Shown here piece by piece: positions 1-64,000 of a stretch of DNA of 64,000 nucleotides. The position numbers were made by a program, and so were the translations under genes. Positions within the stretch are counted from its first letter, which is position 1. The number at the start of each line of letters is the position of its first letter. The notes below the pieces were generated by a model. That model saw only the letters and a program-made list of their open reading frames with translations, was not told the origin of the DNA and ran no database searches. Source of the stretch: an uncultured Solirubrobacterales bacterium (lineage in GTDB: Bacteria > Actinomycetota > Thermoleophilia > Solirubrobacterales > 70-9); the NCBI GenBank assembly GCA_963837695.1, contig CAWINZ010000005.1:220155-284154 (forward strand), given 5' to 3'.

Positions 1-1439
1 GTGGAGGCGCTGCTGACCCAGACGGCGCCGGCGCCGGCCGCGAGGCGCAGGGGGGCCACATGCGGGGCGATGCCGCGTTTGAAGATCCGCCCCCCGGCGC
101 CGTTGATCGCCGTCACCCCACCGCCCGCGTCGTCGGCGACCCAGACCCGGTTGCCGCCGGCAACGATCGCGCCGGGGCGGCCGCCGACCTTGACCCTGGC
201 GGCCACCCGGCGGGCGTCGGGGTCGACACGGAGCACCTCGCCCGTCCGCGGGCTCGAGACCCAGACCGAGCCGCCGCCGACGGCAACGCCAGAGACCCCC
301 GTGGGCATGCGTATCGACGGCCTCACCAAATCCAGAGTGTCGGGATCGAGCTGCTTGAGGTAACCGTCCCTGGCGCTCGTCACCCAGACTGAGTCCTTGC
401 CGACCGCGAGGCGCAGCGGCGGGTGAGCGACTTCGACCGGCGGCGAGACCGAGAGCGAGCTCCCAAAGAAGAGGAGATAGATGCCCGCGAGGAGCAGGGC
501 GAGCGAGCCGACGATGGCCGGCACGACAAACCAGGCCGCGAAGAGGCCGCCGTACCAGCGCCGACCCCGGCGCCAGCCACCCAGCTCGCCGTCGTCCTCC
601 GCGGCACCGAGTTGCAGCGTTTTCAGGTCGGAGCCTTCTGAGAGCACGGCGGTTGTGGCGGGGGTCGCATCCTGGCACTCTCGGGCGGCGTCGATCAGCT
701 CACCGGCAGTGGCGAAGCGGTCGGACGGGTCGGGCGCGACGGCGCGTTCGATCACCGCGTCGAGGCCGCGCGGCATCCGCGGCTCGGCCTCGCCGTCGCG
801 GCGGGCGAAGGGAGCGATCCCGGTGACGGCCTCGTAGAGCACACAGCCGAGCGAGTAGATGTCGGCGGCTGGCCCGACGCGCTCGGCGCGCCATTGCTCG
901 GGCGACATGTAATGGGCCGTACCGACGACCGAGGCGCTGCTCGCCGCGCCGCTCTCGCCGAGCGCCTTGGCGAGACCGAAGTCGCTCAGGTAAGCATGCT
1001 CGCCTTCGAGCAGGATGTTGTGCGGCTTGACGTCGCGATGGACGATCCCGGCCGCGTGGGCGGCATCGAGCGCGTCGGCGACCTGGCCGAGCAGCTCGAT
1101 CGCCTCGGCGGACGGCAGTGGCCCGTCGCGGTCGATCCGCCGGCGAAGGTCGCCCCCTTTGACGAGCCGCATCGCGACCAGCAGCTCCCCTTCCTCCTCG
1201 CGCGCGTCGTAGACCGGCACGACGTTCGGGTGATCGAGCTGCGCGGCGAGCTGGGACTCGCGGATGAAGCGCCGCCGGAATGCTGCACTGTCCGAGTACT
1301 GCCGCGCGATCACCTTCAGCGCGACCGGGCGGTCCAGTGCCAGGTGGGTCGCCCGGTAGACGACCCCCATCCCGCCCCGAGCGATCAGCGCGTCGAGGCG
1401 GTAACCGGCGAGGGTCGAGCCGAGGACAGGTTCTGCCAC
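1..1439 (-). CDS. Ser/Thr protein kinase, single-pass membrane, with extracellular beta-propeller-type repeats (3' end leaves the window)
   Basis: Own minus-strand translation from GTG at 1439. Kinase motifs HRDVKPHNILL, DFGLAK and YMSPEQ, then a TM helix (WFVVPAIVGSLALLLAGIYLLFF), then repeated G..VWV units. Absent from the ORF track because there is no stop inside the window. Confidence 0.85.
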   Translation of the reverse strand, partial: MAEPVLGSTLAGYRLDALIARGGMGVVYRATHLALDRPVALKVIARQYSDSAAFRRRFIRESQLAAQLDHPNVVPVYDAREEEGELLVAMRLVKGGDLRRRIDRDGPLPSAEAIELLGQVADALDAAHAAGIVHRDVKPHNILLEGEHAYLSDFGLAKALGESGAASSASVVGTAHYMSPEQWRAERVGPAADIYSLGCVLYEAVTGIAPFARRDGEAEPRMPRGLDAVIERAVAPDPSDRFATAGELIDAARECQDATPATTAVLSEGSDLKTLQLGAAEDDGELGGWRRGRRWYGGLFAAWFVVPAIVGSLALLLAGIYLLFFGSSLSVSPPVEVAHPPLRLAVGKDSVWVTSARDGYLKQLDPDTLDLVRPSIRMPTGVSGVAVGGGSVWVSSPRTGEVLRVDPDARRVAARVKVGGRPGAIVAGGNRVWVADDAGGGVTAINGAGGRIFKRGIAPHVAPLRLAAGAGAVWVSSAS

Positions 1440-1484
1440 CCGGCGGTTATACCCCGCCGGGTGGCGTCCCCTATCGGCGCCGTC

Positions 1485-2540
1485 CTAGCGGACCGGCTGC
1501 CATGCGATCACCGGACCGATGACAGTGCCGTCTTTTTCGGAGGCCTCGAAGCCTTCCGCGAGCTGGGTCTGACGGCGGCCGGCGACGTCGACCGCGACCA
1601 GCGACTGCTGGTCTTCGACCCCGACGAAGGCGGCAACCTTGCGCCCGTCGGAGGAGAAGACGCCGTTGGTCTTCGAGCCGTCCGGCAGCTGGGCGAGCTT
1701 GCGGGCCCTGCCCCGGCCGATCCGCTTCGACCAGAGTCCCTGGTCGCGGCGGAAGAGCAGCAGCTTCCCGTTCGGCGTCACATCTTCGACGAAGGCAGAG
1801 CCGGCGCCGCGGATCAGCGGCCGCACCCTGTTGCCGTTGGCGAGCATCGTGTAGACGTCGGCGTATGCGCCAGGCCCGGTGCCACTCAGCCCGCGGCTGA
1901 AGACGATGCCCTCGTCGTCAGCGAAATAGCGCGGCGCGAACTCGTCGATGCCGGGCGTATGAGTGAGGCGCCTCAGCTTGATCCCGGTCGGGCGAACCGA
2001 GAAGAGATCGTCGGCAGCACCTCCGCCCGCGGCGGCGACGCTGCGCACAAAGGCGATCATGCAGCCGTCGGGCGAGAACGTCGCTTCGTGCTCGTCCGCC
2101 CCAGAGGAGACCAGCGCGTGCGCTTCGCCGCCCCCGACGCGGACCGTGTAGAGGTCGCGCGGCGCACCAGCAGTCGCCCGTCGCTCGAAGACGACGTAGC
2201 GCCCGTTGGGCGAGACGCGCGGGCGCCCGTCGATCTCGGGGCCGCTGGTCAGGAGGTGCTGGCCCGAGCCGTCGGCCCGCGTCGCCCAGATGTCACCGCC
2301 ACGGACGAAGGCGATGGTTCGCCCATCCGAGGAGAAGTCTGGTTCGGCGTCGGTGGGACCTTCGGTCAGCTGGTTGAGGTGTCCGTCGCGGACCGCGTAG
2401 AGGCCGCCCTTGGCAACGCCTTCGACGGTCGACGATTTGGAGAAGACGACGGCTCCGGTCCTTGGCGCCGCGCTCGCGCTCGCCGGGATGGCGAGGCTGA
2501 GCAGGGCGAGGGCTGAGATGAGCATTGATCGGTGGCGCAT
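1485..2540 (-). CDS. TolB-like / PD40 (WD40-like) beta-propeller repeat protein, secreted
   Basis: ORF 1485..2663 trimmed to MRHRSMLISALALLSLAIPASASA (signal peptide). Repeated SSDGRTIAFVR / SPNGRYVVFER / SPDGCMIAFVR PD40 units. Confidence 0.7.
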   Translation of the reverse strand: MRHRSMLISALALLSLAIPASASAAPRTGAVVFSKSSTVEGVAKGGLYAVRDGHLNQLTEGPTDAEPDFSSDGRTIAFVRGGDIWATRADGSGQHLLTSGPEIDGRPRVSPNGRYVVFERRATAGAPRDLYTVRVGGGEAHALVSSGADEHEATFSPDGCMIAFVRSVAAAGGGAADDLFSVRPTGIKLRRLTHTPGIDEFAPRYFADDEGIVFSRGLSGTGPGAYADVYTMLANGNRVRPLIRGAGSAFVEDVTPNGKLLLFRRDQGLWSKRIGRGRARKLAQLPDGSKTNGVFSSDGRKVAAFVGVEDQQSLVAVDVAGRRQTQLAEGFEASEKDGTVIGPVIAWQPVR

Positions 2541-2647
2541 GGCAATTCCTTTCGTTGATGGAACCTGCGCCATCGATGCTGGGCGAGCGAAGCGAGCCCG
2601 CCAACGACAACCGCGACGCGCACCGGGCCACGTCTGGCCCGGTGCGG

Positions 2648-2700
2648 GCCATCCGACCTGCATCGAACCCCTATTTGGGGCTCGATGCAGGTCGGATGGC
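2648..2700. terminator. 24-bp-stem palindrome (one mismatch, loop tattt) directly after the FHA gene stop; member of a repeat family with 57135..57183
   Basis: gccatccgacctgcatcgaacccc / tattt / ggggctcgatgcaggtcggatggc read directly. Shares the core cctgcatcgaacccctatttgggg.tcgatgcagg with the second copy. Confidence 0.5.
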
Positions 2701-3297
2701 TCAGCGGGGGCGGTCGAGGCCGAGCTCTATGACGCGCGCCGCTATCAGCCGGGGGCGCTCGCGGCCGGCGTCGCCGGGCACGTCGAGCTTGGCGGCGAGC
2801 GCGTCGAGGCGCCGCTGGGCGGTGCGCTCGCTGACGTGGAGCGCCTCGGCGAGCTCGGCCCGGGTGGCGGGACGGCCGGCGAAGGCCCCCTCGCTGCGGT
2901 AGGGGGCGACGAGCGCCGACGCGGTCGCCCGCTCCTCCTCATTGAGCGCCACCGAGGGCTCACTCGCGGCGACGGTCGCCCCGGCCCTGCCGGGGACCGG
3001 ATCCGAGACCTCCAGTCGGTAATCGCCCACGGTCAGAACGTCGCCGTCGCGCAGGCGACGGGGGCGATCGAGTGGCTGGCCGTTCAGCGCCGTGCCGTTA
3101 CGGCTGTCGATATCGGTGGCCATCAGGACGCCGCCACGGCTCTCGATCTCGAGGTGATGCCAGGAGACGGCCTCGTCGTCGATGCAGACGTCAGCCTCGG
3201 GATCGCGCCCGACCGTCGTCCTCTCCCCCAACGCGACCGAACGTGGCTCCGCGCCCTTTCCCGTCAACCAGATCCGCGCGTCCATGCGCGCGAGCAT
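2701..3297 (-). CDS. FHA domain protein with C-terminal helix-turn-helix
   Basis: ORF 2701..3801 trimmed to MLARMDARIW, because the upstream part is antisense to rpiA. FHA-like TVGRD...NGT.LNG...L.DGDVL.VG; C-terminal ATRAELAEALHVSERTAQRRL. Confidence 0.75.
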   Translation of the reverse strand: MLARMDARIWLTGKGAEPRSVALGERTTVGRDPEADVCIDDEAVSWHHLEIESRGGVLMATDIDSRNGTALNGQPLDRPRRLRDGDVLTVGDYRLEVSDPVPGRAGATVAASEPSVALNEEERATASALVAPYRSEGAFAGRPATRAELAEALHVSERTAQRRLDALAAKLDVPGDAGRERPRLIAARVIELGLDRPR

Positions 3298-3310
3298 AAA
3301 GTCCCGGTCC

Positions 3311-3958
3311 GTGGGAGCTGACGACGAGAAGCGGATCGCCGCCGAGGCCGCGGCTTTGCTGGTCGAGGACGGGATGACGATCGGCCTCGGCACCGGCTCG
3401 ACCGTCGCCCACCTGCTGCCGGCGCTCGCGCGCCGCGGGCTGAGCGGGATCCGCTGCGTCGCCACTTCGGTCGCCACCGAACAGCAGGCACGCTCGCTGG
3501 GCGTCCCGGTCGAGGAGTTCAGCGAGCTGGAGCGGCTCGACATCGCGATCGACGGCACCGACCAGGTCACCCCCGACGGCTGGCTGATCAAGGGCGGCGG
3601 CGCCGCCCACCAGCGCGAGAAGATCGTCGCCGCGGCGGCCGAGCGCTTCGTCGTCATCGCCGACTCGAGCAAGCCGGTCGACTCGCTCAGCGCCCCGGTG
3701 CCGCTCGAGCTGCTGGCTTTCGGCCTGCGCTCGACCCTCGCCCGGCTCGGCCCCGAGGTCGAGCTGCGCGACGTTCCGCGCAGCCCCGATGGCGGCGTCA
3801 TCGCCGACTACCGCGGTGAGATCGGCGACCCGGCGGCCCTCGCCGCCCGCCTCGACGCCGACCCGGGAATCTCCTCGCACGGCCTCTTCCCCCCCGATAT
3901 GGTGAGCGAGGTTCTGGTGGGGGCAGGCGATGCCGTGAACCGCTTGACGTTGAATTGA
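3311..3958 (+). CDS. rpiA: ribose-5-phosphate isomerase A
   Basis: GLGTGSTV, DGTDQV and KGGGAAHQREK motifs. GTG at 3311 chosen; ATG at 3284 is an alternative. Confidence 0.8.
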   Translation: MGADDEKRIAAEAAALLVEDGMTIGLGTGSTVAHLLPALARRGLSGIRCVATSVATEQQARSLGVPVEEFSELERLDIAIDGTDQVTPDGWLIKGGGAAHQREKIVAAAAERFVVIADSSKPVDSLSAPVPLELLAFGLRSTLARLGPEVELRDVPRSPDGGVIADYRGEIGDPAALAARLDADPGISSHGLFPPDMVSEVLVGAGDAVNRLTLN

Positions 3959-3988
3959 TCCTTCGCTGACTTTTCAAGGAGACCCCAC

Positions 3989-5353
3989 ATGACCGACTTC
4001 ACCGGGCTGGCCGTAGCCGGCCGGATCGCCACCCCCGAGGACTCCGACTGGGACCAGGCGCGGCTTGCCTGGAACCTGGTCGCCGACCAACAACCGGCTG
4101 CCGTCGTCTTCGCCGAGAACGCCGACGACGTCGCCGCCACCGTCGGCTTCGCCGCCGCGAACGACCTCAAGGTCGCCGCCCAAGGCACCGGCCACGGCGC
4201 CGCGCCGCTGGCGCCGCTCGACGACACGATCCTGCTCAAGACCGAGCGGATGCGCGGGATCGCGGTCGACCCCGACGCCGGCACGGCGCGGGTCGAAGCG
4301 GGCGTGCTCTCCCTGGAGCTCGCCGAGGCGGCGGGCGAGCACGGGATGTGCTCGCTGCCCGGCTCCTCGCCGGACGTCGGCGTCACCGGCTACACGCTCG
4401 GCGGCGGCCTGAGCTGGCTCGGCCGGCGCTACGGCTTCGCCTGCAATCGCGTCGCCGCGATCGAGCTGGTCACCGTCGAGGGCGAGCCCCGCACCGTCGA
4501 CGCCGACAACGACCCGGACCTCTTCTGGGCGATGCGCGGCGGCGGGGGCGGTTACGCCGTCGTCACCGCCCTGCGCGTCAACCTGCTGCCGATCGACGAG
4601 ATCTACGCGGGCGCGCTGATCTTCCCCGCCGAGGTCGGCGCCGAGGCCGTGCGCGCCTACCGCGACTGGGCGGCCGGCGTTCCCGACGAGGTCACCTCGG
4701 TCATCCGCTTCATAACCCCGCCGCCGATCCCCGACGTGCCGGAGCCGATCCGGGGCAGGCCGCTGTTGACGATCGACGGGGCCTGCATCGGCACCCAGGC
4801 CGAAGGCGAAGCCAGGTTCGCGCCGCTGCGCGAGATCGGCGAGGCGATCATGGACACCTTCGCCTGGATGCCCGCCGCCGGGCTGTGCCGGATCCACATG
4901 GACCCGGAGAACCCGGTGCCGGGGATCGGCGAAGGAGGGACGATTCGCGACCTGCCGGACGAGGCGATCGACGCCTTCGTCTCGGTCGCCGGGCCGGGCT
5001 CGGGCTCGCCGCTGCTACTCACCGAGCTGCGCCACCTCGGCGGCGCGCTGGGCCGCGCGGACGAGAACGGCGGCGCCCTCTCGCACCTCGACGCCGGCTT
5101 TGCCGTGTACAGCGTCGGCATGCCGATGACGCCCGAGCTGGGCGAGGCGATCCCGGCCCACCTGGCCAGAATCGGGGAGACGATGCGCCCCTGGCGGGCC
5201 GACGGTGGCTACTTCAACTTCACCGAAAGCCCCTGCGACGTCGACGCGATCCTGCCCCCCGACGTCTGCACCCGCCTCGGCGAGGTCAAGCGCAAGTGGG
5301 ACCCCGAGGGACGAGTGGTCGCCAACCACGCCGTCTCCCTGGGCGAGGTCTGA
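3989..5353 (+). CDS. FAD-binding (PCMH-type / BBE-like) oxidoreductase
   Basis: 454-aa ORF with VAAQGTGHG, GVTGYTLGGGLSWLGRRYG and LFWAMRGGGGGYAVV, typical of FAD-linked oxidases. Confidence 0.85.
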   Translation: MTDFTGLAVAGRIATPEDSDWDQARLAWNLVADQQPAAVVFAENADDVAATVGFAAANDLKVAAQGTGHGAAPLAPLDDTILLKTERMRGIAVDPDAGTARVEAGVLSLELAEAAGEHGMCSLPGSSPDVGVTGYTLGGGLSWLGRRYGFACNRVAAIELVTVEGEPRTVDADNDPDLFWAMRGGGGGYAVVTALRVNLLPIDEIYAGALIFPAEVGAEAVRAYRDWAAGVPDEVTSVIRFITPPPIPDVPEPIRGRPLLTIDGACIGTQAEGEARFAPLREIGEAIMDTFAWMPAAGLCRIHMDPENPVPGIGEGGTIRDLPDEAIDAFVSVAGPGSGSPLLLTELRHLGGALGRADENGGALSHLDAGFAVYSVGMPMTPELGEAIPAHLARIGETMRPWRADGGYFNFTESPCDVDAILPPDVCTRLGEVKRKWDPEGRVVANHAVSLGEV

Positions 5354-5375
5354 ATCCGGGTCGATCATTCGGCTG

Positions 5376-5399
5376 ATAGTGGTACCATTTACCCACTAT
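5376..5399. promoter_or_regulatory. 7-bp inverted repeat (atagtgg N10 ccactat) overlapping the start codon of the 5398 gene; possible operator
   Basis: Read directly in an AT-richer intergenic patch. No known consensus matched. Confidence 0.25.
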
Positions 5400-5898
5400 G
5401 GCTTTTGTCGTGCCAACCAAGCCGGGTCGTTATGAGATCCGGGAATCGGCGCAAACGCCCAAAGGGCCCCGCAGCCGCACGCTCGCCTCGTTCCGCGAAC
5501 TCGACAGCGGCGTAATCGAGGCGGCGCGGGCGAAGGCCGCCAAGGCGATCGACGCCGCCGAGCTGCGCAAGGCCGCGCGGCGGGCGGGCGCACCGGTGGC
5601 TCGACCGCCGGTCGATCGGGCCGCCCGCGAGTTGATTGCCGAGCTGGGCAAAGGTCGCACTCCGAGCCCGACATTGCGCCGCATGCTGCTCGACCTCCTA
5701 CGGGATGGTGGGCGGGACGACGCCCGGCAATCGCCCACGCAGGAGGCTGAGCATGGGGTCGCCGAATGGGTGGCGGCCTCGCTGGAGGAGCGCGGCAAGG
5801 CGCTTGTGGATCTTCTTCTGCTTGCGGATGCCCTCCCGCATGGCGGGCGCAGAGGCAAACCACTGCACTTTCCCCGGCTGAATTCGAGACGACGATGA
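5398..5898 (+). CDS. hypothetical protein, first gene of a translationally coupled pair
   Basis: 166-aa ORF. Its stop overlaps the next start as ATGA (5895-5898). No recognisable motif. Confidence 0.55.
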   Translation: MAFVVPTKPGRYEIRESAQTPKGPRSRTLASFRELDSGVIEAARAKAAKAIDAAELRKAARRAGAPVARPPVDRAARELIAELGKGRTPSPTLRRMLLDLLRDGGRDDARQSPTQEAEHGVAEWVAASLEERGKALVDLLLLADALPHGGRRGKPLHFPRLNSRRR

Positions 5899-6476
5899 GT
5901 GACTCGAAGCCAAGAACCGCAAACAGCGAAGAGCCGCCGCTGCCCGACAAGGTGATCGCGATCCACGAGGCGCTGCGGGGGTCGAAGGTCCCGCACGCGA
6001 TCGGCGGAGCGCTCGCACTCGCCTACTACGCGACCCCCCGCGCAACGATCGACATCGACGTCAACGTGTTCGTCCCGGCCAAGGTCTGGCGGGATGTCAT
6101 CGACGCCCTCGGCCCGTTGGGCGTAATGACCGAGGATCTCGACTCGGCCGCCTTGGAGCGCGACGGTCAGTGTCGCCTCTGGTGGGGGGACAACCCCATC
6201 GACCTCTTCTTCGCCTATGACCCGATCCACGCAGAGATGCGCAAGGAAGCGCGACGAGTGCCCTTTGGCGGGGTCACGATTCCGATCCTCGCCCCCGAGC
6301 ATCTCGCGGTCTGCAAGGCGATGTTCGACCGTCGCAAGGACTGGCTGGACATCGAGCAGATGCTGATCGCCGATGAGGAACTCGATGTGGATGTCGTGGA
6401 AGGGTGGCTCGAGCGCATGGTGGGCAAGCAGGACCCGCGAATGCAGCCCCTCGCTGAGCTCAAGGCCCGGGCCTGA
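5895..6476 (+). CDS. minimal nucleotidyltransferase-fold protein (AbiEii/MNT-like signature)
   Basis: ORF 5766..6476 trimmed to MSDSKP at 5895. IGGALALAYYATPRATIDIDVNV fits the G[GS]-x(9-13)-DxD NTase motif. Confidence 0.6.
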   Translation: MSDSKPRTANSEEPPLPDKVIAIHEALRGSKVPHAIGGALALAYYATPRATIDIDVNVFVPAKVWRDVIDALGPLGVMTEDLDSAALERDGQCRLWWGDNPIDLFFAYDPIHAEMRKEARRVPFGGVTIPILAPEHLAVCKAMFDRRKDWLDIEQMLIADEELDVDVVEGWLERMVGKQDPRMQPLAELKARA

Positions 6477-6625
6477 CTCAGGGCTCGATCACGTTGTTCG
6501 GGTCGGGCTTGTCCTCCGGGCTGACCTGGCTGTGGTCGCCGAAGTGATCGTGGCGACGCCACCGGCCACGCCGTACAGGAGGGTCTCGAAATCGCCCGGG
6601 CCCGCATCCGCGGCCGGGCCCGCGC

Positions 6626-7306
6626 TCATCCCGCCGGTCTCCCGGCGGCGGCCTCGTCGCAGACGAGCAGCATCTTGTCGTTCTCGACCCGGCCGGCGGG
6701 GATCGAGGTGTCGCCGGCGAGCAGCTTGGCGAGCGGTTCGCGTGCTGCCTCGCCGAGGACGAGCCAGAGGATCCGGCGGGCCGCGGTGAGCGCCGGGTGG
6801 GTCAGCGTCATACGAAGGTGGCCCTGGTAGGGGGCGCCGGTCATCGCGACGCGGCGGTCGTCGACTTCGAGCACCGAATCGCCGGGGACGAGCGAGGCGG
6901 TGTGCCCGTCGGGGCCAAGGCCGAGGTGGACGAGGTCGAGCCGCTCCGGGACATGCACTTCGTACTCGGCGGCCGAGAGTTCGAGGTCGCGGCTGGTCAC
7001 CGGCATCGGCCGCAGCGCCGCCTGGTGGTCGATTGAGAGCATCTGCACCAGGTGGGTGAGGTTGCGCGTATCGTCGCCGGGCGGCGCGACGCGCTCGTCG
7101 ACCTGGAAGATGTGGGTCTCCCCCCAGGGCATCTCCGCCATTTCGCCGAGCAGCCCGATCATCGCCCAGGGCGTCTTGCCGCCGCTCAGAGCCAACTCGA
7201 ACTGGCCGCGCGCCTCAACCGCGTCCTGCCCCGCGGCGGCAACGGCTTCGGCCGCGCAGCGCGAGGCGGCGTCGGCATCCGGAAGGATTTTTATCTCGAT
7301 AGCCAT
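6626..7306 (-). CDS. pgl: 6-phosphogluconolactonase
   Basis: LSGGKTP, FQVDERV and LGLGPDGHTASL motifs. Confidence 0.85.
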   Translation of the reverse strand: MAIEIKILPDADAASRCAAEAVAAAGQDAVEARGQFELALSGGKTPWAMIGLLGEMAEMPWGETHIFQVDERVAPPGDDTRNLTHLVQMLSIDHQAALRPMPVTSRDLELSAAEYEVHVPERLDLVHLGLGPDGHTASLVPGDSVLEVDDRRVAMTGAPYQGHLRMTLTHPALTAARRILWLVLGEAAREPLAKLLAGDTSIPAGRVENDKMLLVCDEAAAGRPAG

Positions 7307-7333
7307 GTCTACCCGATCGAAGGAGCTAGTGCA

Positions 7334-8350
7334 CTAGGAAGCCTTCTCGTCGTGGCCGCCGAACTGTTTGCGCATCGCGGAGAGCACTTTGTCGCCGAAG
7401 TCGTCGAGCCCGCGCGAGAAGAAACGCTCGTAGAGCGCCGCGGTCAGCACCGGTGCCGGCACGCCCTCGTCGATCGCCGCGATCGAGGTCCAGCGGCCCT
7501 CGCCGGAATCGGAGACGCGGCCGGCGAAGTCGGAGAGGTCGGGGGATTCCTGCATCGATGCCGCGGTCAGGTCGAGCAGCCAGGAGCCGATCACGCTGCC
7601 GCGGCGCCAGACCTCGGAGACCTCGGGCAGGTCGAGGTCGTACTGGTAGTACTCGGGCTGCTCCATCGGCGCCGTCTCCGCGTCGGCCTCACGCTGCACC
7701 TTGCCGGCGTTGGCGTTTTTGAGGATGTTGAGCCCCTCGGCGTAGGCGGCCATGATCCCGTACTCGATCCCGTTGTGGACCATCTTCACGAAGTGCCCGG
7801 CGCCGTTCGGGCCGCAGTGCAGGTAACCGTTCTCGGCGGGTGAGACGTCGCCGCTGCGCCCCGGAGTGCGCTCCGCCGACTCCACGCCCGGGGCGAGGCT
7901 GGCGAAGATCGGGTCGAGCCGCTCGACCGCTCCATCGGGCCCGCCGATCATCAGGCAGTAGCCGCGCTCGAGGCCGAAGACGCCGCCGCTGGTGCCGCAA
8001 TCGACGAAGTCGAGCCCTTTTTCGCGCAGCATCTCGGCGCGGCGGATGTCGTCGCGGTAGTAGGAGTTGCCGCCGTCGACGATCGCATCGCCCGGCTCGA
8101 GCACGGCGGCGGCGTCCTCGACCGTCTTCTCGGTGATCTCGCCCGAGGGGACCATCACCCAGACGGCCCGCGGCGCGCTCAGCTTCGCGGCCAGTTCCTG
8201 CAGCGAGGCGGCGCCGTCGGCGCCCTCGCCGGCCAGCGCGGAGACCGCGTCGGCGTTGACGTCGTAGGCGACGATCCGATGACCGTCGCGCATCAGGCGG
8301 CGGGCCATGTTCGCCCCCATCCGGCCGAGTCCGACGATTCCCAACTCCAT
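7334..8350 (-). CDS. gnd: 6-phosphogluconate dehydrogenase (decarboxylating, short form)
   Basis: ORF trimmed to MELGIVGLGRMGANMARRL (Rossmann GxGxxG). Also GNSYY, CGTSGG and GAGHFVKMVHNGIEYG. Confidence 0.85.
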   Translation of the reverse strand: MELGIVGLGRMGANMARRLMRDGHRIVAYDVNADAVSALAGEGADGAASLQELAAKLSAPRAVWVMVPSGEITEKTVEDAAAVLEPGDAIVDGGNSYYRDDIRRAEMLREKGLDFVDCGTSGGVFGLERGYCLMIGGPDGAVERLDPIFASLAPGVESAERTPGRSGDVSPAENGYLHCGPNGAGHFVKMVHNGIEYGIMAAYAEGLNILKNANAGKVQREADAETAPMEQPEYYQYDLDLPEVSEVWRRGSVIGSWLLDLTAASMQESPDLSDFAGRVSDSGEGRWTSIAAIDEGVPAPVLTAALYERFFSRGLDDFGDKVLSAMRKQFGGHDEKAS

Positions 8351-8450
8351 CAGCAGCTCCTCCCATCTTCGCTCAGCGCTTGCTCGTCGGCCTACCCTAT
8401 GCGACTCAAGCGGTGCCCCTCGACTATCGACTTGGATAGCCTGGCGAGCG

Positions 8451-9854
8451 ATGACGAAGCGCAACGACGGCACCGCGGCCGACGTGCTGACGATCTTCGG
8501 GATCAGCGGCGACCTGGCGAAGAAAATGACCTTCCGGGCGCTCTACCGGCTGGAGGCCCGCGGCAAGCTCGACTGCCCGATCGTCGGCGTCGCGATCGAC
8601 GACTGGGACGACGAGAAGCTGCGCCGGCACGCCCACGACGCGATCGGCGCCACGGTCGGCAGCCCCGACGAAGACGTCTTCAAGCGCCTCGCCGACCGCC
8701 TCACCTACATCCAGGGCGACTACGCCGACGCGGCCACCTTCGAGCGGGTCGGCAAGGCGATCGGCAAGGCCAAGCGCCCCGTCTTCTACCTCGAGATCCC
8801 ACCGTCGCTCTTCGCCACGGTCGTTCACGGCCTGGGTGAGGCCGGGCTGACCGAGAACGCGCGGGTCGTGATCGAGAAGCCCTTCGGCCACGACCTCTCC
8901 TCGGCGCGGGCGCTCAACGCCGAACTGGGCGAGGTCCTGGAGGAGGAGCAGATCCTGCGCATCGACCATTACCTCGGCAAGGAGCCGGTGATGGACATCA
9001 CCTACCTGCGCTTCGCCAACTCGGTGCTGGAGCCGGTCTGGAACCGCGAGCACGTCGCGCACGTGCAGATGACGATCGCCGAGAACTTCGGCGTCGACGA
9101 CCGCGGCCGCTTCTATGACGCGGTCGGGGCGATGCGCGACGTGATCCAGAACCACGCCCTGCAGGTCCTGGCGCTGGTCGGGATGGGGCCGCCGACCGGC
9201 AACCACCACGACTCGATCCGCGACAAGAAGCTGGAATTCTTCAAAGCGACGCGGACCGCCGACCCGAAGCGCTACGTGCGCGGCCAGTACGAGGGCTTCC
9301 GCGACGTCAAGGACGTCGCCCCCGACTCGACCACCGAGACCTTCGCCGCGGTCGAGCTGGAGGTCGACAACTGGCGTTGGAGCGGCGTCCCCTTCTTCAT
9401 CCGCGCCGGCAAGTGCATGCCGGCGAAGGCGAGCGAGGTAACGGTCACCTTCAAGCGCCCACCGCCGCTCGGGGTCGGCGGGGGGAAACCCGACCCGAAC
9501 CAGCTGACCGTGCGGATCGAGCCCACCCCCGGCGCGCGCATCCGCCTCTTCGCCAAGCGGGCCGGCGAGGAGGCCTTCGAACCGGCCGACCTCGAGGTGC
9601 TGTTCGAAAAGGTCCCCGGGGAGGAGCCCGAGCCCTACGAGCGTCTGCTCGGTGACGCGCTCGCCGGCCGCCACCAACTCTTCACCCGCCAGGATACGGT
9701 CGAGGAGACCTGGCGGATCGTCGAGCCGCTGCTGGAGGAACCGGGCCCGGTTCACCCTTACGAGCCCGGCACCTGGGGGCCGAAGGAGGCCGACGATCTG
9801 ACCCGCGGCCTTGCCCAGTGGTACGAGCCCTGGCTGCCTGAGAAGGCCGAGTGA
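8451..9854 (+). CDS. zwf: glucose-6-phosphate 1-dehydrogenase
   Basis: ORF trimmed to MTKRND at 8451. FGISGDLAKKMTF, RIDHYLGKE and DVIQNH signature motifs. Confidence 0.9.
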   Translation: MTKRNDGTAADVLTIFGISGDLAKKMTFRALYRLEARGKLDCPIVGVAIDDWDDEKLRRHAHDAIGATVGSPDEDVFKRLADRLTYIQGDYADAATFERVGKAIGKAKRPVFYLEIPPSLFATVVHGLGEAGLTENARVVIEKPFGHDLSSARALNAELGEVLEEEQILRIDHYLGKEPVMDITYLRFANSVLEPVWNREHVAHVQMTIAENFGVDDRGRFYDAVGAMRDVIQNHALQVLALVGMGPPTGNHHDSIRDKKLEFFKATRTADPKRYVRGQYEGFRDVKDVAPDSTTETFAAVELEVDNWRWSGVPFFIRAGKCMPAKASEVTVTFKRPPPLGVGGGKPDPNQLTVRIEPTPGARIRLFAKRAGEEAFEPADLEVLFEKVPGEEPEPYERLLGDALAGRHQLFTRQDTVEETWRIVEPLLEEPGPVHPYEPGTWGPKEADDLTRGLAQWYEPWLPEKAE

Positions 9855-9882
9855 CCTGCGCGGATACGGCCCCTCCCCGACG

Positions 9883-9907
9883 TCCCGCGTAGCGCTGCTA
9901 CGCGGGA
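9883..9907 (+). terminator. 11-bp stem hairpin after zwf
   Basis: tcccgcgtagc / gct / gctacgcggga read directly. No T-tract follows. Confidence 0.35.
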
Positions 9908-9989
9908 GTCGTGTCGTGACCGTCCCGCTTGGTCATCGACCTTCTCAGATCTAAATCCAACTCCTGTGCTAGGTTTTCGGTCGCCCTCA

Positions 9990-10008
9990 TTAGGGCGACC
10001 TAACCGAT
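9990..10008. promoter_or_regulatory. possible DtxR/IdeR-type iron box overlapping the efeU start
   Basis: ttagggcgacctaaccgat matches 13 of 19 positions of the DtxR consensus TTAGGTTAGCCTAACCTAA (hand-aligned). It sits inside a longer hairpin, ggtcgccc..gggcgacc. Confidence 0.3.
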
Positions 10009-10891
10009 GATCCCAACTCTTGTAATAGCACTGCGCGAGGGCGTCGAGGCGGCGCTGATCGTCGGCATCATCGCCGCCTTCCTGGTCAAGGAGGGGCGAC
10101 GGGACGCGATCAGGCAGATGTGGCTCGGCGTCGGCGTCGCGGTCGCCCTCTGCGTCGGCGTCGCGGTGCTGCTCAAGGTCGTCGGCGAACAGCTTCCCCA
10201 GCGCGAGCAGGAGGGCCTGGAGACGGTGATCGGCCTGATCGCGGTCACCGCCGTCACCTACATGATCGTCTGGATGCGGCGCAACGCACGCGGCATCAAA
10301 AAGGCGCTGGAAGGGAGCGCGGCAAGCGCGCTGGCCCAGGGCTCGGCGATGGCACTGGTCGCGATGGCCTTCCTCGCCGTCCTGCGCGAGGGCTTTGAGA
10401 CCTCGGTGTTCCTGCTCGCCGCCTTTCAGGACGCCGGCGACACCACGGCCGCCGGCGCGGGCGCGGTAATCGGGCTGGTCGCGGCGATCGCGATCGGCCT
10501 CGGTATCTACCGCGGCGGCGTGCGGATCAACCTGACCCGCTTCTTCCGCATCACCGGCCTGATCCTCGTCTTCGTCGCCGCCGGCCTGCTCTCGACCTCG
10601 CTGCACACCGCCCACGGGGCGGGCTGGTTCAACGACCTGCAGGGGCAGGCCATAGACCTCACCTGGCTGGTCCAGCCGGGGACGATCTCCGGCTCGCTAC
10701 TGACCGGGATGCTGGGGCTGCAGCCGCAGCCGACCGTCGGCGAGGCGCTCGTCTACCTGCTCTACGCGGTGCCGATGGCGCTGTACGTGCTCTGGCCCGA
10801 CCGGCTGCGCCTGCGCCGTCGCACCGCCCCGGCGAGCAAGCAACGCGCCACCGCCGAGGGTCGCCCGGCGGCGGCGCAGAGCCCGGCCTGA
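10007..10891 (+). CDS. efeU: FTR1/EfeU-family iron permease
   Basis: Polytopic membrane protein with two REG.E motifs (ALREGVEAAL, VLREGFETSV), typical of FTR1/EfeU. Confidence 0.8.
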   Translation: MIPTLVIALREGVEAALIVGIIAAFLVKEGRRDAIRQMWLGVGVAVALCVGVAVLLKVVGEQLPQREQEGLETVIGLIAVTAVTYMIVWMRRNARGIKKALEGSAASALAQGSAMALVAMAFLAVLREGFETSVFLLAAFQDAGDTTAAGAGAVIGLVAAIAIGLGIYRGGVRINLTRFFRITGLILVFVAAGLLSTSLHTAHGAGWFNDLQGQAIDLTWLVQPGTISGSLLTGMLGLQPQPTVGEALVYLLYAVPMALYVLWPDRLRLRRRTAPASKQRATAEGRPAAAQSPA

Positions 10892-10913
10892 GCCCAACGG
10901 CGACCTCGACTCG

Positions 10914-12149
10914 ATGCCCCCGATAACCCGTCGCCGGCTGCTGGCCTCGGCAGGAGCCGGAGGCGCCGGCCTCGCACTCGGTGGCGCGGGTGGCTTCCTG
11001 ATCGGCCAGGAGACCGCGGAGGCGAGCGCCGAGGGGACCGGCTCGGTCGCCTTCTACGGCGAGCACCAGGCCGGGATCGACACCCCGGCGCAAGACCGAC
11101 TCCACTTCGCCGCCTTCGACCTGGTCACCGAAAGCCGCGCCGATTTGCGCGAGCTGCTGCGCGAGTGGTCGCGGGCGGCGGCGGAAATGACCGCGGGGGA
11201 ACCGATCGGCGATGCCGACGACGTTCCGCTCGCGCCTCCCGAAGACACCGGCGAGACGATCGGCCTGCTCCCCTCCCGCCTCACCGTCACCTTCGGCTTC
11301 GGACCGGGCCTGTTCGAGCGGCGCCGCCTTGGTCTGCGCGGCAGGCGACCCGCCGCGCTGCGGACGATCCCAGCCCTGCCGGGTGACGAGTTGAACGCGG
11401 AAGAAAGCGGCGGCGACCTCTGCGTGCAGGCGTGCAGCGACGACCCGCAGGTCGCCTTCCACGCCGTTCGCAATCTGGCCCGGATAGGCCGCGGGACCGT
11501 GGTCATGCGCTGGTCTCAGCTCGGCTTCGGCCGTACCGCGAGCACCAGCCGCGGCCAGAGCACGCCGCGCAACCTGATGGGCTTCAAGGACGGCACCGCG
11601 AACATCCGCGCCGAGGACACCGAGGCGATGCGCCGCTTCGTCTGGGTCGGCGACGAGGGCCCCGCCTGGATGCGCGGCGGCAGTTACCTGGTCAGCCGCC
11701 GCATCCGCATGCTGCTGGAGGTCTGGGACCGCTCGGGGCTGGAAGACCAGGAGCAGACGATCGGCCGCGACAAGTACGAGGGGGCGCCGCTGGGTGAGAG
11801 CAGCGAGTCCGATCCGCTCGACCTCGAGGCGCAGAGCGGCGGCAAGCCGACGATCCCGGTCGACGCCCACGTGCGCCTCGCCTCGGCCTCGATGAACAGC
11901 GGCGAGCGGATCCTGCGCCGCGGCTACTCCTTCACCGACGGCGTCGACGAGAGCCTCGGCGAGCTCGAAGCCGGTCTCTTCTTCATCTGCTTCCAGCGCG
12001 ACCCGCGGCGCCAGTTCGTGCCGATCCAGCGCCGGCTCGGCTCCAACGACGCCCTCAACGAGTACATCAAGCACGTCGGCAGCGCCGTCTTCGCCGTCCC
12101 CCCAGGCGCTCGTCAGGGCGGCTACGTAGGTGAAGCCCTGCTCGGCTGA
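10914..12149 (+). CDS. efeB: Dyp-type peroxidase / deferrochelatase EfeB, Tat-exported
   Basis: Twin-arginine signal TRRRLLASAGAGGAG. Dyp-like GFKDGTANI and RRGYSF motifs. Lies between efeU and efeO. Confidence 0.85.
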   Translation: MPPITRRRLLASAGAGGAGLALGGAGGFLIGQETAEASAEGTGSVAFYGEHQAGIDTPAQDRLHFAAFDLVTESRADLRELLREWSRAAAEMTAGEPIGDADDVPLAPPEDTGETIGLLPSRLTVTFGFGPGLFERRRLGLRGRRPAALRTIPALPGDELNAEESGGDLCVQACSDDPQVAFHAVRNLARIGRGTVVMRWSQLGFGRTASTSRGQSTPRNLMGFKDGTANIRAEDTEAMRRFVWVGDEGPAWMRGGSYLVSRRIRMLLEVWDRSGLEDQEQTIGRDKYEGAPLGESSESDPLDLEAQSGGKPTIPVDAHVRLASASMNSGERILRRGYSFTDGVDESLGELEAGLFFICFQRDPRRQFVPIQRRLGSNDALNEYIKHVGSAVFAVPPGARQGGYVGEALLG

Positions 12150-12234
12150 CCAGCGCATATTCCGACTACATCTGTCGGTATTTGTTAGGGTGCCCTAACT
12201 CTCGTCATTTGACACCCACCAAGGAGCATCCCCG

Positions 12235-13356
12235 ATGAACCGACTTCCCGTCCGCGCAGCGCTGCTCATCGCCGGCGCCGCCCTTCTCGCCCTCTCCGCG
12301 AGCGCCTGCGGGTCCGGCGACGACCCGCCCGCGGGAGCGAAGACGATGGCCTTCCAGCTGACCGACGCCGGTTGCGTGCCGAACTCGGCGAAGGCCCCGG
12401 CCGGGCCGGTCGTCTTCGAGGTGGAAAACGCCGGCGCCGGCAAGGTGAGCGAGTTCGAGGTCCTGGACGGGGAGACGATCCTGGGTGAGAAGGAGAACCT
12501 GGCCGACGGGCTCTCCGGCAGCTTCTCGCTGACCCTCGATCCGGGCGAGTACACCCTCTACTGCCCGGGCGGGGAGGACGAGCGCGGCACCTTGACGGTC
12601 AGCGGCGCGAGGACCGCAAGCGACAGCCCCGGCGAAGCGGCGGCCGTCGCGCGGTACCGCGACTACCTGGAGAAGAACACCGCTGAGCTGGTCGCCGCCA
12701 CGGCGCCGTTCGTCGCCGCGGTCGAAGCGGGCGAAGTCGAGCAGGCAAAAGCGCTCTACCCGGCTGCCCGCATCCCCTACGAGCGGATCGAGCCGGTCGC
12801 CGAGTCCTTCGGCGACCTCGACCCCCGCATCGACGCCCGCGAGAACGACGTGCCCGCGAAGAAATGGAGCGGCTTCCACGTGATCGAGAAGGCGCTCTGG
12901 GAAGAAGGCACGGCGGACGGGACGGGCCCGGTCGCGAAGCAGCTGCTCGCCGACGTCGAAGAGTTGCGGAGCAAGGTGAAGACGGTCGATCTGCAGGCGG
13001 TGCAGATCGCCAACGGCGCCAACGAGCTGCTCGGCGAGGTCTCGGCCTCGAAGATCACCGGCGAGGAGGAGCGCTACGCGCACACCGACCTGGTCGACTT
13101 CGAGGCCAACGTCGAAGGGGCCGAGGCGGCCTTCGAAGCGGTCGAGCCGCTGCTCTCGAACCAGGACCCCAAGCCGGCCAAGGAAATCGAAGCGCAGTTC
13201 GACGCGGTCCACGCGGCGCTCGAGCCCTACCGGCGCGGTGAGGGCTTCGTCCCCTACACCGGGCTGACCCAGGCCGATACCCGCAAGCTGGCGCAGGAAA
13301 TCGACGCACTTGCCGAGCTGCTCTCCCAGGTGCCGGCCCTGATCGTCCAGCAGTAG
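12235..13356 (+). CDS. efeO: EfeO/EfeM-type iron uptake lipoprotein (cupredoxin-like plus imelysin-like domains)
   Basis: Lipobox LSASAC. N-terminal cupredoxin-like region ending YTLYCPGG. C-terminal helical imelysin-like region. efe operon context. Confidence 0.75.
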   Translation: MNRLPVRAALLIAGAALLALSASACGSGDDPPAGAKTMAFQLTDAGCVPNSAKAPAGPVVFEVENAGAGKVSEFEVLDGETILGEKENLADGLSGSFSLTLDPGEYTLYCPGGEDERGTLTVSGARTASDSPGEAAAVARYRDYLEKNTAELVAATAPFVAAVEAGEVEQAKALYPAARIPYERIEPVAESFGDLDPRIDARENDVPAKKWSGFHVIEKALWEEGTADGTGPVAKQLLADVEELRSKVKTVDLQAVQIANGANELLGEVSASKITGEEERYAHTDLVDFEANVEGAEAAFEAVEPLLSNQDPKPAKEIEAQFDAVHAALEPYRRGEGFVPYTGLTQADTRKLAQEIDALAELLSQVPALIVQQ

Positions 13357-13371
13357 CCGTAGGCTGGGCTC

Positions 13372-14946
13372 ATGACGGTCCAGACGGAGCTACAGGTCGA
13401 AAATCGCGCCGATGCGCTGCTCGGGAAGCTGGGCTTCCAGCACTGGCGGCCCGGGCAGAAGGAGGCGGTTGAGGCGGCGCTTGAGGGGCGCGACTCGTTG
13501 ATCGTGATGCCGACCGGCGGTGGCAAGAGCCTCTGCTACCAGCTGCCCGGCCTGGCGACGGAGGATCTGACGATCGTGGTCAGTCCGCTGATCGCGCTGA
13601 TGAACGACCAGTGGAAGCGCCTCACCGCGGCCGGGCACCCGGTGGCGATGATCTCCTCGGGAATGAGCGACGAGCGAGCCCGCGAGGCCCTGGCCCAGGT
13701 GCGCGGGGGCGAGGCGCGGATCGTCTACTGCTCGCCGGAGCGCTTCGGCTCGAACGTCTTCCTGGGCGCGATCGAACAGCGCCGCATCGACCTGCTCGCG
13801 GTCGACGAGGCGCACTGCGTGTCGGAGTGGGGGCACGACTTCCGCCCCGACTACCTGCGGTTGCCAGAGATCGCGCAGCGGCTCGGGCGGCCGACCGTGA
13901 TGGCCTGCACGGCGACGGCGACCGAGGCGGTGGCGCGCGAGATCGCCGCGCGCTTCGAGATGCGCGAGCCGCTCAAGGTCCGCTCGGGCTTCGACCGTCC
14001 CAATCTCTCCTTCGACGTCGTCCGCCTCGAAGGCACCGGCTCCAAGGCACGGCGGATGGCGCTACTCGAAGCCGGTTTGGCCGACCCCGCCAACCGCCCG
14101 GCGATCGTCTACTGCGGCACCCGCCGCGACACCGACGAGGTGGCGGAAGCGCTGCGCGAAGCCGGGCTGCGGGCGCTGCGCTACCACGCCGGCATGGAGG
14201 CCGAGGACCGCAGCGACACCCAGGCCCGCTTCATGAGCGGCGAGGTCGAGGTGATCGTCGCCACCAACGCCTTCGGCATGGGTGTGGATAAGGCCGACGT
14301 GCGCTCGGTCTGGCACATGGCGATCCCGACCAGCCTCGAGGCCTACTACCAGGAGGCCGGGCGCGGCGGGCGCGACGGGCTGCCGGCGAAAGCCGTGCTG
14401 CTGGCGATGAAAGCCGACCTCGGCCGGCTGGTCCGCTTCAACCAGCAGCGCGCCGGCAATCCCGACCTGGCGATCGCCCACGAGCGCGGCTGGCGCGACT
14501 ACCAGACGATCAAATCCTTCATCTACTCCGAGCGCTGCCGGCGGCGCAGCGTCCTCGACCACTTCGGCGACAGCCAGGCCGGCGCGCCACTGGAGCGCTG
14601 CTGTGACGTCTGCGACCCGCACGGCTGGCTGCCCGACCCAGAGACGATCGCGATCCGCCGCAAGCCGAGGGCCAAGAAGGCCGCGGCGCCCCCCGCCGAG
14701 CTGTCGCCGGACGACGCGGCCCTGTTCGAACAACTGAAGGCGTGGCGCCTACGCGCCGCCGACGGCAACCCGGCCTTCACCGTCGCCCACAACTCGACCC
14801 TGGAAGCAATCGCCGCGACCAAGCCGGCTACGGACGACGCCCTGTTGGCAATCAAAGGCATCGGCCCCAGCTTCGTCTCCAAGTACGCGCCAGAGGTGCT
14901 GAGGATCGTCGTGGAGCGCAGCACGACGGTCTGCGACGATTTATAG
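13372..14946 (+). CDS. recQ: ATP-dependent DNA helicase RecQ
   Basis: MPTGGGKSLCYQLP, DEAHCVSEWGHDFRPDY and TNAFGMGVDK motifs, a Zn-binding Cys cluster and a C-terminal HRDC-like region. Confidence 0.9.
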   Translation: MTVQTELQVENRADALLGKLGFQHWRPGQKEAVEAALEGRDSLIVMPTGGGKSLCYQLPGLATEDLTIVVSPLIALMNDQWKRLTAAGHPVAMISSGMSDERAREALAQVRGGEARIVYCSPERFGSNVFLGAIEQRRIDLLAVDEAHCVSEWGHDFRPDYLRLPEIAQRLGRPTVMACTATATEAVAREIAARFEMREPLKVRSGFDRPNLSFDVVRLEGTGSKARRMALLEAGLADPANRPAIVYCGTRRDTDEVAEALREAGLRALRYHAGMEAEDRSDTQARFMSGEVEVIVATNAFGMGVDKADVRSVWHMAIPTSLEAYYQEAGRGGRDGLPAKAVLLAMKADLGRLVRFNQQRAGNPDLAIAHERGWRDYQTIKSFIYSERCRRRSVLDHFGDSQAGAPLERCCDVCDPHGWLPDPETIAIRRKPRAKKAAAPPAELSPDDAALFEQLKAWRLRAADGNPAFTVAHNSTLEAIAATKPATDDALLAIKGIGPSFVSKYAPEVLRIVVERSTTVCDDL

Positions 14947-14959
14947 ACTAAATACCTGA

Positions 14960-15370
14960 ATGATCATCGACGCTATCCCCATTGCAGCGGCAACCTCAAG
15001 CGACGGGGTGTTGGTTTTGGTTGGAGCCGTGGTCGGCGCGGTAGCCACGATCGTGGTGGCCGGGCTGACCCCTGTCGGCGAATGGATCAAGCGCAAAGAC
15101 AGCCTCAAGTCCTATCGGCGCAACGTCTATCGAAACTTTCTCGATCACGCCTACTGGCTTCGAGACAAAAGCCTCAGCAAAGACAAGCGCCAAGAACGAG
15201 CGGAGAAGTACGTCGCCGACTGGCACCGAATTCAACTCATCGGCGGGACCGAGGTCCAAGCCAAGGCCAAGGCGCTTCGCGATCCCGGCAGCCTGAAACC
15301 GAAGATGGAGGACGACCTGATCAAGGCCTTCAAGCGCGAGCTTCGTGTGGGAGGCCTAAACGACAGCTAG
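14960..15370 (+). CDS. hypothetical N-terminally membrane-anchored protein (lower GC)
   Basis: 136-aa ORF with one TM helix (VLVLVGAVVGAVATIVVAGL) followed by a Lys/Arg-rich helical region. Confidence 0.5.
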   Translation: MIIDAIPIAAATSSDGVLVLVGAVVGAVATIVVAGLTPVGEWIKRKDSLKSYRRNVYRNFLDHAYWLRDKSLSKDKRQERAEKYVADWHRIQLIGGTEVQAKAKALRDPGSLKPKMEDDLIKAFKRELRVGGLNDS

Positions 15371-15387
15371 CGGCCCCCTCGGAGGCC

Positions 15388-15642
15388 TCAGACGTCGTCG
15401 CGGCCGAAGTTGGCGAGCGCCACCTGTTCGACGAGCTTTAGCAGGCCGAGGGTCGAGTGCGGCGAGGAGGCGGTGCTGCGCATGCGGACGTGGGAGCCGT
15501 GCGGTCCCCTGATCTCGATGGTGGTGCAGATGACGCCGACTTCGCCCCGTGAAATGCCGAGGCCGCCTCTCGGGCGGCCTCGCGCCCTGTCGACGAAACA
15601 ACAGGGGTTGCGACGCAATATAGAGCCAGGTCCGCGGGCCAT
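15388..15642 (-). CDS. small conserved hypothetical protein, paralogue of 16740..16976 (N-terminus uncertain)
   Basis: The C-terminal ~50 aa (IEIRGPHGSHVRMRSTASSPHSTLGLLKL.EQVALANFGRDDV) are nearly identical to the second copy. Confidence 0.4.
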   Translation of the reverse strand: MARGPGSILRRNPCCFVDRARGRPRGGLGISRGEVGVICTTIEIRGPHGSHVRMRSTASSPHSTLGLLKLVEQVALANFGRDDV

Positions 15643-15718
15643 GCCCTACCTCTGCTGGAGGGTCTGATCGAACCGGCTGGCACCACCGCCCCGCCTGACC
15701 TGATCCAGACTCGTTGGT

Positions 15719-16189
15719 CTACAACCGTCCGGTGCTTTCCTCTTCTGCCACCAAGGCTTCGACGTCGTCAAGCGCCTCCTCGGGGCTGACAAGTCGCCAC
15801 GGCTCGCGACCCTCGCCGTGCGGAGGATGGCGGTGATAGGACATCTCCGGATGGCGCTGAGGATCGAAGCAGTAGCGGAGCGATGCGTTGCCCACCTGGC
15901 CGTGGTAGGCGTAGCCGATCAACCAGTAGCCCTGCTCCCCGTGGGCGTTCTCGACGTGATCGCTTGACCAGAACTCGACGATGTTGAAGGTGACACGAGG
16001 ATCCGGCTCGGCCCTGTCGCCCTCGCCTCGGAGAGCGACGCCCTTCAGCCTCACCAGGCCCAGCGGCGGATCCTCACGCCACTCGTTCGGATCGCGGCCC
16101 CCGGGGTCGATCAAATAGCCACGCACGAAGAGCATCTCCTGGAGGTGCTCGAAGCGCCGGTAGGCGATCAGGATCGCTCGCTCACGCAT
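15719..16189 (-). CDS. hypothetical protein, tentative TumE/DUF6516-like toxin family
   Basis: ORF trimmed to MRERAILIAY. YAYHGQ..LRYCFDPQRHPEMSYHRHPPHG resembles the Y.YH..RYDN.PHH....HHKH pattern of that family, judged by eye only. Confidence 0.4.
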   Translation of the reverse strand: MRERAILIAYRRFEHLQEMLFVRGYLIDPGGRDPNEWREDPPLGLVRLKGVALRGEGDRAEPDPRVTFNIVEFWSSDHVENAHGEQGYWLIGYAYHGQVGNASLRYCFDPQRHPEMSYHRHPPHGEGREPWRLVSPEEALDDVEALVAEEESTGRL

Positions 16190-16332
16190 GCCGAGAGTTT
16201 CTACAGGCGCCCTCGGATATCCCGTGCCTGAGCACGCCTGGGGCCGCGTATGCCGAATTCCTGGATTTAGAGGATTATTTGGAATCTGCCGATACAACTG
16301 CAACAATGTCTGAAAGCCAAAGGGGGTGGCAG

Positions 16333-16701
16333 ATGACCGAACTCTCCGATCACTACATGCGTGTGCGGGACTATGCCCGTAAGTTCTCTCTCGACGAGTC
16401 GACCGTCTACAAGATGATCGACCGGGGAGAGATCAAGGCCATCCGCATCGGCAAGAAGACGCTCCGCATCCCCTCAAGCGAGCTGGAGCGCTACCTCGAG
16501 CGTGAGCCGACGATAGAGCCTGACGCGGCCGCCCTGGGCAAGCGAGTCGAGGCGTTTCGCAAGGAGAACGGGAGAGATCCGGGCTCGTTCGTCGACGCTT
16601 GGCGCAGCGGGGAGATCGAGGACACGCCTGAGAATGCGGAGGTTGCAATCGAGGCCCTCGCTTTGCGCACGGCTCTCGCTCGCCATCGGGTCGCCGCGTA
16701 G
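16333..16701 (+). CDS. excisionase-family (MerR-like) helix-turn-helix DNA-binding protein
   Basis: ORF trimmed to MTELSD. VRDYARKFSLDESTVYKMIDRGEIKAIRIGKKTLRIP is the classic excisionase-family HTH. Confidence 0.6.
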   Translation: MTELSDHYMRVRDYARKFSLDESTVYKMIDRGEIKAIRIGKKTLRIPSSELERYLEREPTIEPDAAALGKRVEAFRKENGRDPGSFVDAWRSGEIEDTPENAEVAIEALALRTALARHRVAA

Positions 16702-16739
16702 CATCCTGATGAACCCCCTGGATTTAAGCCGGGCTCCGG

Positions 16740-16976
16740 CTAAACGTCGTCCCGGCCGAAGTTCGCCAGCGCCACCTGTTCGGCGAGCTTGAGCAGGCCC
16801 AAGGTCGAGTGCGGCGAGGAGGCGGTGCTGCGCATTCGCACGTGGGAGCCGTGCGGACCCCTGATCTCGACGATCGTGCAGATGTCGCCGATCTCGCAGT
16901 CGTCCCCGTAGTCGGCTTCGATCGCTTCCATCTGCGAGGCGATGTGCTGCCCCACTTTGCTCTGGTCAAGCGGCAT
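16740..16976 (-). CDS. small conserved hypothetical protein (full-length paralogue of 15388..15642)
   Basis: 78-aa ORF. ~150 bp of DNA are clearly homologous to 15388..~15545. Confidence 0.5.
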   Translation of the reverse strand: MPLDQSKVGQHIASQMEAIEADYGDDCEIGDICTIVEIRGPHGSHVRMRSTASSPHSTLGLLKLAEQVALANFGRDDV

Positions 16977-17130
16977 CTGGTCTTTCCCTTCCCGTAGTCG
17001 TGTCGGTCCCAGTCTGCCATGCGATGCCGTCTTTCCCGCCTATATGGCGAGAAGGACGGCAGGCGGATTGCAGTGCCCCCTACCGTCACCTGCCCGCGAG
17101 GGCCGCTTGCCACTATGTCCGGTTCGTTCG

Positions 17131-18201
17131 ATGAACCGCTTCGGCAACAAGGCGACGAAGGCAGCTGCGCTCTGCGCCGCCGCGGTGCTCTGCCTGCTCT
17201 GCGCCGCGCCGGCGGGCGCCGGCTCGCTGGTGCCGCGCGGCAAAAACGTCTTCTTCGGGCTCAGCGACACCGGCAACCCCGCCGACTTCGGCCAGTTCTC
17301 CAACGCCCTGCACAAGCACCCGGCGCTGATCGAGTCCTTCCGCACCTGGGGCTCGGACTTCCCCGACTCGATCGAACGCTGGCAGGCGGCACGGGCACGG
17401 CCGGTGCTCCACGTCACCACCACCGATAACGGCGACGGCCACGAGATCATCACCCCCCGCGGAATCGCCACCGGCGCCGGCGACGACTACCTGATCCGCC
17501 TCAACAAGCTCTTCTGGGCGAAGCAGATGCGCGCCTACATCCGGCCGCTGGGCGAGCCCAACCGCTGCCTCAACGCCTACGCCGCCTACGACTGCGCGGG
17601 CAAGCCCCGCGACGCCGCGCACAGCACCCGCTGGTACAGACTCGCCTTCCGCCGCATCTACCTGATCGTCCACGGCGGCGGCAAGCGCGCGAGAATCGAC
17701 GCCCGCCTGCACGAAGCGGGGTTGGCACCGCTGCAGAGCGACGTCCCGGGCCTGCCCAGGGCGCCGGTCGAAGTGATCTGGAGCCCGCTGCCGGCCGGCT
17801 CGCCCACCACGCCGCGAAACCGGCCGCGCAACTTCTACCCCGGCTCAAAATGGGTCGACTGGGCGGGGACCGACTTCTACGCCGATAACCAGGACTGGAA
17901 GGCCCTCTACGGCCTCTACCGACGCTACTCCGACAAGCCCTTCGCGATCACCGAGTGGAGCGTCGACACAGGCGACGACTCCGCCTACGTGCGCAAGCTG
18001 ATGACCTGGGTCGACCACCACCGCCGCACCAAGATGCTCGTCTATTACCAGGACTTCGGCTCGGCCAGCTCCTACCGGCTGCAGAGCTCGCCGGCCAGCC
18101 TCGGCGTCCTGCGCAACCAGATCCACAATGGCCGCTTCCCCTCCTACGCCCCCTTCCCGCCGAAGGCGCCGCCACCGCCACCAGGTGGGGTGAGCCCGTA
18201 G
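17131..18201 (+). CDS. secreted glycoside-hydrolase-like protein (tentatively GH26-like)
   Basis: ORF trimmed to MNRFGNK plus a signal peptide. WVDWAGTDFYADN and KPFAITEWSV resemble GH26 strands by eye. Pro-rich C-terminal tail. Confidence 0.5.
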   Translation: MNRFGNKATKAAALCAAAVLCLLCAAPAGAGSLVPRGKNVFFGLSDTGNPADFGQFSNALHKHPALIESFRTWGSDFPDSIERWQAARARPVLHVTTTDNGDGHEIITPRGIATGAGDDYLIRLNKLFWAKQMRAYIRPLGEPNRCLNAYAAYDCAGKPRDAAHSTRWYRLAFRRIYLIVHGGGKRARIDARLHEAGLAPLQSDVPGLPRAPVEVIWSPLPAGSPTTPRNRPRNFYPGSKWVDWAGTDFYADNQDWKALYGLYRRYSDKPFAITEWSVDTGDDSAYVRKLMTWVDHHRRTKMLVYYQDFGSASSYRLQSSPASLGVLRNQIHNGRFPSYAPFPPKAPPPPPGGVSP

Positions 18202-18209
18202 CCACGCCG

Positions 18210-19712
18210 TTGGAGCGGGCATGGCGGCAAGCGGCGCGCTCGCCGCACCTGATCGCCCTCGCCGCGATCGTCGCCTTCGGTGCCGCGCTGCGCTTCGCCA
18301 CGCTCGACCTGCAGAGCTACCGCTACGACGAGGCGGTCACGGTGGTCCGCATCCTCCACCCGAGCCTCTTCGACACCCTCGGCGCCGTCCCCAGGAGCGA
18401 GTCGACCCCGCCGCTCTACTACCTGGCGGCGTGGCTGTGGTCGCGGCCGTTCGGCACCGGCGAGGTCGGGCTGCGCTCGCTCTCGGCCCTGGCGGGAACC
18501 GCCTCGATCGCCGTCGTCTATCTCGGCGCCGTGGCGCTGCCGCTGCCGCGGCGGGCGGGCCTGATCGCGGCGGCGATCGTCGCCGTCAGCCCGGTGGCGA
18601 TCTGGTTCTCCCAGGACGCCCGCGCCTACGCGCTCGCCTTCCTGCTCACCGGCCTCTCCTTCCTCTTCTTCGCCCGGGCGCGGCGCAGCGGCGCACGGCG
18701 CGACCTCGCCTGGTGGGCGGGCTTCTCGGCGCTGGCGATCGCCACCCACTACTTCGCCGGCTTCGTCGTATTGCCGGAGGCCGCGTTGCTGCTGCTCGCG
18801 GGCGGGGATCGACGCCGGGTCGGCATCGCGATCGCGGCGGTGGTCGCGGTGGCGGCGCTGCTGGCTCCGATCGCGCTGCGCCAGGCCGGCAACGCCCACG
18901 CGTCCTGGATCGCCGAACAGCCGCTCTCCCAGCGCCTGGAGCGGGCCGGCGCGAAGCTGGTCGGCGACGACAACGGCAACGAGCACGGCGCCCGCTCGCC
19001 GGGCCCGATCCCGCTCGGCGTCCCGGCGGCGCTGGCCCTGGCGGCGCTGGCGCTGCTGCTCTGGCGCGGCGCGGGCGAGGAGCGGCGCGGCGCCGGGATC
19101 GCCGCCGCGGTCGGCCTCGCCGGAGTCGGCGTGCCGCTGCTGCTCGGCGCCTTCGGCGCCGACTACCTCGACGGGCGCAACCTGCTGCCGGTCTTCGTGC
19201 CGCTCGTCGTACTGCTCGGCGCCGGTTTCGGCGTGCGCCGCGCCGGCTGGACGGGCCTCGGCCTGGCCGCTGCTTTCTGCCTCTGCTCGCTCGTCTTCGC
19301 GATCGAGATCGACCACCTGCCCCGGCTGCAGCGCGAGGATCTGCGCAACGCAGCCGCACAGGTCGGCCCGCTGCGCCCCGGCAAGGCCGTCGTCACGATC
19401 CGCCACGCGGGCAACCAGCCGCTGCTCTACTACCTCGGCGGCCGCTTCGCGACGGGTTCGCTGCCGCCGCTCAATGAGATCGACCTGGTCGGCTCCGGCA
19501 TCGCCGCGCGCAAGAGCGCCGGTCGCCTGCTCCCCCCCGCCTTCCACCAGGTCGAATCCAAGCCCGTCTCCTACAACTTCACCCTGACCCGCTACACCAG
19601 CTCCCACCCAGTCCACATACAGCTGAAGACCCTTGAAGCCGGCGCATTGGTAGGCGGGGGCGCAAGGGCGTCGGTCCTGATCGCCGGGTTGCGTCAGAGC
19701 CAATCCCAATAG
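18210..19712 (+). CDS. ArnT/PMT-like (GT39/GT83-type) membrane glycosyltransferase; start uncertain
   Basis: Polytopic membrane protein with RYDEAVTV and PPLYYLAAWLW near the N-terminus. The in-frame TTG at 18210 is the first start not overlapping the upstream gene. Confidence 0.6.
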   Translation: MERAWRQAARSPHLIALAAIVAFGAALRFATLDLQSYRYDEAVTVVRILHPSLFDTLGAVPRSESTPPLYYLAAWLWSRPFGTGEVGLRSLSALAGTASIAVVYLGAVALPLPRRAGLIAAAIVAVSPVAIWFSQDARAYALAFLLTGLSFLFFARARRSGARRDLAWWAGFSALAIATHYFAGFVVLPEAALLLLAGGDRRRVGIAIAAVVAVAALLAPIALRQAGNAHASWIAEQPLSQRLERAGAKLVGDDNGNEHGARSPGPIPLGVPAALALAALALLLWRGAGEERRGAGIAAAVGLAGVGVPLLLGAFGADYLDGRNLLPVFVPLVVLLGAGFGVRRAGWTGLGLAAAFCLCSLVFAIEIDHLPRLQREDLRNAAAQVGPLRPGKAVVTIRHAGNQPLLYYLGGRFATGSLPPLNEIDLVGSGIAARKSAGRLLPPAFHQVESKPVSYNFTLTRYTSSHPVHIQLKTLEAGALVGGGARASVLIAGLRQSQSQ

Positions 19713-19728
19713 GACCGGAACGTCTTGT

Positions 19729-19782
19729 ACTTTTTCGGTGTCGGCCTCGGGCGACAGCCCAACCGCAATACACCGAAAAAGT
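19729..19782. terminator. 13-bp stem hairpin between convergent genes
   Basis: actttttcggtgt ... acaccgaaaaagt with a 28-nt loop, read directly. Confidence 0.4.
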
Positions 19783-19817
19783 TAAGTGGAGGCCCTACCG
19801 GGATTGGCTCCGGGCCA

Positions 19818-21173
19818 TTACCGAGCCTTGACGTTCCCCGCCACCGCCGCCTTCCACCTGTACGGCTGCAACGCATTGATACTCGAGTAGCCGACCAGGT
19901 AGATGCGGCGCCCGTCCGATACGACCGGCGTGTAAGTACCGGTCTTGTAATGGAAGACGTGCCGGCCGGTCTTCATCGCGAAGCCCTCGGTCGAGCCGTT
20001 GCTGAACTCGGCGGCGTAGACGATGTTGCCGACCGCCGAGAGCGAGCCGATCACCGAGCCGCCGGCCGAGCGGATCCAGCGCGGCTCACCGCTCTTCGCG
20101 TTGAGCGCGTAGACGTTGCCGTCGAAGGAGCCGATGTAGACGGTCGGGCCGGTGTGGCGGGTGTTGGCGACGACCGGCCCCGAGTAGACGTAGCCGCCAG
20201 TCGAGTAGCTCCAGGCGAGCGCGCCGTCCTTCTGGTCGAAGCTGTAGACGCGATCGTCGTTGTTGCCGGCGTAGACGCGGCCATAGGCGAGCGCGGGCGT
20301 CGAGTAGAACGCACCGGAGGTGCCGAAGCCCTGGCCGAGCGAGCCGCTCTGCCACCTGATCGCGCCGGTCCCGGCGTCGACCGCGTTCATGTAGCCGCCG
20401 TAGTCGCCGACGTAGAGGACTCCGCGGCGATAGGCGGGGGCGGACTTGATCGGGCCACCCAGGGTCGTCGCCCAGCGCACGTGCCCGTTGCGGGTGCTGA
20501 GCGCGAAAAGCTGGTCGTTTTCGCAGCCGAAGTAGACGGTGCCGTCGATGACCAGGGGCGAGGACTCGGCCCGGCCCGGCAGCAGGTGTTTCCACAGCAC
20601 TCTGCCGGTCCTCGCGTCGAGCTTGACGATGTGGCCGGGGACGAGGTTGACGATGTAGAGACGGTGTTTGTAGTAGGCCGGCGAGGAGGCGTTGAGGCGA
20701 CCGATGCGCCGCTCCCACAGCACCTTGCCGGTGTCGGCGTCGAGGGCGAAGGCGTTGCCGTTGTTGTCGACCGCGTAGAGCCTGCCGCCGACGTAGATCG
20801 GCGGGAACTCGAGCAGCGGCCGCCCGGTGTAGTGCCAGATCAGCTTGTACGGCGGCTTCACTCCCTTGGCCGGCAGGTAGCGGGTGCGGGCGGGGTTGAG
20901 GCCGAACATCGGCCAGTTGACGGTTCGCGCCTTCGGCTTTGGGGGCTTCTGCGGCCTGAAGGTCGCGTTCGCGTTGTGGACGTCGGGCGGGCGCTTCAGC
21001 AGCTGGTAAGCGAGGATGCCGCCGCCCACCAGCAGCACCAGTGCGATGCCGCCCGCCGCAAGCACGAGCTGCCGGTGCTCGCGCCAGAACCAGCGCGGGT
21101 GGCGCACCGCCCTTTTCGTCTCGCGCCAGGCGCGCCGCCCTCGCGAACCGTCGCTCAACGGCGCAGCTCCCAC
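19818..21173 (-). CDS. PQQ-like beta-propeller repeat protein, N-terminally membrane-anchored
   Basis: TM helix LVLAAGGIALVLLVGGGILAY followed by repeated ..G.vya.d..G.l.ald..tG...W units. Confidence 0.8.
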   Translation of the reverse strand: MGAAPLSDGSRGRRAWRETKRAVRHPRWFWREHRQLVLAAGGIALVLLVGGGILAYQLLKRPPDVHNANATFRPQKPPKPKARTVNWPMFGLNPARTRYLPAKGVKPPYKLIWHYTGRPLLEFPPIYVGGRLYAVDNNGNAFALDADTGKVLWERRIGRLNASSPAYYKHRLYIVNLVPGHIVKLDARTGRVLWKHLLPGRAESSPLVIDGTVYFGCENDQLFALSTRNGHVRWATTLGGPIKSAPAYRRGVLYVGDYGGYMNAVDAGTGAIRWQSGSLGQGFGTSGAFYSTPALAYGRVYAGNNDDRVYSFDQKDGALAWSYSTGGYVYSGPVVANTRHTGPTVYIGSFDGNVYALNAKSGEPRWIRSAGGSVIGSLSAVGNIVYAAEFSNGSTEGFAMKTGRHVFHYKTGTYTPVVSDGRRIYLVGYSSINALQPYRWKAAVAGNVKAR

Positions 21174-21922
21174 ATCTCGACGTAGCCGAGGTCGGCGAAG
21201 CCGAGCCGTTCGTAGGCCGGCGCCCCGGCCTTGCTCGCCTGCAGCGAGGCGCTCAGCATGCCCTCCTCGCGCGCGTCGGCGAGCGCCCGCCAGAGCAGCC
21301 AGGTCGCGATTCCGCGGCGCTGGAACTCGGGCGGCGTCGCCACGCCGGTGACGCAGCAGTCCTCGCCGACGGCGATCGTGCCGACGCAGCCGACCGGCTC
21401 GCCGTCCGCCAGCGCGCCGTGCCAGCGGATCGCCGTCTCACCCGCCAGGCCGGCACGAAAGCCGTCCGCGCCGTAGCCGTAGGCGCGATCGTTGAGGTCG
21501 GCCGCGGTCGCCGGCTCGCACGGGCCCGGCTCGATCCCGGCGGGAGGGTCGGGTGGCGCCGCCAGCCCACCCAGATCCATCGCCATCGCCCGCGGCGCGG
21601 CATCGAGCCGGTGGCCGCGAGCGGCCAACAGCCGGGCCGTCTCACGGTCCTCATCCGGTACCCAGACCGTCCAGGCGCGCACTCCGTGGGCGTCGTAGGC
21701 CTCCGCCAAGGCATCGAGCTCGCGGACGAGGACCCCACGGTCGGCGTAGACGACGGAGTTGAAGATCGAGCGCTGCGGCGCGGCCGGAACAATCGCGGCG
21801 AGCAGACCCTCGCGCCGGATCGTCTCCGAGTCCACTGCGCCGGCGCCAAATGCCTCGACCTCGGCGCGGAGGCCGGCGATCGCCCGCCGCCGCAACTCGC
21901 TCTCGTCGATTCCCCCGCCCAT
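21155..21922 (-). CDS. GNAT family N-acetyltransferase
   Basis: The C-terminal half has the acetyl-CoA motif PEFQRRGIATWLL and a YERLGF tail. Confidence 0.75.
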   Translation of the reverse strand: MGGGIDESELRRRAIAGLRAEVEAFGAGAVDSETIRREGLLAAIVPAAPQRSIFNSVVYADRGVLVRELDALAEAYDAHGVRAWTVWVPDEDRETARLLAARGHRLDAAPRAMAMDLGGLAAPPDPPAGIEPGPCEPATAADLNDRAYGYGADGFRAGLAGETAIRWHGALADGEPVGCVGTIAVGEDCCVTGVATPPEFQRRGIATWLLWRALADAREEGMLSASLQASKAGAPAYERLGFADLGYVEMWELRR

Positions 21923-21931
21923 CCGGGCCGG

Positions 21932-22375
21932 CTAGGCCTCGGCCACAGCGCGCCGCTCGGACTCGGAGACGACGCCGTTCAGCAGTTCGGTGATCGCGCG
22001 TTTGACCCCGAACATCACCACTCTCCCGGCGAAGGGAACAGTCGGGGTCGCCTTCAGCGCGTAGGTGACCTTGGTGCCCGCGTCGCTCGGTTCCAGCAAG
22101 ACCGTGCCGAGGTGATCGCGAACGGGCAGGCCGGAAAGAACCTTGTAGGAGAAGCGGCTCGGCCGCTCGTAGACGACCACCTCCTCGCGAATCGGCGGCC
22201 CGACGGCGGCAAGCACGCGGATCGCCCCGACCCCGTTAGGGGGGGGATCCCCCTCGCACTCCAGTTCGGACTTGCGCAGCCGCGTGATCTCCGCGTAGCG
22301 CCGATGATCGGTCAGAACGTCGAAGACCACGTCGGGCGGCGCATCTACCTCGCGCACAAGAGTGAAGCTAGCCAC
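21932..22375 (-). CDS. SRPBCC (polyketide cyclase/dehydrase-like) family protein
   Basis: 147-aa ORF (GTG start) with a typical SRPBCC N-terminus, FTLVREVDAPPDVVFDVLTD. Confidence 0.7.
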   Translation of the reverse strand: MASFTLVREVDAPPDVVFDVLTDHRRYAEITRLRKSELECEGDPPPNGVGAIRVLAAVGPPIREEVVVYERPSRFSYKVLSGLPVRDHLGTVLLEPSDAGTKVTYALKATPTVPFAGRVVMFGVKRAITELLNGVVSESERRAVAEA

Positions 22376-22387
22376 GCCAGCAGCCTA

Positions 22388-22513
22388 GCGGGATGAGCGG
22401 GTGTCCCTCTCGCGCAGCGGCGTCCTGTTTCTCGCCCCGACCGCTACCTCGGACGGCCGACAACGCCCCTGGCGAGAAACCCAGCAAGCGAGAGGGACAC
22501 CCGCTCATCCCGC
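22388..22513. repeat. perfect 26-bp inverted repeat with a nested 10-bp stem (126-nt hairpin-forming element)
   Basis: The outer arm gcgggatgagcgggtgtccctctcgc (22388-22413) pairs with its exact reverse complement at 22488-22513. The inner stem is gtttctcgcc (22428-37) with ggcgagaaac (22471-80). Confidence 0.85.
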
Positions 22514-23521
22514 CAACACCCAACGCCGTGGATCGCTTCCCTCGACCGGCGTGGCCTCTCCCAGGACCGCCAGGTGGTCGAGCGAGGAAAGGACGATCTG
22601 CAGGGCCCAGACACTGGCGATGCTCTTGGCGCCCTCCGGCCCGATCAGGTCGCCGACTACCTCGAAGGCAGTCTTCTCCCCTTCGCCGAGCGAGGCGCGC
22701 ACTTTGCCGAGCAGCTCGCCGACCTGGCGACGGGCCTCGGCGATCTTCGCCTCCGGGTCGCGAAAGGTTCGGCCGTGGCCGGGCAGGACGAGATCGACGT
22801 CGAGCGGCTCGACCGCGTCGAGGCTGCGCAGAAATTCGCCGACCGGGTCGGGGCTGTGGCCGTGGTCGAAGAAGAGCACCGTGCGGCCGAGCAGGTGGTC
22901 GCCGGAGATCATCAGCTTGCGCTCCGGCTGGTGCAGGACGACGTGGGACGGCGCGTGGCCCGGCGTCTCGTGGACCTGCCAGTTGCCGAGGTCGGTCTCG
23001 ACCTCCACGCCGGGCAACAGGTCGCGGTCGGGCTCGACGATCGCGTCGATGCCGTTGTCGTCGTCCTCTTCGCGCCGCTCGCGGAAGCGTTCCAGCGCGG
23101 CCATCGGCACGCCGCTCTGCCGCCCGACCTCGATCCGCTGCTCCATCGCCGCCCGCGGGTCGTCGGCCATCAGGCGCACGTGGCCCCAGGCCGGGTGCAT
23201 CCAGAGCTCGCAGCCCGCCCCCGCGACGATCGGCGCGGCGAGGCCGTAGTGGTCGGTGTGGGAGTGGGTGCAGACGAGCAGGCGCACGTCCTCGAGGCCG
23301 AAGCCCGCCTGGGCGAGAGCGACGTCGAAGCGCCGCAAGCCGCCCCTGCCACCGATCCCGGTGTCGAAGAGGACGATGCCGCCGTCGGCGGCGACCGCCC
23401 AGACATTGCCGTGCGGAACGCCCGGCCAGGGCAGCGGCAGTCGCAGCCTCCAGACGCCCGGGATCACCTTCTCCGCGCGGGGCGTCTCGGGCCTCTTGCG
23501 CTCGTCCGCCATCGACGGCAT
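22505..23521 (-). CDS. MBL-fold metallo-hydrolase
   Basis: THSHTDHYG (HxHxDH) motif, plus downstream His/Asp ligands (HETPGHAPSH). Confidence 0.85.
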   Translation of the reverse strand: MPSMADERKRPETPRAEKVIPGVWRLRLPLPWPGVPHGNVWAVAADGGIVLFDTGIGGRGGLRRFDVALAQAGFGLEDVRLLVCTHSHTDHYGLAAPIVAGAGCELWMHPAWGHVRLMADDPRAAMEQRIEVGRQSGVPMAALERFRERREEDDDNGIDAIVEPDRDLLPGVEVETDLGNWQVHETPGHAPSHVVLHQPERKLMISGDHLLGRTVLFFDHGHSPDPVGEFLRSLDAVEPLDVDLVLPGHGRTFRDPEAKIAEARRQVGELLGKVRASLGEGEKTAFEVVGDLIGPEGAKSIASVWALQIVLSSLDHLAVLGEATPVEGSDPRRWVLAG

Positions 23522-23572
23522 CCTCTCAGGCGCCGGACCGCTTCTGCGTGAGCGCCGTCAAGCTGGGATAGG

Positions 23573-25138
23573 TTGGGCGTCCAGATGGTGGAGAGCAGCC
23601 CCAAACGCGCCGGTCTCGTCCTCGCCACGCTGATCCTCGTCGCCGCCGTCGCCAACCTCAACCTGGCGGTCGCCAACGTCGCCCTGCCGGACATCGGCAA
23701 GGCGTTCGGCTCCGGCCAGACGACGCTCAACCTGATCGCCGTCGGCTACTCGCTCGGCCTGGCGACCTCGGTCCTCTACCTCGGCGCGCTCGGCGACCGC
23801 TACGGGCGCAAGATGATGCTGCTGCTCGGTATGGGGCTCTCGGTACCGGCCTCGCTGCTGGCCGGTCTGGCGCCCTCCGACGGCGTCCTGTTTGTCGCCC
23901 GCGTCTTCGGCGGCATCGCCGCCGGGATGGCCTTCCCGACCACGCTGGCGCTGATCACCGCGCTGTGGTCGGGCAACTCGCGGACCCGCTCGATCGCGCT
24001 GTGGTCGGCGATCGGCGGCGCGATCGCGTCGCTCGGGCCGCTGCTCTCCGGCGCCCTACTCGAGCACTTCGACTGGGGCTCGGTCTTCCTCGTCACCCTG
24101 CCGCTCGCCGCCCTCGCCTTCTTCATGGCCTGGCGCTACGTACCCGCCCACGTCAACGAGACGACCGAGCCGGTCGACAATCCCGGCGGCGTCCTCTCGA
24201 TCCTGCTGATCGCGGCGCTTGTGATGGGGATCAACCTCGCCCCGGTCCCCGGCAAGGGGACGCTGGCGATCGGGCTCGGCCTCGTCGCGATCGCGACCGC
24301 GACGGCCTTCGTGATCCGCCAGCGGCGGGCGCGCTCGCCGCTCTATGACCTCCAGGTCGCATCGCGGCGGATCTTCTGGGTCGCCGCCTGCGCCGGCATC
24401 ATCGTCTTCGGCTCGCTGATGGGGGCGATGTTCATCGGCCAGCAGTTCCTCCAGAACGTGCTCGACTACTCGACCGTCGACTCCGGCCTGGCAATCCTGC
24501 CCGCGGCGGCGCTGATGGTCGTCGTCGCGCCGCGCTCGGCCAAGCTGGTCGAGGCGCGCGGCGCCCGCTTCACCCTGCTGGTCGGCTACGTCTTCTGTTT
24601 GCTCGGCTTCCTGACGATGCTGCTGCTCTGGAAGCAGGGGATCCCCTACTGGAAGGTCGGGCTCGGTTACGCGCTGATCGGGATCGGCGTCGGCTTCGCG
24701 GGGACGCCGGCCTCGCACTCGCTGACCGGCTCGGTGCCGGTCAAGCGCGCCGGCATGGCCTCCGGCACGGCGGACCTGCAGCGCGACCTTGGCGGAGCGA
24801 TCATGCAGTCGATCTTCGGCGCCCTGCTGACCGCCGGCTACGCCGCCGCCGCGGGCGCCGCGGTCGCCTCCTCGCCGGAAGCGAGCAAGGTCACCGAGAA
24901 CGTCGAAGGCGAGCTGACCAAGTCGTTCTCAAGCGCCGCGGACCTCGCCGAACAGTACCCGCAGTACTCCAACCAGATCGTCGCCGCCGCCAAGGCTTCC
25001 TTCCTGAAGGGCGACGAGCTGGCCTACGCCGCCGGCATCGTCGCCGTCGTGCTCGGCGCCGCGCTCGTCTTCTTCCTCTTCCCGAAGAAGGGCGAGGAAG
25101 AGGCGCTGCTCGCGCAATACGCTGCCGAGGATGCCTGA
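23573..25138 (+). CDS. MFS transporter, DHA2 (EmrB/QacA-like, 14-TMS) family
   Basis: NLNLAVANVALPDIGKAF and LGDRYGRKMMLL motifs; long polytopic profile. Confidence 0.85.
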   Translation: MGVQMVESSPKRAGLVLATLILVAAVANLNLAVANVALPDIGKAFGSGQTTLNLIAVGYSLGLATSVLYLGALGDRYGRKMMLLLGMGLSVPASLLAGLAPSDGVLFVARVFGGIAAGMAFPTTLALITALWSGNSRTRSIALWSAIGGAIASLGPLLSGALLEHFDWGSVFLVTLPLAALAFFMAWRYVPAHVNETTEPVDNPGGVLSILLIAALVMGINLAPVPGKGTLAIGLGLVAIATATAFVIRQRRARSPLYDLQVASRRIFWVAACAGIIVFGSLMGAMFIGQQFLQNVLDYSTVDSGLAILPAAALMVVVAPRSAKLVEARGARFTLLVGYVFCLLGFLTMLLLWKQGIPYWKVGLGYALIGIGVGFAGTPASHSLTGSVPVKRAGMASGTADLQRDLGGAIMQSIFGALLTAGYAAAAGAAVASSPEASKVTENVEGELTKSFSSAADLAEQYPQYSNQIVAAAKASFLKGDELAYAAGIVAVVLGAALVFFLFPKKGEEEALLAQYAAEDA

Positions 25139-26306
25139 GGAAGGGCAGTCGCGCCTCGGCGCGACGCTGCGCGAAGGCGAGCGGGTGACGCCGCTGGAGC
25201 TCTTCTTCGACCTCGTCTTCGTCCTCGCGATCACCCAGTGCACGGCGCTGATGTCCCACCACCCGACCTGGTCGGGAATCGCCCAGGGGCTGCTCGTGCT
25301 CGGCATCCTCTGGTGGTCGTGGGTCGGCTACGCCTGGCTGACCAGCGTGATCGACCCCGAGGAGGGGGCGGTGCGGCTGGTCATGTTCGGCGCGATGGCG
25401 GCACTGCTGCTCGTCTCGCTCTACGTGCCGGAGGCGTTTGGCAGCCTGGCGCTCGCCTTCGCGCTGATCTACGGCGTCGTGCGCAGCGCCCACATCGCCC
25501 TCTTCATGCTCGCCAGCCCCGACGACGACGGCCTGCGCCACTCGGTGCTCGGCCTCGCCGCCAGTACGGCGGTCGCGGTCTCGCTGTTGGCCCTGGCCTC
25601 GCTCTTCGACGGCCTCGCCCAGGGGGCGCTATGGGCGCTGGCGCTGCTCCTCGACATGGGCGGTCCGTACCTCTTCGGATCCGAGGGCTGGAAACTGATG
25701 CCGACGCACTTCGCCGAGCGCCACGGCTTGATCGTGATCATCGCCCTCGGCGAGTCGATCGTCGCGATCGGCGTCGGCGCCTCCCACACCCTCAGCCTCG
25801 GGATCGGCGCCGCGGCGGTGCTCGGCGTCGCCCTGACCGCGGCGATGTGGTGGACCTACTTCGACATCGTCGCGATCGTCGCCGCCCGCCGCCTGGCCAA
25901 CGCCGAGCCCGGCCGGGTGCAGAACGAGATGGCGCGTGACTCCTACTCCTATGTGCACCTGGCGATGGTCGCCGGGATCGTCCTCGTCGCCCTCGGCCTG
26001 AAGAAGACGATCGGCCATTTCGGCGACCACCTGCACACGGTGCCCGCCTTCGCCCTGCTCGGCGGCCTGGCGATCTATCTGCTCGGCCACGTCGCCTTCC
26101 GCTACCGGCACATCCACACGGTCAGCCGCCGCCGCCTGCTGACGGCGACCGCCCTGCTCATCCTCGTGCCGGTGGCAACCGAGATCCCGGCGCTCGTCGC
26201 GCTCGCCATGGTCAACCTGGTGATCTGGGCGCTGATCGCCTACGAGACGCACAGCTACGGCGAGGGCCGCCAGCGCGTCCGCCGCCCCGAAGCCGCCTCG
26301 CCCTAA
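25131..26306 (+). CDS. low-temperature-requirement A (LtrA) family membrane protein
   Basis: VTPLELFFDLVFVLAITQ N-terminal signature; polytopic. Confidence 0.8.
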   Translation: MPEEGQSRLGATLREGERVTPLELFFDLVFVLAITQCTALMSHHPTWSGIAQGLLVLGILWWSWVGYAWLTSVIDPEEGAVRLVMFGAMAALLLVSLYVPEAFGSLALAFALIYGVVRSAHIALFMLASPDDDGLRHSVLGLAASTAVAVSLLALASLFDGLAQGALWALALLLDMGGPYLFGSEGWKLMPTHFAERHGLIVIIALGESIVAIGVGASHTLSLGIGAAAVLGVALTAAMWWTYFDIVAIVAARRLANAEPGRVQNEMARDSYSYVHLAMVAGIVLVALGLKKTIGHFGDHLHTVPAFALLGGLAIYLLGHVAFRYRHIHTVSRRRLLTATALLILVPVATEIPALVALAMVNLVIWALIAYETHSYGEGRQRVRRPEAASP

Positions 26307-26359
26307 CCGCCGATGGGCCTAAAAGACGCCTATATGGCCGGAATTAGGCCCGTCGGCGG
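26307..26359. terminator. imperfect palindrome between convergent genes; diverged copy of the 27494..27544 element
   Basis: ccgccgatgggcctaaaagacgcc / tatat / ggccggaattaggcccgtcggcgg. Shares gatgggcctaaaa..cc tatat ggccgg.tt.aggccc.tc with the second copy. Confidence 0.5.
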
Positions 26360-26362
26360 CTT

Positions 26363-27202
26363 TTAGGGGGCTACGAAGCTTGCCGGATCGGGGCCGATCC
26401 GCTGACCGACGTCGAGGGCGGCGATCTCGGTCATGTCCTCGTCGGTCAGCTCGAACTCGAAGAGCTCGAAGTTCTCGCGGATCCGATTCGGGGTGACCGA
26501 TTTGGGGATGACGACGTTGCCGAGCTGCAGGTGCCAGCGCAGGATCGCCTGCGCCGGCGTGCGCTCGTGGCGGCTGGCCACGGCGGCGATCGTCTCGTTG
26601 GCGAGCAGCTCCCCCTGGGCGAGCGGGCTCCAGGACTCGGTCGCGATGCCGTGCTCGCCTTGCCAGGCGCGCAGCTCAGCCTGGGGGAAGTGCGGGTGGA
26701 GCTCGATCTGGTTGACGGTCGGCAGAATCTCCGCCTCGCGCTCGAGCATCTCGAGGTCCTCGACGCGGAAGTTGGAGACGCCGATCGTGCGCGCGCCTCC
26801 CTCCTCATGGATCTTTTCGAAGGCGCGCCAGGTATCGAGGGCGCGGCCCTCGGTCGGCACCGGCCAGTGGATCAGGTAGAGGTCGACGTGGTCCGTGTCG
26901 AGCCTTTCGATGCTCTTTTCAAAGGCGCCCAGGGTCGACTCGTAGCCCTGCGCCGAGTTCCACAGCTTGGTGGTGACGAAGATCTCCTCGCGGGGAATGC
27001 CCGAAGCGGCGATCGCCGCTCCCACGCCGCGCTCGTTGCGGTAGGCAGCGGCGGTGTCGATGTGGCGATAGCCGGTCTCGAGCGCCTCCTCGACCGCGTC
27101 CTGGGTCTTCTCCGGCGGCACCTGGAAGACGCCGAAGCCAAGCTGGGGAATCTCGACCCCGTCGTGCAGCGTCACCGCGGGGACCGACGTCGCCTGGGTC
27201 AT
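26363..27202 (-). CDS. aldo/keto reductase (2,5-diketo-D-gluconate reductase-like)
   Basis: GYRHIDTAAAY, LWNS, VDLYLIHWP and IPKSV motifs. Confidence 0.9.
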   Translation of the reverse strand: MTQATSVPAVTLHDGVEIPQLGFGVFQVPPEKTQDAVEEALETGYRHIDTAAAYRNERGVGAAIAASGIPREEIFVTTKLWNSAQGYESTLGAFEKSIERLDTDHVDLYLIHWPVPTEGRALDTWRAFEKIHEEGGARTIGVSNFRVEDLEMLEREAEILPTVNQIELHPHFPQAELRAWQGEHGIATESWSPLAQGELLANETIAAVASRHERTPAQAILRWHLQLGNVVIPKSVTPNRIRENFELFEFELTDEDMTEIAALDVGQRIGPDPASFVAP

Positions 27203-27292
27203 ACGTGCCTCCGTTCCTGTCGCTTGACCGGGAAACCGCAGGGGGCAGCTACCCGACCGGGAGAACGATTACTCCTCGGCGTCGCCACACCG

Positions 27293-27466
27293 CTAGCTGG
27301 TCGCGAGGCCGATCGCCAGTAGCGGGAATCCGGCCATCAGGCCGAGGTAGCCGCCGATCGCGACGCCGGTGAGCGTCCGTGTGGTGCTCGACCTGGCGCC
27401 GGCAATAAAGCCGACCAGCAGGCAGAAGGCCGAGATACCGAGGCCGATCCAGAAGACGTCAGGCAT
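27293..27466 (-). CDS. possible 57-aa two-TM membrane protein (below the ORF-track cutoff)
   Basis: Own translation: MPDVFWIGLGISAFCLLVGFIAGARSSTTRTLTGVAIGGYLGLMAGFPLLAIGLATS. No homology support. Confidence 0.3.
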   Translation of the reverse strand: MPDVFWIGLGISAFCLLVGFIAGARSSTTRTLTGVAIGGYLGLMAGFPLLAIGLATS

Positions 27467-27493
27467 AAGCCGCGGCAGCCTATCGGAACTCGC

Positions 27494-27544
27494 CGTCGAT
27501 GGGCCTAAAACCGGCCTATATGGCCGGTTTTAGGCCCATCGACG
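27494..27544. repeat. perfect 23-bp-stem palindrome (loop tatat) in a divergent promoter region
   Basis: cgtcgatgggcctaaaaccggcc / tatat / ggccggttttaggcccatcgacg read directly. Confidence 0.85.
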
Positions 27545-27579
27545 CAGGAATCTGGGCGACTACAGCAAAACGCAGCCGT

Positions 27580-29148
27580 ATGGAGAAGACCGGCGGGGCC
27601 AACCAGAAGCTGATTCTCGCGGCGATGATCCTGGCGGTCTCGATGACCTTCATCGACCAGACGATCGTCGCGATCGCGATCCCCCAACTGCAGGGCGACC
27701 TCTCGCTCTCCTCGACCGGTGTGCAGTGGATCATCAACGGCTACCTGCTCGCGCTCTCGGCGCTGTTCGCCTTCGGCGGCCGACTCGCCGACATCGCCGG
27801 GCACCGCCACATGGTCGTGATCGGCGTCGTCATCTTTGCCGCTGCCTCGGCGATGTGCGGCGCGACGCCGGAGACCGGCGCGGCGGAGCCGTGGATCATC
27901 GTCTTCCGGATCATCCAGGGAGCCGGCGCGGCGCTGATGTTCCCGGCGGCGCTGGCGATCGTCCTTGCCGCCTTCCCGCTGCGCGAGCGCGGCCGGGCGC
28001 TGGCGATCTTCTTCGGCCTCGCCGGCGCCTTCACCTCGATCGGCCCGATCGCCGGCGGCTACCTGACCGAGTGGACCTGGCGGGCGATCTTCTGGATCAA
28101 CGTGCCGGTCGCGATCGCCTCGTTGGTGCTGATCGCGATCTCCAAGCCCGACAACGAGCGCCACCCGGCGCCGCTCGACTACCGCGGCGCGGTGCTGATC
28201 TCGGCCGGGATGGGGCTTGCCGTGCTCGGCCTGCAGCAGTCGAGCGTCTGGGGCTGGGGCAGCGCCGCCACCTGGCTGTGCATCGCCGCCGGGGCCGCCC
28301 TGCTGGTCGGCTTCGTTCTCTACGAGCTGCGGCAGAAGTTCCCGCTGATGCAGATCCGCATCTTCGCCAACCGCGCCTTCGCCGTGGACAACGCGATCCT
28401 CTTCCTCTTGATGATCCCCTTCGTCCCCTTGTTCTTCTTCGCCAGCATGTACGCGCAGATCTCGCTCGGCGAAAGCGCCTCGGAAACCGGCCTCTACCTG
28501 CTGATCTTCTTCGCCGGCTTCTTCGTCGCCACCCAACGGGGCGGCAAGATCCTCGACGAGCGAGGCGCGCGGGCGACGGTCGTCTCTGGCTGCTTCGTCG
28601 CCGCCGGCGGCTTCGCCCTCTGGGCGCACTCGCTGCCCGACCTCTCGGTCAGCGCGCAATGGCCCTTCATCGTCATCGCCGGCATCGGCGTCGGCCTGGT
28701 CCTCAGCCCGACCAACACCGACGCGCTCAACCGGGTGGCGCGCGACCGCTACGGCGAGGCGACCGGGATCACGCAGACGGTCCGCAACTTCGGTTCCAGC
28801 CTCGGCCTCGCGGTGCTCGGCACGGTGCTGATCCTCGAGAACAAGGCGAACCTGGAGTCGACCCTGAGCTCCCAGGGCATACCCAAGGCGCAGGCGGACC
28901 AGATCGCCGACTCGGTGACCCAGGGCGGTGGCGGCAGCGAAGCCACCCTGGCCGAACACGCCGGCGCACACGCGCAGACGATCCTCGCCGCGGTCCAGCA
29001 CGACTTCGCCCTCGCCTCGCGCACTGTCTTCTACGCGATGGCCGGCGTCATGGCGGTCGCCTTCCTGGTCGCGCTGAAGTGGATGCCGTCGGGCAAGGCG
29101 CCCGATCTGGACGAGGACGGCGCGGGCGAGCTCGGCGACCCGCGCTGA
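27580..29148 (+). CDS. MFS transporter, DHA2 (EmrB/QacA-like) family
   Basis: ORF trimmed to MEKTGGANQ, because the upstream part lies inside the palindrome. MTFIDQTIVAIAIPQLQ and GGRLADIAGHR motifs. Confidence 0.85.
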   Translation: MEKTGGANQKLILAAMILAVSMTFIDQTIVAIAIPQLQGDLSLSSTGVQWIINGYLLALSALFAFGGRLADIAGHRHMVVIGVVIFAAASAMCGATPETGAAEPWIIVFRIIQGAGAALMFPAALAIVLAAFPLRERGRALAIFFGLAGAFTSIGPIAGGYLTEWTWRAIFWINVPVAIASLVLIAISKPDNERHPAPLDYRGAVLISAGMGLAVLGLQQSSVWGWGSAATWLCIAAGAALLVGFVLYELRQKFPLMQIRIFANRAFAVDNAILFLLMIPFVPLFFFASMYAQISLGESASETGLYLLIFFAGFFVATQRGGKILDERGARATVVSGCFVAAGGFALWAHSLPDLSVSAQWPFIVIAGIGVGLVLSPTNTDALNRVARDRYGEATGITQTVRNFGSSLGLAVLGTVLILENKANLESTLSSQGIPKAQADQIADSVTQGGGGSEATLAEHAGAHAQTILAAVQHDFALASRTVFYAMAGVMAVAFLVALKWMPSGKAPDLDEDGAGELGDPR

Positions 29149-29832
29149 TCAGCCGAGCGGCTTGATGCGAAAACCGGGGCCGCTCGCGCTGCGCAGGAAG
29201 CTCGCGGTCTGCGGCTCCAGCAGCCACGGCGGCGGCAGGCGGTCGCCGGGGCTTTCGAGGAAGCGGACGAGCAGGGCCTCAGCCTGGGCGCAGGTGAGCC
29301 CGTTGCGCTGCAGGAGGACGATCCAGTAGTCGCCCTTGGCCACCGGCAGCGGCCCGATGCGGTCGTTGTGCAGGACGCGGAACGGAGCCGGGCAGAAGTT
29401 GCCGCCGAGCGGGTGCCGGCCGCCGCCACCGCTTTCTTCTTCTTCATTGCCGCCTCCCCCGCCGGCACTCACCCGGGCGACGTGGAAGCCGACTCCGGGG
29501 GCACGCAAGAAAGTCGAGTTGGCGGCGCCGACCCGCCAGCCGCCCGGCAGGATCCCGTCGTAGTCCTCGAGGAAGCGCGTGAAGAGGGCCGCGGCCTGTG
29601 CGCAGCCTGGTCGGCCCGAGGCGAGGATCGTCAGCCGGTAGTTGCCGCGCGGCAGCGAGAGGCGGCCGACGTGGTCGTCGTGGAGGACCCGGAAAGTGCC
29701 GGCGCAGCGCATCCGGGCGGCGTCGGCGCGGCCGGGCGAGGCCATCGCGACGAGCAGGGCAGCCGTCGCGCAAATCGAGACGACAGCCGCGAGACGCGGC
29801 CACCGCGGGTGCGGCGGGTTGCGGACGAGCAC
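29149..29832 (-). CDS. secreted protein with two tandem copies of an unknown ~85-aa two-Cys domain
   Basis: Signal peptide. CAGTFRVLHDDHVGRLSLPRGNYRLTIL...C.QA..LF.RFLE is repeated as CPAPFRVLHNDRIGPLPVAKGDYWIVLL...C.QA..LLVRFLE. The copies are joined by a GGGGGNEEEESGGGG linker. Confidence 0.6.
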   Translation of the reverse strand: MLVRNPPHPRWPRLAAVVSICATAALLVAMASPGRADAARMRCAGTFRVLHDDHVGRLSLPRGNYRLTILASGRPGCAQAAALFTRFLEDYDGILPGGWRVGAANSTFLRAPGVGFHVARVSAGGGGGNEEEESGGGGRHPLGGNFCPAPFRVLHNDRIGPLPVAKGDYWIVLLQRNGLTCAQAEALLVRFLESPGDRLPPPWLLEPQTASFLRSASGPGFRIKPLG

Positions 29833-29926
29833 GAGCCCATCCTATCCGGCGGTTCACCGGCGCGGTCGACATTTGGACCGCATAGCGACTCAAACGTCGA
29901 CCGCGCCGGTGGTACTTTGAGCGGCA

Positions 29927-31885
29927 ATGGGTCGCCGGACGGCACTTGCATGCGCGACGATCACGCTGCTTTGCCTGATGCCACCCGGCGTCGCCGTGGC
30001 CGAGGCGAGCGGGGGTCAATCGGCCGCCCAGCGCCTGATCGAGGCCTACGTGCCGCGCCTGATGCTGCGCGACCGCGCCGAAATCTGTGACACCAGCGGC
30101 GAGCAGTACGAGCCGACCACGGTCGACACGGTTCTCGGCAACCCGCGGGTGACGCTGACCGAAGCCGACTCCAGCGGCGCCGAAACGCTGGTCAAGCGCG
30201 CGCCGACGGCCGCCGACATCGCCGGGCTCGGCGAAGGGTTCCACCTCAACCTGCCGGGGGACCCGCTCGGCGACACCTGCGAGTACGCCAGGGACTTCGC
30301 CAAGCTGAAACGGGAAGGCAAGGCCCCCGCGGTCACCTACGCCCACATCGCCCGGCAGAAGGGACGCCCGGGGCTCGCCGTCCAGTACTGGTTCTTCTGG
30401 TACTTCAACCAGTTCAACGACCTGCACGAGGGCGACTGGGAGGGGATGCAGGTCGTCTTCGAAGCGTCCGACCCGGCCCAGGCGCTGCGCGAAGGCCCCA
30501 GCGAAGTCGGCCTCTTCCAACACGGCGGCGGCGAGCGGGCCGACTGGGGCGACGGCAAGGTCGAGAAGGAAGGCACCCACCCGGTCGTCTACCCGGCGGC
30601 GGGCTCGCACGCGACCTTCTACGAACCGGCGGTCTACATCCAGAACGGCCGCAAGGGGTCCGGTGTCGGCTGCGACGACACCAGCGCGCCGCTGCACCGC
30701 CTAGTCGTCCACCCGATCCAGGTGCCGACCCATCCCAGCCGGCATGGCCGCTTCGCCTGGCTTACCTACGGAGGCCGCTGGGGCCAGTGGGAGAAGAGCT
30801 TCAACAACGGGCCGACCGGGGCGCAGACGAAGACGCGCTGGCTGGCCCCGATGACCTGGATGGAAGAAATCCGCTCGACCAGCCCGCACCTACCGGCCGG
30901 CGCCGTGCTCGGTCCGACGGTGACCAAGTCCTTCTGCGGCGCCGTCGCCTCGGTCACCTCCTTCCTCAACCACACCCAGGACTCGCCCTGGGTGCTGGCG
31001 CTCGTGCCGATCGTGGCGCTGCTGCTGATCGGGCTGATCGCCTGGCGCACGCGCTGGTGGCCGCTCCACCTCGGCGAGCTGCGCCGCAGCCGCGCCTTCG
31101 GCCAGCTGCTGCTCGCCTCGGCCGGCCTCTACTGGCGCCACTGGCGCGTCTTCGCGCCGATCGGACTGACCGCGATCCCGATCATCGGCGGCTTCGACCT
31201 CTTGACCAGGCTGCTCACCGGCGACGCCGGCCGGCGGCTCGACGACAAGGTCGGGCACTCCGGTCTGCACAGCGCCCTCGGTGACATCCTCAGTGGGGTC
31301 GGCGGCCCGATCGCCTCGGCGATCATCGCGGCCGTGGTGATCGCCGCCGTGCGACAGATCGCGGAGACGGGCGAGGCCAGCTTCGTCGCCTCCTTCCGCG
31401 GTATGTGGCAGCGCTTCCGGCGCGTCGTCGGCGCCCAACTGCTGGCGACCCTGGGGGTGATCGCGATGGCGATCACGATCGTCGGCCTGCCCTTCGCCGC
31501 CTGGAAGTACGTCGGCTGGCTCTTCCTCCAGCAGCAGATCCTCTTCGAGGACAAGACGGTGCGAGGGGCCTTCCGCGGCAGCTCGGAGCTGGTCCGCGGG
31601 CGCTGGTGGTACACGCTGCGCGTCGCCGCCGTCTTCTGGCTGATCGGCATCGTCACCGGGCCGATGCTCGGCTTCGCGCTGATCTTCGCCGACATCTCGC
31701 TGATCCTGATCAACGCGATCGGCGCCCTCGTCTTCGCCCTGCTCGTCCCCTACATCGCGATCGGCCGCACCCTGCTCTATTTCGACCTCGAGGCCGAGGC
31801 CGAAGAGGCGCCGGCGAAGCGCTGGCGCGAACGGCTGCCGCGCCGCAGGCCGGGAGGCGCGGCGGCGCCAGAGCCCGCGCGGTAG
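29927..31885 (+). CDS. membrane protein with N-terminal Vps62/DUF946-like domain and C-terminal multi-TM region
   Basis: Signal peptide. VQYWFFWYFNQFNDLHEGDWEG matches the YWFFY..N....H.GDWE signature. The C-terminal ~300 aa contain several hydrophobic helices. Confidence 0.6.
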   Translation: MGRRTALACATITLLCLMPPGVAVAEASGGQSAAQRLIEAYVPRLMLRDRAEICDTSGEQYEPTTVDTVLGNPRVTLTEADSSGAETLVKRAPTAADIAGLGEGFHLNLPGDPLGDTCEYARDFAKLKREGKAPAVTYAHIARQKGRPGLAVQYWFFWYFNQFNDLHEGDWEGMQVVFEASDPAQALREGPSEVGLFQHGGGERADWGDGKVEKEGTHPVVYPAAGSHATFYEPAVYIQNGRKGSGVGCDDTSAPLHRLVVHPIQVPTHPSRHGRFAWLTYGGRWGQWEKSFNNGPTGAQTKTRWLAPMTWMEEIRSTSPHLPAGAVLGPTVTKSFCGAVASVTSFLNHTQDSPWVLALVPIVALLLIGLIAWRTRWWPLHLGELRRSRAFGQLLLASAGLYWRHWRVFAPIGLTAIPIIGGFDLLTRLLTGDAGRRLDDKVGHSGLHSALGDILSGVGGPIASAIIAAVVIAAVRQIAETGEASFVASFRGMWQRFRRVVGAQLLATLGVIAMAITIVGLPFAAWKYVGWLFLQQQILFEDKTVRGAFRGSSELVRGRWWYTLRVAAVFWLIGIVTGPMLGFALIFADISLILINAIGALVFALLVPYIAIGRTLLYFDLEAEAEEAPAKRWRERLPRRRPGGAAAPEPAR

Positions 31886-31896
31886 CTTTCGCAAGC

Positions 31897-32493
31897 GTGA
31901 AGCTGCTCGCCTTCAGCGACCTGCACCGCGACCTCGGCCAGGCAGCGACGCTGGTCGAGATGTCGGCCGAGGCCGATGTCGTGATCGGGGCCGGCGACTT
32001 CGCCTCGGTGCACGAGGGTCTGGCCGAGACGATCGACGCCCTGGCGGCGATCGAGACGCCGACCGTGCTCGTCCCCGGTAACAACGAGACCGAGGAGGCG
32101 CTGCGCGAGGCGGCCTCCGGATGGAGCTCCGCGACCGTGCTGCACGGCGGCGCGACGACGATCGACGGGATCGAGTTCTATGGCCTCGGCGCCGGCATCC
32201 CGGTAACGCCCTGGGACTGGAGCTTCGACCTCGACGACGAAGCCGCCGCCGAGATGCTCGCCCCCTGCCCGCAGGGCGCGGTCCTCGTCCTCCACTCCCC
32301 ACCCCAAGGCCACTGCGACGAGGCCGGCGGGGGCAACCACTTCGGCAGCCCCGCCCTGCTCGCGGCAATCGAAGCGAAGCGTCCCCGCCTCGCCGTCTGC
32401 GGCCACATCCACGAGTCCTGGGGCTGCCAGAGCAAGATCGGCGCGACTCCCGTCCGCAACCTGGGCCCGGGCGGCACCTGGCTCGAGGCCTGA
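31897..32493 (+). CDS. metallophosphoesterase
   Basis: GTG start at 31897. LAFSDLH, GAGDF, GNNE and CGHIH metal-ligand motifs. Confidence 0.75.
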   Translation: MKLLAFSDLHRDLGQAATLVEMSAEADVVIGAGDFASVHEGLAETIDALAAIETPTVLVPGNNETEEALREAASGWSSATVLHGGATTIDGIEFYGLGAGIPVTPWDWSFDLDDEAAAEMLAPCPQGAVLVLHSPPQGHCDEAGGGNHFGSPALLAAIEAKRPRLAVCGHIHESWGCQSKIGATPVRNLGPGGTWLEA

Positions 32494-32506
32494 GAGGCGA
32501 GAAGAC

Positions 32507-33199
32507 ATGGATGCAGGGGTGATCGTTGCGCTGATCACGGCTCTGACGAGCCTCGGGCTCGCCGGCGTGAACATCTACTGGTCGTGGAAGCAAAGGAACC
32601 AGGAGCGCCGAATCAAAGCCAAGGGCGAGCTGGCCCGCTACCGGAAGCCGCTGCTCGAGGCGGCCGCCGACCTCGGCGCGCGGATCGACAACATCCAGCA
32701 CAACAACTTCGACTCCTACTTCCAACCAGACGACCGCCGTGAGATAGCCGTCAAAAGCACCCTCTACCGCTTCGCCCGCTACTTCGCGACCCTCGAGATC
32801 CTGCGGTCCCAGCTGACCTTCCTGGAGTTTGAGAGCGCCAGCGAGACCAAGAAGGTGGCAGCCCAGATAGTCAAGATCGAGGGCGCGTTGACGTCCGACA
32901 AACTTGACGGGTTCATGCTCTGGCGGGAGGAGCAGCGAGCAATCGGCGAGGCGACCCTCGATCGAGACAAAGAAGGGCTCGTCCGCTGCATCGGCTTCGC
33001 GACCTTCGTCAACGAATTCGACCGGCGCGAGCGCAAATGGTTCGAGCGCTTCCAGGTCGAATTGGAAAAAGCCGGCGCCGCGGCAGGCAGCAAACGCCTG
33101 AAACGAGTGCAGTCCCACCTCCAAGCCCTGGTCCAGCAGCTGGACGAGGAGGAGCGCTACAAGCATTCCGATCAGCCACCCATCTGGCTGAGTCGTTAG
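32507..33199 (+). CDS. hypothetical N-terminally membrane-anchored helical protein (lower GC), last gene before the att array
   Basis: 230-aa ORF with TM helix VIVALITALTSLGLAGVNIYW followed by a charged helical region. Confidence 0.55.
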   Translation: MDAGVIVALITALTSLGLAGVNIYWSWKQRNQERRIKAKGELARYRKPLLEAAADLGARIDNIQHNNFDSYFQPDDRREIAVKSTLYRFARYFATLEILRSQLTFLEFESASETKKVAAQIVKIEGALTSDKLDGFMLWREEQRAIGEATLDRDKEGLVRCIGFATFVNEFDRRERKWFERFQVELEKAGAAAGSKRLKRVQSHLQALVQQLDEEERYKHSDQPPIWLSR

Positions 33200-33218
33200 G
33201 CACTTCTCAAAGACCCAA

Positions 33219-33259
33219 CGCGCCCGACAGGATTCGAACCTGTGACCTTCGGTTTCGTA
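33219..33259 (-). repeat. att repeat R1: copy of the tRNA-Arg 3' half (outermost junction)
   Basis: cgcgcccgacaggattcgaacctgtgaccttcggtttcgta is identical to 51382..51422 of the intact tRNA. Confidence 0.85.
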
Positions 33260-33389
33260 ACCCGAGACGGTGGATCGGCTGGGCTACGTGGAGCCCGGTT
33301 TCAAGCGGTTTCCGGCGAATCGAGTCCCGCTGGGATCGGCTGGAATCTGTGGGGCATGTTGCCCCATTTGTTGCCCCAGGGATGGAGAC

Positions 33390-34067
33390 TCAAGCAACGA
33401 GGGCAATCACTATGCCGGCGATTCCGACGAGGCCACCAATTGCTCCGATGATGATGCCCAGGCGGTTGCGTCGGTAGTCCTCGGCGGCGCCAACTGCCTC
33501 GCGAAGCTTGCGACTCAGCTCGTCGGCTTTGTCAGAGGCGGTTCGCAGACATTCGGCGCCATAGATCCAATCGCTCCACTTATGAGCCGTCTTTCGCGTC
33601 CGACCTTCCTCCATCCAGAAGCGCACCTCACGCTCAAGTTCCTGGATCTCCTCGGCGCTGGCAACGGAGGGCAACTTGCCGTGGTCAACGAGGCGGGCGG
33701 CGTTTGCGTAGTAGCGATCCCAGATGCCGTCCTTCTTCAGCTTGCCGAGGCGTGCCTTGGCAACGACCTCGAAGGACTCCATCATCGTTCGACGCAGATG
33801 ATCCTCGAAATTGGTGAGCTGGTCGCGCTGCTCCTCGTTAGAGAGATCCGGAGCGCTCTCGGCAAGGCGCGCGAGATGCGAGAGAGCCTCGGTGAGGTTG
33901 TTGCGGCCGATCCGGTTGTAGATGCGGGCATGCTCCTCGGCATAGCGATGTGCCTCCATCACCGTGAGGATGCGCGTGGAGAGAACCTCGAACATGCGCT
34001 CGACCTGCTCGCGGTAGACACCGGCGATCCGCTCGTCGGCGCTCGTCGGGGTAGAGGGGTTCTGCAC
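33390..34067 (-). CDS. hypothetical protein with C-terminal TM anchor
   Basis: 225-aa ORF, helical and charged, ending RLGIIIGAIGGLVGIAGIVIALVA. Confidence 0.55.
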   Translation of the reverse strand: MQNPSTPTSADERIAGVYREQVERMFEVLSTRILTVMEAHRYAEEHARIYNRIGRNNLTEALSHLARLAESAPDLSNEEQRDQLTNFEDHLRRTMMESFEVVAKARLGKLKKDGIWDRYYANAARLVDHGKLPSVASAEEIQELEREVRFWMEEGRTRKTAHKWSDWIYGAECLRTASDKADELSRKLREAVGAAEDYRRNRLGIIIGAIGGLVGIAGIVIALVA

Positions 34068-34097
34068 CGCTAACCGCCTAAGCCTGCCGAGAACTGG

Positions 34098-34388
34098 CTA
34101 GCAGCGAGTTGGGATCGGCGGTTTGGCGGGCGGACGGTAGCCCTCGGGTAGAGGCGGCAGCTCCTTGAGCAGTTCGTCCCCAAGTGCCGCGAGCTCAAGC
34201 AGCTCGCTCTCCGTGTAGGAGTCGAGCACCGAACCCACCTCGCCGCCCATCTCAGAGCCGGGACCCTCGGGCAGATCGATCAACTCCGGAAGATCCTCCA
34301 GTGCAGTAAGCGAGACTTCCTCAGCCGAGATCCCCAGGCGAGTCGATGCCCAGGAATGAAAGAACGTGTCGTCGCGCGAAGAAGTCAT
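34098..34388 (-). CDS. hypothetical acidic protein
   Basis: ORF 34098..34517 trimmed to MTSSRDD, which is preceded by a GGGAGGG Shine-Dalgarno-like sequence. Confidence 0.4.
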   Translation of the reverse strand: MTSSRDDTFFHSWASTRLGISAEEVSLTALEDLPELIDLPEGPGSEMGGEVGSVLDSYTESELLELAALGDELLKELPPLPEGYRPPAKPPIPTRC

Positions 34389-34679
34389 CGAAGGAGAGCC
34401 CTCCCGCTCCTCATGGGAAGAAGCGAAGCTCGGCCTGGTAGCGAGGAAGCGACAGGGGACGAACAAGGACGGCGTCCGTAGGTCCCATAGCGGAAGCGTA
34501 CCCACTTCGCATCGCATTCATGCTCTTCAACCCATCGGACGGAAATCCTTCGGCACGCATGGTCTCACCCCCCAAGCCTTCGATTGCTCGGCAGACTTAT
34601 ATCGCCTGGCGGCGAAGGGAGTCGCCTCCCACACCGGGGAACGTCGCTGCCGCCGTTACGACCCCTGGCTGGAGTGCGC

Positions 34680-35204
34680 TCACGCATCGCCCACGGTTAG
34701 CTCGGGAAGCATCTTTGAGAGAAAGTCCTCAGCGGACTTGCGAATGCGTAGATCTCCAGCTCTGAGGCAGTCGAGGACTGCCAGGATTTCACCGAGTTGG
34801 GGCCATCCCTCGACCGCCTCCGGCGCCGCAGTATGCAACGGCTCGATTGCCTGCCCCCGGACCTCCCCATGGGCGTAGGGCCAGACCGGAGGCGGCTCGT
34901 CGCCTGAGGAGCGGATCGCGCCCGCCATCGGCTCCGCCGCCCATGCCGCAGGCACGCCCGGCGTCAGTGCACCGAGCCGAGCAGGAGCAGCAAAGCGAAG
35001 TGCATGAAGCGCGAACTCCTCGAAGTGAGGGAGATGGACTTCGCGACCGTCTACTGAATACAGATCCACGCCCTTCGCTCGCTCCAGCGCACGCTGTACG
35101 ACCGGGTGCGGAACACGGAGACGCTCCGCAAGCGACCTGTAGCTCCAAGCCTCATCGTGGGCGAGCAATCCGCCGAGGACATAGATGTCGGAATTCTTGA
35201 TCAC
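34680..35204 (-). CDS. hypothetical protein with N-terminal winged-helix-like segment
   Basis: 174-aa ORF. SYRSLAERLRVPHPVVQRALERA looks like a wHTH recognition region. Confidence 0.45.
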   Translation of the reverse strand: MIKNSDIYVLGGLLAHDEAWSYRSLAERLRVPHPVVQRALERAKGVDLYSVDGREVHLPHFEEFALHALRFAAPARLGALTPGVPAAWAAEPMAGAIRSSGDEPPPVWPYAHGEVRGQAIEPLHTAAPEAVEGWPQLGEILAVLDCLRAGDLRIRKSAEDFLSKMLPELTVGDA

Positions 35205-35445
35205 GATGGCGAAGGGTATCGAGTATCAATACACGATACAATCGAATGCGGAGCGGATGGCTATTCGAACCCCTGATCGTCCGCCACGTGGCGGGGCGCA
35301 CACTCGGTGCCCGGCCCGTTTAGCTGCCCGATCTGGATCGACTCGTCGTCCCAACCCCAAACCGAGAAACCAGCCGCCGCGAGTTCGTCAAGGACCGCAT
35401 CGAGCCTTGCCTTCGCCTCTGCGATGTCCATCGGTCCAGCCCCCG

Positions 35446-35869
35446 TCAGAGCTCGACCGCCTCATCGAGAACGCGGTCGCGCATGTAGGGCGACAGGCTG
35501 GCCTCGGTGACGACATCCACCTGGACCCCAAGGCGTTCCTCCAGGTCGTTAGACAGTGCGATCAGGTCAAACAAGGTCCGGCCCTCCGCCATGTCAACGA
35601 GAAGATCGAGATCGCTGGAGGCACCATGTTCCCCACGTCCGGTCGAACCGAACAAAGCGAACGTTGCCCGCCCCGTGGGCGGTAGCAATGCGGCGCACAT
35701 CCTTCCGAATCTCCGTCAGCTCCTCGATGCGCTCGAGCTCGTCGCGGTCGAGCCCGCCGGCGCGGCGCAAGCGCTTGGCCAACTGGCGTAGTCGCTCCGC
35801 GCGGTCGTTCGTCTCCTCGATCTCGTATCCCGCCTCCGCTTTCCTGGCAAGGACATCCGACCAGGGCAT
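35446..35869 (-). pseudogene. MNT-type nucleotidyltransferase (HEPN/MNT antitoxin-like), +1 frameshifted
   Basis: The N-terminal part (..IRKDVRRIATAHGAGNVR) is in frame 35594..35869. The catalytic part (LFGSTGRGEHGASSDLDLLV) is in frame 35446..35700. The frames join if one T of the run at 35654-35656 (minus-strand TTT) is removed. Confidence 0.6.
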
Positions 35870-36142
35870 CGGTTATTTGCTTGCCGCTGGCCGTCCTGCC
35901 GTAGGTTTTCCTCGTCGTCGGTCGCACAGACAACATGTATCCTAGAAGCTGTGGGCTACAAGCGGGTCAAGACCGAGCACGCTGGGGCTAAGAACGGGCT
36001 ACAACCCGCTGACCGGACCCCGTTCAGCGGTCCGATTTCAAGGGGTCGGGCCAGCCCCAGGCGTTGCCCCAGCGGCAATCTCGCACTGTTCGAGTGACCC
36101 TCGAAAGGCCGGAATTCCGCTCCACAAGCGGGATTCCGCCAA

Positions 36143-36184
36143 CGCGCCCGACAGGATTCGAACCTGTGACCTTCGGTTTCGTAG
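36143..36184 (-). repeat. att repeat R2: tRNA-Arg 3'-half copy flanked by both conserved arms (attP-like junction)
   Basis: 42 nt identical to 51382..51423. The conserved arm ~36054-36142 lies on one side and 36185-36304 on the other. Confidence 0.85.
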
Positions 36185-36317
36185 CCCGAGCCCGTGGATC
36201 GGCTGGGCTACGTGGAGCCCAGTTTCAAGCGGTTTCCGGCGAATCGAGTCCCGCTGGGATCGGCTGGAATCTGTGGGGCATGTTGCCCCAATTGTTGCCC
36301 CAGGAGGCTGATTCGGG

Positions 36318-36758
36318 TCACGATCCGGGGAGTTGGACGCACTCGAAGGCGAGGACCTCTGCGAGCTTGTCGAAGTGCGTGTCGCGGTGCAGAACCGCCA
36401 CCCCGCCGTGCTCGGCCGCCGCGGCGGCAACGAGTGCATCCGTGATGGGCACCCGGTGGTATCCGTCGCCGCGCTCGGCCAACTCGCCGACAGCGGCCAT
36501 CGCCGCGTCGGTCACGGCGCGATCGTTGCGAAGGATTCGCAGCGAATCGAGCTCGCTCTCGAGTTCGAGATACTCGGAGCTACTGCGGGCCGAGTAAAGA
36601 ATCTCCATCCGCACAATTGGTGTGATCCAGAGGCGATCGGCAAGGATTGCGTCGTCCACGAGCGAGCGAAGTTCATCGGGAAGCGAGGCGATACGCCACC
36701 ACGCCGAGGTGTCGGCGACGAAGGGCGCATCGCTGCGCAACAACTCCAAGGCGTTCAC
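36318..36758 (-). CDS. vapC: PIN-domain toxin VapC
   Basis: FVADTSAWW (first Asp), EILYSA, and ITDALVAAAAAEHGGVAVLHRDTHFD (last Asp), a typical PIN pattern. Confidence 0.8.
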   Translation of the reverse strand: MNALELLRSDAPFVADTSAWWRIASLPDELRSLVDDAILADRLWITPIVRMEILYSARSSSEYLELESELDSLRILRNDRAVTDAAMAAVGELAERGDGYHRVPITDALVAAAAAEHGGVAVLHRDTHFDKLAEVLAFECVQLPGS

Positions 36759-36765
36759 CGCGCCG

Positions 36766-36933
36766 CTACTGCTCGTGGTCGGTCAGCTGCTCAATCCGCT
36801 TGAGCACGCCGCGGTCCAACCCGTCCGGGCTTTGCAAACGCTTGGCCAGCATGCGCAGCCGCTCGGCGCGCTTCTCCTCGCTCAGCGCCGGCTTCTCCGC
36901 AGTGGGAGTCGTGCTCGGGATCGGATGGCTCAC
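36766..36933 (-). CDS. possible 55-aa antitoxin upstream of vapC
   Basis: Own codon-by-codon translation: VSHPIPSTTPTAEKPALSEEKRAERLRMLAKRLQSPDGLDRGVLKRIEQLTDHEQ. It ends 7 nt before the vapC GTG. Below the ORF-track cutoff. Confidence 0.4.
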   Translation of the reverse strand: MSHPIPSTTPTAEKPALSEEKRAERLRMLAKRLQSPDGLDRGVLKRIEQLTDHEQ

Positions 36934-37001
36934 AGAGCCAGAATAGCGCGCGAGTCCGCTACTTCAGCGCTCCCAGCAAGACTGGCCGATACCTTCTCAG
37001 C

Positions 37002-37226
37002 ATGACCACTCGCGAGAAGCTGGAAAAGCTGCTCGACCGGTTCTCCGAGGACGAGCTGTCGGCGGAGTACGCGCGACTGCGGGAAGTCGTCGCAGGAAAA
37101 CGCCCTGCCGATAACCGGGCCAATCTTGAACAGTTCAGCGCCCGCGCCTCACGCGGCGTTCTCCGCCACATGGCCGAAGACGAAGAAGCGGCGGGACTCT
37201 CCTGGGAGGAGTTCCAGCCGCGGTGA
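37002..37226 (+). CDS. possible antitoxin (74 aa) coupled to a MazF-like fragment
   Basis: Its stop overlaps the next start as GTGA (37223-37226). Acidic and helical. Confidence 0.4.
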   Translation: MTTREKLEKLLDRFSEDELSAEYARLREVVAGKRPADNRANLEQFSARASRGVLRHMAEDEEAAGLSWEEFQPR

Positions 37227-37340
37227 CACGCGGCTGGGTCTGGTGTCACGAGCCGCCAGACAAAAAGCTACGCCCAGCTCTCGTCCTCACGAGCGACGAA
37301 GCCATCAGCGTCGCCAAAAACACCCTTAATCCGACTGCGC
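37223..37340 (+). pseudogene. N-terminal fragment of a PemK/MazF-family toxin
   Basis: TRGWVWCHEPPDKKLRPALVLTSDEAI resembles the RG.iw.v......K.RPalVl MazF N-terminus. The rest of the listed ORF is antisense to the 323-aa gene. Confidence 0.4.
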
Positions 37341-37345
37341 CAGCC

Positions 37346-38317
37346 CTACTCGACCAGTCGCCGCAACTCGTCGGTAAGCCGCTGCTCAAGGTGCCTGATA
37401 GTGGAGTAACTGATGCATCTCTCACTTTGGACATCGAACTTCAGATCGGAACCGTCATGACGCAGCAGCACGGTGGGAACCTCGGCTCCCCAGGCGAATC
37501 CAACCTCCAAGTAGACATTGGGGTTGGCGTCCGTGAGATCCGCGACAACCAGCGTCGCCGAGCGGATTCTCTCCTTGATGCGTTCTGGAATGCTGCCGGT
37601 GAACGCCTGCTCGTCAATCCGCTCGCAGAGCAAGCCGCTCTTGTGCACCGCAGGTTCGATGGCATAGTGGAAGATGTCTTCGAATTCTTGTGAGAAGGGC
37701 ATCGCCACGAACGCATGGTCCCGAGTGGCGGCGGTCGCTTCCGTTGACCGGCGTAGCCCCTTTGAAATCTCGCCCGTGGAAGTGGAAGTCAGTGACCCCG
37801 TCAGGCGCGACGTGGGAATCGCTTCCTCAAGGCGGATGCGAAGCCGCTCGGCGCGCTGCTCGTCCAACTCAACGATAGAAACTCGTTTGAGACTGCCCGC
37901 GGTCCGCCCCTCAATCCCTTCGACAATCCCCGCAAGCTCCGCTTCAAAACAAGCGGCCTCATCCAATCCATAGCCGACTCCGTGCAGGGTCAGGGCCAGG
38001 TCTTGACAGTCTGGAAACTCTGCCACCGCAAGGGATACCGCCCGGCGCCCGAACAGGCGAATCTCCGTGTAGCCGAAATCCGAAAGGGGCGGCACACCCA
38101 AGAAAACCACATTAGATGGCCCTACCTTTTCGGGACTGCGCACCACTAGCTGACCTCCAGGCCGAAGGTCCATCTCTAAATCCAGTCCAAGCCGTTCCTT
38201 TGCCGCCGCATCCACGCCAAGTGAAACCTGGGCGTGCTTGAGTACGAGCACATCGGAGGTGATAGCCAAAACATCGGCCGGGTCGACGTCGATAGCCACT
38301 CCCTGCAACTCCACCAT
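37346..38317 (-). CDS. two-domain cargo protein: unknown N-domain plus nucleoside 2-deoxyribosyltransferase/TIR-like C-domain (defence-effector candidate)
   Basis: 323-aa ORF. The C-terminal HAFVAMPFSQEFEDIF...ATLVVADLTDANPNVYLEVGFAWGAEVPTVLL matches the Rossmannoid pattern F.aMPF ... aDlt..NpNV.yE.GyA.g...p. Confidence 0.7.
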   Translation of the reverse strand: MVELQGVAIDVDPADVLAITSDVLVLKHAQVSLGVDAAAKERLGLDLEMDLRPGGQLVVRSPEKVGPSNVVFLGVPPLSDFGYTEIRLFGRRAVSLAVAEFPDCQDLALTLHGVGYGLDEAACFEAELAGIVEGIEGRTAGSLKRVSIVELDEQRAERLRIRLEEAIPTSRLTGSLTSTSTGEISKGLRRSTEATAATRDHAFVAMPFSQEFEDIFHYAIEPAVHKSGLLCERIDEQAFTGSIPERIKERIRSATLVVADLTDANPNVYLEVGFAWGAEVPTVLLRHDGSDLKFDVQSERCISYSTIRHLEQRLTDELRRLVE

Positions 38318-38402
38318 AGACGGCAGCTTAATCGGTTCTGGATACCCCTGGACCTTTCACTGGATTGTTCCCGGTCGCACACCACAGCTTTACCGCGAGC
38401 GT

Positions 38403-39629
38403 TCAAGACCAAAACGAACCTCTCGCAATGGCGCATTGCGAGACCATTTCCAACGGCGGCGCCTCGTCGCCCGGCAGCAGATGCGTGTAGCGGGTCAGCG
38501 TGAAGGCGGGCGAGTGGTGGCCGAGGGCTCGGCTCAGTTGGAGGAGGTTGGTGCCTTGGCTGAGGTGGAGCGAGGCGAAGGTGTGGCGGAACGTGTGGAA
38601 GCCCGCCCAGGGGGTGCCTGCCTCCTCTGCGAGGGGCTTCAGGACGCGGCGACGGAGGTTGCCCGGGTCGAGCGGGCCTCCGGCTTCGTTGGGGAAGGCG
38701 AGGGCGGTCGAGTCCCGGTCGGGCTGGGCGGCGAGATGGTCGCGCAGGCTCGCCGCCACTGATGCCGGTAGGCGGACCTCGCGTCGGCCGTGCCTGCTCT
38801 TGGGCGGCTCGATCCGCTCGCGGACGATCGCTCGGCGGATGCAGACCTCGGGCTCTGGGCCGTCAAGTTGAAGGTGCAGGCGTTGGAGGGCGATCGCCTC
38901 GCTGATCCGCAGGCCGCAGCTCGCCAGGAGCTCGAAGAGCGGGCGGTGGCGCTCGGGGGCTGTCGCCAGGAGCGCTGAGAGCTGCTCGCGGCTGAAGACC
39001 TTGATCTCCTCGCCCTCGTCCTCGAGCCGCTCGCGCTGGGGCAGCGCGAGGCCCTGAGCGGGGTTGTGGCGGATCAGGCCCTCGCGCTTGGCGGTCGCCA
39101 GGGCGGCGCGGATCGGTATCGCGACGTTGGCGATCGTGCGGTCGCTGAGGCGCTTGCCCTGCTCCTGCTCGTCGGCGAGCCAGTCGAGGAAGCGGGCGAG
39201 CTGGTAGGCGCTCAGCTCGGTGAGCTTCAGCCTGCCGGAGAAATAGCGGCGGGCGTAGATGCGGATCAGGCGCCGGTATTCGTCGCGGGTGTTCTCGCGG
39301 AAGCCCCGGCGGCCCTGGCCCCGATAGCGCTCGACCCACTCCTCCAGGTAGCGCAGGAAGGAGATCGTCGTGCGCTCCTGCAGCTCGCCGCGGTCGCGGT
39401 CGGTCTCGCTCTCGCGCTTGATCCGCTTTGCCTCCTCGTAGGTGCGGGCGCTGCGCTTGCGCTGCCTGCCGGCGCTGCGGAAGACGCAGACGTAGCCGAT
39501 CACGTCGCCGCCGGCGCCGAGCCGCTTGAAGACGCCTGGCGTCTTGGTCTTCTGGAGCCGCCGCTTGTCACCGCAGCCTGGACCGGCCGCAAGGGCCGAC
39601 GTATCCTGGGAAACGCTCATGAGCATCAC
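38403..39629 (-). CDS. int: tyrosine recombinase / phage-type integrase (element E2)
   Basis: The C-terminal catalytic region has GLRISEA, HTFRHTFAS and GHHSPAFTLTRYTHL (R..HxxR..Y). Confidence 0.9.
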   Translation of the reverse strand: MMLMSVSQDTSALAAGPGCGDKRRLQKTKTPGVFKRLGAGGDVIGYVCVFRSAGRQRKRSARTYEEAKRIKRESETDRDRGELQERTTISFLRYLEEWVERYRGQGRRGFRENTRDEYRRLIRIYARRYFSGRLKLTELSAYQLARFLDWLADEQEQGKRLSDRTIANVAIPIRAALATAKREGLIRHNPAQGLALPQRERLEDEGEEIKVFSREQLSALLATAPERHRPLFELLASCGLRISEAIALQRLHLQLDGPEPEVCIRRAIVRERIEPPKSRHGRREVRLPASVAASLRDHLAAQPDRDSTALAFPNEAGGPLDPGNLRRRVLKPLAEEAGTPWAGFHTFRHTFASLHLSQGTNLLQLSRALGHHSPAFTLTRYTHLLPGDEAPPLEMVSQCAIARGSFWS

Positions 39630-39740
39630 CTCGTGAGCCGGGGGCGGGCCGTTAGCGCGGCGCCGCCCCGTTTTGCGTTGTCGGACAAGACGTTAACAGG
39701 AAGATGCGGCCTGTCAGCCTGCTCCAACGATGGAGAGATG

Positions 39741-39812
39741 GGTTCGCTATGGGGTTCGCACTGCGGTTCGCACTGTAGTTCGCACTGCGGTTCGCACTGC
39801 ACTTCGCATGAG
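39741..39812. repeat. six tandem 12-bp repeats (consensus gGTTCGCACTGc) upstream of int
   Basis: Units read directly: ggttcgctatgg, ggttcgcactgc, ggttcgcactgt, agttcgcactgc, ggttcgcactgc, acttcgcatgag. Confidence 0.85.
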
Positions 39813-40008
39813 CCGATGCCGAAACCGAGGCAAAGCCGCATTGGAAGAGGCTTTGCGGCGACCACGCTTTGCTGACTTCTATATGTCGAACTAGCTTCTT
39901 TCCAGATTCGCTGTCGGTTGCCCTCGGGCTCGCGGTCCGTCCGCGTCCGTCAGCCTCGCCGTGGCTCTGCTGATCTTCGCCTGCCGGTCCCCCCGGCGCG
40001 GCTCGTTG

Positions 40009-40305
40009 TCACTCGCCGCGGGTCTGTGCGTCGCTCGACGGCGGGCTGTCGATCTCGTAGCGCCCGTCCCCCGTTCCGACGAAGCTCGGCCTGTAGGAGA
40101 TGCCGTCGAGCAGCTCGGCGGGCGAGACCGAGAGCGCGCCTGCGAGTCTGACGACGACATCCAGGGTGGGGACGTTGATCTGCCGCTCGTATTTCCGGAC
40201 GGCGTCGCGGCTGAGCGAGGCGCGGAGCGCCAGCCCTTCCTGGGTGAGACCCGCACGCTTGCGGAGGCCGATCAGGTTCTCGGCGAAACGGGCCTGGAAG
40301 CTCAC
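40009..40305 (-). CDS. XRE-family helix-turn-helix regulator (second of two)
   Basis: ORF 40009..40371 trimmed to the GTG at 40305, which overlaps the upstream stop as GTGA. FAENLIGLRKRAGLTQEGLALRASLSRDAVRKYERQ is an HTH_3 pattern. Confidence 0.7.
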   Translation of the reverse strand: MSFQARFAENLIGLRKRAGLTQEGLALRASLSRDAVRKYERQINVPTLDVVVRLAGALSVSPAELLDGISYRPSFVGTGDGRYEIDSPPSSDAQTRGE

Positions 40306-40591
40306 GGCGCCTGCTGCGGATCGTCCACCTCGAAGCGGCCCTCCACGACCTCGACGTGTCCGGGCGTCCACTTGAAGCCGGCGAGGAGGTCGCCCACGGG
40401 GACCGAGACAGCGCCCGCGAGCCTGACGATCGTGTCGATCCTCGGCGTCCGCGCTCCCCGCTCCAGCAGCCCGATCGCCGTGCGATGGAGCCCGGCCCGG
40501 TAGCCGAGCTCTTCCTGAGAAGCCCAGCCTGCTCGCGGCAGCGGGCGAGGTTGCGGCCGAACTGGGCGGCGACCTCGGCTGAACGCTTCAA
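40302..40591 (-). pseudogene. XRE-family HTH gene with a -1 frameshift (identical lesion in the sister copy)
   Basis: FGRNLARCREQAGL is in one frame and SQEELGYRAGLHRTAIGLLERGARTPRIDTIVRLAGAVSV is in the next. The junction is at ~40514-40525 and the length is 290 nt. The TTG start overlaps the upstream stop as TTGA. Confidence 0.55.
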
Positions 40592-40977
40592 AGGAGAAGG
40601 CCCTCGGGCACTTCGGCTGGCCCGCCCTTGACCAGCGTGGCGACGATCACGCCGCTGCGGCTCGTGTGCCCGCCCTCGACCGTCCAGCGGTCGCTGATCT
40701 GGCCCGCCGTGAGGACCGGCATGCCGCCGCGCAGCTCCTCGACGTCCCGCCCAGAGCGACCCGCGGGCACTTCGATGAGGCAGGTGGCGCATCTCCAAAG
40801 CGACTGCGGCCGGTCGGGGTCGACCACCGGGAACTCGACCCGCAGGAGGGTCGTGCGCTCCCCGGCCGGATTGCGGCCCTCCTGGGGGTCGGCGCTCAGC
40901 CTGCCGGTGAGGACGGCGTGGTTGATCGCCGGAGGGGTCGATGCGGGCCCCGGCGCCCGGTGCTCTGCGGGACTCAT
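40588..40977 (-). CDS. SSB-like OB-fold protein
   Basis: INHAVLTGRLSADPQ..R.....ER..LLRVEF resembles the N-terminus of single-stranded DNA-binding proteins. Confidence 0.55.
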   Translation of the reverse strand: MSPAEHRAPGPASTPPAINHAVLTGRLSADPQEGRNPAGERTTLLRVEFPVVDPDRPQSLWRCATCLIEVPAGRSGRDVEELRGGMPVLTAGQISDRWTVEGGHTSRSGVIVATLVKGGPAEVPEGLLL

Positions 40978-41378
40978 GCCGAGCCCTGGCGGGTGCGGAG
41001 CTCGAGCAGCAGCTCCGTGCCCGTGTCGAGAGTGAGGTGATAGCGACGGCGGCTAACTTCCTCGTCTTCGCGGGATTCGCGCTCGTCCGGTCGCTCGGTC
41101 AGCGCGCCCCTGGCGTCGGCTCGCAAGCGCTCGAAGATCGCGGCCAGCTCCCCGGACGGGATCGTCAGCGGGATCTCGGAGCGGTCATCGGGACCCCAGC
41201 CGAGGTCGTTGAGCAGACGGAAGTCCTCGGCGAACTCCCTGGCGAGCCGCCCGGCGGTGTCGAAATCCCCGCGGTCGATCGCTATCCGGACGTCTCCGAG
41301 GGCGCCCAGGTGTTCAACAAGGAACCCGTAGACGGCGTCTCGCTTCTCGCCCGTGAGAGTGGCGGTCGGGTGGTGCAT
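40974..41378 (-). CDS. hypothetical 134-aa backbone protein, first gene next to att
   Basis: Good RBS (GGAAGGAGA). Clearly diverged paralogue of 50665..51069. Confidence 0.6.
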   Translation of the reverse strand: MHHPTATLTGEKRDAVYGFLVEHLGALGDVRIAIDRGDFDTAGRLAREFAEDFRLLNDLGWGPDDRSEIPLTIPSGELAAIFERLRADARGALTERPDERESREDEEVSRRRYHLTLDTGTELLLELRTRQGSA

Positions 41379-41690
41379 GGCGTCTCCTTCCGGTCGGGCA
41401 CCGAAAGAGCCGCCAGGGATGCCGCCGTCAGAACGCCACGGCGGTACCGTCTCTCTCGCATCGAAGGCTCGTACTTCGGTGCCGGCCCCGGGGCGTTAGC
41501 GCGCTGCCGGGGCGCTTCTTATTCGCGTTTGCGCGGCGAACGTAGGTGGACCGGGAACCCAGCGCAAGGCCTGGGATCGAACCTCACTCCGACCTCATGT
41601 TGCCCCAGGCGTTGCCCCAGCGGCAATCTCGCACTGTTCGAGTGACCCTCGAAAAGCCGCAATCCCGCTTCACAAGCGGGATTGCCGGAG

Positions 41691-41732
41691 CGCGCCCGAC
41701 AGGATTCGAACCTGTGACCTTCGGTTTCGTAG
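41691..41732 (-). repeat. att repeat R3: tRNA-Arg 3'-half copy flanked by both conserved arms
   Basis: 42 nt identical to 51382..51423. The arm 41596-41690 is identical in layout to 51287-51381. Confidence 0.85.
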
Positions 41733-41896
41733 CCTGACCCCGCAGACCCGCTGGGCTACGTGGAGCCCGGATTCAAGCGGTTTCCGGCGAATCGAGCTAC
41801 GTGGAGATCGGCTGGAATCCGTGGGGCTGCTTGCCCCATTTCTTGCCCCAGGGACCGAACGGAGTTAGCTTCGTCCCTGGCCGATACCATGAGGAC

Positions 41897-42085
41897 ATGG
41901 CTCATGCCACCAAGGCAGATGAATCCGTCGCCAAGCGCCGCCGCGCGGCGGCTGAGGAGATGCGCGGCATGTTTGCCCATGTCGCTCCCGGGGTGAGCTT
42001 GGCAGACGAGCTAATCGCCGACCGTCGAGCCGAGGTCCGCTCAGAAGAGCGGGCAGAGGCCGAGCGGCGACGTGCCAACGGCTGA
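41897..42085 (+). CDS. possible VapB-type antitoxin (62 aa)
   Basis: ORF 41801..42085 trimmed to MAHATKAD, because the upstream part lies in the att arm. Overlaps the vapC start. Confidence 0.45.
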   Translation: MAHATKADESVAKRRRAAAEEMRGMFAHVAPGVSLADELIADRRAEVRSEERAEAERRRANG

Positions 42086-42494
42086 GACCCCGGCGTCGAT
42101 TCTCGACGCCTCAGCACTGCTCGCCCTGCTCCAAGATGAGCCAGGAGCCGCCGCGGTGGTCGAGGCAATCGAAGCTGGCGCCGCCATCAGCACCGTCAAC
42201 CTCTCTGAGGTGCTGGCCAAGCTGGCCGAGCGAGGAGAGCATGTGCGGTCGACTATGGCCACGATCGGGCAAGCCGTCGACCAGGCCGACGGCGGGCTTC
42301 GGATCGAGCCCTTCACGGAAGAGGACGGCATCGAGGCCGCAGACCTCCGACCACGCTCAAAGAGCCAAGGCCTGTCCTTCGGCGACCGGGCGTGCCTCGC
42401 CCTGGCCGCCCGCTTCGAGGTGCCGGCGGTCACAGCGGATGGAGACTGGGCCGACCTGCCGAAAGTCGGAGTCGCCGTCAAGCTGATCCGGTGA
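42072..42494 (+). CDS. vapC: PIN-domain toxin VapC
   Basis: ILDASALLALLQDEPG (first Asp), NLSEV, and SFGDRACLALAARFEVPAVTADGDW, a typical PIN pattern. Confidence 0.8.
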   Translation: MPTAETPASILDASALLALLQDEPGAAAVVEAIEAGAAISTVNLSEVLAKLAERGEHVRSTMATIGQAVDQADGGLRIEPFTEEDGIEAADLRPRSKSQGLSFGDRACLALAARFEVPAVTADGDWADLPKVGVAVKLIR

Positions 42495-42751
42495 CCGACA
42501 CCCGCTCGCGAAAATCGGCTAACCGGGAAAAGACCCTTGGACCGACCCACGATCCCCAGCCTGGTGACTTCGACGCCGAACTTGACCACCCCCGCCCCGA
42601 TCAGATTGAGATCCACAAGGGCAACCCCGACGCAAAGCTCTCGATCCTCGTCAGCGTCGAGGGCGACGACGCCAAGCGCCTAGAGCGAATCGCCACCGAG
42701 CGCGGCCAGCAACCCGGCGAGGTCGTCTCCCGGCTCCTACGCAGCGCCTGA
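42491..42751 (+). CDS. small protein with ribbon-helix-helix-like C-terminus
   Basis: GTG at 42491 overlaps the vapC stop as GTGA. The C-terminal DDAKRLERIATERGQQPGEVVSRLLRSA is CopG/RHH-like. Confidence 0.4.
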   Translation: MTDTRSRKSANREKTLGPTHDPQPGDFDAELDHPRPDQIEIHKGNPDAKLSILVSVEGDDAKRLERIATERGQQPGEVVSRLLRSA

Positions 42752-42787
42752 GCCTTCCAAAGAGCTTCGGATGCGACCGGCAGCAGT

Positions 42788-42940
42788 CCCGACCTGTGAC
42801 CTTCGGTTTCGCACTTGGACGGTCCGATTCGTAGCCCGAGCCGGGGGATCGGTTGGGCTACGTGGGGCGCGACTTCAATCGGTTTTCGGTCGATCGAGTC
42901 CCGCTGGGATCGGTTGGGCTACGTGGGGCATGTTGCCCAG
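42788..42940 (-). repeat. degenerate att plus arm (R4)
   Basis: cccgac[deletion]ctgtgaccttcggtttcg, then an 18-nt insertion, then cgtagcccgagcc..ggttgggctacgtgggg..catgttgccc. Recognisably related to R1-R3 plus the arm. Confidence 0.55.
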
Positions 42941-43099
42941 TGCGTGCTCGGCCGAGCTTTGGCTCTGCTGCCCTTCGAGCCACACGGATAGGTCCGCCCC
43001 AGTCAGGAAATCAGCGTGTGAGGTCAAGACAGGGCTCGGATGCAAGGCACGAGATCAATGTAGTGGCGGCCGGCGCCGGCAAGCGCGTCGACTGGCCAG

Positions 43100-45247
43100 C
43101 TAAGCCGCCAGGGACCAGAGATTCCAATCTCCGGCCCCCTTCAACTCTAGCTTGCCCATTTTGGCCCAGTCGAAATCGTGGGCGTTGATCCTGACCCGAT
43201 CATCCGTTACCACCAGGTTCGGCCGCGCCTGATCGCAAATGCGAGCCGCGACGTCCACATCGCGGCCGCGGAGATTTCCGAATTGATCCTTTCTCGCCAC
43301 ACCTTTGGTGAGGCCGGCCCGCGCCACGAGCTTGTCGCTGCCCGGATCAATGACCAAGTCCCTAAGGCACTTGATCGCAGCCATCGGCTCCTCAAATGCA
43401 AGAAGAAAGCCGTCTCCCGTGTCGTTGATGCGCATGCCCTTGTATTTCTTGAGGAGGCTGCGCATGCGCTTCTCGTGTGCGTTCCACTCCAGGGCATAGG
43501 CTTTCTCACCAAGCCGTCCCTTCGCATCCGTTGCACCGGTGAGATCGGTGAACGCGATCACCGTCTCCACCTCTTCAGTGGATGCAAGATCTGAAGCGTC
43601 GTAGGACCGCGAGGCTACATAGGTGATGAACTGCGATTTGTCCGCCCTTCCTTTCGCCGACAGGTTGTGGAAGGACTTCACACTGCGAAACCCCGACTCT
43701 TCAAGCAAGCCGACAAGCTGTTTGCGTTTGAACGGCAGCACGTCGAACGTCCCGACTGGCTTTCCGCTGCTTGAGCGGATGTACTCAAGCGTTAGGACGT
43801 CGTTGTCGATACCGGGCAACTCTGGCATGCTCTTCGGTCGCGCCCGAATCGTGTTGCTGCAGTAGACCACGCGTCCCGGAAAGCGAAAGTCCGGCTTCGC
43901 CATCTGCCGACGCTCGTCGAACATCGTCGGGTAATTGCGCTCATCGACGATCAACAACCCTTCCGGTCGCAGTAGGTAGGCAAAGCGCGTCAGAACCGCT
44001 CGCACGTCGCTGACCGTGCGCAGGCAGCTCAACGAGTTGCCCAAGGCTAAAAGTATGTCGAAAGTCTCTGGCTCGGCCAGATGCTCAAAGTGGCGCCAAT
44101 CAAAGCGGGTCAGGCTGAGGGGCGACCCGCCTTCCCGCTCCGAAAGCTCGGTCGCATGTGCGATCAGCCTCGCATCGATCTCGTTCGAGACAACCCGGTG
44201 CCCTTTGGAAAGCAGGTACGCCGAATCGCAGCCGACCCCGGTGGCGGCGTCGAGGACTGTCGCCTGAGCGAGGCCAATTTCCTCGATCCTGGCCTCCACG
44301 AACGGGCCCAGTTTGGTTACCCTTCTTTCAGGCGCAACAAACTCGTCCCAGACGTCTGCGAGTAGCGGCTCGAACATGCTGTCGAGGCTCCAGAGGATGT
44401 GCTCCTGCAGATCCGTTGGCACGTCGTCGGTAACAATCGTGTCATTGTTGAGGCTGACCAGTTCCGCTTGTTCGACGAGGCGGGCCACGTATCGCAGATA
44501 TGCCCGGAACCTGTCATCGAAGGGGTAGACAAGCTCCAAACGCAATCTGTTGTTGTTCGGCTTGACGTTTTCCTCAAAAAGCAGTGCGCAGGTGTTCACC
44601 CACAGGCCGAGATCACCGGTCCACTCTTCGTTCAGGACAGCATCGTGAATCAGCGCGTGCTTCTGGGGCTCGATGCACAGAGGGGTGATGTGGTGCCGTT
44701 TGTGCTCTTGAAAATATCGCCTGGCAAGGTCCGGATTACTGTCGAAATCCGCCTGCAGCGCCTTTACGGATTGGGGGATGATTCTCACGGACCTGGGAGC
44801 GTGGCACTCATGATGCGCAACAGTTGAAGAGAGATCGTCGTGGTCCTCGGGATCGCCCTCTGCGAGGTTGCCAAGCAGAAAGGGGTGGACCTGGAGAAAG
44901 CGACTCGGTGGGTGCGAGTCCACCCCGATGTAGATGTCTTGGATGGTGCTGTAGAACAGCGAGACGACGGCCTCCATCTGGTGGAGCGGAATCCGGATCT
45001 CCTGCTGTGCAGGGATGGCGTCGCCTTTCCCTCTGAGCAGGTCGACGAGCTGCTGCCCTGAGTTATCGAGGAACGCCTCCATGATCTCCTCTGCGACTCG
45101 CTGGTCATGGGCGATGGGACGCCGTCGCCCATTGGGAATCTCGATGCCGAGCTTCGACAACAGTTCAATGAACCGGAGCTCCAGTTTGGAGGAAGATTCT
45201 TTGTCTCGTCGAGAGTCAGACATAAAACACAGAAGTTCGTTTACCAA
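43100..45247 (-). CDS. three-module fusion protein: unknown N-domain, GNMT-like class I SAM methyltransferase, class III nucleotide cyclase
   Basis: MTase motifs: VLDAATGVGCDS, VVSNEID, FDILLALGNSLSCL, RPEGLLIVDERNY. Cyclase motifs: VIAFTDLTGAT, INDTGDGFLLAF, ARAGLTKG, GRDVDVAARI, ELKGAG. The listed start is TTG; the ATG at 45223 (MSDSRRDK) is the likelier start. Confidence 0.85.
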   Translation of the reverse strand: MVNELLCFMSDSRRDKESSSKLELRFIELLSKLGIEIPNGRRRPIAHDQRVAEEIMEAFLDNSGQQLVDLLRGKGDAIPAQQEIRIPLHQMEAVVSLFYSTIQDIYIGVDSHPPSRFLQVHPFLLGNLAEGDPEDHDDLSSTVAHHECHAPRSVRIIPQSVKALQADFDSNPDLARRYFQEHKRHHITPLCIEPQKHALIHDAVLNEEWTGDLGLWVNTCALLFEENVKPNNNRLRLELVYPFDDRFRAYLRYVARLVEQAELVSLNNDTIVTDDVPTDLQEHILWSLDSMFEPLLADVWDEFVAPERRVTKLGPFVEARIEEIGLAQATVLDAATGVGCDSAYLLSKGHRVVSNEIDARLIAHATELSEREGGSPLSLTRFDWRHFEHLAEPETFDILLALGNSLSCLRTVSDVRAVLTRFAYLLRPEGLLIVDERNYPTMFDERRQMAKPDFRFPGRVVYCSNTIRARPKSMPELPGIDNDVLTLEYIRSSSGKPVGTFDVLPFKRKQLVGLLEESGFRSVKSFHNLSAKGRADKSQFITYVASRSYDASDLASTEEVETVIAFTDLTGATDAKGRLGEKAYALEWNAHEKRMRSLLKKYKGMRINDTGDGFLLAFEEPMAAIKCLRDLVIDPGSDKLVARAGLTKGVARKDQFGNLRGRDVDVAARICDQARPNLVVTDDRVRINAHDFDWAKMGKLELKGAGDWNLWSLAA

Positions 45248-45414
45248 ACTGGCGGAGTTGCGGCAATCTAACGCATGAAGCCGACGACCACACGTCTGCG
45301 AATGGCCTCAGGCCTATCTAAGCCAGCGCATCACTCAGCTTGGCGCGGCAAGGATGGACGCGGTCTGCTTAACACTTAGCCAAGGCCACAAGTTGCGGCT
45401 GATCCCTCGGAAGA

Positions 45415-47415
45415 TCAATTTTTATCCTCGCTGGTTGCCGGGGCAAACCAGTGCCGCAGGGTCCGCCTCACACGCGGGGTTAGATTGGCGGCAAGCCAGG
45501 CGCGAGCAACCAAGAAATTCCAACCGGTCACAAGGCTGACGACGCCGCTGAGGGTAAGGAGGAACACAAGTCCCGAGCCGAGGGGAACTAGCTTTGACCA
45601 CGATGAGGGAAAGAGGCCCTGGGCGGCTGCGGCACAGGCGGCGATAAGCAGCAAGAGGGCGAATCCAAAGGCCGTCCACGAGATCGCGGAAGCCAACTGG
45701 TCGGCACGAGCGTCGAGACGGTCGGCGTGGCGGGTGGCGACGCGCTCGGCCCGCGCAGCCTCGGCGCTCGCGCGATCCTTTTCGGCCGCTACGGCGGCGT
45801 CGGAACGCTTGCGAAGCGCTCGCTCCCGCTTAAGCTCGTCCTCCACCTCCGCCCGCGCTGCCTGCTCGGCACGACGAAGAACCTCAGTGATGGTGCCAGC
45901 AGCGACAGCCTCAACGTCGCCGTCGGTGGCATTCATCAACTCGAGGCGGGCATCAGGCGAGAACAGCAGGAGACCGACCTGCTCCTCGCTAAGCTCGCCG
46001 CGCTCTTGTAGACGGCGGATCTCGGTCAGGTATTTGCGCCAGACATCCTCAGGCGGATTCAGGGCCGCATAGCTGATTGCGATGATCTGCCGACGAGGAA
46101 GATCAGAGGCTTGCGATGGGTTCATCAGCCAGACGATTGCGGCAAGGCTGTAGTCAGACATGCAGACCGGCACTGAACGGTGCCCGAAAATCTCGGCGAA
46201 GAAGGCGCGAGAGACGTGAGCTAGCGTGGTGTTGGTCGTAACAAGCAGCGCGTCGGCGCTCTCGATGTGGCGGCGAACCTCACCGCTGCGAAGCCGATAG
46301 ATCGCAGCCAGGGAGTCGAGATCCTTGACCATGGTGCCGTGAAGACGGTAGTGGACGCCATCTTTCAACGCCCTTCCCAACTCCTTCTCCGAAAGTTCAA
46401 TCTCTTCCGTGCGCTCGGGCGTGCCGACAACTTCGATCGCACGAGCGTCGAGCCGTTCGCTGAGCGCCGCGATGTCCATCTCGACATCGCTGCGGCTTAG
46501 GCTCTTCGACGCGAAGTAGTCGACCACATCGCCAGGGACATGGTCCTTCTTTCGTCCGGTGCGGTAGGTAGCAGCCGCGCCATCGAGGACTCCCTCGACC
46601 TCATGCAGGGTGTGCTCGAAGATGCGCAGCTTGGCGTCCTCTCCCGCCAGCAAGTCAACCAGTTCTTCGACCGGCTCCCTGTACTGCTCCTCGGCGTATC
46701 CCAGTGCGCGCAGAACGACTGGCGTATCGAGGTAGACCTCAACATCGGACAAGCGAGCACGGCCACCCGAGAACGTCTCCGGCAGAAAAAGAACGTTGGC
46801 CAACATGGATCCCTTGACAATCGTCGCCAAGTACTCGAAGGCCTGCGGCTCCTTGTGACAAAGATCGAGGACGAACCGACTGGTGACAACCGCGCCCTCG
46901 GACTCGATCTTAGGCAGCTCGACGACCGGTTCGCCGTCCACCACCGCGCCAAGTACCGGCTCAGCGAGAACCTCGACGTAGCCGAGTAGGGCCCGCTCAG
47001 CCTGCTCCTCGCTCCACTCGCGCCCCACGCCAGCAGCGAAATCGACCAGGAGGCCAACCAGATGGTTGTGCTGGCGGACAACATCTTCCCGCTCGGAGCC
47101 GAGGTCGAACTCGCGCAAAGCCTCCGGAATGCGTTCATAGGCACCGTGGCGACGACGAAGCAACCCATCGCGGGACATGCGGCCAAGGATCGTCTGCAGG
47201 GCACCCTGCGGGATGTGAAGGCCGAAGTCGCTGGCAACCAAAGCCTTGGTGTCGGGCAACGAAATCTTCTCGTGCTCCCCGCGGCGAATGCAGTCAGCGA
47301 CAATCGGGACGAAGTTGGCTATGTAGTCCTTGTCCTCATCCCAGTTGACCTTGATCACGGCCAAGGCCGAAATCGCCTTGAGAAGATCCACTGGAAGCAC
47401 GGCGGGCGCACTCAT
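45415..47415 (-). CDS. 666-aa protein of unknown function with Ala/Arg/Glu-rich coiled coil and two C-terminal TM helices (effector candidate)
   Basis: Long clean ORF in lower-GC DNA. The C-terminus has AISWTAFGFALLLLIAACAAAAQGLF and LVPLGSGLVFLLTLSGVVSLVTGW. Confidence 0.8.
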   Translation of the reverse strand: MSAPAVLPVDLLKAISALAVIKVNWDEDKDYIANFVPIVADCIRRGEHEKISLPDTKALVASDFGLHIPQGALQTILGRMSRDGLLRRRHGAYERIPEALREFDLGSEREDVVRQHNHLVGLLVDFAAGVGREWSEEQAERALLGYVEVLAEPVLGAVVDGEPVVELPKIESEGAVVTSRFVLDLCHKEPQAFEYLATIVKGSMLANVLFLPETFSGGRARLSDVEVYLDTPVVLRALGYAEEQYREPVEELVDLLAGEDAKLRIFEHTLHEVEGVLDGAAATYRTGRKKDHVPGDVVDYFASKSLSRSDVEMDIAALSERLDARAIEVVGTPERTEEIELSEKELGRALKDGVHYRLHGTMVKDLDSLAAIYRLRSGEVRRHIESADALLVTTNTTLAHVSRAFFAEIFGHRSVPVCMSDYSLAAIVWLMNPSQASDLPRRQIIAISYAALNPPEDVWRKYLTEIRRLQERGELSEEQVGLLLFSPDARLELMNATDGDVEAVAAGTITEVLRRAEQAARAEVEDELKRERALRKRSDAAVAAEKDRASAEAARAERVATRHADRLDARADQLASAISWTAFGFALLLLIAACAAAAQGLFPSSWSKLVPLGSGLVFLLTLSGVVSLVTGWNFLVARAWLAANLTPRVRRTLRHWFAPATSEDKN

Positions 47416-47614
47416 AACGCGCGCCCTCTTGCCGCGACGATGCGCTCGCTAAAGCTCACACGACCCCTTCCCGCCTTCAAGGCACAGACCCTCCCCGAAT
47501 GTCATTTTTCCCAGGCAGCCAGGCTACGCGGCATCAGGACTTCGAGCGTTCTCGTACCTGCAATTTCCGGTACTTAATTGATCCGGTCCCGACGCTCTGC
47601 GACGCCAAACGCAG

Positions 47615-48829
47615 TCAAGGCTCTTCGCCACGGCGTCGGTGCGACAGATCGAGCGCCGGCGCCTCGTCGCCGGGCAGCAGATGCGTGTAGCGGGTCAGCG
47701 TGAAGGCGGGCGAGTGGTGGCCGAGGGCTCGGCTCAGTTGGAGGAGGTTGGTGCCCTGGGCCAGATGGAGCGAGGCGAAGGTGTGGCGGAACGTGTGGAA
47801 GCCCGCCCATGGGGCGCCTGCCTCCTCTGCGAGGGGCTTGAGGACGCGGCGACGGAGGTTGCCCGGGTGGAGCGGGCCTCCGGCCTCATTGGGGAAGGCG
47901 AGGGCGGTCGAGTCCTGATCGGGCTGGGCGGCGAGATGGTCGCGCAAGCTCGCCGCCACCGATGCCGGTAGGCGGACCTCGCGTCGGCCGTGCCTGCTCT
48001 TGGGCGGCTCGATCCGATCGCGGACGATGGCGCGGCGGATGCAGACCTCGGGCTCGGGGCCGTCAAGCTGAAGGTGCAGGCGCTGGAGGGCGAGCGCCTC
48101 GCTGATCCGCAGGCCGCAGCTCGCCAGGAGCTCGAAGAGCGGGCGGTGGCGCTCGGGGGCTGTCGCCAGGAGCGCTGAGAGCTGCTCGCGGCTGAAGACC
48201 TTGATCTCCTCGCCCTCGTCCTCGAGCCGCTCGCGCTGGGGCAGCGCGAGGCCCTGAGCGGGGTTGTGGCGGATCAGGCCCTCGCGCTTGGCGGTCGCCA
48301 GGGCGGCGCGGATCGGTATCGCGACGTTGGCGATCGTGCGGTCGCTGAGGCGCTTGCCCTGCTCCTGCTCGTCGGCGAGCCAGTCGAGGAAGCGGGCGAG
48401 CTGGTAGGCGCTCAGCTCGGTGAGCTTCAGCCTGCCGGAGAAATAGCGGCGGGCGTAGATGCGGATCAGGCGCCGGTATTCGTCGCGGGTGTTCTCGCGG
48501 AAGCCCCGGCGGCCCTGGCCCCGATAGCGCTCGACCCACTCCTCCAGGTAGCGCAGGAAGGAGATCGTCGTGCGCTCCTGCAGCTCGCCGCGGTCGCGGT
48601 CGGTCTCGCTCTCGCGCTTGATCCGCTTTGCCTCCTCGTAGGTGCGGGCGCTGCGCTTGCGCTGCCTGCCGGCGCTGCGGAAGACGCAGACGTAGCCGAT
48701 CACGTCGCCGCCGGCGCCGAGCCGCTTGAAGACGCCTGGCGTCTTGGTCTTCTGGAGCCGCCGCTTGTCACCGCAGCCTGGACCGGCCGCAAGGGCCGAC
48801 GTATCCTGGGAAACGCTCATGAGCATCAC
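47615..48829 (-). CDS. int: tyrosine recombinase / phage-type integrase (element E3b)
   Basis: Differs from the E2 integrase by six substitutions plus a different C-terminal tail. Confidence 0.9.
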   Translation of the reverse strand: MMLMSVSQDTSALAAGPGCGDKRRLQKTKTPGVFKRLGAGGDVIGYVCVFRSAGRQRKRSARTYEEAKRIKRESETDRDRGELQERTTISFLRYLEEWVERYRGQGRRGFRENTRDEYRRLIRIYARRYFSGRLKLTELSAYQLARFLDWLADEQEQGKRLSDRTIANVAIPIRAALATAKREGLIRHNPAQGLALPQRERLEDEGEEIKVFSREQLSALLATAPERHRPLFELLASCGLRISEALALQRLHLQLDGPEPEVCIRRAIVRDRIEPPKSRHGRREVRLPASVAASLRDHLAAQPDQDSTALAFPNEAGGPLHPGNLRRRVLKPLAEEAGAPWAGFHTFRHTFASLHLAQGTNLLQLSRALGHHSPAFTLTRYTHLLPGDEAPALDLSHRRRGEEP

Positions 48830-48940
48830 CTCGTGAGCCGGGGGCGGGCCGTTAGCGCGGCGCCGCCCCGTTTTGCGTTGTCGGACAAGACGTTAACAGG
48901 AAGATGCGGCCTGTCAGCCTGCTCCAACGATGGAGAGATG

Positions 48941-49012
48941 GGTTCGCTATGGGGTTCGCACTGCGGTTCGCACTGTAGTTCGCACTGCGGTTCGCACTGC
49001 ACTTCGCATGAG
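48941..49012. repeat. six tandem 12-bp repeats (same array as 39741..39812)
   Basis: Identical sequence at an offset of 9200 nt. Confidence 0.85.
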
Positions 49013-49070
49013 CCGATGCCGAAACCGAGGCAAAGCCGCATTGGAAGAGGCTTTGCGGCGACCACGCTTT

Positions 49071-49723
49071 GCTGACTTCTATATGTCGAACTAGCTTCTT
49101 TCCAGATTCGCTGTCGGTTGCCCTCGGGCTCGCGGTCCGTCCGCATCCGTCAGCCTCGCCGTGGCTCTGCTGATCTTCGCCTGCCGGTCCCCCCCGGCGC
49201 GGCTCGTCGTCACTCGCCGCGCGTCGCCCCCATCCGGCTCCGACGCGGTTTCCGCTGGGGTTTACCCAGACGTTGACACCGGGGTTGCCCGTGCGGTTGA
49301 CACAGCCGATCGACCGGGGACGTGCGAAGCCGCCTGTGGCGCGGCGTTGCGACGACTCCCGTTCGCTGACATCTATTTGTCGAACCGATCAAGCGGGAGG
49401 CCTGCCAGCGGCAGTCAGAGCGCTTCGTTGCATGCTCGTCTTGCGGCTCGTTTCGTGGCTCGTTTCGTAGCTCGTTTCGTAGCTCGTTTCGTAGCTCGTT
49501 TCGTGGCTCGCACGAACCGGAGTCGGTGGCGGCGCAAAGTCGCTTGCCATCTGGCATTGCGGCCGTGCCGCTTCGCTGACATCTATCTGTGGAACTAGCT
49601 TCTTTCCAGATTCGCTGTCGGTTGCCTCAGGCTCGCGGACCGTCCGCGTCCGTCAGCCTCGCCGTGGCTCTGCTGATCTTCGCCTGCCGGTCCCCCCGGC
49701 GCGGCTCGTTGTCACTCGCCGCG
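49071..49723. repeat. ~150-bp direct repeats (49071-49221 and 49575-49723) bracketing a ~350-bp insert absent from E2
   Basis: Both copies align to the single E2 segment at ~39871-40021 (gctgac.tctat.tgt.gaactagcttctttccagattcgctgtcggttgcc...). Confidence 0.8.
49445..49516. repeat. second, different 12-bp tandem array ((g/a)GCTCGTTTCGT x5 plus one degenerate unit)
   Basis: Units read directly: ggctcgtttcgt x2, agctcgtttcgt x3, ggctcgcacgaa. Confidence 0.85.
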
Positions 49724-50008
49724 GGTCTGTGCGTCGCTCGACGGCGGGCTGTCGATCTCGTAGCGCCCGTCCCCCGTTCCGACGAAGCTCGGCCTGTAGG
49801 AGATGCCGTCGAGCAGCTCGGCGGGCGAGACCGAGAGCGCGCCTGCGAGTCTGACGACGACATCCAGGGTGGGGACGTTGATCTGCCGCTCGTATTTCCG
49901 GACGGCGTCGCGGCTGAGCGAGGCGCGGAGCGCCAGCCCTTCCTGGGTGAGACCCGCACGCTTGCGGAGGCCGATCAGGTTCTCGGCGAAACGGGCCTGG
50001 AAGCTCAC
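49712..50008 (-). CDS. XRE-family HTH regulator (identical to 40009..40305)
   Basis: The listed ORF 49712..50074 is identical in protein sequence to the E2 copy. Trimmed in the same way. Confidence 0.7.
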   Translation of the reverse strand: MSFQARFAENLIGLRKRAGLTQEGLALRASLSRDAVRKYERQINVPTLDVVVRLAGALSVSPAELLDGISYRPSFVGTGDGRYEIDSPPSSDAQTRGE

Positions 50009-50294
50009 GGCGCCTGCTGCGGATCGTCCACCTCGAAGCGGCCCTCCACGACCTCGACGTGTCCGGGCGTCCACTTGAAGCCGGCGAGGAGGTCGCCCAC
50101 GGGGACCGAGACAGCGCCCGCGAGCCTGACGATCGTGTCGATCCTCGGCGTCCGCGCTCCCCGCTCCAGCAGCCCGATCGCCGTGCGATGGAGCCCGGCC
50201 CGGTAGCCGAGCTCTTCCTGAGAAGCCCAGCCTGCTCGCGGCAGCGGGCGAGGTTGCGGCCGAACTGGGCGGCGACCTCGGCTGAACGCTTCAA
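50005..50294 (-). pseudogene. XRE-family HTH gene with the same -1 frameshift as 40302..40591
   Basis: Same DNA at an offset of 9703 (cttcctgagaagcccagcct at 50211-50230). Confidence 0.55.
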
Positions 50295-50668
50295 AGGAGA
50301 AGGCCCTCGGGCACTTCGGCTGGCCCGCCCTTGACCAGCGTGGCGACGATCACGCCGCTGCGGCTCGTGTGCCCGCCCTCGACCGTCCAGCGGTCGCTGA
50401 TCTGGCCCGCCGTGAGGACCGGCATGCCGCCGCGCAGCTTCTCGACCTCCCGCCGACCCGCCGGGACTTCGACCAGGCAGCTCGCGCAGCGCCACAGCGA
50501 GCGCGGGCAGTCGGGGTCGGTCACTGGGAACTCGATCCGCAGAAGCGTCACGCGCTCGCCCACGGGGCTGCGGCCCTCCTGAGGGTCGGCGCTCAGCCTG
50601 CCGGTGAGGACGGCGTGGTTGATCTCGGGCGGCCCTCCCGTGGGGAGCGGAGCGCTGCCCGCGATCAC
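50291..50668 (-). CDS. SSB-like OB-fold protein (mosaic paralogue of 40588..40977)
   Basis: The C-terminal half is identical to the E2 copy. The N-terminal half is diverged and 4 aa shorter. Confidence 0.55.
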   Translation of the reverse strand: MIAGSAPLPTGGPPEINHAVLTGRLSADPQEGRSPVGERVTLLRIEFPVTDPDCPRSLWRCASCLVEVPAGRREVEKLRGGMPVLTAGQISDRWTVEGGHTSRSGVIVATLVKGGPAEVPEGLLL

Positions 50669-51069
50669 TCCGCTTCCTCGCGCCTGCGGATCTCGAGCAG
50701 CACTTCGGCGCCCGCGTCGAGGACCAACTCGTAGCGCTGACGATTGGCCTCGTCGACCTCGCGGGCCTCATGCTCGTCCGCCGACTCGCCCAGGGCGCCC
50801 TGGGCGTCGCCGCGCAGCCGGTTCATGATCGCCGTCAACTCGCCGGGCGGAATCGTCAGCGGGACCGCTATGCGCTCGTCCGGTCCCCAGCCGATGTCAT
50901 CGAGCAGGCGGAAGTCCTCGGCGAACTCCCTGGCAAGCCGCCTGGCGGTTTCGACGTCCCCGCGGTCGATTGCTATCCGCACGTCTCCGAGGCCGCCCAA
51001 ATGCTCAATCAGGAGCTCGTGGACGGCATCTCGTTTCTTGCCGGTGATCACTGCGACCACCTCGGTCAT
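50665..51069 (-). CDS. hypothetical 134-aa backbone protein (diverged paralogue of 40974..41378)
   Basis: ORF trimmed to MTEVVAVITGKKRD, which follows the RBS GGAAGGAGA. Confidence 0.6.
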   Translation of the reverse strand: MTEVVAVITGKKRDAVHELLIEHLGGLGDVRIAIDRGDVETARRLAREFAEDFRLLDDIGWGPDERIAVPLTIPPGELTAIMNRLRGDAQGALGESADEHEAREVDEANRQRYELVLDAGAEVLLEIRRREEAE

Positions 51070-51349
51070 GGCGTTCTCCTTCCGGTCGGGCACCGAAAGA
51101 GCCGCCGCGGATGCCGCCCCCATAGGGCTACGGCGGTACCGTCTCTCCCGCATCGAAGGTGATCCCTTCGGTGCCGGCCCCGGGGCGTTTGCGCGCTGCC
51201 GGGGCGCTTTTCTTCAGTTGTCGCGGCCGAACGTAGGTGGACGGGAGCGCCGTCTCAAGGCCCGCCGCCGACCCTCGCTCGCTTCTCATGTTGCCCCAGG
51301 CGTTGCCCCAGCGGCAATCTCGCACTGTTCGAGTGACCCTCGAAAAGCC

Positions 51350-51376
51350 GCAATCCCGCTTCACAAGCGGGATTGC
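51350..51376 (-). terminator. 10-bp stem hairpin just downstream of tRNA-Arg (element-borne; also present at R2 and R3)
   Basis: gcaatcccgc / ttcacaa / gcgggattgc read directly. Confidence 0.5.
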
Positions 51377-51381
51377 CGGAG

Positions 51382-51455
51382 CGCGCCCGACAGGATTCGA
51401 ACCTGTGACCTTCGGTTTCGTAGACCGACGCTCTATCCAACTGAGCTACGGGCGC
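51382..51455 (-). tRNA. tRNA-Arg (anticodon ACG), integration target
   Basis: Hand-folded 74-nt cloverleaf: acceptor GCGCCCG/CGGGCGC, anticodon arm TCGGT-CTACGAA-ACCGA, T arm ACAGG-TTCGAAT-CCTGT. CCA is not encoded. Confidence 0.9.
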
Positions 51456-51495
51456 GGGTTGAGGCCTTGGCCTCTATTGCGGAGATTCTATGGGG

Positions 51496-52272
51496 TTAGC
51501 GGCCTTGGAACTTCGCGTGGCCGGGGCCCTGCTCCAGGAAGGTCTTGACGGCGTTCTGAAGATCCTCGGTGGCGAAGAGGTCGGCGGCTTCGTCGCGGAC
51601 GGCCTGGTCGGCAGCGGGGATGCCGCCTTCGCGGAAGCGGCGGAGGATGTGCTTGGTCATCGCGTGCGCCTTGGTCGGGCCGGCGGCGAGCTCGGCGGCG
51701 TAGGCGCGGGCGCGCTGGTCGAAGCCCTCGTCGTCCCAGAGCAGATTGACGACGCCCCAGCGCTCCATCTCCTCGGCGCCGAAGAGTTCGCCGCTCATTA
51801 CGAAGTGGCGGGCTCGACCGCTGCCGGCGCGCTCGGCGAGGCGCTGGGTGCCGCCCATCGACGGGGTCAGGCCGACGACCTTCTCGACCAGGCCGAACTG
51901 GGCCGAGCGGGCCGCGACGATCAGGTCGCAGCCGAGCGCCAGCTCGAAGGCGGCGGTCAGGGTCAGCGCGTGGGCGGCGAAGACGACGGGCAGCGGCAGC
52001 GCTTCGACCCGCTCGACCGTCCCGATCAGCTCGTCCCACAGGGCGCTCCCCTGCTCCGGCGTCAGCCCGTCGAACTCATGCACGTCGACGCCGCCCGAGA
52101 CCGCGCGTCCCTCGGCGCGGAAGAGCAGCGCCCGCGGCGGGTCGGCCTCGACCTGCCCGATCGCTGCCCGCAGGTCTTCCATCAGCTGCCGGTTGAAGAG
52201 GTTGAGCGGCGGGCTGTCGAAGCTGGCAACCGCGAGGCCCGCCTCGTCGCGGTCGAGCCGGACGAGGCTCAT
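51496..52272 (-). CDS. enoyl-CoA hydratase/isomerase (crotonase) family protein
   Basis: 258-aa ORF with a crotonase-type layout (..[14 protein letters not shown].. oxyanion region). Confidence 0.8.
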
Positions 52273-52736
52273 GTCTCGGCAGCGGCCGGCTTGTTCAGCC
52301 GCACGTGCCAGTGCACCGTCGCCGTAGCGACCTGGGTGCCGGAGCCGTCCGCAAGCCCGACCTCGCAGGGAAACTCGACCTTGCCCTCGGCATCGAGGGT
52401 GGCAAGCGCGTCGGCGGCCGGCACTCCCAGCTTCGCGGTTGCCTCGATCGGCCCCTTGGCGATCTTCTTGTAGGAGACCTCGGCGCTGCGGGCGAGCGGC
52501 GTGATCTCGCCCAGGCGCTCGGCGAAGGCGCCGACGAAGGCCGCCCCGGACGCCGCCTCGGCGACGGTGAAGAGCGCACCGGCATGCTGGGAGCCGACGT
52601 GGTTGGTCAACTCGGGACGCTCGGGCAGCACCACAACCGCCTCGCCCTCGGCGACGTTGGTTATCTCCAGCCCGAGGAACGCGGCGAAGGGCACCGCCTG
52701 CGTCATCCCCTGCGCGATCGCGTCGAAGTCGGTCAT
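52269..52736 (-). CDS. PaaI/DUF4442-like hotdog-fold thioesterase
   Basis: 155 aa. NHVGSQHAGALFTVAEAASG is typical of PaaI-type hotdog proteins. Overlaps the next gene by 4 nt. Confidence 0.65.
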   Translation of the reverse strand: MTDFDAIAQGMTQAVPFAAFLGLEITNVAEGEAVVVLPERPELTNHVGSQHAGALFTVAEAASGAAFVGAFAERLGEITPLARSAEVSYKKIAKGPIEATAKLGVPAADALATLDAEGKVEFPCEVGLADGSGTQVATATVHWHVRLNKPAAAET

Positions 52737-52861
52737 CGATCGAAGACCCTACCGCGTGTCGTGAGACGTTCCGGGACCAAGCGATACAAGGAAGAGGGAG
52801 CCGGAAGGCAATCGCCTTTCGGCGACCGATGACGCCGTAGCGCGCCGGTATCCGGGGCGTC

Positions 52862-54274
52862 TCACGGCACGCGGTGGACCTCGAACAGATTCGTTCCCAA
52901 CTCCTGATCCGGCATGCCGGCGACGATCGCGATCAGGTCTCCCGACCGTGCGATGCCATGCCGCACCGCCAGCGAAGCGCAGTCGTCGAGCAGGCCGCGG
53001 ACCTCGGTCTCGTGCTCGCTGTGGATCGCGGTGACGCCGAAGAGCAGGTTGAGCCGCCGCACGGTCTCGGCCCGCGGCGAGATCGCCAGGACCGGCACGT
53101 TCGGGCGGTGGGCGGAGACGAGCCGGGCGCTGCGGCCGCTCGTCGTCGGCACCACCATCGCCGCCAGGCCGAGCCGGTAGACCGCGCCGACGGCGCTCTG
53201 CGCGACCGAGTCGGCGACGTCCTGGGTCGCTTGGTCGGTGCGGGCGAACAGCCACTCCCCATAAGGAAGGTCGGGCTCGGTCGCGCGCGCGATCCGGTCC
53301 ATGGTCCGCACCGCCTCGACCGGGTGGCGGCCGACCGCCGTCTCCTCGGAGAGCATCACGGCGTCGGTGCCGTCGAAGATCGCGTTGGCGACATCGGTCA
53401 CCTCGGCCCGGGTTGGGCGGCGCGCCGTCACCATCGAGGCGAGCATCTGCGTCGCGGTTATCGCCGGCTTGGAACGCCGACCGGCCTCGCGGATCAGCCG
53501 CTTTTGCACGACCGGCAGCTGCTCGAGCGGCAACTCGATGCCGAGGTCGCCGCGCGCGACCATGATCCCGCCGCTCGCCGCCTCGATGATCTCCTCGGCG
53601 TTCTCGGCCGCCTGCTGCTTCTCGATCTTGGCGATCAGCGGAATGTCCGAGCCGAGCGAGTGCAGCTTCTCCACGATCGGCTCGAGGTCGGCGGCGAAGG
53701 AGACGAAGGACATCGCCAGCAGGTCGATCCCGTGCTCGACGGCAAACTCGACCCAGCCGAGGTCGCCGTCGGTGGCGGCGCGGGCGGTGACTCCGGGGAT
53801 GTTCATCCCCTTATGAGAGGAGAGCGTGCCGCCCACCTCGACCTCGGCGTCGACCCCGCCGTCTTCGGGTTCGCGCACACGCAGGCGGATCGACCCATCC
53901 GCCAGGTAGACGAGTTCGTCCTCACGCAACGAGCCCACGCCCGGCCAGTCGACCGGGATCGTCTCCGCATCCCCCTTGACCTCCTGCGGCGTCAGCTTCA
54001 CGTGCATCCCCGTCTCCAACTCTGCGACGTCGTCGCGCATCTCGCCGATCCGCAGCTTCGGCCCGGGTAGGTCACCGAGCACGGCGACCTCGCGCCCGGC
54101 TCGCTCCGCCGCGGCCCGGATCGCCTCGATCGTGTGGGCGTGCCGCTCGCGATCGGCGTGGGAGAAGTTGAGGCGGAAGACGTCCGCGCCGGCCTCGACC
54201 AGACCCACCAGGGTGTCGCCGTCCCAGCTGGCCGGACCGACGGTGGCGATGATCTTCGTGCGCCTGCCGTACAT
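52862..54274 (-). CDS. pyk: pyruvate kinase
   Basis: RRTKIIATVGPAS, FRLNFSH, IIAKIE, MVARGDLGIE and MLSEETA motifs. Confidence 0.9.
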   Translation of the reverse strand: MYGRRTKIIATVGPASWDGDTLVGLVEAGADVFRLNFSHADRERHAHTIEAIRAAAERAGREVAVLGDLPGPKLRIGEMRDDVAELETGMHVKLTPQEVKGDAETIPVDWPGVGSLREDELVYLADGSIRLRVREPEDGGVDAEVEVGGTLSSHKGMNIPGVTARAATDGDLGWVEFAVEHGIDLLAMSFVSFAADLEPIVEKLHSLGSDIPLIAKIEKQQAAENAEEIIEAASGGIMVARGDLGIELPLEQLPVVQKRLIREAGRRSKPAITATQMLASMVTARRPTRAEVTDVANAIFDGTDAVMLSEETAVGRHPVEAVRTMDRIARATEPDLPYGEWLFARTDQATQDVADSVAQSAVGAVYRLGLAAMVVPTTSGRSARLVSAHRPNVPVLAISPRAETVRRLNLLFGVTAIHSEHETEVRGLLDDCASLAVRHGIARSGDLIAIVAGMPDQELGTNLFEVHRVP

Positions 54275-54333
54275 ACGTCACATGACTGTAGAGATTGGTT
54301 AATACGACATCGATTTATGTAACACTGATCGCG

Positions 54334-55764
54334 ATGACCCAGCTGGCCGATCCGGTGGCGCCCGAGGCCCCAGCCGCGAACGAACTCGTCGGCGAGGCGG
54401 CGCCCTCCCCCGCCGGCCCACTCGATGGCGGCGAGGCTGCCGGCCTGCCGGAGCCGCCCGCGGTTATGCAGCCGCGGCTGCTCCAGACCCTCCGCTTCAA
54501 CCAGCGCCAGATCGAGTTCGTCTTCCGCGCCCGGCGCGAGCTGGGTGAGGTCTTCCGCATGCGAGGCACGATCCCCGGCCCCGGCCCGGTGATAACCAGC
54601 CACCCCGACCATGTGCGCTCGCTCTTCACCGCCAAGCCAGAGCAGGCCCCGTCGCTCACCGGCGAATCGCCGCTGCGGCCGATCGTCGGGCCCAACTCGG
54701 TGCTCACCGCGGTCGGCCCCCGTCACCTCCGCCAGCGCAAACTGCTGCTGCCGCCCTTCCACGGCGAGGCGATCGAGCAGTACACGCAGATGATTGCCGA
54801 CGCCGCCGAACGCGAGATCGACCGCTGGCCGCTCGGCAAGCCGTTTGCCCTGGCGCCGAGCATGCAGGCGATCACGCTCGACGTGATCATGGCGGGGATT
54901 TTCGGCATCGAAGGCAGGCCCGAACGCGGCACGCCCGAGCACTGGCTGCGCTACGCCACCAAGCGCCTCGTCGCCGCCTCGACCTGGCCGCTGGCCCAAG
55001 TCGGGGAGCTGATGAACCTGAACCGCGACGAGCCCGTCGGCCTGACCAGGATCGGCCTCGAGCTGCTCGACCGCCCCACCTACGCGGTGATCGAGAAGCG
55101 CCGCGGCGCCGACGACCTGGACGAGCGGCGCGACATCCTCTCGCTGCTGCTGCAGGCTCGCACTGAGGACGGCGAGGCGCTGAGCGACAAAGAACTACGC
55201 GACGAGCTGCTGACCCTGGTCCTCGCCGGGCACGAGACGACCGCCAATCAGCTGGCTTGGACGTGGGAGCGGCTGGTCCGTAACCCGCCCGCGCACAACG
55301 CCCTGCTCGACGCCGTCCGCAGTGAGGACGATGCAGCCGAGCAGGTCGAGGCGACGATCGTCGAGGCGATGCGCTCGCGGCCGGTGATCCCGATTATCGG
55401 CCGCCGGGTGAAGGTTCCCTGGCGCCTCGGGCCCTACGCGGTCTCCGCCGATACCCCGGTGACGATGAGCATCCTGCTCGTCCACCACCGCGAGGATCTC
55501 TATCCCGAGCCGTTCGAGTTCCGCCCCGAGCGTTGGCTCGGCCGCAAACCCGGTACCTACGAGTGGATCCCCTTCGGCGGCGGTATCCGCCGCTGCCTCG
55601 GCGCCGCGCTGGCAATGGCCGAGCAGCGCGTCGTCCTGACGACGATGGCCCGCCGCCTCGACCTCGAGGCCGACGATCCCGCTCCCGAGCGGGCCGTGCA
55701 CCGCAACGTGACGATGATCCCCTCGGGCGGCGCCCGCGTCGTCATCCGCTCACGGCATTCCTGA
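54334..55764 (+). CDS. cytochrome P450
   Basis: LVLAGHETT (I-helix), EAMR (ExxR) and FGGGIRRCLGAALA (heme Cys loop). Trimmed to MTQLAD. Confidence 0.85.
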   Translation: MTQLADPVAPEAPAANELVGEAAPSPAGPLDGGEAAGLPEPPAVMQPRLLQTLRFNQRQIEFVFRARRELGEVFRMRGTIPGPGPVITSHPDHVRSLFTAKPEQAPSLTGESPLRPIVGPNSVLTAVGPRHLRQRKLLLPPFHGEAIEQYTQMIADAAEREIDRWPLGKPFALAPSMQAITLDVIMAGIFGIEGRPERGTPEHWLRYATKRLVAASTWPLAQVGELMNLNRDEPVGLTRIGLELLDRPTYAVIEKRRGADDLDERRDILSLLLQARTEDGEALSDKELRDELLTLVLAGHETTANQLAWTWERLVRNPPAHNALLDAVRSEDDAAEQVEATIVEAMRSRPVIPIIGRRVKVPWRLGPYAVSADTPVTMSILLVHHREDLYPEPFEFRPERWLGRKPGTYEWIPFGGGIRRCLGAALAMAEQRVVLTTMARRLDLEADDPAPERAVHRNVTMIPSGGARVVIRSRHS

Positions 55765-55809
55765 GCGACGGAGCCACACCCCCAGGGCGGCGCTATGGTT
55801 TTCGGGCCC

Positions 55810-55898
55810 GGAGAGGTGGCCGAGTGGCTGAAGGCACTCGCCTGCTAAGCGAGTAGGGGGCGCAAGCTCTCTCGAGGGTTCGAATCCCTCCCTCTCCG
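55810..55898 (+). tRNA. tRNA-Ser (anticodon GCT)
   Basis: Hand-folded: acceptor GGAGAGG/CCTCTCC, anticodon arm CTCGC-CTGCTAA-GCGAG, long variable arm, T loop TTCGAAT. Confidence 0.85.
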
Positions 55899-55923
55899 CT
55901 TTCAGCGCGGTTAGTCTCGACGG

Positions 55924-57135
55924 GTGTCTTCCCGTCCCAGCCGCGCTTACGAGGACTACGAGCAGATCTTCGCCGAGGTCGAGGCGCCGTTTGCCTTCGT
56001 CGACCTCGACGCGATGGCGGCCAACGCGGCGGAGATGCTCGGTCGGGCGGGGGGCAAGCCGATCCGGGTGGCGAGCAAGTCGCTGCGCTGCCGGGCGCTG
56101 ACCGAGCGCGTCCTGCGCAGCGACCCCGGCTTTGCGGGACTGATGACCTTCACCCTGCCGGAGACGCTCTGGCTGGCCGAGCAGGGGTTCGAGGACCTGC
56201 TGCTGGCCTACCCGACCACCGACACCGGGGCGCTCGGCGAACTGGCGCTGCGCTCGGTCGCCAACCCGGCGGGGGCGCCGATCGTGATGGTCGACTGCAG
56301 CGAGCACCTCGACGCGATCGAGTCGGTGCTCGGGGCCGGCGCCGCCCCGGTCCGGGTCTGCATCGACGTCGACGCGAGCTGGTGGGCGCTGGGCGGCAGG
56401 ATCAAGGTCGGCCCCAAGCGCTCGCCCGTACACACGGTCGAGCAGGCGGTCGCCCTGGCCCAGGAGATCGACAGCCGCGCGCAGATCGAGCTTGCAGCGC
56501 TGATGTCCTACGAGGGTCAGATCGCCGGCGTCGGCGACCAGCCCCCCGGGCGGCGCCTGCGCGGCCGTGCGATCGGCTTCATGCAGCGTCGCTCCGCCGC
56601 CGAGCTGGCCGAGCGACGCGGCGCAATCGTCGCCGCGATCCGCGAGTTCGCCGCCCTGCCGATCGTCAACGGCGGCGGCACCGGCAGCCTTGAGCTGACC
56701 GCCGCCGAGGAGCCCGTCACCGAGGTAACCGCCGGCTCGGGCTTCTACGCCCCCGCCCTCTTCGATCACTACAGCCGCTTCTCGCTTACCCCCGCGGCCG
56801 GCTTCGCGCTGCCGATCGTCCGCAAGCCGGCGCCAGACGTGGCGACGGCGCTCGGCGGCGGCTACCTCGCCTCCGGCAGCGGCGATCCGGCCCGGCTGCC
56901 CGCGCCCTGGTTGCCGGCCGGCCTGCGCCTCGATCCCGAGGAGGGCGCCGGCGAGGTCCAGACCCCGCTGCTCGGCACCCCGGCGACGCAGCTCTCGATC
57001 GGCGACCGCGCCTACCTGCGCCACGCCAAGGCCGGCGAGCTGTGCGAGCGCTTCGACGTCCTCCACCTCGTCGAGGGCGACGAGATCGTCGACGTAGTCC
57101 CCACCTATAGAGGCGAGGGCAAAGCATTCCTCTGA
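55924..57135 (+). CDS. alanine-racemase-N-domain (fold-type III PLP) amino-acid deaminase/aldolase-like enzyme
   Basis: FVDLDAMAANAAEM...PIRVASKSLRC (PLP Lys) plus a C-terminal beta-barrel-like part. Confidence 0.65.
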   Translation: MSSRPSRAYEDYEQIFAEVEAPFAFVDLDAMAANAAEMLGRAGGKPIRVASKSLRCRALTERVLRSDPGFAGLMTFTLPETLWLAEQGFEDLLLAYPTTDTGALGELALRSVANPAGAPIVMVDCSEHLDAIESVLGAGAAPVRVCIDVDASWWALGGRIKVGPKRSPVHTVEQAVALAQEIDSRAQIELAALMSYEGQIAGVGDQPPGRRLRGRAIGFMQRRSAAELAERRGAIVAAIREFAALPIVNGGGTGSLELTAAEEPVTEVTAGSGFYAPALFDHYSRFSLTPAAGFALPIVRKPAPDVATALGGGYLASGSGDPARLPAPWLPAGLRLDPEEGAGEVQTPLLGTPATQLSIGDRAYLRHAKAGELCERFDVLHLVEGDEIVDVVPTYRGEGKAFL

Positions 57136-57183
57136 ACCCGTCCTGCATCGAACCCCTATTTGGGGTTCGATGCAGGACGGGTT
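57135..57183. terminator. perfect 22-bp-stem palindrome (loop tattt) overlapping both stop codons of convergent genes; same family as 2648..2700
   Basis: aacccgtcctgcatcgaacccc / tattt / ggggttcgatgcaggacgggtt read directly. Confidence 0.6.
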
Positions 57184-58477
57184 AGCTGCCGAGCACGCGC
57201 GCGGCGTACTCGTTGGTGAAGACCCGCTCCGGATCGAGCTCGTCGCGCGCGGACTGGAACTTCCCCCACTGCGGATAGAGAGGCGCCAGGGTCTCGGCCG
57301 TCTGGAAGTGGCGCTTGCCCCAGTGGGGACGGCCACCGTAGTCGCGCATGATCTCCTCGACCGCCTCGAAGTAGGGGCGCCACTCCATGCCGCGGTACTG
57401 GTGCACCGCGATGTAGGCGGTGTCGCGCTCGTGCGAGGGACTGAGCAGGGCATCGTCCCCGGCCGCGACGCGCATCTCAATCGGGAAGAAGACCGGGTAG
57501 CGGTTGACGCGAACCCACTCGACCACCCGCCGCGCCGCCTCCGGCCCGTGCTCGCGCGGCACGCCGTACTCCATCTCGGTGAAACGGACGCGGCGCTCGC
57601 TGGCAAAGACGCGGTCGCTGCGGTCGGTCGTCTTGCCGCCCGAGGCGAGGGCCGCGGCGAGGCGGGAGAGAGCGGGAATCGCCCTGGGCAGCACCCGGCC
57701 GGCCGCCGACAGCGCCTCCAGCGCCCAGTTCTCGAGCACGATGTCGTTGAGGTAGGAGGCGGCGCGCCCGCGCGGTCGTGGCCCGCCGTCGACCCGATTG
57801 CGCTCCAGCACCAGCGCCGAGTCGGCGTAGGGGAAGGTGAAGAGCTCGAAGTGGTCGTTCGCCTCGGCGCGTCGGTCGAAGTCGTCGAGCACCTGCTCGC
57901 GCGGTTGCGGCGAGTCGACCCGCTCGAGCACGAAGGCCGGCACGCAGCGCAACGTCACCGCCGAGATCGCCCCGAGGGCGCCGACGCCGACGCGAGCGGC
58001 GCGGAGGAGATCGGGCTCAGAGCCGTCCAACTCGCGCACGCCGCCATCGGCGCCGACCAGCTCCACCGCCTCGACCTGAGCGGAAATGTTGCGCAGCTTC
58101 GCGCCGGTGCCATGGGTGCCGGTGGAGATCGCCCCGGCGATCGTCTGGCGGTCGATGTCGCCGAGGTTCTCCATCGCCAGGCCGAGCCCGTGCAGTTCCT
58201 CGTTGAGGTCGGCAAGCACGGTGCCCGCCCGGACCTTGACCAGGCCCGTTGCGGGGTCGGCGTCGATCGTGCCGCTGAGCGCGGCGATGTCGACCATCGT
58301 GCCCTCGGTCAACGCTGCCCCGGTGAAGGAATGGCCCGCGCCGGCCACGCTGACCTTTCGCCCGGCGCCGGCGGCGGCCACGACGGCAGCCGCCAACTCG
58401 TCGCGGCTACGCGGCCGGACGGCCTCCGCCGGGCTGCACTGCTGATCCCCCGTCCAGTTGCGCCAGGTCGCGGCCAC
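57182..58477 (-). CDS. FAD-dependent L-gulono-/D-arabinono-1,4-lactone oxidase family protein
   Basis: WRNWTG..Q, VAGAGHSFT and GAISTGTHGTG motifs, plus a C-terminal ALO-type region ending GRPHWGK. Confidence 0.8.
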   Translation of the reverse strand: MAATWRNWTGDQQCSPAEAVRPRSRDELAAAVVAAAGAGRKVSVAGAGHSFTGAALTEGTMVDIAALSGTIDADPATGLVKVRAGTVLADLNEELHGLGLAMENLGDIDRQTIAGAISTGTHGTGAKLRNISAQVEAVELVGADGGVRELDGSEPDLLRAARVGVGALGAISAVTLRCVPAFVLERVDSPQPREQVLDDFDRRAEANDHFELFTFPYADSALVLERNRVDGGPRPRGRAASYLNDIVLENWALEALSAAGRVLPRAIPALSRLAAALASGGKTTDRSDRVFASERRVRFTEMEYGVPREHGPEAARRVVEWVRVNRYPVFFPIEMRVAAGDDALLSPSHERDTAYIAVHQYRGMEWRPYFEAVEEIMRDYGGRPHWGKRHFQTAETLAPLYPQWGKFQSARDELDPERVFTNEYAARVLGS

Positions 58478-58502
58478 CGCTTAAAGCTAGCCCGTCCGGG
58501 GC

Positions 58503-59669
58503 CTAACTCGCCGCCGGCTGGACCATCGGCGGCGCCAGGGAGCGGTAGGCATAGGCGGAGGTGACGAGCAATAGCGCGGCGATCGCCAGGCTCGGCACGG
58601 CGTACCCGGCCGCGCTTGCCACTGCCCCTCCCGCCAGCGCCCCCGTCATCTGACCCGCGGCCCAGGCCATGTTGGAGAGGCCCGCCGCGAAGCCCTGATG
58701 GAGACCGCTCAGGTCGGCGGTCTCCGAGAGTGTCGTCAGCGCCGGGGCGAAGCAGATGCCGGCGCCGAGCGAGCCGAGGATCAGCGCGCCGAGCACCGGA
58801 CCGAGCGCCTGGGCCGCCGCTATGCCCACCATTGCGCAAGCGCAGACGCCGATCCCGATCACGTACGGGATGCGGCGACCGACCCGATCCGAGTAGCGGC
58901 CGACGAGCGGGGCCAGCCCGGCCTCGAGCGCGGCGCCGACGATGAAGCCGCCGGCGATCGCCACGTGCCCGCCGCCGAGTTCGTCGATCCGCAGCGGCAC
59001 CAATACCTCCGCCGCGCCGAACATCATTGAGGGGACCGCGACGAACGCCGTCGCCGTGAGAATCGGGCGGGTGAGGATCGTCGCCCCCACCTCGCGCAGC
59101 GGTTGGCGCGCGGGCGGGCCGGCTTCCGGCAGTCGCGCGGCGAAAGCAGCGAGCACCACGGCGATGACGAGCACCGCGCCGAAGACGGCGGCGGTCCCGA
59201 TTTCAGCCGCGACCGCGCCGAGGACCGGCCCGACCAGCGCACCTGCCACCGCCGTGCCCAGAGCCGTTCCGATGACCGAGCCACGCCGCTCGGGGGGAGC
59301 AGTCGTGATCAGCCAGGTCAGCGCCCCGGACCAGATCAATGCCCCGGATATCCCCTGGGCGAAGCGCGCCGAGTCGAGCAGGACGATCTCGTGCGCAAGG
59401 CCGAAGACGAGACTGGAACAGCCGAGCAACAGCAGCCCGCCGATCACCGTGCGGCGCGGCCCCGCCCAGGTCGCCACCAGCCCCGCGGGCAGCGATGCGA
59501 GCAGCGTTCCGGCGGCATAGGAGGCGGCGAGGATCCCGGCTTCCGCCTTGTTCAGGTCGAACTCCTTGGCGTAGTCCGGGAGCAGCGGAGCGATCGCCGC
59601 GTAGAAGGCGACGTCGAAGAAGACCATCGTCGAGGCGAGGATGAGCAGCCGGCGCATACCTGTATCCAA
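58503..59669 (-). CDS. MFS transporter (12-TMS type)
   Basis: 388-aa polytopic ORF with GRYSDRVGRR (MFS motif A-like). Confidence 0.85.
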   Translation of the reverse strand: MDTGMRRLLILASTMVFFDVAFYAAIAPLLPDYAKEFDLNKAEAGILAASYAAGTLLASLPAGLVATWAGPRRTVIGGLLLLGCSSLVFGLAHEIVLLDSARFAQGISGALIWSGALTWLITTAPPERRGSVIGTALGTAVAGALVGPVLGAVAAEIGTAAVFGAVLVIAVVLAAFAARLPEAGPPARQPLREVGATILTRPILTATAFVAVPSMMFGAAEVLVPLRIDELGGGHVAIAGGFIVGAALEAGLAPLVGRYSDRVGRRIPYVIGIGVCACAMVGIAAAQALGPVLGALILGSLGAGICFAPALTTLSETADLSGLHQGFAAGLSNMAWAAGQMTGALAGGAVASAAGYAVPSLAIAALLLVTSAYAYRSLAPPMVQPAAS

Positions 59670-59746
59670 TCACCGCAAGGCCCTTTTACTCCATGCCTTT
59701 ATGTCCATACATTTGCAGCTAGCATCGACACATCGTCTGAGCACCC

Positions 59747-59835
59747 GGAGGGGTGGCAGAGCGGTTGAATGCGGCGGCCTTGAAAGCCGTTAGGCGTCGC
59801 AAGGCGTCTCGTGGGTTCGAATCCCACCCCCTCCG
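59747..59835 (+). tRNA. tRNA-Ser (anticodon TGA), second integration target
   Basis: Hand-folded: acceptor GGAGGGG/CCCCTCC, anticodon arm GCGGC-CTTGAAA-GCCGT, long variable arm, T loop TTCGAAT. Followed by a T7 run. Confidence 0.85.
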
Positions 59836-59931
59836 TTTTTTTGAGCCGGATTCGGCTTGTTAGAGCCAGTTACGGAGCCTCCATAAGGCACCGCGTGAAT
59901 CCGACGGTCTCCGGCTGATTCCGGTTGTTGG

Positions 59932-60201
59932 GTGACACGAGGGTGGCACAGCGGCCCACCTCGACCAGTCTCGCCAGCCTTTTCCGAGCGGGCCTATAGC
60001 TTCATGATCGCGGCGGGCGTCAACCCCAAGGCCCTGTCGTCCTTCAAGGGCCATTCCTCGATCACGGTGACGTTCGACCTCTACGGGCATCTGATGCCCG
60101 GCAGCGAGGCAGAGGGAGGAGCGCAACTCGACGCCTACCTCGCGAAGAGAAAACCGAGTATTCTCATCGCCGACACGGGCAAAACTCGTAGCCTTAAATA
60201 A
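59932..60201 (+). pseudogene. C-terminal fragment of a tyrosine recombinase
   Basis: FMIAAGVNPKALSSFKGHSSITVTFDLYGHLMPG matches the integrase box II (GH...T...Y.H). The N-terminal two thirds are missing. Confidence 0.65.
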
Positions 60202-60329
60202 CCAGCGCGTACCGGGCCATCCAAAATGGCCAAACTGAATCAGACTGGTAGCTGAGGCTCTGGTTGCTCTGGAGTTGGGAACGGAGCCATAAGTTTCATA
60301 ACGATACATCTAACGCTACCCGAACTCAA

Positions 60330-60863
60330 ATGGACATCCCAGTCTTATTCATCCATCTAGATGATCTCGGCAACATAGCGACCGCAGTAGCCGCAAGCGC
60401 CACTGTCTTGCTGCTATTCGCGGCCATCTGGGCCGGATTTATTGCCCAAGCCCAGATCGCCGAGCAACGCAGAATCGAAATGCGCCGCCGGGCGTACGAC
60501 CACCTAGCCGTCTTTAACAGCCGTGACTTTACTGAAACGAGTTCAGCAGCGGCGCAGGTTCTTCGGCTGTTCAAAGAAGAAAAGACCGCCCACAAGGCAA
60601 TCTGGGCAAGGCTGTCTGAGTCAGAAAGAATTTCAGTCCAGACCTTTCTCAATTTCTATGAGGAGATAGCCACCGAGTACAACGCGGGATTCCTGGATCG
60701 CACAGCAGCCGAACCCCTGGTCTTCGTGGCAGTCATCATGTGGCAGCGGTCTAAGGAGTTGGCTGAATGGATGCGTCGGGGCGAACGTCGCTACCTTGAG
60801 CAATGGGAGAAGCTGTACCGCGAGCAAGCACCAGCAGTCATCGCAGCGGCAGACCTTGGGTAG
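60330..60863 (+). CDS. hypothetical N-terminally membrane-anchored protein, tentatively DUF4760-like (low GC)
   Basis: ORF trimmed to MDIPVLF. TM helix AVAASATVLLLFAAIWAGFIA. FLNFYEEIATEYNAGFLD resembles the DUF4760 core, judged by eye. Confidence 0.5.
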   Translation: MDIPVLFIHLDDLGNIATAVAASATVLLLFAAIWAGFIAQAQIAEQRRIEMRRRAYDHLAVFNSRDFTETSSAAAQVLRLFKEEKTAHKAIWARLSESERISVQTFLNFYEEIATEYNAGFLDRTAAEPLVFVAVIMWQRSKELAEWMRRGERRYLEQWEKLYREQAPAVIAAADLG

Positions 60864-60940
60864 GTCGGCGACGGTGGCACAGTGGGTGGCACGAATGCTG
60901 GAAACCGCTTCCGCAAGCCGTTTGCGCCCGTTCCGCCTGC

Positions 60941-60999
60941 GCCTTGAAAGCCGTTAGGCGTCGCAAGGCGTCTCGTGGGTTCGGGTCCCACCCCCTCCG
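60941..60999 (+). repeat. direct repeat of the tRNA-Ser(TGA) 3' part (distal att)
   Basis: gccttgaaagccgttaggcgtcgcaaggcgtctcgtgggttcgGGtcccaccccctccg, against ..ttcgAAtccc.. in the tRNA. Confidence 0.85.
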
Positions 61000-61240
61000 C
61001 TCATAGAGCGAATCTGGATCTACAGAGGGGTGCGGGGCGTCCGTGAGGCCGCATCTGAATCCGGTTGTCTCCGGCAAGCCGCTCGGCCACCGGGTCGCGC
61101 CCCAATCCGGGTCGCATCGGCGCATGGAGACGCTCGGGCGTCCGCCGTTGCCCCGAGGGAGAGCCCGCGCCGGGGGCTCTCGTCAAAACGAGAGCCGGCC
61201 CGAACGCAGGAATGGCGCCGGCACGGCCGAACCTGCTGAG

Positions 61241-61954
61241 ATGAACCGTGAGCGGTGGCGCCGGCGTGCACAGCGGGCCAGGGACGCCTTCGGGCTGGTG
61301 CTCCTGCTGGTCCTGACGACCTACGTGCTCGCCTCGGTGCTCTCCAACCGCGGCTGGTCGGCTGTGCTGCTGACGATCGTCACCGGCGCCACCTCGGTGG
61401 TCGCCCTGACCAGCTCCCACGCCCGCCCGGTCTTCGTCCGCCGGGCGCTGATCCTGACCGCAGTCGCGACCCTGCTGGCCTTCGTCTCGGCGGCATTCGG
61501 AGGCCGGCTCGGCCTCAACGCCGCCAACTTCATCTCGATCGGCCTGCTGGCGGTGGCGATGGCGGCCGTCCTGCAGCGTGTGATCACCGCCGACAACGTC
61601 TCCTCCCGCACGATCCTCGGCGCGATCAGCGTCTACACCTCGCTCGGCATCCTCTTCACCTGGGCCTATGGCCTGATCGACCGGATCGAAGGCGGCGGCT
61701 TCTTCGGCGCCGACGTCACCACCAAGGGCAGCGACTTCCTCTTCTTCAGCTACACCACCCTGACCACCACCGGCTACGGGGACCTGGTCCCCGTCGGGCA
61801 GGTGGGCCGCATGGTCTCCGGGCTGGAGATGATGCTCGGCCAGATCTTCCTCGTCACCCTCGTCGCCGGCCTGGTCAGCCTCTGGAAGCCGGGCGAAGGG
61901 CTGCTGCACCGGCGGGCCAAGCGGACCGGCGAAGAGCCGGAAGTCAGCCGCTGA
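61241..61954 (+). CDS. potassium-channel family protein
   Basis: ORF trimmed to MNRERW. Selectivity filter TTLTTTGYGD between TM helices. Confidence 0.75.
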   Translation: MNRERWRRRAQRARDAFGLVLLLVLTTYVLASVLSNRGWSAVLLTIVTGATSVVALTSSHARPVFVRRALILTAVATLLAFVSAAFGGRLGLNAANFISIGLLAVAMAAVLQRVITADNVSSRTILGAISVYTSLGILFTWAYGLIDRIEGGGFFGADVTTKGSDFLFFSYTTLTTTGYGDLVPVGQVGRMVSGLEMMLGQIFLVTLVAGLVSLWKPGEGLLHRRAKRTGEEPEVSR

Positions 61955-62279
61955 GCACCGATCCGAGCTCGGCGAGCTGCTCTTCCATCGCCGCGCAGAG
62001 TCGGTCGCAGAGCTCCAGCACAGCCGGGTCGGCGATCCGGTAGAGCGAGCTGGTCCCCTGCTTGCGGCGGCTGAGGAATCCCTCCGCCTGCAGGGCCGAG
62101 AGATGCTTGGAGACGTTCTGCTGCGAGGTGCCAAGCACCTCGGTGAGCTCGCCCACGGAGGCCTCGTCGCGGTGGCGCAGGATGTCGAGGATGCGCAGGC
62201 GCGTCGGGTCAGAGAGGGCGTGGAAGCGGCGCGCGATCAGCTCGGCAGCGTCGACGTCGAGTGGGCTTTTCATCGTCAT
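61944..62279 (-). CDS. ArsR/SmtB-family transcriptional regulator
   Basis: FHALSDPTRLRILDIL and VGELTEVLGTSQQNVSKHLSAL motifs. The listed start is TTG; the ATG at 62279 is preferred. Confidence 0.8.
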   Translation of the reverse strand: MTMKSPLDVDAAELIARRFHALSDPTRLRILDILRHRDEASVGELTEVLGTSQQNVSKHLSALQAEGFLSRRKQGTSSLYRIADPAVLELCDRLCAAMEEQLAELGSVLSG

Positions 62280-62297
62280 TGTGTTATGGTCCAATCC

Positions 62298-62313
62298 ACA
62301 ACTGTAAAGTTGT
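62298..62313. promoter_or_regulatory. AT-rich inverted repeat ACAACT-gtaa-AGTTGT in the ArsR/MMPL divergent promoter; possible operator
   Basis: Read directly. A third ACAAC half-site follows at 62322-62326. Confidence 0.3.
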
Positions 62314-62343
62314 TAACGTGTACAACGTAAGAAAAGGATAGCG

Positions 62344-64000
62344 ATGCCCACGGTTGCCCCGGCCCGCCCCGCCCAGCGCAAGGCCCCAGATGGGCGAGCC
62401 CCGATGAAGCTCGGCCCGATCGGCCGCCTCGGCCGCTTCGCCGCTTCCCAGCCCCGCTGGGTCTTCGTCGCCTGGGTGGCGATAGCGGTCGGGCTGGGTG
62501 CGCTTGCGCCCCGGGTCGAGACGGCCCTCTCGGGCGCCGGTTGGCAGGCAAACGGCTCGCAGTCCGTCGCCGCGCGCGAAGCGGTCGACCGCGCCTTCGC
62601 CGGCGGCGGCGCCTACGCACTTCAGGTAGCCGTCCACTCCGAGGACCTGACCGTCGCCGACCCGGCCTTCCGCCGCAGCCTGCGGCGCGCGGAGCGCCTG
62701 CTCGCCGCCGACCCGGCGGTGAGCCGGGTGATCCCGCCGCGCCCCGGGCTCTCGATCTCGGCCGGCGGACACACCGCGGTGATCCGCGCGGGCGCCGCCA
62801 AGGATCCCAATGAAATGGTCGCCGCCGCCACCGGCCTCAAGGGCCCGCTCGGCGGGAGCGCCGCGGCCGGCGTCGAGACCAACTTGACCGGCGCCGCCGG
62901 CATGTGGTCGGACTTCAACGAAGCGAACAAAAACGCGATGCTGAAATCGGAGGTCATCTCCTGGCCCGTCACCCTGGCGATCCTCCTCCTCGCCTTCGGC
63001 TCGCTGGTCGCCGCCGGCCTGCCGCTGATGCTGACGATCACCGGGCTGGTCGCCTCGGCCGGCGTCCTCTTCCTGGCGACCCTGATCGCCCCGGTCTCGA
63101 TCTGGGCGATGAACTTCGCGCTGATGTTCGCCCTGGCGCTGGGCATCGACTACGCCCTCTTCATCGTCATGCGCTTTCGCAACGCGCACTTCGGTCAGCG
63201 CCTCGACCCGGTCGAGGCGGTCGCGGCGACGATGGACACGGCCGGGAAGGCGGTCGTCTTCTCGGCGCTGACCGTGCTGATCTCACTCTCGGCGGTGATG
63301 CTCGTGCCGAGTCCCGCCTTCCGCTCGGTCTCGCTGGGAATCATGATCGCCGTCCTCTTCGTGCTGGCGGCGACGCTGACCCTGCTGCCCGCGGTGCTGG
63401 CAAAGCTCGGCCCGCGCGTCGACAAGCTCAGCCTGCCGTGGGCGCACGGCGGCGACCACCGCTCGGCCCGCTTTGCCGGCTGGGGCGAGCGGCTCTGGCG
63501 TCGTCCCTACCTCTACGGCGGCGGCGCGGCGCTGGCCCTCGTCCTGCTGGCGCTGCCGGTGCTGGGCCTGAAGACCGGCATGCCGTCGATCAAGGTCGTC
63601 CCCAAGGGGGATCACTCACGACTCGGCTACGAAGAGGTGGTGAACGGGTTCGGGCCGGGTGCGCCCGGCGGGCTCCAGGTCGTCTCGCCGGCGGGCGAGT
63701 CGCGCCGGGTGGCCGCGGTGCTGAGATCCGACCCGGGCATCGCCGCCACGCTGCCGGCGCAGGCGAACCGGCGGCAAGACGTCGCCCTGATCGAGGCGAT
63801 TCCGGCCAGCGACCCGTCGGCGCCCGGACTGGGCGCCACCGTCGACCGCCTGCGCACGACGCTGCCGGCGGGCGCCCTCGTCGGCGGAGGGGCGGCCGAA
63901 AACCACGACCTCGAAGCGGCGCTGAGCGCGAAGACGCCGCTGGCGATCGGCGTCGTCCTCGCCCTCGGCTTCCTGCTGCTGCTGGTCGCCTTCCAGGCGC
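62344..64000 (+). CDS. MMPL-family (RND-type) membrane transporter (3' end leaves the window)
   Basis: Own translation: ..GRLGRFAASQPRWVFVAWVAIAV.., ..AMLKSEVISWPVTLAILLLAFGSLVAAGLPL.., ..FALALGIDYALFIV.RFR... Absent from the ORF track because there is no stop in the window. Confidence 0.8.
   Translation, partial: MPTVAPARPAQRKAPDGRAPMKLGPIGRLGRFAASQPRWVFVAWVAIAVGLGALAPRVETALSGAGWQANGSQSVAAREAVDRAFAGGGAYALQVAVHSEDLTVADPAFRRSLRRAERLLAADPAVSRVIPPRPGLSISAGGHTAVIRAGAAKDPNEMVAAATGLKGPLGGSAAAGVETNLTGAAGMWSDFNEANKNAMLKSEVISWPVTLAILLLAFGSLVAAGLPLMLTITGLVASAGVLFLATLIAPVSIWAMNFALMFALALGIDYALFIVMRFRNAHFGQRLDPVEAVAATMDTAGKAVVFSALTVLISLSAVMLVPSPAFRSVSLGIMIAVLFVLAATLTLLPAVLAKLGPRVDKLSLPWAHGGDHRSARFAGWGERLWRRPYLYGGGAALALVLLALPVLGLKTGMPSIKVVPKGDHSRLGYEEVVNGFGPGAPGGLQVVSPAGESRRVAAVLRSDPGIAATLPAQANRRQDVALIEAIPASDPSAPGLGATVDRLRTTLPAGALVGGGAAENHDLEAALSAKTPLAIGVVLALGFLLLLVAFQA

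Follow-up and report, generated by a model that had tools for sequence, protein, structure and literature searches.

A tandem array of small integrative elements, probably stacked by site-specific recombination, at tRNA-Arg(ACG) of an uncultured Solirubrobacterales bacterium

We analysed a window of 64 kb (the whole stretch of DNA considered here, 64,000 nucleotides) and interpret positions 33219-51455 as an integration hotspot, where the 3' half of tRNA-Arg(ACG) has very probably (roughly 85%) been the target of successive site-specific recombination events that stacked 3-10 kb elements of one family in tandem. Comparison with ~130 related loci supports reading this 18-kb stretch of a soil actinobacterium (Solirubrobacterales) as probable stacked islands. 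Observed directly are the anatomy of the array, the family-wide tRNA association, empty sites, the fixed geometry of an arm motif and the integrase catalytic residues.

Core copies, arms and junctions

The attachment features are as follows, A_lo and A_hi being the low- and high-coordinate arms (P' and P) that flank the core copies.

33219-33380, minus: R1, outer attR-type end; core 33219-33260, unit 1 A_hi 33261-33380
36054-36306, minus: junction R2; truncated unit 1 A_lo 36054-36142, core 36143-36184, unit 2 A_hi 36185-36306
41595-41852, minus: junction R3, complete and attP-like; unit 2 A_lo 41595-41690, core 41691-41732, unit 3 A_hi 41733-41852
42793-42834, minus: R4, variant "star" core; anticodon loop CTACGAA, 20-nt insertion TCGGACCGTCCAAGTGCGAA, then ACCGAAGGTCACAGG
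42835-42938, minus: unit 4 P arm (A_hi) at R4, degenerate, TTGCCCCA doublet lost
51286-51381, minus: unit 4 P' arm (A_lo), from sequence, fold and motif position
51381-51455, minus: tRNA-Arg(ACG), the integration target (ARAGORN; Rfam tRNA 73.7 bits)

Core C0 (51382-51423) is the 3' part of the tRNA gene, 42 nt from anticodon loop to discriminator, and the array holds five core copies, this one included. The repeated stretch opens precisely with the 5'-most base of the anticodon loop (tRNA position 32, at 51423) and runs to the discriminator (51382). A 35-nt core pattern occurs at 33226, 36150, 41698 and 51389 with 0-1 mismatch (shuffles: 0 expected), bearing out the recurrence of the 42-nt core at 33219, 36143 and 41691 that was claimed in the preliminary description, again with 0-1 mismatch; the R1 core is identical to that of the tRNA at 41/42 positions. 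The unit sizes given there, and the restriction of integrases to two units, also agree with our results: spacings are 2924, 5548, ~1100 and ~8590 bp, and the only integrase genes in the array are at 38403-39620 and 47615-48820.

At R4 the central 20-mer of the pattern is matched at 42792, beside decayed T-arm traces (42770-42792). The copy near 42788 that had been called decayed is indeed altered, but it is a defined variant rather than random decay. Further copies of this star core number 16 at sites downstream of tRNA-Arg and 7 in a tRNA-Met clade, each lying directly after an A_hi arm, and the block arm-star-RHH is conserved in loci L011 and L022. Since the R4 core, with its 20-nt insertion, is a variant that recurs across the family, units 3 and 4 are treated as one composite element. 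The four units first counted would then amount to three elements between canonical cores, units 3 and 4 forming one with a family-typical internal variant junction and unit 1 being an internally deleted derivative.

A_lo (~95 bp) is identical in its tRNA and R3 copies and missing at R1 and R4. R2, R3 and the tRNA all carry it, as first described; the R2 copy, 95% identical, is however truncated, with a single TTGCCCCA. A_hi (~120 bp) is indeed found at all of R1-R4 (R1 versus R2 97-100% identical, R3 and R4 83-86%), but the terminal TTGCCCCA doublet said to end it is gone at R4, where one degenerate copy is left. The diverged look-alike of a tRNA 5' half reported to open A_hi is upheld by local alignment of GCTCCACGTAGCCCAG with GCGCC-CGTAGCTCAG in the right register (p ~0.01-0.05 versus shuffles), and by the Rfam tRNA model (gathering score 29), which scores core plus arm at 29.0 bits for R2, 24.3 for R3 and 23.7 for R1 over model positions 6-65. 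As proposed, the internal junctions are arm-core-arm and the outer ends attL/attR-like, A_lo being missing on the low-coordinate side of R1 and A_hi at the tRNA end. The unit 4 P' arm contains a terminator-like hairpin (12-bp stem plus U-tract, ~51341-51376; fold -25.7 kcal/mol, z -3.2), which may serve the regenerated tRNA as terminator, and a TTGCCCCA doublet at 51291-51298 and 51303-51310. There are 12 copies of TTGCCCCA in the window against 0.9 expected, all on the plus strand and 11/12 within arms; junction R3 has two doublets.

Related loci and the assembly of the array

Solirubrobacterales and related MAGs supplied ~50 independent loci where relatives of the two integrases occupy the same host neighbourhood, downstream of tRNA-Arg(ACG), and ARAGORN placed tRNA-Arg(ACG) upstream of int on the same strand in 44/80 genome loci. 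The conserved order is pyruvate kinase, DUF4442, enoyl-CoA hydratase, tRNA, element, metallophosphoesterase. The majority are single 5-10 kb elements with exact attL- and attR-type ends, and most loci have one direct repeat 5-10 kb off with A_hi just before it. Empty sites also occur in related genomes (L099, L095, L100, L116), and a search for empty sites and single-copy elements, suggested in the preliminary description, has yielded both; the gap from tRNA to metallophosphoesterase is 1.1-2.6 kb at unoccupied sites versus 18.9 kb here. At least three cores are present in 7/50 Arg loci, and a complete arm-core-arm junction in L020 and in 6/16 Met loci, which belong to a sister clade with identical geometry and the same arms around a tRNA-Met core.

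In nearly all loci, doublets of TGGGGCAA are placed at -118/-106 and +71/+83 relative to the core, with ~50 loci having the +71/+83 pair. Their positions and orientation, fixed family-wide, sustain the earlier suggestion that they are candidate arm-type integrase sites; the fixed geometry of the TTGCCCCA doublets is the strongest comparative evidence obtainable here for such sites, and the integrase N-domain presumably binds TGGGGCAA.

We propose that a complete element would consist of a tyrosine integrase and an attP made of a P arm (~120 bp, with a TGGGGCAA doublet and two decayed tRNA-like half-copies), a 42-bp core with the same sequence as the tRNA segment spanning anticodon loop to discriminator, and a P' arm (~95 bp, with the tRNA terminator hairpin and a TGGGGCAA doublet). 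Insertion would proceed by strand exchange in the 7-nt anticodon loop, the likely crossover position; the tRNA would be regenerated from the element's own core and terminator, and the host 3' half displaced to the far side of the element. A later arrival could use either the regenerated tRNA or an att site already in place as its recombination partner, leaving a hybrid arm-core-arm junction between elements, and the most distal element would probably be the oldest. Unit 1 (33261-36142) appears the most decayed, its integrase presumably lost by a deletion ending inside the P' arm; keeping both ends, it would resemble a cis-mobilizable element (CIME). Unit 2 (36185-41690) would be a complete element and units 3 and 4 (41733-51381) one composite with the star core as internal junction, units 2 and 4 having probably exchanged 1.8 kb later by gene conversion.

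Of the two origins first offered, serial integration is favoured; unresolved tandem copies are not, save for the 1.8 kb that gene conversion probably homogenised in units 2 and 4. Cargo and arm sequence differ between units, which are therefore not simple copies of one element. Alternatively the whole array, or most of it, may have arrived in a single event as a ready-made composite, excised from a donor via its outermost cores. Transfer of accreted tandems has been documented elsewhere (PMC5704250), a precedent for this alternative, and composites are clearly mobile within this family, as many genomes have single-integrase elements whose distal end carries the block arm-star-RHH-...-arm-core; for units 3 and 4 we accept such an acquisition. 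For the array at large it is unlikely: beyond units 3 and 4, none of the ~130 related loci shares two adjacent units in the same order, and the closest relatives of the units are in different genomes, the distal part of L015 for unit 1, L081 for unit 4 and L004 for the unit 3 antitoxin-PIN pair.

The contig comes from a MAG, and repeats of 160-260 bp together with a 1.8-kb identical tract are of the kind that misleads assemblers, so the repeated att sequences could have caused a mis-join or an expansion. We consider it extremely improbable that the array is such an artefact: content and junction variants are unique to each unit, similar arrays are present in assemblies made independently, complete-chromosome MAGs among them (L003, L016, L024, L081, L162), and the flanks are syntenic with related genomes. 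Among the related loci, L165 and L168 are unit-length contigs ending inside the core, as assemblers yield at repeats, and no circle junction distinguishable from an array junction was found.

Integrases, unit contents and the tract shared by units 2 and 4

31899-32493, plus: host metallophosphoesterase gene, the hotspot's conserved far boundary (syntenic at 11 loci from genomes and at several from metagenomes)
32507-33199, plus: orphan ORF, 230 aa, low GC (GC drop)
33390-35204, minus: unit 1 cargo, without integrase; 225-aa and 139-aa hypothetical proteins, 174-aa candidate defence protein (PDC-M21A-like; PADLOC PDC-M21A 3.6e-28)
36318-38317, minus: unit 2 cargo; PIN toxin 36318-36758 (Pfam PIN 4.6e-13), TIR-like protein 37346-38317 (323 aa, TIR-like effector domain; PADLOC TIR effector 5e-13)
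38403-39620, minus: unit 2 tyrosine integrase, 405 aa (Pfam), 96% identical to that of unit 4
39741-39808, strand not given: unit 2 12-nt iterons upstream of int, identical to 48941-49008
40009-41378, minus: unit 2 module; HTH2 40009-40305, HTH1 40302-40592 (frameshifted), SSB-like 40588-40977, 134-aa 40974-41378
41897-42751, plus: unit 3 cargo; putative antitoxin 41897-42086 and PIN toxin 42072-42494 (Pfam PIN 3.8e-15), each with a homologue in L004, and small protein 42500-42751
43100-47415, minus: unit 4 cargo, two genes; 43100-45247, 715 aa, SAM-methyltransferase and cyclase-like domains; 45415-47415, 666 aa, function unassigned, also following int in L081, L162 and L163
47615-48820, minus: unit 4 tyrosine integrase, 401 aa (Pfam Phage_integrase 3.5e-16 and SAM-like domain)
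48941-49008, strand not given: unit 4 12-nt iterons GTGCGAACnnCA, ~5.7 copies, upstream of int
49434-49510, strand not given: unit 4 second 12-nt iteron array CGAGCYACGAAA, ~6 copies, within an additional 503-bp copy of the region upstream of int
49712-50295, minus: unit 4, two XRE-type HTH genes (Pfam HTH_3/HTH_31); HTH2 49712-50008 intact, HTH1 50005-50295 frameshifted relative to L081 and L162
50291-50668, minus: unit 4 SSB-like OB-fold protein, 125 aa, assigned by its unit 2 paralogue
50665-51153, minus: unit 4 conserved 134/162-aa protein, function unassigned (tblastn matches in 31-33 loci)

Residues R238, H342, R345, H368 and Y378 of the unit 4 integrase are invariant across 32 homologues, giving the catalytic pattern R, H-x-x-R, H, Y; in all, 1972 homologues were found at E<=1e-20. 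Among solved structures Tn1549 Int is the nearest. The prediction for N-terminal residues 22-77 is four beta-strands followed by a helix (pLDDT >80); this domain matched none of the Pfam arm-binding families, and the structure-based fold search bore on other parts of the protein. No excisionase/RDF was recognised in the units by Pfam and PHROG searches.

The gene for the 134/162-aa protein is the first after attL in most family members, and its product has no match in Pfam, PHROG, NCBIfam or PDB. The unit 2 SSB-like paralogue matches Deinococcus SSB 1SE8 (E 1.8e-5), while Pfam gave no hit for the unit 4 protein. The last 66 aa of the small unit 3 protein are conserved, look RHH-like on inspection by eye and recur in 23 loci. 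Unit 1 shares 85-93% DNA identity with the distal 2.6 kb of a single element in L015. Judged from these matches, the cargo across units is composed of putative toxin-antitoxin and defence-like genes; replication, transfer and capsid genes were not found in any unit. Activity may persist today, but the elements here may also be deregulated or inactive, since HTH1 is frameshifted in both integrase-bearing units; for passage between cells a helper element or passive routes are assumed, because we found no transfer or replication genes. The 230-aa orphan ORF, which may be an older remnant, has a relative only in L032, there too beyond the last repeat.

Degraded prophages or phage satellites might be suspected in place of autonomous integrative islands, as the integrase also matches phrog_1. 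Satellites such as PICIs have a layout of integrase, XRE regulators, small genes and iterons, which the unit layout recalls. However, Pfam, PHROGs and NCBIfam revealed no capsid, terminase, primase or packaging genes in any unit, and neither integrase relatives nor the arm motif were found in the 2.9 million contigs of IMG/VR; a phage or satellite origin is thus very unlikely.

Units 2 and 4 are 100% identical over ~1.8 kb (38896-40720 = 48096-50420), have the HTH1 frameshift in common, and carry identical P' arms. All this would fit tandem duplication or amplification of one resident element, by unequal crossing-over at cores or arms, with later cargo replacement. Outside the tract, however, the units are only 65-95% identical (65-73% along the greater part of the 134-aa gene, 93-96% in the int 3' third), cargo differs completely, P arms differ by 14-17%, and unit 4 has its own nearest relative in L081. 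A sharp-edged identical tract within diverged copies points instead to gene conversion between elements that were already different, and we hold duplication to be quite unlikely. The tract could also be a polishing artefact of long-read metagenome assembly.

Likeness to known systems

Tandem accretion at tRNA genes is already known, and the array is a clean example of this known process; our literature search found no description of this widespread element family. Accretion of ICEs, IMEs and CIMEs, as in ICESt1/ICESt3 of Streptococcus thermophilus, has been reviewed (PMC5704250). It likewise involves same-specificity integrases that stack elements at the 3' end of one target gene, chimeric att sites as internal junctions, and integrase-less CIMEs with both att ends beside complete elements; the elements here differ in being much smaller (3-10 kb), in lacking any conjugation or mobilisation genes, and in having an uncultured actinobacterial order as host. 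The Islander collection of 3919 islands includes 125 tandems of at least two and 4 of at least three (PMC4383910). Its class A islands (anticodon-centred attP) share with ours a tyrosine integrase, an identity block from anticodon loop to 3' end, a regenerated tRNA, a displaced 3' fragment at the far end and recognised tandem arrays (PMC4383910). Here, in contrast, there are five core copies, and some units would not count under the Islander rule that each member has its own integrase.

Tycheposons of Prochlorococcus are stacked with partial tRNAs (bioRxiv 10.1101/2020.12.28.424599). Like the elements here, they are small, cargo-carrying tyrosine-recombinase elements at tRNA genes with only a partial tRNA between neighbours, and remnants build up distally into variable islands. 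A helicase/primase replication module is part of the tycheposon definition and was not found here; phylum and integrase lineage are unrelated, and the present family is marked by long conserved arms that bear arm-type doublets in fixed positions. AICEs such as pSAM2 and SLP1 resemble it in actinobacterial host, tRNA 3'-end target, tyrosine integrase and small size, but domain searches of the array found no FtsK/SpoIIIE-like Tra, Rep, Nudix/Pif or spd genes, and we therefore do not class its elements as AICEs. With the heterobivalent integrases of lambda, Tn916 and Tn1549 the family shares an N-terminal beta-sheet plus helix domain, a SAM-like core-binding domain and a catalytic domain, as well as arm motifs that flank the core on either side, repeated in a single orientation and at set distances. 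Unlike those systems it has no recognisable Xis and its arm sites are predicted ones, and the arm motif, like its geometry of 12-bp-spaced doublets at -118/-106 and +71/+83, is peculiar to this family.

Core copies and arms at tRNA-Arg(ACG)

The host is a Solirubrobacterales MAG, and the window, at 68% G+C, holds an array of elements in direct orientation with hybrid att sites between them. An intact tRNA-Arg(ACG) lies at one end of the array, and a direct repeat of the tRNA 3′ fragment lies in the correct orientation at the other. The tRNA and the arms found on the high-coordinate side of the core copies (A_hi, the P arm, in an attP read as P arm, core, P′ arm) are:

51381-51455, minus strand, tRNA-Arg(ACG)
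33261-33380, A_hi arm
36185-36306, A_hi arm
41733-41852, A_hi arm

The core is the 42 nt at 51382-51423, running from the 5′ edge of the anticodon loop to the discriminator, and it has direct-orientation copies elsewhere in the window: identical at 41691 (R3) and 36143 (R2), matching at 41 of 42 positions at 33219 (R1), and modified at about 42793-42834 (R4). Shuffled sequence gave no core matches. Identity between core and tRNA stops at tRNA position 32 (51423), within the anticodon loop.

Each core is accompanied by one or both of two arms. The low-coordinate P′ arm (A_lo, 96 bp) is identical at the tRNA and at R3, and 95% identical at R2, where it is truncated; it contains a hairpin with a 12-bp stem followed by a U-tract, shown by folding and not called by a simple terminator scan, together with a TTGCCCCA doublet. 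A_hi, of ~120 bp, lies on the high-coordinate side of R1, R2, R3 and R4. The window has 12 occurrences of TTGCCCCA vs 0.9 expected, all on one strand, and 11 of them fall within the arms. The R3 junction is a complete arm-core-arm and the R2 junction nearly so, each a hybrid att site that takes one arm from each neighbour. The preliminary description had the cores, the arms and the limit of two integrases right; it erred at R4, where the arm carries no doublet and the core is a defined variant, not a product of random decay. Its interpretation, serial accretion at the tRNA, was a correct reading of a real array. The left flank (32351) and unit 3 (42151) also share 25 nt, which we set aside as a chance match, since one lies in a metallophosphoesterase gene and the other in a PIN gene.

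The core-proximal part of A_hi resembles, in register, the acceptor and D-arm region of the tRNA (p of 0.01-0.05), and core and arm together reach 24-29 bits with the Rfam tRNA model. A_hi itself is an ancient tandem duplication of a ~60-nt unit resembling the tRNA 5′ half and anticodon arm (score 35 vs a shuffle maximum of 34), and it looks like the fossil of an earlier junction.

Gene content and origin of the units

The segments between cores are unit 1 (33261-36142), unit 2 (36185-41690) and units 3 and 4 (together 41733-51381). Only units 2 and 4 have an integrase:

38403-39620, integrase gene
47615-48820, integrase gene
39741-39808, array of 12-nt iterons
48941-49008, array of 12-nt iterons
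49434-49510, array of 12-nt iterons

Reading from the tRNA outward, units 2 and 4 share one layout: P′ arm, a protein of 134/162 aa without assigned function, an SSB-like protein (match to 1SE8, E 1.8e-5), a pair of XRE HTH genes, an untranslated stretch that contains 5-6 of the 12-nt iterons, the tyrosine integrase, cargo, and P arm. The cargo of unit 2 is a TIR-like effector and a PIN toxin; that of unit 4, a 666-aa uncharacterised protein and a methyltransferase-cyclase fusion; that of unit 3, an antitoxin-PIN pair and an RHH-like protein; and that of unit 1, a PDC-M21A-like candidate defence protein with two hypothetical proteins. The fusion, a 715-aa protein (43100-45247) adjoined by the 666-aa protein, has a SAM-methyltransferase domain at residues ~320-445 and an adenylate/guanylate-cyclase-like C-terminal domain at residues ~555-713, an unusual combination. 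Searching by exact sequence for the 134-aa and 666-aa proteins of the window returned no contigs; their cluster relatives did yield loci. We found no replication, conjugation, mobilisation or virion genes in the units, and no unit ORF matched an Xis, AlpA or RDF family. Candidates for the RDF are the XRE HTH and RHH-like proteins, which are also candidate iteron binders.

Nearly every member of the family has iterons ahead of its integrase gene, as 4-7 copies in either orientation, often in two or three side-by-side arrays of differing sequence; in most of the first 81 related loci compared (L001-L081) they lie at a variable distance of about 100-500 nt from the gene. Loci with similar proteins differ in their iteron arrays and orientations. 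Outside the array, between the last core copy and the host metallophosphoesterase gene, is a low-GC orphan ORF (32507-33199, 230 aa) with a weak PADLOC match to a DRT-associated transmembrane protein (E 6e-4). Its sole homologue, in L032, likewise lies outside the last repeat, and the ORF may be what is left of an earlier insertion.

The units have separable relatives. Unit 1 matches the distal 2.6 kb of the single element in L015 at 85-93% identity; it has A_hi at R1, a truncated A_lo at R2 and no integrase. Its A_lo breaks inside the outer TGGGGCAA, and the unit is therefore an internal-deletion derivative that lost the integrase and kept both ends. The elements nearest to unit 4 are those of L081, L162 and L163 (integrase plus 666-aa gene, 92%), and the antitoxin-PIN module of unit 3 lies directly behind the integrase in L004. 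In no other locus compared did we find two adjacent units of this array together, and this speaks for an array built up on site.

Units 2 and 4 share a tract of 1.8 kb (38896-40720 and 48096-50420) that is 100% identical save for a 503-bp insertion in unit 4 (49122-49625), itself an extra, diverged copy of the integrase-upstream region with its own iteron type. The edges of the tract are sharp and its flanks only 65-95% identical, and we read the identity as probable gene conversion between two different resident elements. In both units HTH1 (40302-40592 and 50005-50295) carries a frameshift, a missing base at GGGCTT-CTCAGG. This gene is intact in L081, L162 and L163, and the frameshift lies within the identical tract; it is either a real inactivation spread by gene conversion or an assembly consensus error.

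Arrays of this kind, tandem accretion at a tRNA, are already known. In site-specific accretion and CIMEs, elements of the same specificity are stacked with chimeric internal att sites and integrase-less att-flanked units (PMC5704250), as are seen here in the hybrid R2 and R3 and in unit 1, which lacks an integrase and keeps both att ends. Islander lists 125 tandem islands among 3919, with an anticodon-centred attP in more than half of islands (PMC4383910); the array shares with the anticodon-loop class of tRNA islands the tyrosine-integrase residues, the tRNA with its repeat, the loop boundary and the empty sites. Tycheposons also have partial tRNAs between neighbouring elements, and distal remnants (bioRxiv 10.1101/2020.12.28.424599).

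Other classes of element were considered and rejected on the features given here. An AICE would not fit unit ORFs (those of at least 96 aa were scanned) that include neither an FtsK/SpoIIIE-type Tra nor a Rep (RepSA, RepAM, prim-pol). As to a phage satellite or prophage, no capsid, terminase, primase or packaging-interference genes turned up in the units, and PHROGs matched only the integrase and regulators; a search of IMG/VR found neither a relative of the integrase nor the arm motif. Integrons have an IntI-type integrase, attI, and promoterless cassettes ending in attC hairpins, unlike the array, whose integrases score 41 bits against integron-integrase models with a cut-off of 265 and whose junctions are ~140 bp of arm plus core, not attC. 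Within one paper library, we found no description of this element family.

The integrase family and its sites in related genomes

The integrase belongs to PF00589, and residues R238, H342, R345, H368 and Y378 are invariant across 32 homologues; Tn1549 Int is its best match among solved structures. The N-terminal domain has no Pfam match. The AlphaFold model shows strands at 22-24, 30-34, 40-49 and 52-58 and a helix at 61-77 (pLDDT 81-87), a beta-strand/helix arrangement that, from the model, would fit an arm-binding role. A fold search with the whole model matched only tyrosine recombinases, over ~180-360 aligned columns of core and catalytic parts, and is uninformative on the N-domain; no match was to a solved arm-binding N-domain.

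There are 1972 homologues of the integrase at E<=1e-20, from which 80 genome loci were fetched. ARAGORN places a tRNA-Arg(ACG) upstream of the integrase on the same strand in 44 of these 80, mostly about 1.3-2.6 kb off, and ~40 related loci have the tRNA together with a displaced direct repeat of its 3′ fragment. The same host neighbourhood recurs: pyruvate kinase, DUF4442, enoyl-CoA hydratase, tRNA, element, metallophosphoesterase. A typical locus has a single element of 5-10 kb and exactly one displaced core, directly preceded by an A_hi that is 85-97% identical to the window's. Metagenome loci retrieved through the adjacent host gene include unoccupied sites (L099, L095, L100, L116), with 1.1-2.6 kb from tRNA to metallophosphoesterase gene, no integrase and no repeat; the same distance is 18.9 kb in the window. 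Related genomes hold both the empty sites and the single-copy elements that the preliminary description proposed to look for.

In nearly all of ~50 loci with a tRNA-Arg core (Arg loci), the TGGGGCAA doublets keep the same positions, -118/-106 relative to where the core starts and +71/+83 relative to where it ends. They are putative arm-type integrase sites with strong comparative support, because their geometry is fixed across species and the motif is invariant while the surrounding arm drifts. A sister clade, with integrases ~72-75% identical, shares the P and P′ arms and the TGGGGCAA doublets with equal spacing, and its core is the 3′ part of tRNA-Met(CAT); the family has therefore been retargeted through core exchange alone. 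The Met-clade identity block begins at the loop CTCATAA, matching the anticodon-loop boundary of the Arg clade. Loci recorded for this core replacement are:

L025, L036, L037, L039, L042-L045, L052, L053, L056, L058, L063, L068, L075, L077

Three family-level observations seem worthwhile to us: that the arm geometry is fixed, that the core can be swapped between Arg and Met, and that the variant junction described below recurs. The family is very common, minimal and integrase-only, and it ferries toxin-antitoxin and defence-like genes among soil Solirubrobacterales. Its well-defined attP, with fixed arm-type doublets and a swappable Arg/Met core, could serve as an integration tool in a poorly tractable actinobacterial group, and the family could be a model for integrase retargeting.

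Seven of 50 Arg-type loci have at least three cores in the fetched range. A complete arm-core-arm junction is present in one Arg-type locus, L020, and in 6 of 16 Met-type loci. The window's array, with five cores, two attP-like junctions and the variant junction at R4, is the rich end of a common theme. Unit-length contigs start and stop inside the core and are uninformative on excised circles. Integrase-less mini-units of 1.5-3.7 kb with both arms were seen at L020:4902-8614, L152:18510-20255 and L139:2565-4081; that of L020 has the tRNA on one side and an element with an integrase on the other, an arrangement that mobility in trans would predict.

Another element family also uses tRNA-Arg, its integrase (~41% identical) lying next to the tRNA in L008, L126 and L145. 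A conserved GTTCCG-rich sequence follows the tRNA-Arg core in L088, L103 and L109 and the last displaced core in L010, L017, L108, L110 and L124; it is probably the arm of a separate element family using tRNA-Arg.

The variant (star) junction at R4

R4 reads CTACGAA-TCGGACCGTCCAAGTGCGAA-ACCGAAGGTCAC: the canonical core is interrupted by 20 nt after anticodon-loop position 38, ahead of the 3′ stem, and a decayed T-arm follows. We call this variant core the star. Its insertion recurs at ~60-80% identity at 16 further sites downstream of tRNA-Arg and at 7 in the Met clade, where it follows that clade's own loop, CTCATAA. Recorded sites are:

Arg loci: L002:14514, L009:15220, L011:15819, L018:15552, L022:15393, L057:17290, L066:9121, L067:14143, L071:19867, L072:16136, L078:13092, L162:12674
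Met clade: L046, L047 (three sites), L048, L059, L064

The star always stands directly after A_hi and nowhere else, 1.1-6 kb upstream of the terminal A_hi and canonical core. A regex search of the elements for the insertion standing alone, which might have marked a secondary att site, found none: all 18 matches follow A_hi. We do not claim the star as a structured element, the window's copy folding no better than shuffles; a 7-bp hairpin involving the insertion shows weak covariation across sites (89.6% of cells paired, two compensatory pairs).

The two sides of the junction differ in history. The left side, through the 7-nt loop that is the proposed crossover, matches the local element, and the right side is old and diverged. 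L162 has the same element as L163 and L081 and terminates in a star where those two have a canonical core; in L162 the arm and loop agree with the local type, and the right half is star-specific. In L011 and L022 an Arg-type loop is joined to a Met-like right half. The block of A_hi, star and RHH gene is conserved whole in the window, L011 and L022, and star cores of the L011/L022 type, with their right-hand flank, are also found in L106 and L161.

On the simplest reading, the star is an old junction inside a composite, and units 3 and 4 form a single composite element that runs from R3 to the tRNA. The insertion would have disabled the junction by putting two more helical turns before the right core-type site; the disabled junction would then have been inherited, its left side renewed either through gene conversion or through integrase-mediated exchange within the loop. 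Side by side in one array are then complete elements, a unit derived by deletion and a fused composite, a clear natural record of tRNA-linked islands growing by accretion.

It is a rather unlikely alternative that the star is a working half-site or a selected lock, with driver elements that carry the integrase coming and going at the tRNA while distal cargo stays linked. Hints in this direction are its placement only after P arms, its presence in both clades with their own loops, its local left and old right sides, the L011 and L022 hybrids, and L047, in which three consecutive cargo segments are bounded by the star. Were the star such a half-site or lock, it would build stacks resembling integrons, in which arm plus star delimits every toxin-antitoxin or defence cassette.

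Follow-up and report, generated by a model that had tools for sequence, protein, structure and literature searches.

A divergent macro fold joined to an NDT/TIR-like domain in the exchangeable cargo of a tRNA-Arg integrative element: a candidate sensor-effector protein

Results

A conserved gene in the cargo slot of an integrative element

The window, a 64,000-nt stretch of a contig from an uncultured Solirubrobacterales bacterium, contains at 37346–38317 (− strand) an open reading frame for 323 aa with an ATG start and a TAG stop at 37346–37348. Homologue searches returned more than 1,259 proteins at E ≤ 1e-3 (clustering at 90% identity gave at least 1,259 clusters), including one identical protein and 491 family representatives at E ≤ 1e-10. 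Nearly all were full length, at ~320–330 aa (>1,200 full-length proteins). Between the gene and its copy in a sister contig (L001; compared loci carry the prefix L), all 8 differences were synonymous and none changed an amino acid, which indicates purifying selection. The reading frame is thus a real and strongly conserved gene. As the first-pass annotation of this DNA had observed, it is lower in GC than its surroundings (0.594, GC3 0.679, versus 0.701, GC3 0.895, for the adjoining integrase gene and ~0.695 for the window flanks). A consensus scan, which is ill-suited to a high-GC organism, detected no sigma-70-like promoter in front of the gene; it also placed a putative terminator-like hairpin at 38421–38443 (−), within the last codons of the integrase gene and just upstream.

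The gene lies in a 5.5-kb element, E2, one of three arranged in tandem at a tRNA-Arg(ACG) gene (51381–51455, −; ARAGORN and Rfam), which is the integration target of the array and holds an att core at 51382–51423. Exact 42-nt copies of the tRNA-Arg 3′ end delimit E2: one at 36143–36184 (+), inside a 251-nt repeat, and one at 41691–41732 (+), which also marks the start of the neighbouring element E3. An Rfam scan of the window identified tRNAs and no other RNA families. The tyrosine integrase of E2 (38403–39629, −; PF00589, E = 2e-16, with a SAM-like N-domain) is encoded 85 nt upstream of the gene on the same strand, and as far as position 38454 it shares 98% identity with the integrase of E3. 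In blastn comparisons, the backbones of E2 and E3 were 98% identical over 38454–40024 versus 47654–49225, and 88% identical over 39849–41738 versus 49553–51429. The segment 36305–38453 had no counterpart in E3. The two elements therefore differ exactly downstream of the integrase gene, which bears out the earlier placement of the gene in a cargo slot behind int. Within this variable segment, the core at 36800–38400 was 99% identical to L001, with flanks at ~90%. The locus illustrates cleanly how near-identical integrative elements, stacked at a single tRNA gene, exchange the contents of their cargo slot. A PDC-M21A-like gene was detected by PADLOC in the element adjacent to E2, and the cargo genes in the equivalent slot of L091 and L092 had no PADLOC match.

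The slot had been described as a single-gene cargo. The gene does occupy the variable slot, but it shares it with toxin–antitoxin genes. An intact pair at 36318–36933 (−) comprises a VapB-like gene (36766–36933) and a PIN/VapC gene (36318–36758; PF01850, E = 5e-13). A MazE-like antitoxin of 74 aa, with 97 homologues, is encoded intact at 37002–37226 (+), and is followed at 37223–37315 (+) by the remnant of its MazF/PemK toxin, convergent with the gene described here. A direct search with the 42-aa fragment produced no candidates, Pfam gave none even at E ≤ 10, and tblastn against the homologue loci matched L001 only. The remnant was identified indirectly, by way of the antitoxin homologues and the genes downstream of them. 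In L088, L090, L091 and L092 a 103–105-aa PF02452 (PemK_toxin) gene follows and overlaps the end of the antitoxin homologue by 4 nt, and the frame from GTG 37223 was 61–65% identical by blastp to the first 31 codons of the intact L088–L092 toxins. This is not an intact MazEF/PemIK pair, the antitoxin being whole and the toxin reduced to ~31 of ~104 codons. As the match covers the first 31 codons, clear homology stops at ~37315, 30 nt before the stop codon of the cargo gene; DNA homology ends at ~37299–37315. Faint similarity may extend to ~37339, giving a remnant of ~31–41 codons, and 5 amino-acid changes in 41 codons separate it from the L001 copy. The truncated toxin noted in the first-pass annotation is therefore present, although it ends 30 nt, and not ~6 nt, before that stop.

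The C-terminal domain has an NDT/TIR-like fold

The AF2 model of the whole protein (pLDDT 85, pTM 0.84) consisted of two globular α/β domains and a linker, and nothing else. The linker, residues 169–199 (37721–37813, −), had low confidence (pLDDT 45–58) and was variable and gapped in the alignment. Because sequence searches of the PDB were near-empty, domain folds were assigned from the AF2 model and Foldseek.

Residues 200–323 (37349–37720, −; pLDDT 90) form a predicted Rossmannoid N-glycosidase domain like those of nucleoside 2-deoxyribosyltransferases (NDT), DNPH1 and TIR proteins. Foldseek matches included CtNDT, DNPH1 and BcmB, which ranked slightly above the TIRs, and SfSTING-TIR, SpbK, SARM1 and AbTir, which were interleaved with NDT matches at E = 3e-4 to 1e-3. 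At the sequence level, the PADLOC CBASS model ‘Effector TIR’ (PDLC00733) matched the query at E = 5e-13 and 32 of 32 family members (best E = 3e-14), and was the only significant relative in the defence libraries. The match was confined to model positions 258–363 of 388, and the N-terminal region differs. PDLC00733 resembles the present protein in layout, with an N-terminal sensor and a C-terminal effector. The query scored 19.4 bits against PF05014, below the gathering cut-off of 28.8, and 24 of the 32 members matched this model weakly (best E = 2e-5); PF05014, of clan Nribosyltransf, is the ‘DrHyd’ of earlier surveys (PMC9503650, PMC7159879, PMC8195603). The Pfam TIR, TIR_2, ThsB_TIR and CAP12 models matched neither the query nor the 32 members. 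Together, the Foldseek, PF05014 and PDLC00733 matches agree with the earlier assignment of the C-terminal ~120 aa to an NDT/TIR-type Rossmannoid domain.

The C-terminal motifs pointed out at that time were also present. The putative catalytic residue, Glu271 of YLEVG (codon 37505–37507, −), was retained in 96% of 179 family members, and Glu and surrounding motif in 96–97%. It aligned with the catalytic Glu of MilB in a marginal match of the family profile to the PDB (E = 0.08), and with E104 of DNPH1 in an hhalign comparison covering 34 central columns only, with a manually entered DNPH1 sequence. The Rossmannoid fold and the Glu of an E-x-G motif after β4 place the domain in the NDT/DNPH1 (‘DrHyd’) superfamily. 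The active-site Tyr of β1, which is hydrogen-bonded to the Glu and associated with 2′-deoxy specificity, was absent: Phe occupied position 203 in 93% of members, Leu in 6% and Tyr in none, the equivalence being placed by eye since hhalign covered only the central 34 columns. NADase TIRs have Phe or Ala where 2′-deoxy-specific NDT and DNPH1 enzymes have Tyr (PMC11204291). The Phe or Leu at position 203 may thus be a hint of substrate, in the direction of NADase activity. As a fold search cannot separate NDT-type from TIR-type enzymes, we infer, and do not read from the fold, that NAD+ is the substrate.

The same comparisons bear on a variant of the sensor-effector scheme in which the C-domain would be an N-glycosidase of (d)NMP, (d)NTP or modified nucleotides, starving phage replication of nucleotides. 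The best sequence-level matches were to nucleotide N-glycosidases (MilB by profile, PF05014 in 24/32 members, DNPH1 by hhalign), the slight lead of CtNDT, DNPH1 and BcmB in the Foldseek ranking points the same way, and the top viral match was a phage ‘CMP/hydroxymethyl CMP hydrolase’ (25% identity). Against this, the Tyr of 2′-deoxy specificity is replaced by Phe or Leu (PMC11204291), the strongest E-value came from the CBASS ‘TIR’ effector model, and the obligatory partnership with an ADP-ribose (ADPR)-type binding fold and the TIR fusions described below point to NAD+/ADPR chemistry. We consider nucleotide starvation quite improbable.

The N-terminal domain has a divergent macro fold

The N-terminal part had been left unassigned in the first-pass annotation, with a suggestion that it may be macro-like. 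At the level of the modelled fold, this guess is right. Residues 1–168 (37814–38317, −) formed the three-layer α/β/α arrangement of macro domains in the AF2 model, and Foldseek matched it to macroH2A1.1 (E = 3e-6, TM 0.70, rmsd 3.2 Å) and to the macro domains of PARP14, PARP9, MacroD1 and Af1521; over this whole set, E ranged from 3e-6 to 2e-4 and TMt reached 0.72. Viral macro domains also matched by fold. ThsA macro structures were absent from the top matches. No Pfam Macro model matched the query at E ≤ 0.1 or the 32 members at E ≤ 0.01, and neither phmmer nor family-profile searches of the PDB returned a macro match for this domain.

In the alignment of 179 members, K27, D36, Y83 and H112-G-x-G-Y/F-G-L-D119-E120 were near-invariant. 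Macro loop motifs (D15, G34-x-D36 and H112-G-x-G-Y-G) were near-invariant at the positions expected for the two Gly-rich loops and the adenine-contacting Asp of ADP-ribose binding. Such conservation would be more in keeping with a pocket for a small molecule than with a sensor that evolves fast to follow phage proteins. The macro fold could nevertheless be catalytic instead of a receptor. In that case the domain might act as a de-ADP-ribosylating hydrolase that counters phage or MGE ADP-ribosyltransferases by restoring an ADP-ribosylated host protein, DNA or RNA, as DarG or orphan antitoxin-like phage enzymes do, and the NDT-like domain would bind nucleotide or regulate. The near-invariant polar residues K27, H112, D119 and E120 are compatible with this, as is the presence of hydrolytic macro domains among the Foldseek matches (MacroD1, SauMacro, Af1521 and viral protein-ADP-ribose hydrolases). 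The Asn residues of the MacroD ‘NAAN’ motif are, however, replaced by K27 and Q30 (placed by eye), no ADP-ribosyltransferase partner is conserved, and the retention of the C-domain Glu and motif in 96–97% of members argues against a purely regulatory C-domain. A hydrolase role of this kind seems highly unlikely.

Family members are scattered, mobile in places and fused to conflict domains

Relatives were found in 444 of 185,579 species genomes, with a patchy distribution across many phyla at 40–47% identity. No partner gene was conserved: among 86 loci, no gene family was common to more than 7 within 6 kb. The earlier alternative, a metabolic deoxyribosyltransferase in a conserved metabolic neighbourhood, finds no counterpart here, as no neighbour was conserved across the 86 loci. 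Ordinary metabolic genes made up most of the immediate neighbours of 84 homologues, and defence matches among these neighbours were few, so the usual defence-island signal is weak. Besides the window copy, those of L001, L012 and L059 are carried on integrase elements; the L012 homologue has a related int nearby, and the order of int followed by the gene recurs beside tRNA-His in L059.

The macro+NDT dyad was also fused as a unit to other domains: TIR_2 (six proteins), SEFIR+TIR_2, CHAT, Ser/Thr kinase, Hsp70, EAD7 and EAD1. The pair behaves as one module, set behind TIR, SEFIR, CHAT, kinase and EAD domains. Its fusion partners are hallmarks of conflict systems; EADs (effector-associated domains), for example, recruit effectors (PMC7159879). 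For the fused relatives P0257, P0284 and P0338, short contigs or ordinary surrounding genes made the context uninformative. The first-pass annotation had allowed that homologues might never occur in mobile or defence contexts, and the integrase elements and the TIR, SEFIR, CHAT and EAD fusions speak against that.

Gene neighbourhoods raise a non-immune explanation as well, in which the protein would be a scattered accessory enzyme clearing NAD-derived by-products (ADP-ribose-1″-phosphate, ADPR>p or ADPR), for instance from KptA/Tpt1-type RNA end processing, where the macro domain would be a phosphatase or hydrolase, and degradation or recycling of the nucleotide would fall to the NDT-like domain. 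A KptA/Tpt1 gene directly adjoins the homologue in 3 of 86 loci from at least two lineages (on the same strand with a 4-nt overlap in L057), and RtcB does so in one locus. The mostly ordinary metabolic neighbours and the very high, enzyme-like conservation of both domains accord with such a role, and RNA-end repair links KptA with macro and 2H domains (PMC9503650). On the other hand, the KptA link is limited to those three loci, relatives occur in so few species and so patchily across phyla, and neither fusions to TIR, SEFIR, CHAT and EAD domains nor carriage on integrase elements would be expected of a clean-up enzyme. We regard this explanation as rather unlikely.

Discussion

Comparison with known systems

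The macro+NDT/TIR pairing is uncharacterised but widespread. No annotation or paper naming a macro–TIR or macro–NDT fusion was found; an earlier in-silico mention of the architecture is possible. Since no partner gene is conserved, membership of CBASS, Thoeris, retron or DarTG systems was rejected. As a CBASS effector, the protein would be expected in an operon with a CD-NTase, and no such operon or recurrent cyclase neighbour was seen across the 86 loci. For type II Thoeris, a TIR HMM matched none of the ORFs of the window, only 4/86 loci had a TIR ORF within 10 kb, and the PADLOC ThsA and ThsB models had no match. No reverse transcriptase or ncRNA neighbours of a retron (Rfam; 86 loci) and no DarT-like partner conserved among the 86 loci were found. 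PF13271, the model of the DUF4062 defences Evangelion and Swarozyc, matched neither the query nor the 32 members.

Parts of these systems are nonetheless shared. The C-domain is homologous to that of CBASS/Pycsar TIR effectors in both sequence (PDLC00733) and fold (SfSTING TIR; TIR-STING, PDB 7un8). Like them, the present protein would combine a ligand sensor with an NADase-type effector, but its candidate sensor has a macro fold, in place of a STING, SAVED or cNMP-binding domain. The domain order of the present protein also differs from that of TIR-STING and TIR-SAVED. With NDT, DNPH1 and MilB–BcmB enzymes, the C-domain shares the Rossmannoid fold, the motif D-x-T-x(4–5)-N-V-x-x-E-x-G and a Glu at the catalytic position; it differs in falling below the Pfam threshold, in the change of the active-site Tyr to Phe or Leu, and in being fused to a macro domain outside any conserved metabolic neighbourhood.

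In retrons, too, an NDT-fold domain serves as an NADase-type immune effector. That of Retron-Eco1/Ec86 hydrolyses NAD+ and needs a reverse transcriptase and msDNA. DarTG is likewise a mobile conflict module that uses a macro domain, in the antitoxin DarG, which is paired with the ADP-ribosyltransferase toxin DarT; that of the present protein is joined to an N-glycosidase-type domain and does not neutralise a separate toxin. Evangelion (bioRxiv 10.64898/2026.06.25.731849) and Swarozyc (bioRxiv 10.64898/2026.05.01.722283) are DUF4062 single-gene TIR-like NADase defences, often MGE-borne, that act through NAD+ depletion and abortive infection. They resemble the present protein in being encoded by one gene and in combining a TIR/NDT-like core, with a conserved β1 aromatic residue and catalytic Glu, with an auxiliary domain. 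Their auxiliary region is variable and senses phage proteins (portal), in contrast to the conserved N-terminal macro fold described here.

In type II Thoeris, a TIR-class enzyme makes ADPR-type molecules from NAD+ and a macro domain is their receptor, and one ThsB subfamily has an NDT/DNPH1-like active site (PMC11204291; bioRxiv 10.1101/2024.01.03.573942). Macro domains there undergo ligand-induced oligomerisation on binding the TIR-made signal (PMC11204291). TIR+macro+NDT fusions of the present family would bring the same three types of part into one protein. The differences are that ThsA is a TM-macro effector, whereas the AF2 map of the present protein contains no transmembrane effector and no ThsB adjoins its gene, and that the output domain here is itself an NDT/TIR-like enzyme.

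A possible function in NAD+-based immunity

From these likenesses, we tentatively propose, with a little less than even confidence, that the protein is a nucleotide-gated, NAD+-destroying immune effector, in which an ADP-ribose-type ligand on the macro domain gates an N-glycosidase (NADase) domain. It would be a self-contained anti-phage or anti-MGE sensor-effector, carried as exchangeable cargo of a small tRNA-Arg integrative element. The macro domain may bind an ADP-ribose-containing small molecule, either free ADPR or a conjugate or derivative made from NAD+ in infection. On binding, the protein would change its oligomeric state or its conformation, and this would switch on the NDT/TIR-like domain, in which Glu271 would cut an N-glycosidic bond, with NAD+ as the most likely substrate. 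As the substrate pool drained, the infected cell would stop growing. In relatives with an additional N-terminal TIR domain, that domain may make the ligand, giving a Thoeris-like pathway in one polypeptide; in EAD-fused relatives, NTPase-based systems may have recruited the dyad as their output.

A more specific version, which we consider doubtful, is that the protein stands alone as a ‘receiver-executioner’ that responds to NAD+-derived danger molecules and has no cognate synthase. It would hear ADPR or its conjugates and amplify the destruction of NAD+. The ADPR could come from other immune NADases (TIR, SIR2), from phage ADP-ribosyltransferases or from phage NAD-salvage enzymes, and positive feedback might arise from ADPR produced by the protein itself. 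The TIR–macro–NDT relatives would then represent the signal maker, receptor and effector of a Thoeris-like system compressed into one polypeptide.

Coupling of TIR-like and NDT-like NADases to sensors is an established theme of bacterial immunity. As a signal receptor, the macro domain is known only from type II Thoeris, in which a membrane effector is driven by it; here, a macro fold invisible to Pfam is joined directly to an NDT/TIR-like enzyme. Should the macro domain gate the enzyme, NAD+-based immunity would gain a new receptor–effector pair, and the family would provide a simple one-protein system in which to ask which ADPR-type molecules signal infection.

Identity and domain architecture of the gene

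The open reading frame at 37346-38317 (minus strand, 323 aa) is a genuine gene, with an identical protein in an ENA metagenome contig and at least 1,259 homologues at E ≤ 1e-3, almost all 300-340 aa long and spanning the entire query. The copy at locus L001 (ENA ERZ25039483 contig_5335) differed at 8 nucleotides, all 8 synonymous; with about three-quarters of neutral changes expected to alter the protein, a rough estimate, the probability of none in eight is ~1e-5. By contrast, an adjacent toxin gene remnant showed 5 amino-acid changes in 41 codons relative to L001. The first-pass annotation, accurate in its overall description of the gene, had noted a GC content lower than the surroundings. 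Values were 0.594 (GC3 0.679) for the gene, 0.701 (GC3 0.895) for the tyrosine integrase gene (int) and ~0.695 for the window outside the integrated elements.

The full-length AF2 model (pLDDT 85, pTM 0.84) contained two alpha/beta domains with a low-confidence linker, residues 169-199, between them. In Foldseek searches, modelled residues 1-168 matched macroH2A1.1 (E = 3e-6, TM 0.70, rmsd 3.2 Å), as well as PARP14, PARP9, MacroD1, Af1521 and viral macro domains. The predicted N-terminal domain is thus a macro fold, bearing out an earlier "macro-like" guess. Among 179 family members, K27 (99%), D36 (97%), Y83 (100%), H112 (99%), G113 (100%), L118 (100%), D119 (99%) and E120 (98%) were retained in this domain. 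Since the macro loops are invariant, they may form a pocket for a small-molecule ligand; that the domain is instead a de-ADP-ribosylating enzyme appears highly improbable.

The C-terminal domain had been described from sequence as nucleoside 2-deoxyribosyltransferase (NDT)/TIR-like and Rossmannoid, and the searches agreed. Modelled separately (pLDDT 90), residues 195-323 matched CtNDT, DNPH1, BcmB, SfSTING-TIR, SpbK, SARM1 and AbTir at similar scores. This mixture places the predicted domain in the NDT/TIR Rossmannoid class, a fold that by itself does not decide the branch. Pfam returned PF05014 alone, below threshold, at residues 243-297, and weakly in 24 of 32 relatives. The single clear PADLOC match was to the C-terminal part of the CBASS "Effector TIR" model (positions 258-363 of 388, E = 5e-13), and was found in all 32 relatives tested. 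Sequence searches of the PDB gave a marginal match to MilB alone, with Glu271 on the MilB catalytic Glu. Similarly, hhalign set ADLTDANPNVYLEVG on AEVTQPSLGVGYELG of what we take to be the DNPH1 sequence, placing Glu271 on E104. N267 (97%), E271 (96%) and W276 (96%) were conserved in the same 179 members, and conservation of the Glu271 motif argues for catalysis by this domain. Position 203 in beta1, equated by eye with the Tyr responsible for the 2'-deoxy specificity of NDT and DNPH1, was Phe in 93% of members, otherwise Leu, and never Tyr. In NADase TIRs this position is Phe or Ala (PMC11204291).

Tandem elements and the cargo slot

Four 42-nt copies of the tRNA-Arg(ACG) 3' end were present in the window, at 33219-33260 (one mismatch), 36143-36184, 41691-41732 and 51382-51423, the last inside the tRNA gene itself. 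All four lie within longer direct repeats. The tRNA gene therefore carries a stack of three elements: E1 (~2.9 kb), E2 (36184-41691) and E3 (41732-51382). E1, which lacks an integrase, resembles a decayed remnant. It encodes a 174-aa protein (34680-35204, minus strand) matching the PADLOC candidate defence family PDC-M21A (E = 3.6e-28), beside an MNT-like nucleotidyltransferase gene (35446-35700). Elsewhere in the window, 60941-60999 repeats 59 nt (97%) from the 3' part of the tRNA-Ser(TGA) gene at 59746-59836, and probably marks the distal att site of a further integrated element.

E2 and E3 are sister backbones with different cargo. Identity was 98% between 38454-40024 and 47654-49225, which span the integrase and a 12-nt repeat array, and 88% between 39849-41738 and 49553-51429. 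The arrays (39729-39820 and 48929-49020), identical and comprising ~6 units resembling GGTTCGCACTGC, sit ~100 nt upstream of the respective integrase genes and could bind a protein involved in recombination or regulation. Homology breaks off at 38454, 17 codons short of the end of int. The cargoes differ downstream of int, so the proposal that both occupy the same slot is correct. A hairpin resembling a terminator, with a T-rich tail (38421-38443, minus strand), falls in the final codons of the E2 integrase; it lies beyond this breakpoint and so probably came in with the cargo cassette.

"Single-gene cargo" holds for E2 only if toxin-antitoxin genes are discounted, as its segment (36305-38453) also contains a MazE-like gene whose toxin gene is truncated, together with a VapB-like/PIN pair. 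The "cyclase pair" of E3, within 5.8 kb downstream of int (genes in 43100-47415, minus strand), comprises a 666-aa protein with only a marginal NOV_C match and a 715-aa protein with a class I methyltransferase domain, for which a marginal Guanylate_cyc match (E = 0.005) gives the name weak support.

Positions 36800-38400 were 99% identical to L001, compared with ~90% for int and PIN and ~80% for the regulatory half of the elements. The cassette therefore postdates the backbones, which suggests a recent exchange of the cassette or a sweep. At locus L091, mazE-mazF and int are separated by a pair of unrelated genes on the minus strand, which again shows that the slot between int and mazEF is variable.

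Used directly as a query, the 42-aa MazF fragment gave no matches. The 74-aa MazE-like frame upstream of it had 97 homologues, followed in four loci by a PemK_toxin gene of 103-105 aa with a 4-nt overlap. The window frame from GTG 37223 was 61-65% identical to codons 1-31 of the intact toxins, and DNA homology stopped at ~37299-37315; about two-thirds of the toxin gene length has therefore been lost where the 3' end of our gene now sits. A MazF-like gene missing its 3' part had been recognised in the first-pass annotation, though the clear break lies ~30 nt from the stop codon rather than ~6 nt. The truncated frame stays open for 156 codons (37223-37693, plus strand), on the strand antisense to the gene's 3' third, and transcription from the mazE promoter would run convergent on it.

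Distribution and genomic neighbours

Relatives with 40-47% identity were found in 444 of 185,579 species (one genome per species), in Actinomycetota, Acidobacteriota, Chloroflexota, Planctomycetota, Verrucomicrobiota, Bacteroidota, Cyanobacteria, Proteobacteria and others. This patchy spread across phyla suggests horizontal transfer. Integrase linkage was seen in the window, L001 and two further loci. In Paractinoplanes (L012, 10001-13492) the homologue has a close relative of the window integrase (E = 1e-121) 1.1 kb away; in an Acidobacteriota locus (L059, 9387-11737) an int fragment, the homologue and the tRNA-His 3' end follow in order.

No neighbour gene was conserved among 86 loci, the largest common family being a generic ABC transporter (7 of 86). 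Immediate neighbours at 84 loci were mainly ordinary genes with few defence matches, and TIR genes lay within 10 kb of the homologue at four loci. KptA/Tpt1, an NAD+-dependent RNA 2'-phosphotransferase, directly adjoins the homologue at three loci, which represent at least two lineages (L014 4869-5540; L005 5348-5899; L057 3773-4360, with a same-strand overlap of 4 nt), and RtcB does so at one more. This adjacency may tie the family to NAD-dependent RNA-end chemistry. Together with the ordinary gene contexts, it would also fit a non-immune role in clearing NAD-derived by-products, which we consider unlikely.

Proposed mechanism and the dyad as a module

We tentatively favour a ligand-gated N-glycosidase with putative ligand and substrate, at slightly below an even chance. 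Ligand binding in the macro domain would switch on the NDT/TIR-like domain, a Glu271-dependent N-glycosidase. NAD+ would be the favoured substrate, given that Phe occupies the "Tyr" position and that fusions with TIR occur; another nucleotide in its place seems distinctly unlikely. In type II Thoeris, the macro domain is the receptor for ADPR, IAD or His-ADPR made by the TIR protein, and then oligomerises (PMC11204291; bioRxiv 10.1101/2024.01.03.573942); the macro domain here is proposed to act likewise. TIR-like NADases activated by assembly include TIR-STING, TIR-SAVED and DUF4062 proteins. The protein is most like a sensor-plus-TIR-like-NADase effector. The defining partners and domains of CBASS, Thoeris, retron, DarTG and DUF4062 systems were looked for and not found, and membership of each was therefore rejected. 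No publication naming the macro-NDT architecture was found in the literature covered.

Searching 1.84 billion representatives with the macro domain alone gave 704 proteins at E ≤ 1e-3 (491 at E ≤ 1e-10), most with the same architecture at ~320-350 aa. Others were fusions, in some of which the NDT-like part was assigned by a motif scan or is putative (PF05014 had no match at E ≤ 0.01 in P0220, P0310, P0338 and P0317). TIR_2 precedes macro and NDT in P0220, P0284, P0310, P0327, P0332 and P0341, with SEFIR added in front in P0344. CHAT precedes them in P0290, EAD7 in P0257 and P0338, and EAD1 in P0274; EAD7 lies between the two in P0353. A Ser/Thr kinase is joined to macro, with or without NDT, in P0317 and P0349, while P0312 is macro-Hsp70-CHAT and P0295 Hsp70-macro. 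EADs, TIR, caspase-like peptidases and kinases are stock parts of NTPase-centred conflict systems, and Macro and DrHyd domains (the latter the same superfamily as NDT) are counted among NAD+/ADPR-processing effector domains (PMC7159879, PMC8195603). These fusion partners are the strongest evidence here for reading the macro-NDT dyad as a putative immune-type effector module.

Follow-up and report, generated by a model that had tools for sequence, protein, structure and literature searches.

A tandem array of small tRNA-Arg-targeted defence islands in a Solirubrobacterales genome, with evidence for recent recombination between neighbouring elements

Organization of the array

The window analysed here is a 64,000-nucleotide stretch of DNA from an uncultured Solirubrobacterales bacterium (contig CAWINZ010000005.1), and it contains an intact tRNA-Arg(ACG) gene (coordinates 51381–51455, minus strand; identified by ARAGORN and matching the Rfam tRNA family with 73.7 bits) that is the integration target of a series of small elements. 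Read in the sense of the tRNA, the order is the tRNA gene, element E3b, the remnant E3a, element E2, and the remnant E1. Four 42-nt tRNA-derived cores are present in the window, matching the direct repeats expected of a tRNA-integrating island, and the units E3b plus E3a, E2, and E1 are each flanked by this core. The attL core of E3b is the 3′ 42 nt of the tRNA gene itself (51382–51423); the core at the E3a/E2 border (41691–41732, minus strand) extends from the anticodon loop to the tRNA 3′ end and is identical to that at the E2/E1 border (36143–36184), and the copy at the E1/chromosome border (33219–33260) has a single mismatch. The attR core of E3b (42792–42834, minus strand) is degenerate, consisting of CTACGAA, a 17-nt insert, and 19 nt of core with the remainder deleted, so that E3b would probably excise only jointly with E3a.

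Each element has the order attL arm, small regulatory backbone, integrase, variable cargo, and attR arm. The backbone includes a gene for an acidic 134-aa protein and, in some elements, an SSB-like gene and an HTH_3 gene; next come the 12-nt arrays and the conserved hairpin of the leader. The cargo and attR arm occupy 36185–38444 in E2 and 42835–47644 in E3b (both on the minus strand), and the E2 attR arm (36185–36304) carries a doubled GGGGCAAC. Both remnants lack an integrase. E3a (41733–42791) consists of a PIN gene (42072–42494, plus strand) and an attR arm and is homologous to the distal cargo of the related loci L001, L020, and L021, and E1 (33261–36142) has both arms, with the attL arm broken within the second GGGGCAAC, and a PDC-M21A-like gene (34680–35204).

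E2 and E3b are members of one small integrative-island family (about 3.5–10 kb) of Solirubrobacterales, of which we surveyed 85 related loci, corresponding to 72 non-redundant elements. The tRNA-Arg site and host synteny are shared with Solirubrobacterales MAGs and soil contigs, and the same pyruvate-kinase/enoyl-CoA-type flank plus tRNA-Arg holds differing elements in L003, L005, L013, L014, and others. From this anatomy, the tyrosine integrase would integrate circular DNA at the 3′-terminal 42 nt of tRNA-Arg(ACG), and repeated insertions at this gene presumably built the array, with deletions inside it giving rise to the integrase-less remnants (E1 and E3a) and to fused elements. No excisionase was identified in the islands. 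Islands of the E2/E3b type are presumably still mobile.

Integrase and backbone genes

The E2 tyrosine integrase (38403–39620, minus strand; Pfam Phage_integrase and SAM_5) has a conserved start, ATGAGCGTT at 39620, and its E3b counterpart is at 47615–48820 (minus strand; Pfam Phage_integrase). Columns R241, H345, R348, H371, and Y381 (Arg, His-x-x-Arg, His, Tyr) are invariant in the family alignment, and related integrases are encoded on at least 187 stretches of metagenome sequence. The last conserved nucleotide, which we refer to as junction J, is at 38445 in E2 and 47645 in E3b, and beyond it the E2 tail (38403–38444) is unrelated to that of E3b. A terminator-like hairpin with a T-run (38421–38443, minus strand) lies within this variable tail and is common to E2 and L009.

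Upstream of the integrase is an HTH_3 (XRE-type) regulator gene (40009–40371, minus strand; Pfam and PHROG), identical to E3b 49712–50074, and then a gene for a 129-aa protein (40588–40977, minus strand) with a 125-aa copy in E3b (50291–50668). The latter had been predicted to encode an OB-fold protein, and an SSB-like fold is confirmed by a phmmer match to 1se8 in PDB (E=1.8e-5) and by a Foldseek search of its AF2 model against SSBs (E=5e-8); the gene was detected in three of the 85 family loci. The acidic 134-aa helical protein (40974–41378, minus strand; E3b copy 50665–51069) is encoded by the first gene after attL and is the commonest accessory gene detected (25 of the 85 loci). Its AF2 model is confident (pLDDT 90), a structure search of PDB and BFVD gave no match below E=0.08, and a sequence search of PDB gave no match.

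In agreement with the original prediction that the backbone has no recognisable replication, transfer, or capsid gene, Pfam and PHROG scans found no such domain in it, nor any packaging, capsid-remodelling, replication initiator, or primase match among the backbone proteins. Relaxase, FtsK-like TraB, and Rep domains were not detected in any backbone ORF by Pfam (an oriT or clt site is possible), and a pattern-based scan of IMG/VR viral contigs found no integrase relatives. The gene sets that characterize phage satellites (PICI, P4-like, or cf-PICI) and IMEs or AICEs were not found in the backbone.

The integrase leader and 12-nt arrays

A tandem array of 12-nt units (GGTTCGCACTGC, 5.7 copies by TRF) is located upstream of the E2 integrase gene (39741–39808), with an equivalent in E3b (48941–49008); a second array (49434–49510) is present only in E3b of the pair. 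Such arrays are found family-wide, with a motif spacing of 12 or 24 nt. Between the array and the gene is a near-invariant GC-rich hairpin (39641–39669, minus strand; 48841–48869 in E3b), followed by a Shine-Dalgarno sequence (GAGGTG) and the start codon. An Rfam scan of 32000–53000 gave tRNA matches only, leaving the arrays and leader hairpins without a match; a scan for sigma-70 consensus promoters in the backbone gave none, and the loops of the integrase-leader and 134-aa-leader hairpins of one element show no consistent match. We regard the arrays and hairpins as candidate regulatory elements.

Two XRE genes had been proposed for the backbone. One is the HTH_3 gene described above, and the second is non-coding DNA that contains the conserved 12-nt array. 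The small ORFs in this region (39626–39865, 48826–49146, and 49210–49557; 79, 106, and 115 aa) were considered as xis or XRE genes and rejected: they are made of 12-nt repeats, their GC content is not biased by codon position (GC3 of 0.65–0.68, compared with 0.80–0.89 in real backbone genes), and they matched nothing in Pfam or PHROG.

Relationship of E2 and E3b

BLASTN recovered both of the offsets (9200 and 9703) at which E2 and E3b had been reported to match. Coordinates 38454–40024 align with 47654–49225 at an offset of 9200 (98.2% identity, 27 mismatches, 1 gap), and 39849–41732 align with 49553–51423 at an offset of about 9703 (88.8%). The two offsets result from E3b having two 175-bp direct repeats, c1 (49049–49225) and c2 (49553–49727), which are 91% alike, where E2 has one (39849–40024). 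The single E2 copy is a chimera that matches c1 on its left and c2 on its right, both halves exactly, with the switch near 39930–39937, which points to a 503-bp deletion in E2.

Identity is stepped, and the uniform divergence that would count against a mosaic is not seen: per-100-nt identity and the list of mismatches define three zones. Zone A (38458–38895, the 3′ part of the integrase gene) carries 22 substitutions against E3b 47658–48095, which leaves an identity of about 95%. Zone B (38896–40736, 1841 nt) has no substitutions relative to E3b 48096–50439 apart from the 503-bp indel. It takes in integrase codons 1–244 and the integrase leader, then the 12-nt array and the HTH_3 gene, and also the last 50 codons of the SSB-like gene; even at 5% divergence 1841 identical sites would arise by chance with a probability of about 1e-41. 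Zone C (40737–41590, the 5′ part of the SSB-like gene, the 134-aa gene, and its leader) is 65–88% identical to E3b 50440–51282, in keeping with the lower similarity of these two genes toward the att site noted at the outset; the 12-nt indel reported in the SSB-like gene is instead two separate 6-nt indels of two codons each. Identity returns to 98% in the attL arm (41592–41691). At the other end there is no similarity below 38457, so that it stops inside the integrase tail as predicted. The six amino acid changes described for the integrase are I246L, E271D, R305Q, D321H, T339A, and S357A, and P392A, E394D, and M395L lie just ahead of the unrelated tails. With six of the 22 zone A substitutions non-synonymous and the catalytic columns conserved, the integrase is, judging by these coding sequences, under purifying selection.

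The substitution-free 1.84-kb stretch bounded by flanks of 95% and 65–88% identity supports the proposal, made from the sequence comparison, that the neighbouring elements E2 and E3b recently recombined. Gene conversion or a crossover would very recently have homogenized 1.84 kb of the two backbones, and the 503-bp deletion between the two 175-bp repeats in E2 would have followed. The mosaic probably reflects ordinary homologous recombination among co-resident or incoming relatives. In a comparison aimed at the direction of the conversion, the nearest relatives differed from block to block (L086 for the HTH_3 gene, L009 for the 3′ part of the OB-fold gene, and L008 for the 5′ part of the integrase gene).

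It is unlikely that the pair instead reflects recent duplication or re-integration of one element, both flanks of which were later replaced, with no conversion between differing elements. Such a history accommodates a tract with no substitutions, as expected of a very recent common copy, and the single repeat in E2, which a simple deletion within the E3b arrangement would yield; however, it needs at least three more replacements (zone A, zone C, and cargo) where a conversion tract needs one, and zone C is L086-like in E2 and L009-like in E3b, which indicates two distinct parental backbones. The perfect identity is very improbable as an assembly or polishing artefact in which mis-mapped reads homogenized the repeat copies, as might be suspected of a source genome of uncultured type, in which the proteins of the window are encoded on a 2.2-Mb contig, because the transitions to 95% and 65–88% are abrupt and inside genes with intact frames, the 503-bp indel and exact chimeric repeat are retained as specific structural differences, and both flanking types are confirmed in independent metagenome contigs.

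Cargo content and exchange at the integrase 3′ end

Pfam and PADLOC annotation of 98 cargo ORFs bore out the description of these elements as defence-cargo carriers. By annotation the variable cargo consists for the most part of genes for anti-phage defence and toxins, rich in TIR, PIN, Pycsar, Thoeris, CBASS-type, RM, Shedu, and AbiE functions, and the families found are PIN, TIR, ThsB, PycC, E1-E2/CapP, AbiEii, GmrSD, SduA, Vsr plus MTase, RmrA, and PDC-M21. About 70 distinct cargos lie between conserved flanks, which is the gene content of a defence hotspot. E2 encodes a 323-aa TIR-like protein (37346–38317) and a PIN protein (36318–36758), and E3b a 666-aa protein with C-terminal TM helices (45415–47415) together with a 715-aa protein that combines a SAM-methyltransferase domain with a weak cyclase-like C-terminus (43100–45247), all on the minus strand.

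A cargo-exchange hotspot had been predicted at the integrase 3′ end, and the survey agrees: in the 72 non-redundant elements conservation ends 16 codons past the catalytic tyrosine, collapsing after nucleotide +47 from the catalytic-Tyr box, beyond which information content is at background; there is wobble variation within the conserved block. The integrase-proximal slot is variable across the homologues, with unrelated tails of 0–44 aa and unrelated cargo past the junction. Of the pairwise alignments that span the integrase gene, 2759 terminate at +17 to +57, and only 34 extend past +80.

This hotspot is best explained, on the comparisons available, by homologous recombination via the conserved integrase end, with no dedicated site. 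Cargo would be swapped en bloc between two portable homologies, one at the strongly conserved integrase 3′ end (RYTHLLPG...LDL box) and the other formed by the attR arm with its core. The boundary may be sharp because protein-level selection keeps the integrase to 16 codons past the catalytic Tyr and nothing further, with the ORF presumably reading on into the adjoining cargo up to a stop codon. L009 has the E2 cargo at about 99% identity next to an 88% integrase, and in several element pairs the cargo is more alike than the integrases. Two further signs of homologous recombination are the switch between L022 and L025 described below and a 40-nt integrase 3′ relic between modules of L043 and L047. 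The tract shared by E2 and L009 (about 98–99%) enters the integrase gene by 155 nt and at its other end stops where the attR arm has its outer limit; this attR-side switch counts against homologous recombination, in that it falls right at the edge of the arm, where only a short homology is available. In addition, nested sequences shared in part are almost lacking just past +47, a boundary sharper than a simple erosion model predicts, which would allow for a mechanism of greater precision.

Such a mechanism could be a dedicated docking site at the integrase 3′ end, where cassettes are exchanged by a site-specific integron-like or very-short-homology reaction. We consider this unlikely. The boundary falls within 1–3 nt in the 72 non-redundant elements, almost no pairs are alike just past it, within sub-lineages sharp junctions are shared at +125 and +625, and in L043 and L047 a 40-nt relic of an older integrase 3′ end lies between modules, such that a module sits exactly between it and the current integrase end. 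However, no motif is conserved on the cargo side among the 72 elements, and an nhmmer profile search found no integrase 3′ relics at module borders other than these two, nor in the remnants in the window; a site-specific cassette model was rejected on these grounds, and, as regards integrons, neither a cargo-side motif nor, outside these two loci, repeated junction relics were seen. Over 897 nt the integrase genes of L022 and L025 do not differ, and the switch lies upstream of the boundary, between −3 and +26, past which different DNA encodes a similar peptide, and the E2/L009 tract likewise reaches into the integrase gene. Sister lineages have the junction at differing positions, and by eye the junction does not resemble the att core.

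The RYTHLLPG...LDL box could nonetheless be a docking site that captures new cargo with nucleotide precision, in which case the family would be an integron-like gene-capture platform on a tRNA-targeting integrase. Similarly, the family-wide 12-nt arrays and near-invariant leader hairpins could constitute a new control or replication module, and the acidic 134-aa and SSB-like proteins could have early-entry (leading-region-like) functions. We think this reading improbable.

Discussion

Taken as a whole, we give a probability of about three in four to a family of tRNA-targeted islands that accrete in tandem and in which homologous recombination generates mosaic backbones and swaps cargo. As small tRNA-integrating defence islands, E2 and E3b are of a kind already known; a literature search found nothing on Solirubrobacterales islands, and the family is previously undescribed.

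By definition, CIMEs relate to a conjugative partner ICE, and no conjugation module is present in the Solirubrobacterales islands. E1 resembles CIMEs in being an integrase-less att-flanked unit (Guedon et al. 2017, PMC5704250), but the damage to the E1 attL arm and the E3b attR core makes these units look more like products of decay than like working CIMEs. Tandem arrays like this one are described in the accretion model and for Dehalococcoides ssrA-specific islands, and form by site-specific integration beside a resident element (PMC5704250; PMC3146451). The window also has the tRNA-targeted tandem accumulation with remnants that typifies Prochlorococcus tycheposons, in which new integrations displace older ones inward, leaving degenerate remnants and partial tRNAs, and in which integration and cargo are separate modules (Hackl et al., 10.1101/2020.12.28.424599). 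Many tycheposons, however, have a 2–4 kb replication module (primase, helicase, polymerase; 10.1101/2020.12.28.424599), where these islands have only an SSB-like protein, and the cargo of these islands consists mainly of defence genes instead of genes for nutrient uptake.

The tmRNA-integrated intY islands of Pseudomonas (VPI-1-like; Zhao et al. 2025, PMC12595487) likewise combine a tyrosine integrase and defence cargo with direct repeats of a small-RNA-gene 3′ end, and have no recognisable autonomous transfer genes. The islands described here differ in their tRNA-Arg target, their Solirubrobacterales host, their much smaller size (3.5–10 kb), and the central position of the integrase, between backbone and cargo; phage transfer has been shown for the intY islands, whereas the pattern-based IMG/VR scan gave no viral relatives here. 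The hotspots of P4-like satellites and P2-like phages also have a variable anti-phage slot between conserved genes, with systems exchanged among relatives (Rousset et al. 2022, PMC9122126; PMC13586616), but satellite or phage core genes are absent here and the slot begins inside the integrase ORF.

The array provides a clean natural snapshot of minimal defence-island reassortment. Tandem integration at one tRNA sets related elements side by side, and recombination via the conserved integrase end and att arm would then swap whole defence modules and homogenize backbones. The Solirubrobacterales are abundant, poorly studied soil Actinomycetota, and with many of the about 70 cargos unannotated, the cargo slot is a ready place to seek new defence systems.

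The tandem array at tRNA-Arg(ACG)

The window has a G+C content of ~70% and carries a tRNA-Arg(ACG) gene on the minus strand at 51381-51455. The 3' 42 nt of this gene (anticodon loop to 3' end) are repeated at 41691-41732, 36143-36184, and 33219-33260, a truncated copy of this core lies at 42792-42834, and every copy is adjoined by conserved arms (attL or attR) with a doubled GGGGCAAC at 12-nt spacing. Because core copies and arms recur at these places, the order of the islands in the tRNA sense is tRNA, E3b, E3a, E2, E1. E1 has both arms and no integrase, its attL arm is broken within the second GGGGCAAC, and its cargo is a PDC-M21A-like gene. E3a consists of a PIN gene and an attR arm only, and is homologous to the distal cargo of three related loci (L001, L020, and L021). 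Since the attR core of E3b is damaged, E3b and E3a could presumably excise only as one unit.

The cargo of E2 comprises a TIR-like effector (PADLOC E=5e-13) and a PIN gene. That of E3b (43100-47415) encodes two proteins, one of 715 aa with a SAM-methyltransferase domain and a C-terminus weakly similar to class-III cyclases (FTDLTG...), and one of 666 aa with TM helices at its C-terminus. This layout is reminiscent of cyclase-plus-TM-effector systems such as Pycsar; no PADLOC model matched the pair as such a system.

This tRNA-Arg(ACG) core is also used by another, unrelated family of elements (L002 3191-7860, L037 1480-6532, and L014 16480-18979), with different arms (GTTCCG repeats) and in tandem with members of the E2/E3b family; its integrase in L002 is only ~29% identical. 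Elsewhere in the window a decayed islet at tRNA-Ser(TGA) (59746-60999) has a 59-nt direct repeat of the tRNA 3' end (59777-59835 and 60941-60999) flanking a low-GC segment that holds a C-terminal tyrosine recombinase fragment (59932-60201; ...GHSSITVTFDLYGHLMPG...) and a 199-aa ORF. A 148-bp direct repeat with 90.5% identity (15392-15539 and 16744-16891) surrounds ~1.2 kb of lower-GC DNA (63%) that may be another small insertion, and two ~50-bp palindromic elements (2648-2700 and 57135-57183), 93% identical and 54 kb apart, may be REP-like repeats.

Probable recombination between E2 and E3b

BLASTN of 34000-42500 against 42500-53000 aligns 38454-40024 with 47654-49225 (98.2%) and 39849-41732 with 49553-51423 (88.8%), recovering both offsets at which E2 and E3b had been reported to match. 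The offset is double because a 503-bp segment, flanked by 175-bp direct repeats that are 91% alike (c1, 49049-49225; c2, 49553-49727), exists only in E3b. The single c copy in E2 is an exact chimera, left from c1 and right from c2, and thus bears the signature of a deletion via recombination between the repeats. Family members commonly have two 12-nt-period arrays 5' of int, and L086 has a pair of c-like copies too, so the single array of E2 is the derived, deleted state.

A global alignment scored in 100-nt windows and a list of its mismatches divide the E2/E3b comparison into three zones of differing divergence. Zone A (38458-38895) has 22 substitutions and ~95% identity, zone B (38896-40736) has none in 1841 nt, and zone C (40737-41590) falls to 65-88% identity, with a return to 98% in the attL arm (41592-41691); nothing aligns below 38457. 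The six amino-acid changes reported between the integrases are present, and what was described as a 12-nt indel in the SSB-like gene is actually two 6-nt indels. Even with 5% divergence, 1841 consecutive identical sites would occur by chance with P ~1e-41. Zone C of E2 is L086-like (91%) and that of E3b is L009-like (87%), so two different parental backbones exist. The identity of zone B could be an artefact of assembly or polishing, but the structural differences between E2 and E3b are kept and the reading frames are intact, which argues against this. Zone B is most simply seen as a recent conversion or crossover tract between these two backbones, with either direction possible, in support of the recombination originally predicted.

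Backbone genes and conserved non-coding features

The backbone genes are all on the minus strand. The integrase has Pfam Phage_integrase and SAM-like domains, and its conserved Arg, His, Arg, His, and Tyr columns (R241, H345, R348, H371, and Y381) are invariant. The proposed OB-fold gene is borne out by the match of its 129/125-aa product to the Deinococcus SSB OB domain (E=1.8e-5) and of the AF2 model to many bacterial SSBs (Foldseek E=5e-8, TM 0.6-0.8). Of two XRE genes in the original prediction one HTH_3 regulator stands; the small ORFs of 79, 106, and 115 aa are not credible as genes, being composed of 12-nt tandem arrays, with no domain matches and a GC3 of 0.65-0.68 versus 0.80-0.89 in real backbone genes.

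Directly after attL, the first gene (40974-41378 and 50665-51069; its leaders reach 41601 and 51292) encodes a protein of 134 aa in both elements, acidic (pI 4.7-4.9) and helical in a confident prediction (pLDDT 90), with no fold or family match and no detectable relatives outside this element family. The gene is preceded by a conserved promoter-like TTGAGA-N17-TACGTT, and its leader has a hairpin (41499-41530 and 51191-51222) with the same architecture as that of int. Speculatively, the position and charge of the protein would fit a role in early entry or anti-defence.

Many loci have, 5' of int, arrays with a 12-nt period and the core [TA][GA]CGA[GA]C, which occur in both orientations; the prevailing motif spacings are 12 nt (74 cases) and 24 nt (25 cases). 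The window has three, of 5-6 units each (39741-39808, 48941-49008, and 49434-49510). In many related loci their distance upstream from the int KTKTPG motif is 180-570 nt, and they are often paired; each array in E3b comes after one 175-bp c repeat copy and a 27-nt box (GTTCGACATATAGAAGTCAGC...). The GGGGCAAC doublets of the att arms share the spacing of the arrays. The int leader of ~85 nt (39603-39700 and 48803-48900) is conserved family-wide and comprises TGTTAACGT, a GC hairpin, an SD, and ATGAGCGTT. The hairpin (GGGGCGGCGCCG-loop-CGGCCCGCCCC) is nearly invariant with a variable loop, one compensatory pair is seen, and the SD and start codon lie within a second small inverted repeat. Neither leader hairpin has an Rfam match. 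Our guess is that arrays and leader features regulate int expression or excision.

The integrase 3' junction and exchange of cargo

Relatives of the integrase are present in five Solirubrobacterales/Actinomycetes MAGs (72-91% identity), with tRNA-Arg(ACG) upstream of int, and host flank genes, in three (L002, L003, and L005), and are encoded by 187 soil metagenome stretches, from which 80 loci were fetched. In pairwise comparison of 75 loci, 2759 alignments that span int end at +17 to +57 nt, counted from where the Arg codon of RYTHLLPG begins, and only 34 run past +80. Per-column information from 72 non-redundant elements shows coding-type conservation with wobble variation up to +47 (where ...DEAPALDL ends, 16 codons from the Arg), drops to background exactly thereafter, and reveals no motif beyond. 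The C-terminal tails are unrelated and vary from 0 to 44 aa, and that of E2 encodes a terminator-like hairpin.

The int-proximal slot is thus extremely variable in related elements. Cargo size is 1.8-7.5 kb (26 complete elements), and the recurrent families among 98 cargo ORFs are PIN, ThiF/E1-E2, CapP-type M78 plus HTH, AbiEii, CAP12 and ThsB TIR domains, Vsr with C5-methylase, AIPR, GmrSD, Shedu SduA, Pycsar cyclases, RmrA, and PDC-M21A/B, in agreement with the proposed defence cargo.

The most likely reading of the sharp junction is that protein-level constraint on the integrase ends there, and sequence comparisons point to homologous recombination via the conserved integrase end as the route of cargo exchange. 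L009 carries the E2 cargo (window 38400-36300) at ~98-99% nucleotide identity with an integrase only ~88% identical, and this tract extends 155 nt into int (to 38612) and, at its other end, as far as the outer border of the attR arm at about 36295. The L022 and L025 integrases are identical through 897 nt; from a point between -3 and +26 onward their DNA differs but encodes a similar peptide (DEAPALNL vs EAVPAMEL), so the donor gave its own integrase end together with the cargo. Cargo is also more similar than the integrases in L060/L077, L040/L066, and L045/L066. Sister lineages have a common junction at +125, directly past a conserved longer tail, or at +625, past an extra conserved gene.

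A 40-nt relic of the integrase 3' end (HLLPGDEAP...) is present in L043 (5357-5392) and L047 (6702-6739), between a ~590-nt inserted module, whose winged-helix-like ORF overlaps the int stop, and cargo that abuts int directly in L035. It is the product that would be expected of a deletion fusing two tandem elements, and as such evidence for fusion of this kind. No further relics were found and there is no cargo-side motif, so an attC-like cassette system is unsupported. The predicted cargo-exchange hotspot at the int stop is supported as a highly variable slot, for which homologous recombination is the best explanation. Within the tandem array, crossing over between the int genes of E2 and E3b would put the E3b backbone next to the E2 cargo in one step, and zone B, free of substitutions, would be an ideal substrate.

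Relation to other integrative elements

Membership among satellites, IMEs/AICEs, integrons, or tycheposons is not demonstrable because the defining modules are absent. The window elements behave like integrase-plus-defence islands without transfer genes (PMC12595487), resemble tycheposons (10.1101/2020.12.28.424599) and accretion/CIME systems (PMC5704250) in tandem accumulation with remnants, and share the hotspot concept of P4/P2 (PMC9122126, PMC13586616). E2 and E3b are a well-resolved case in an understudied phylum, and the slot is rich for defence-gene discovery.
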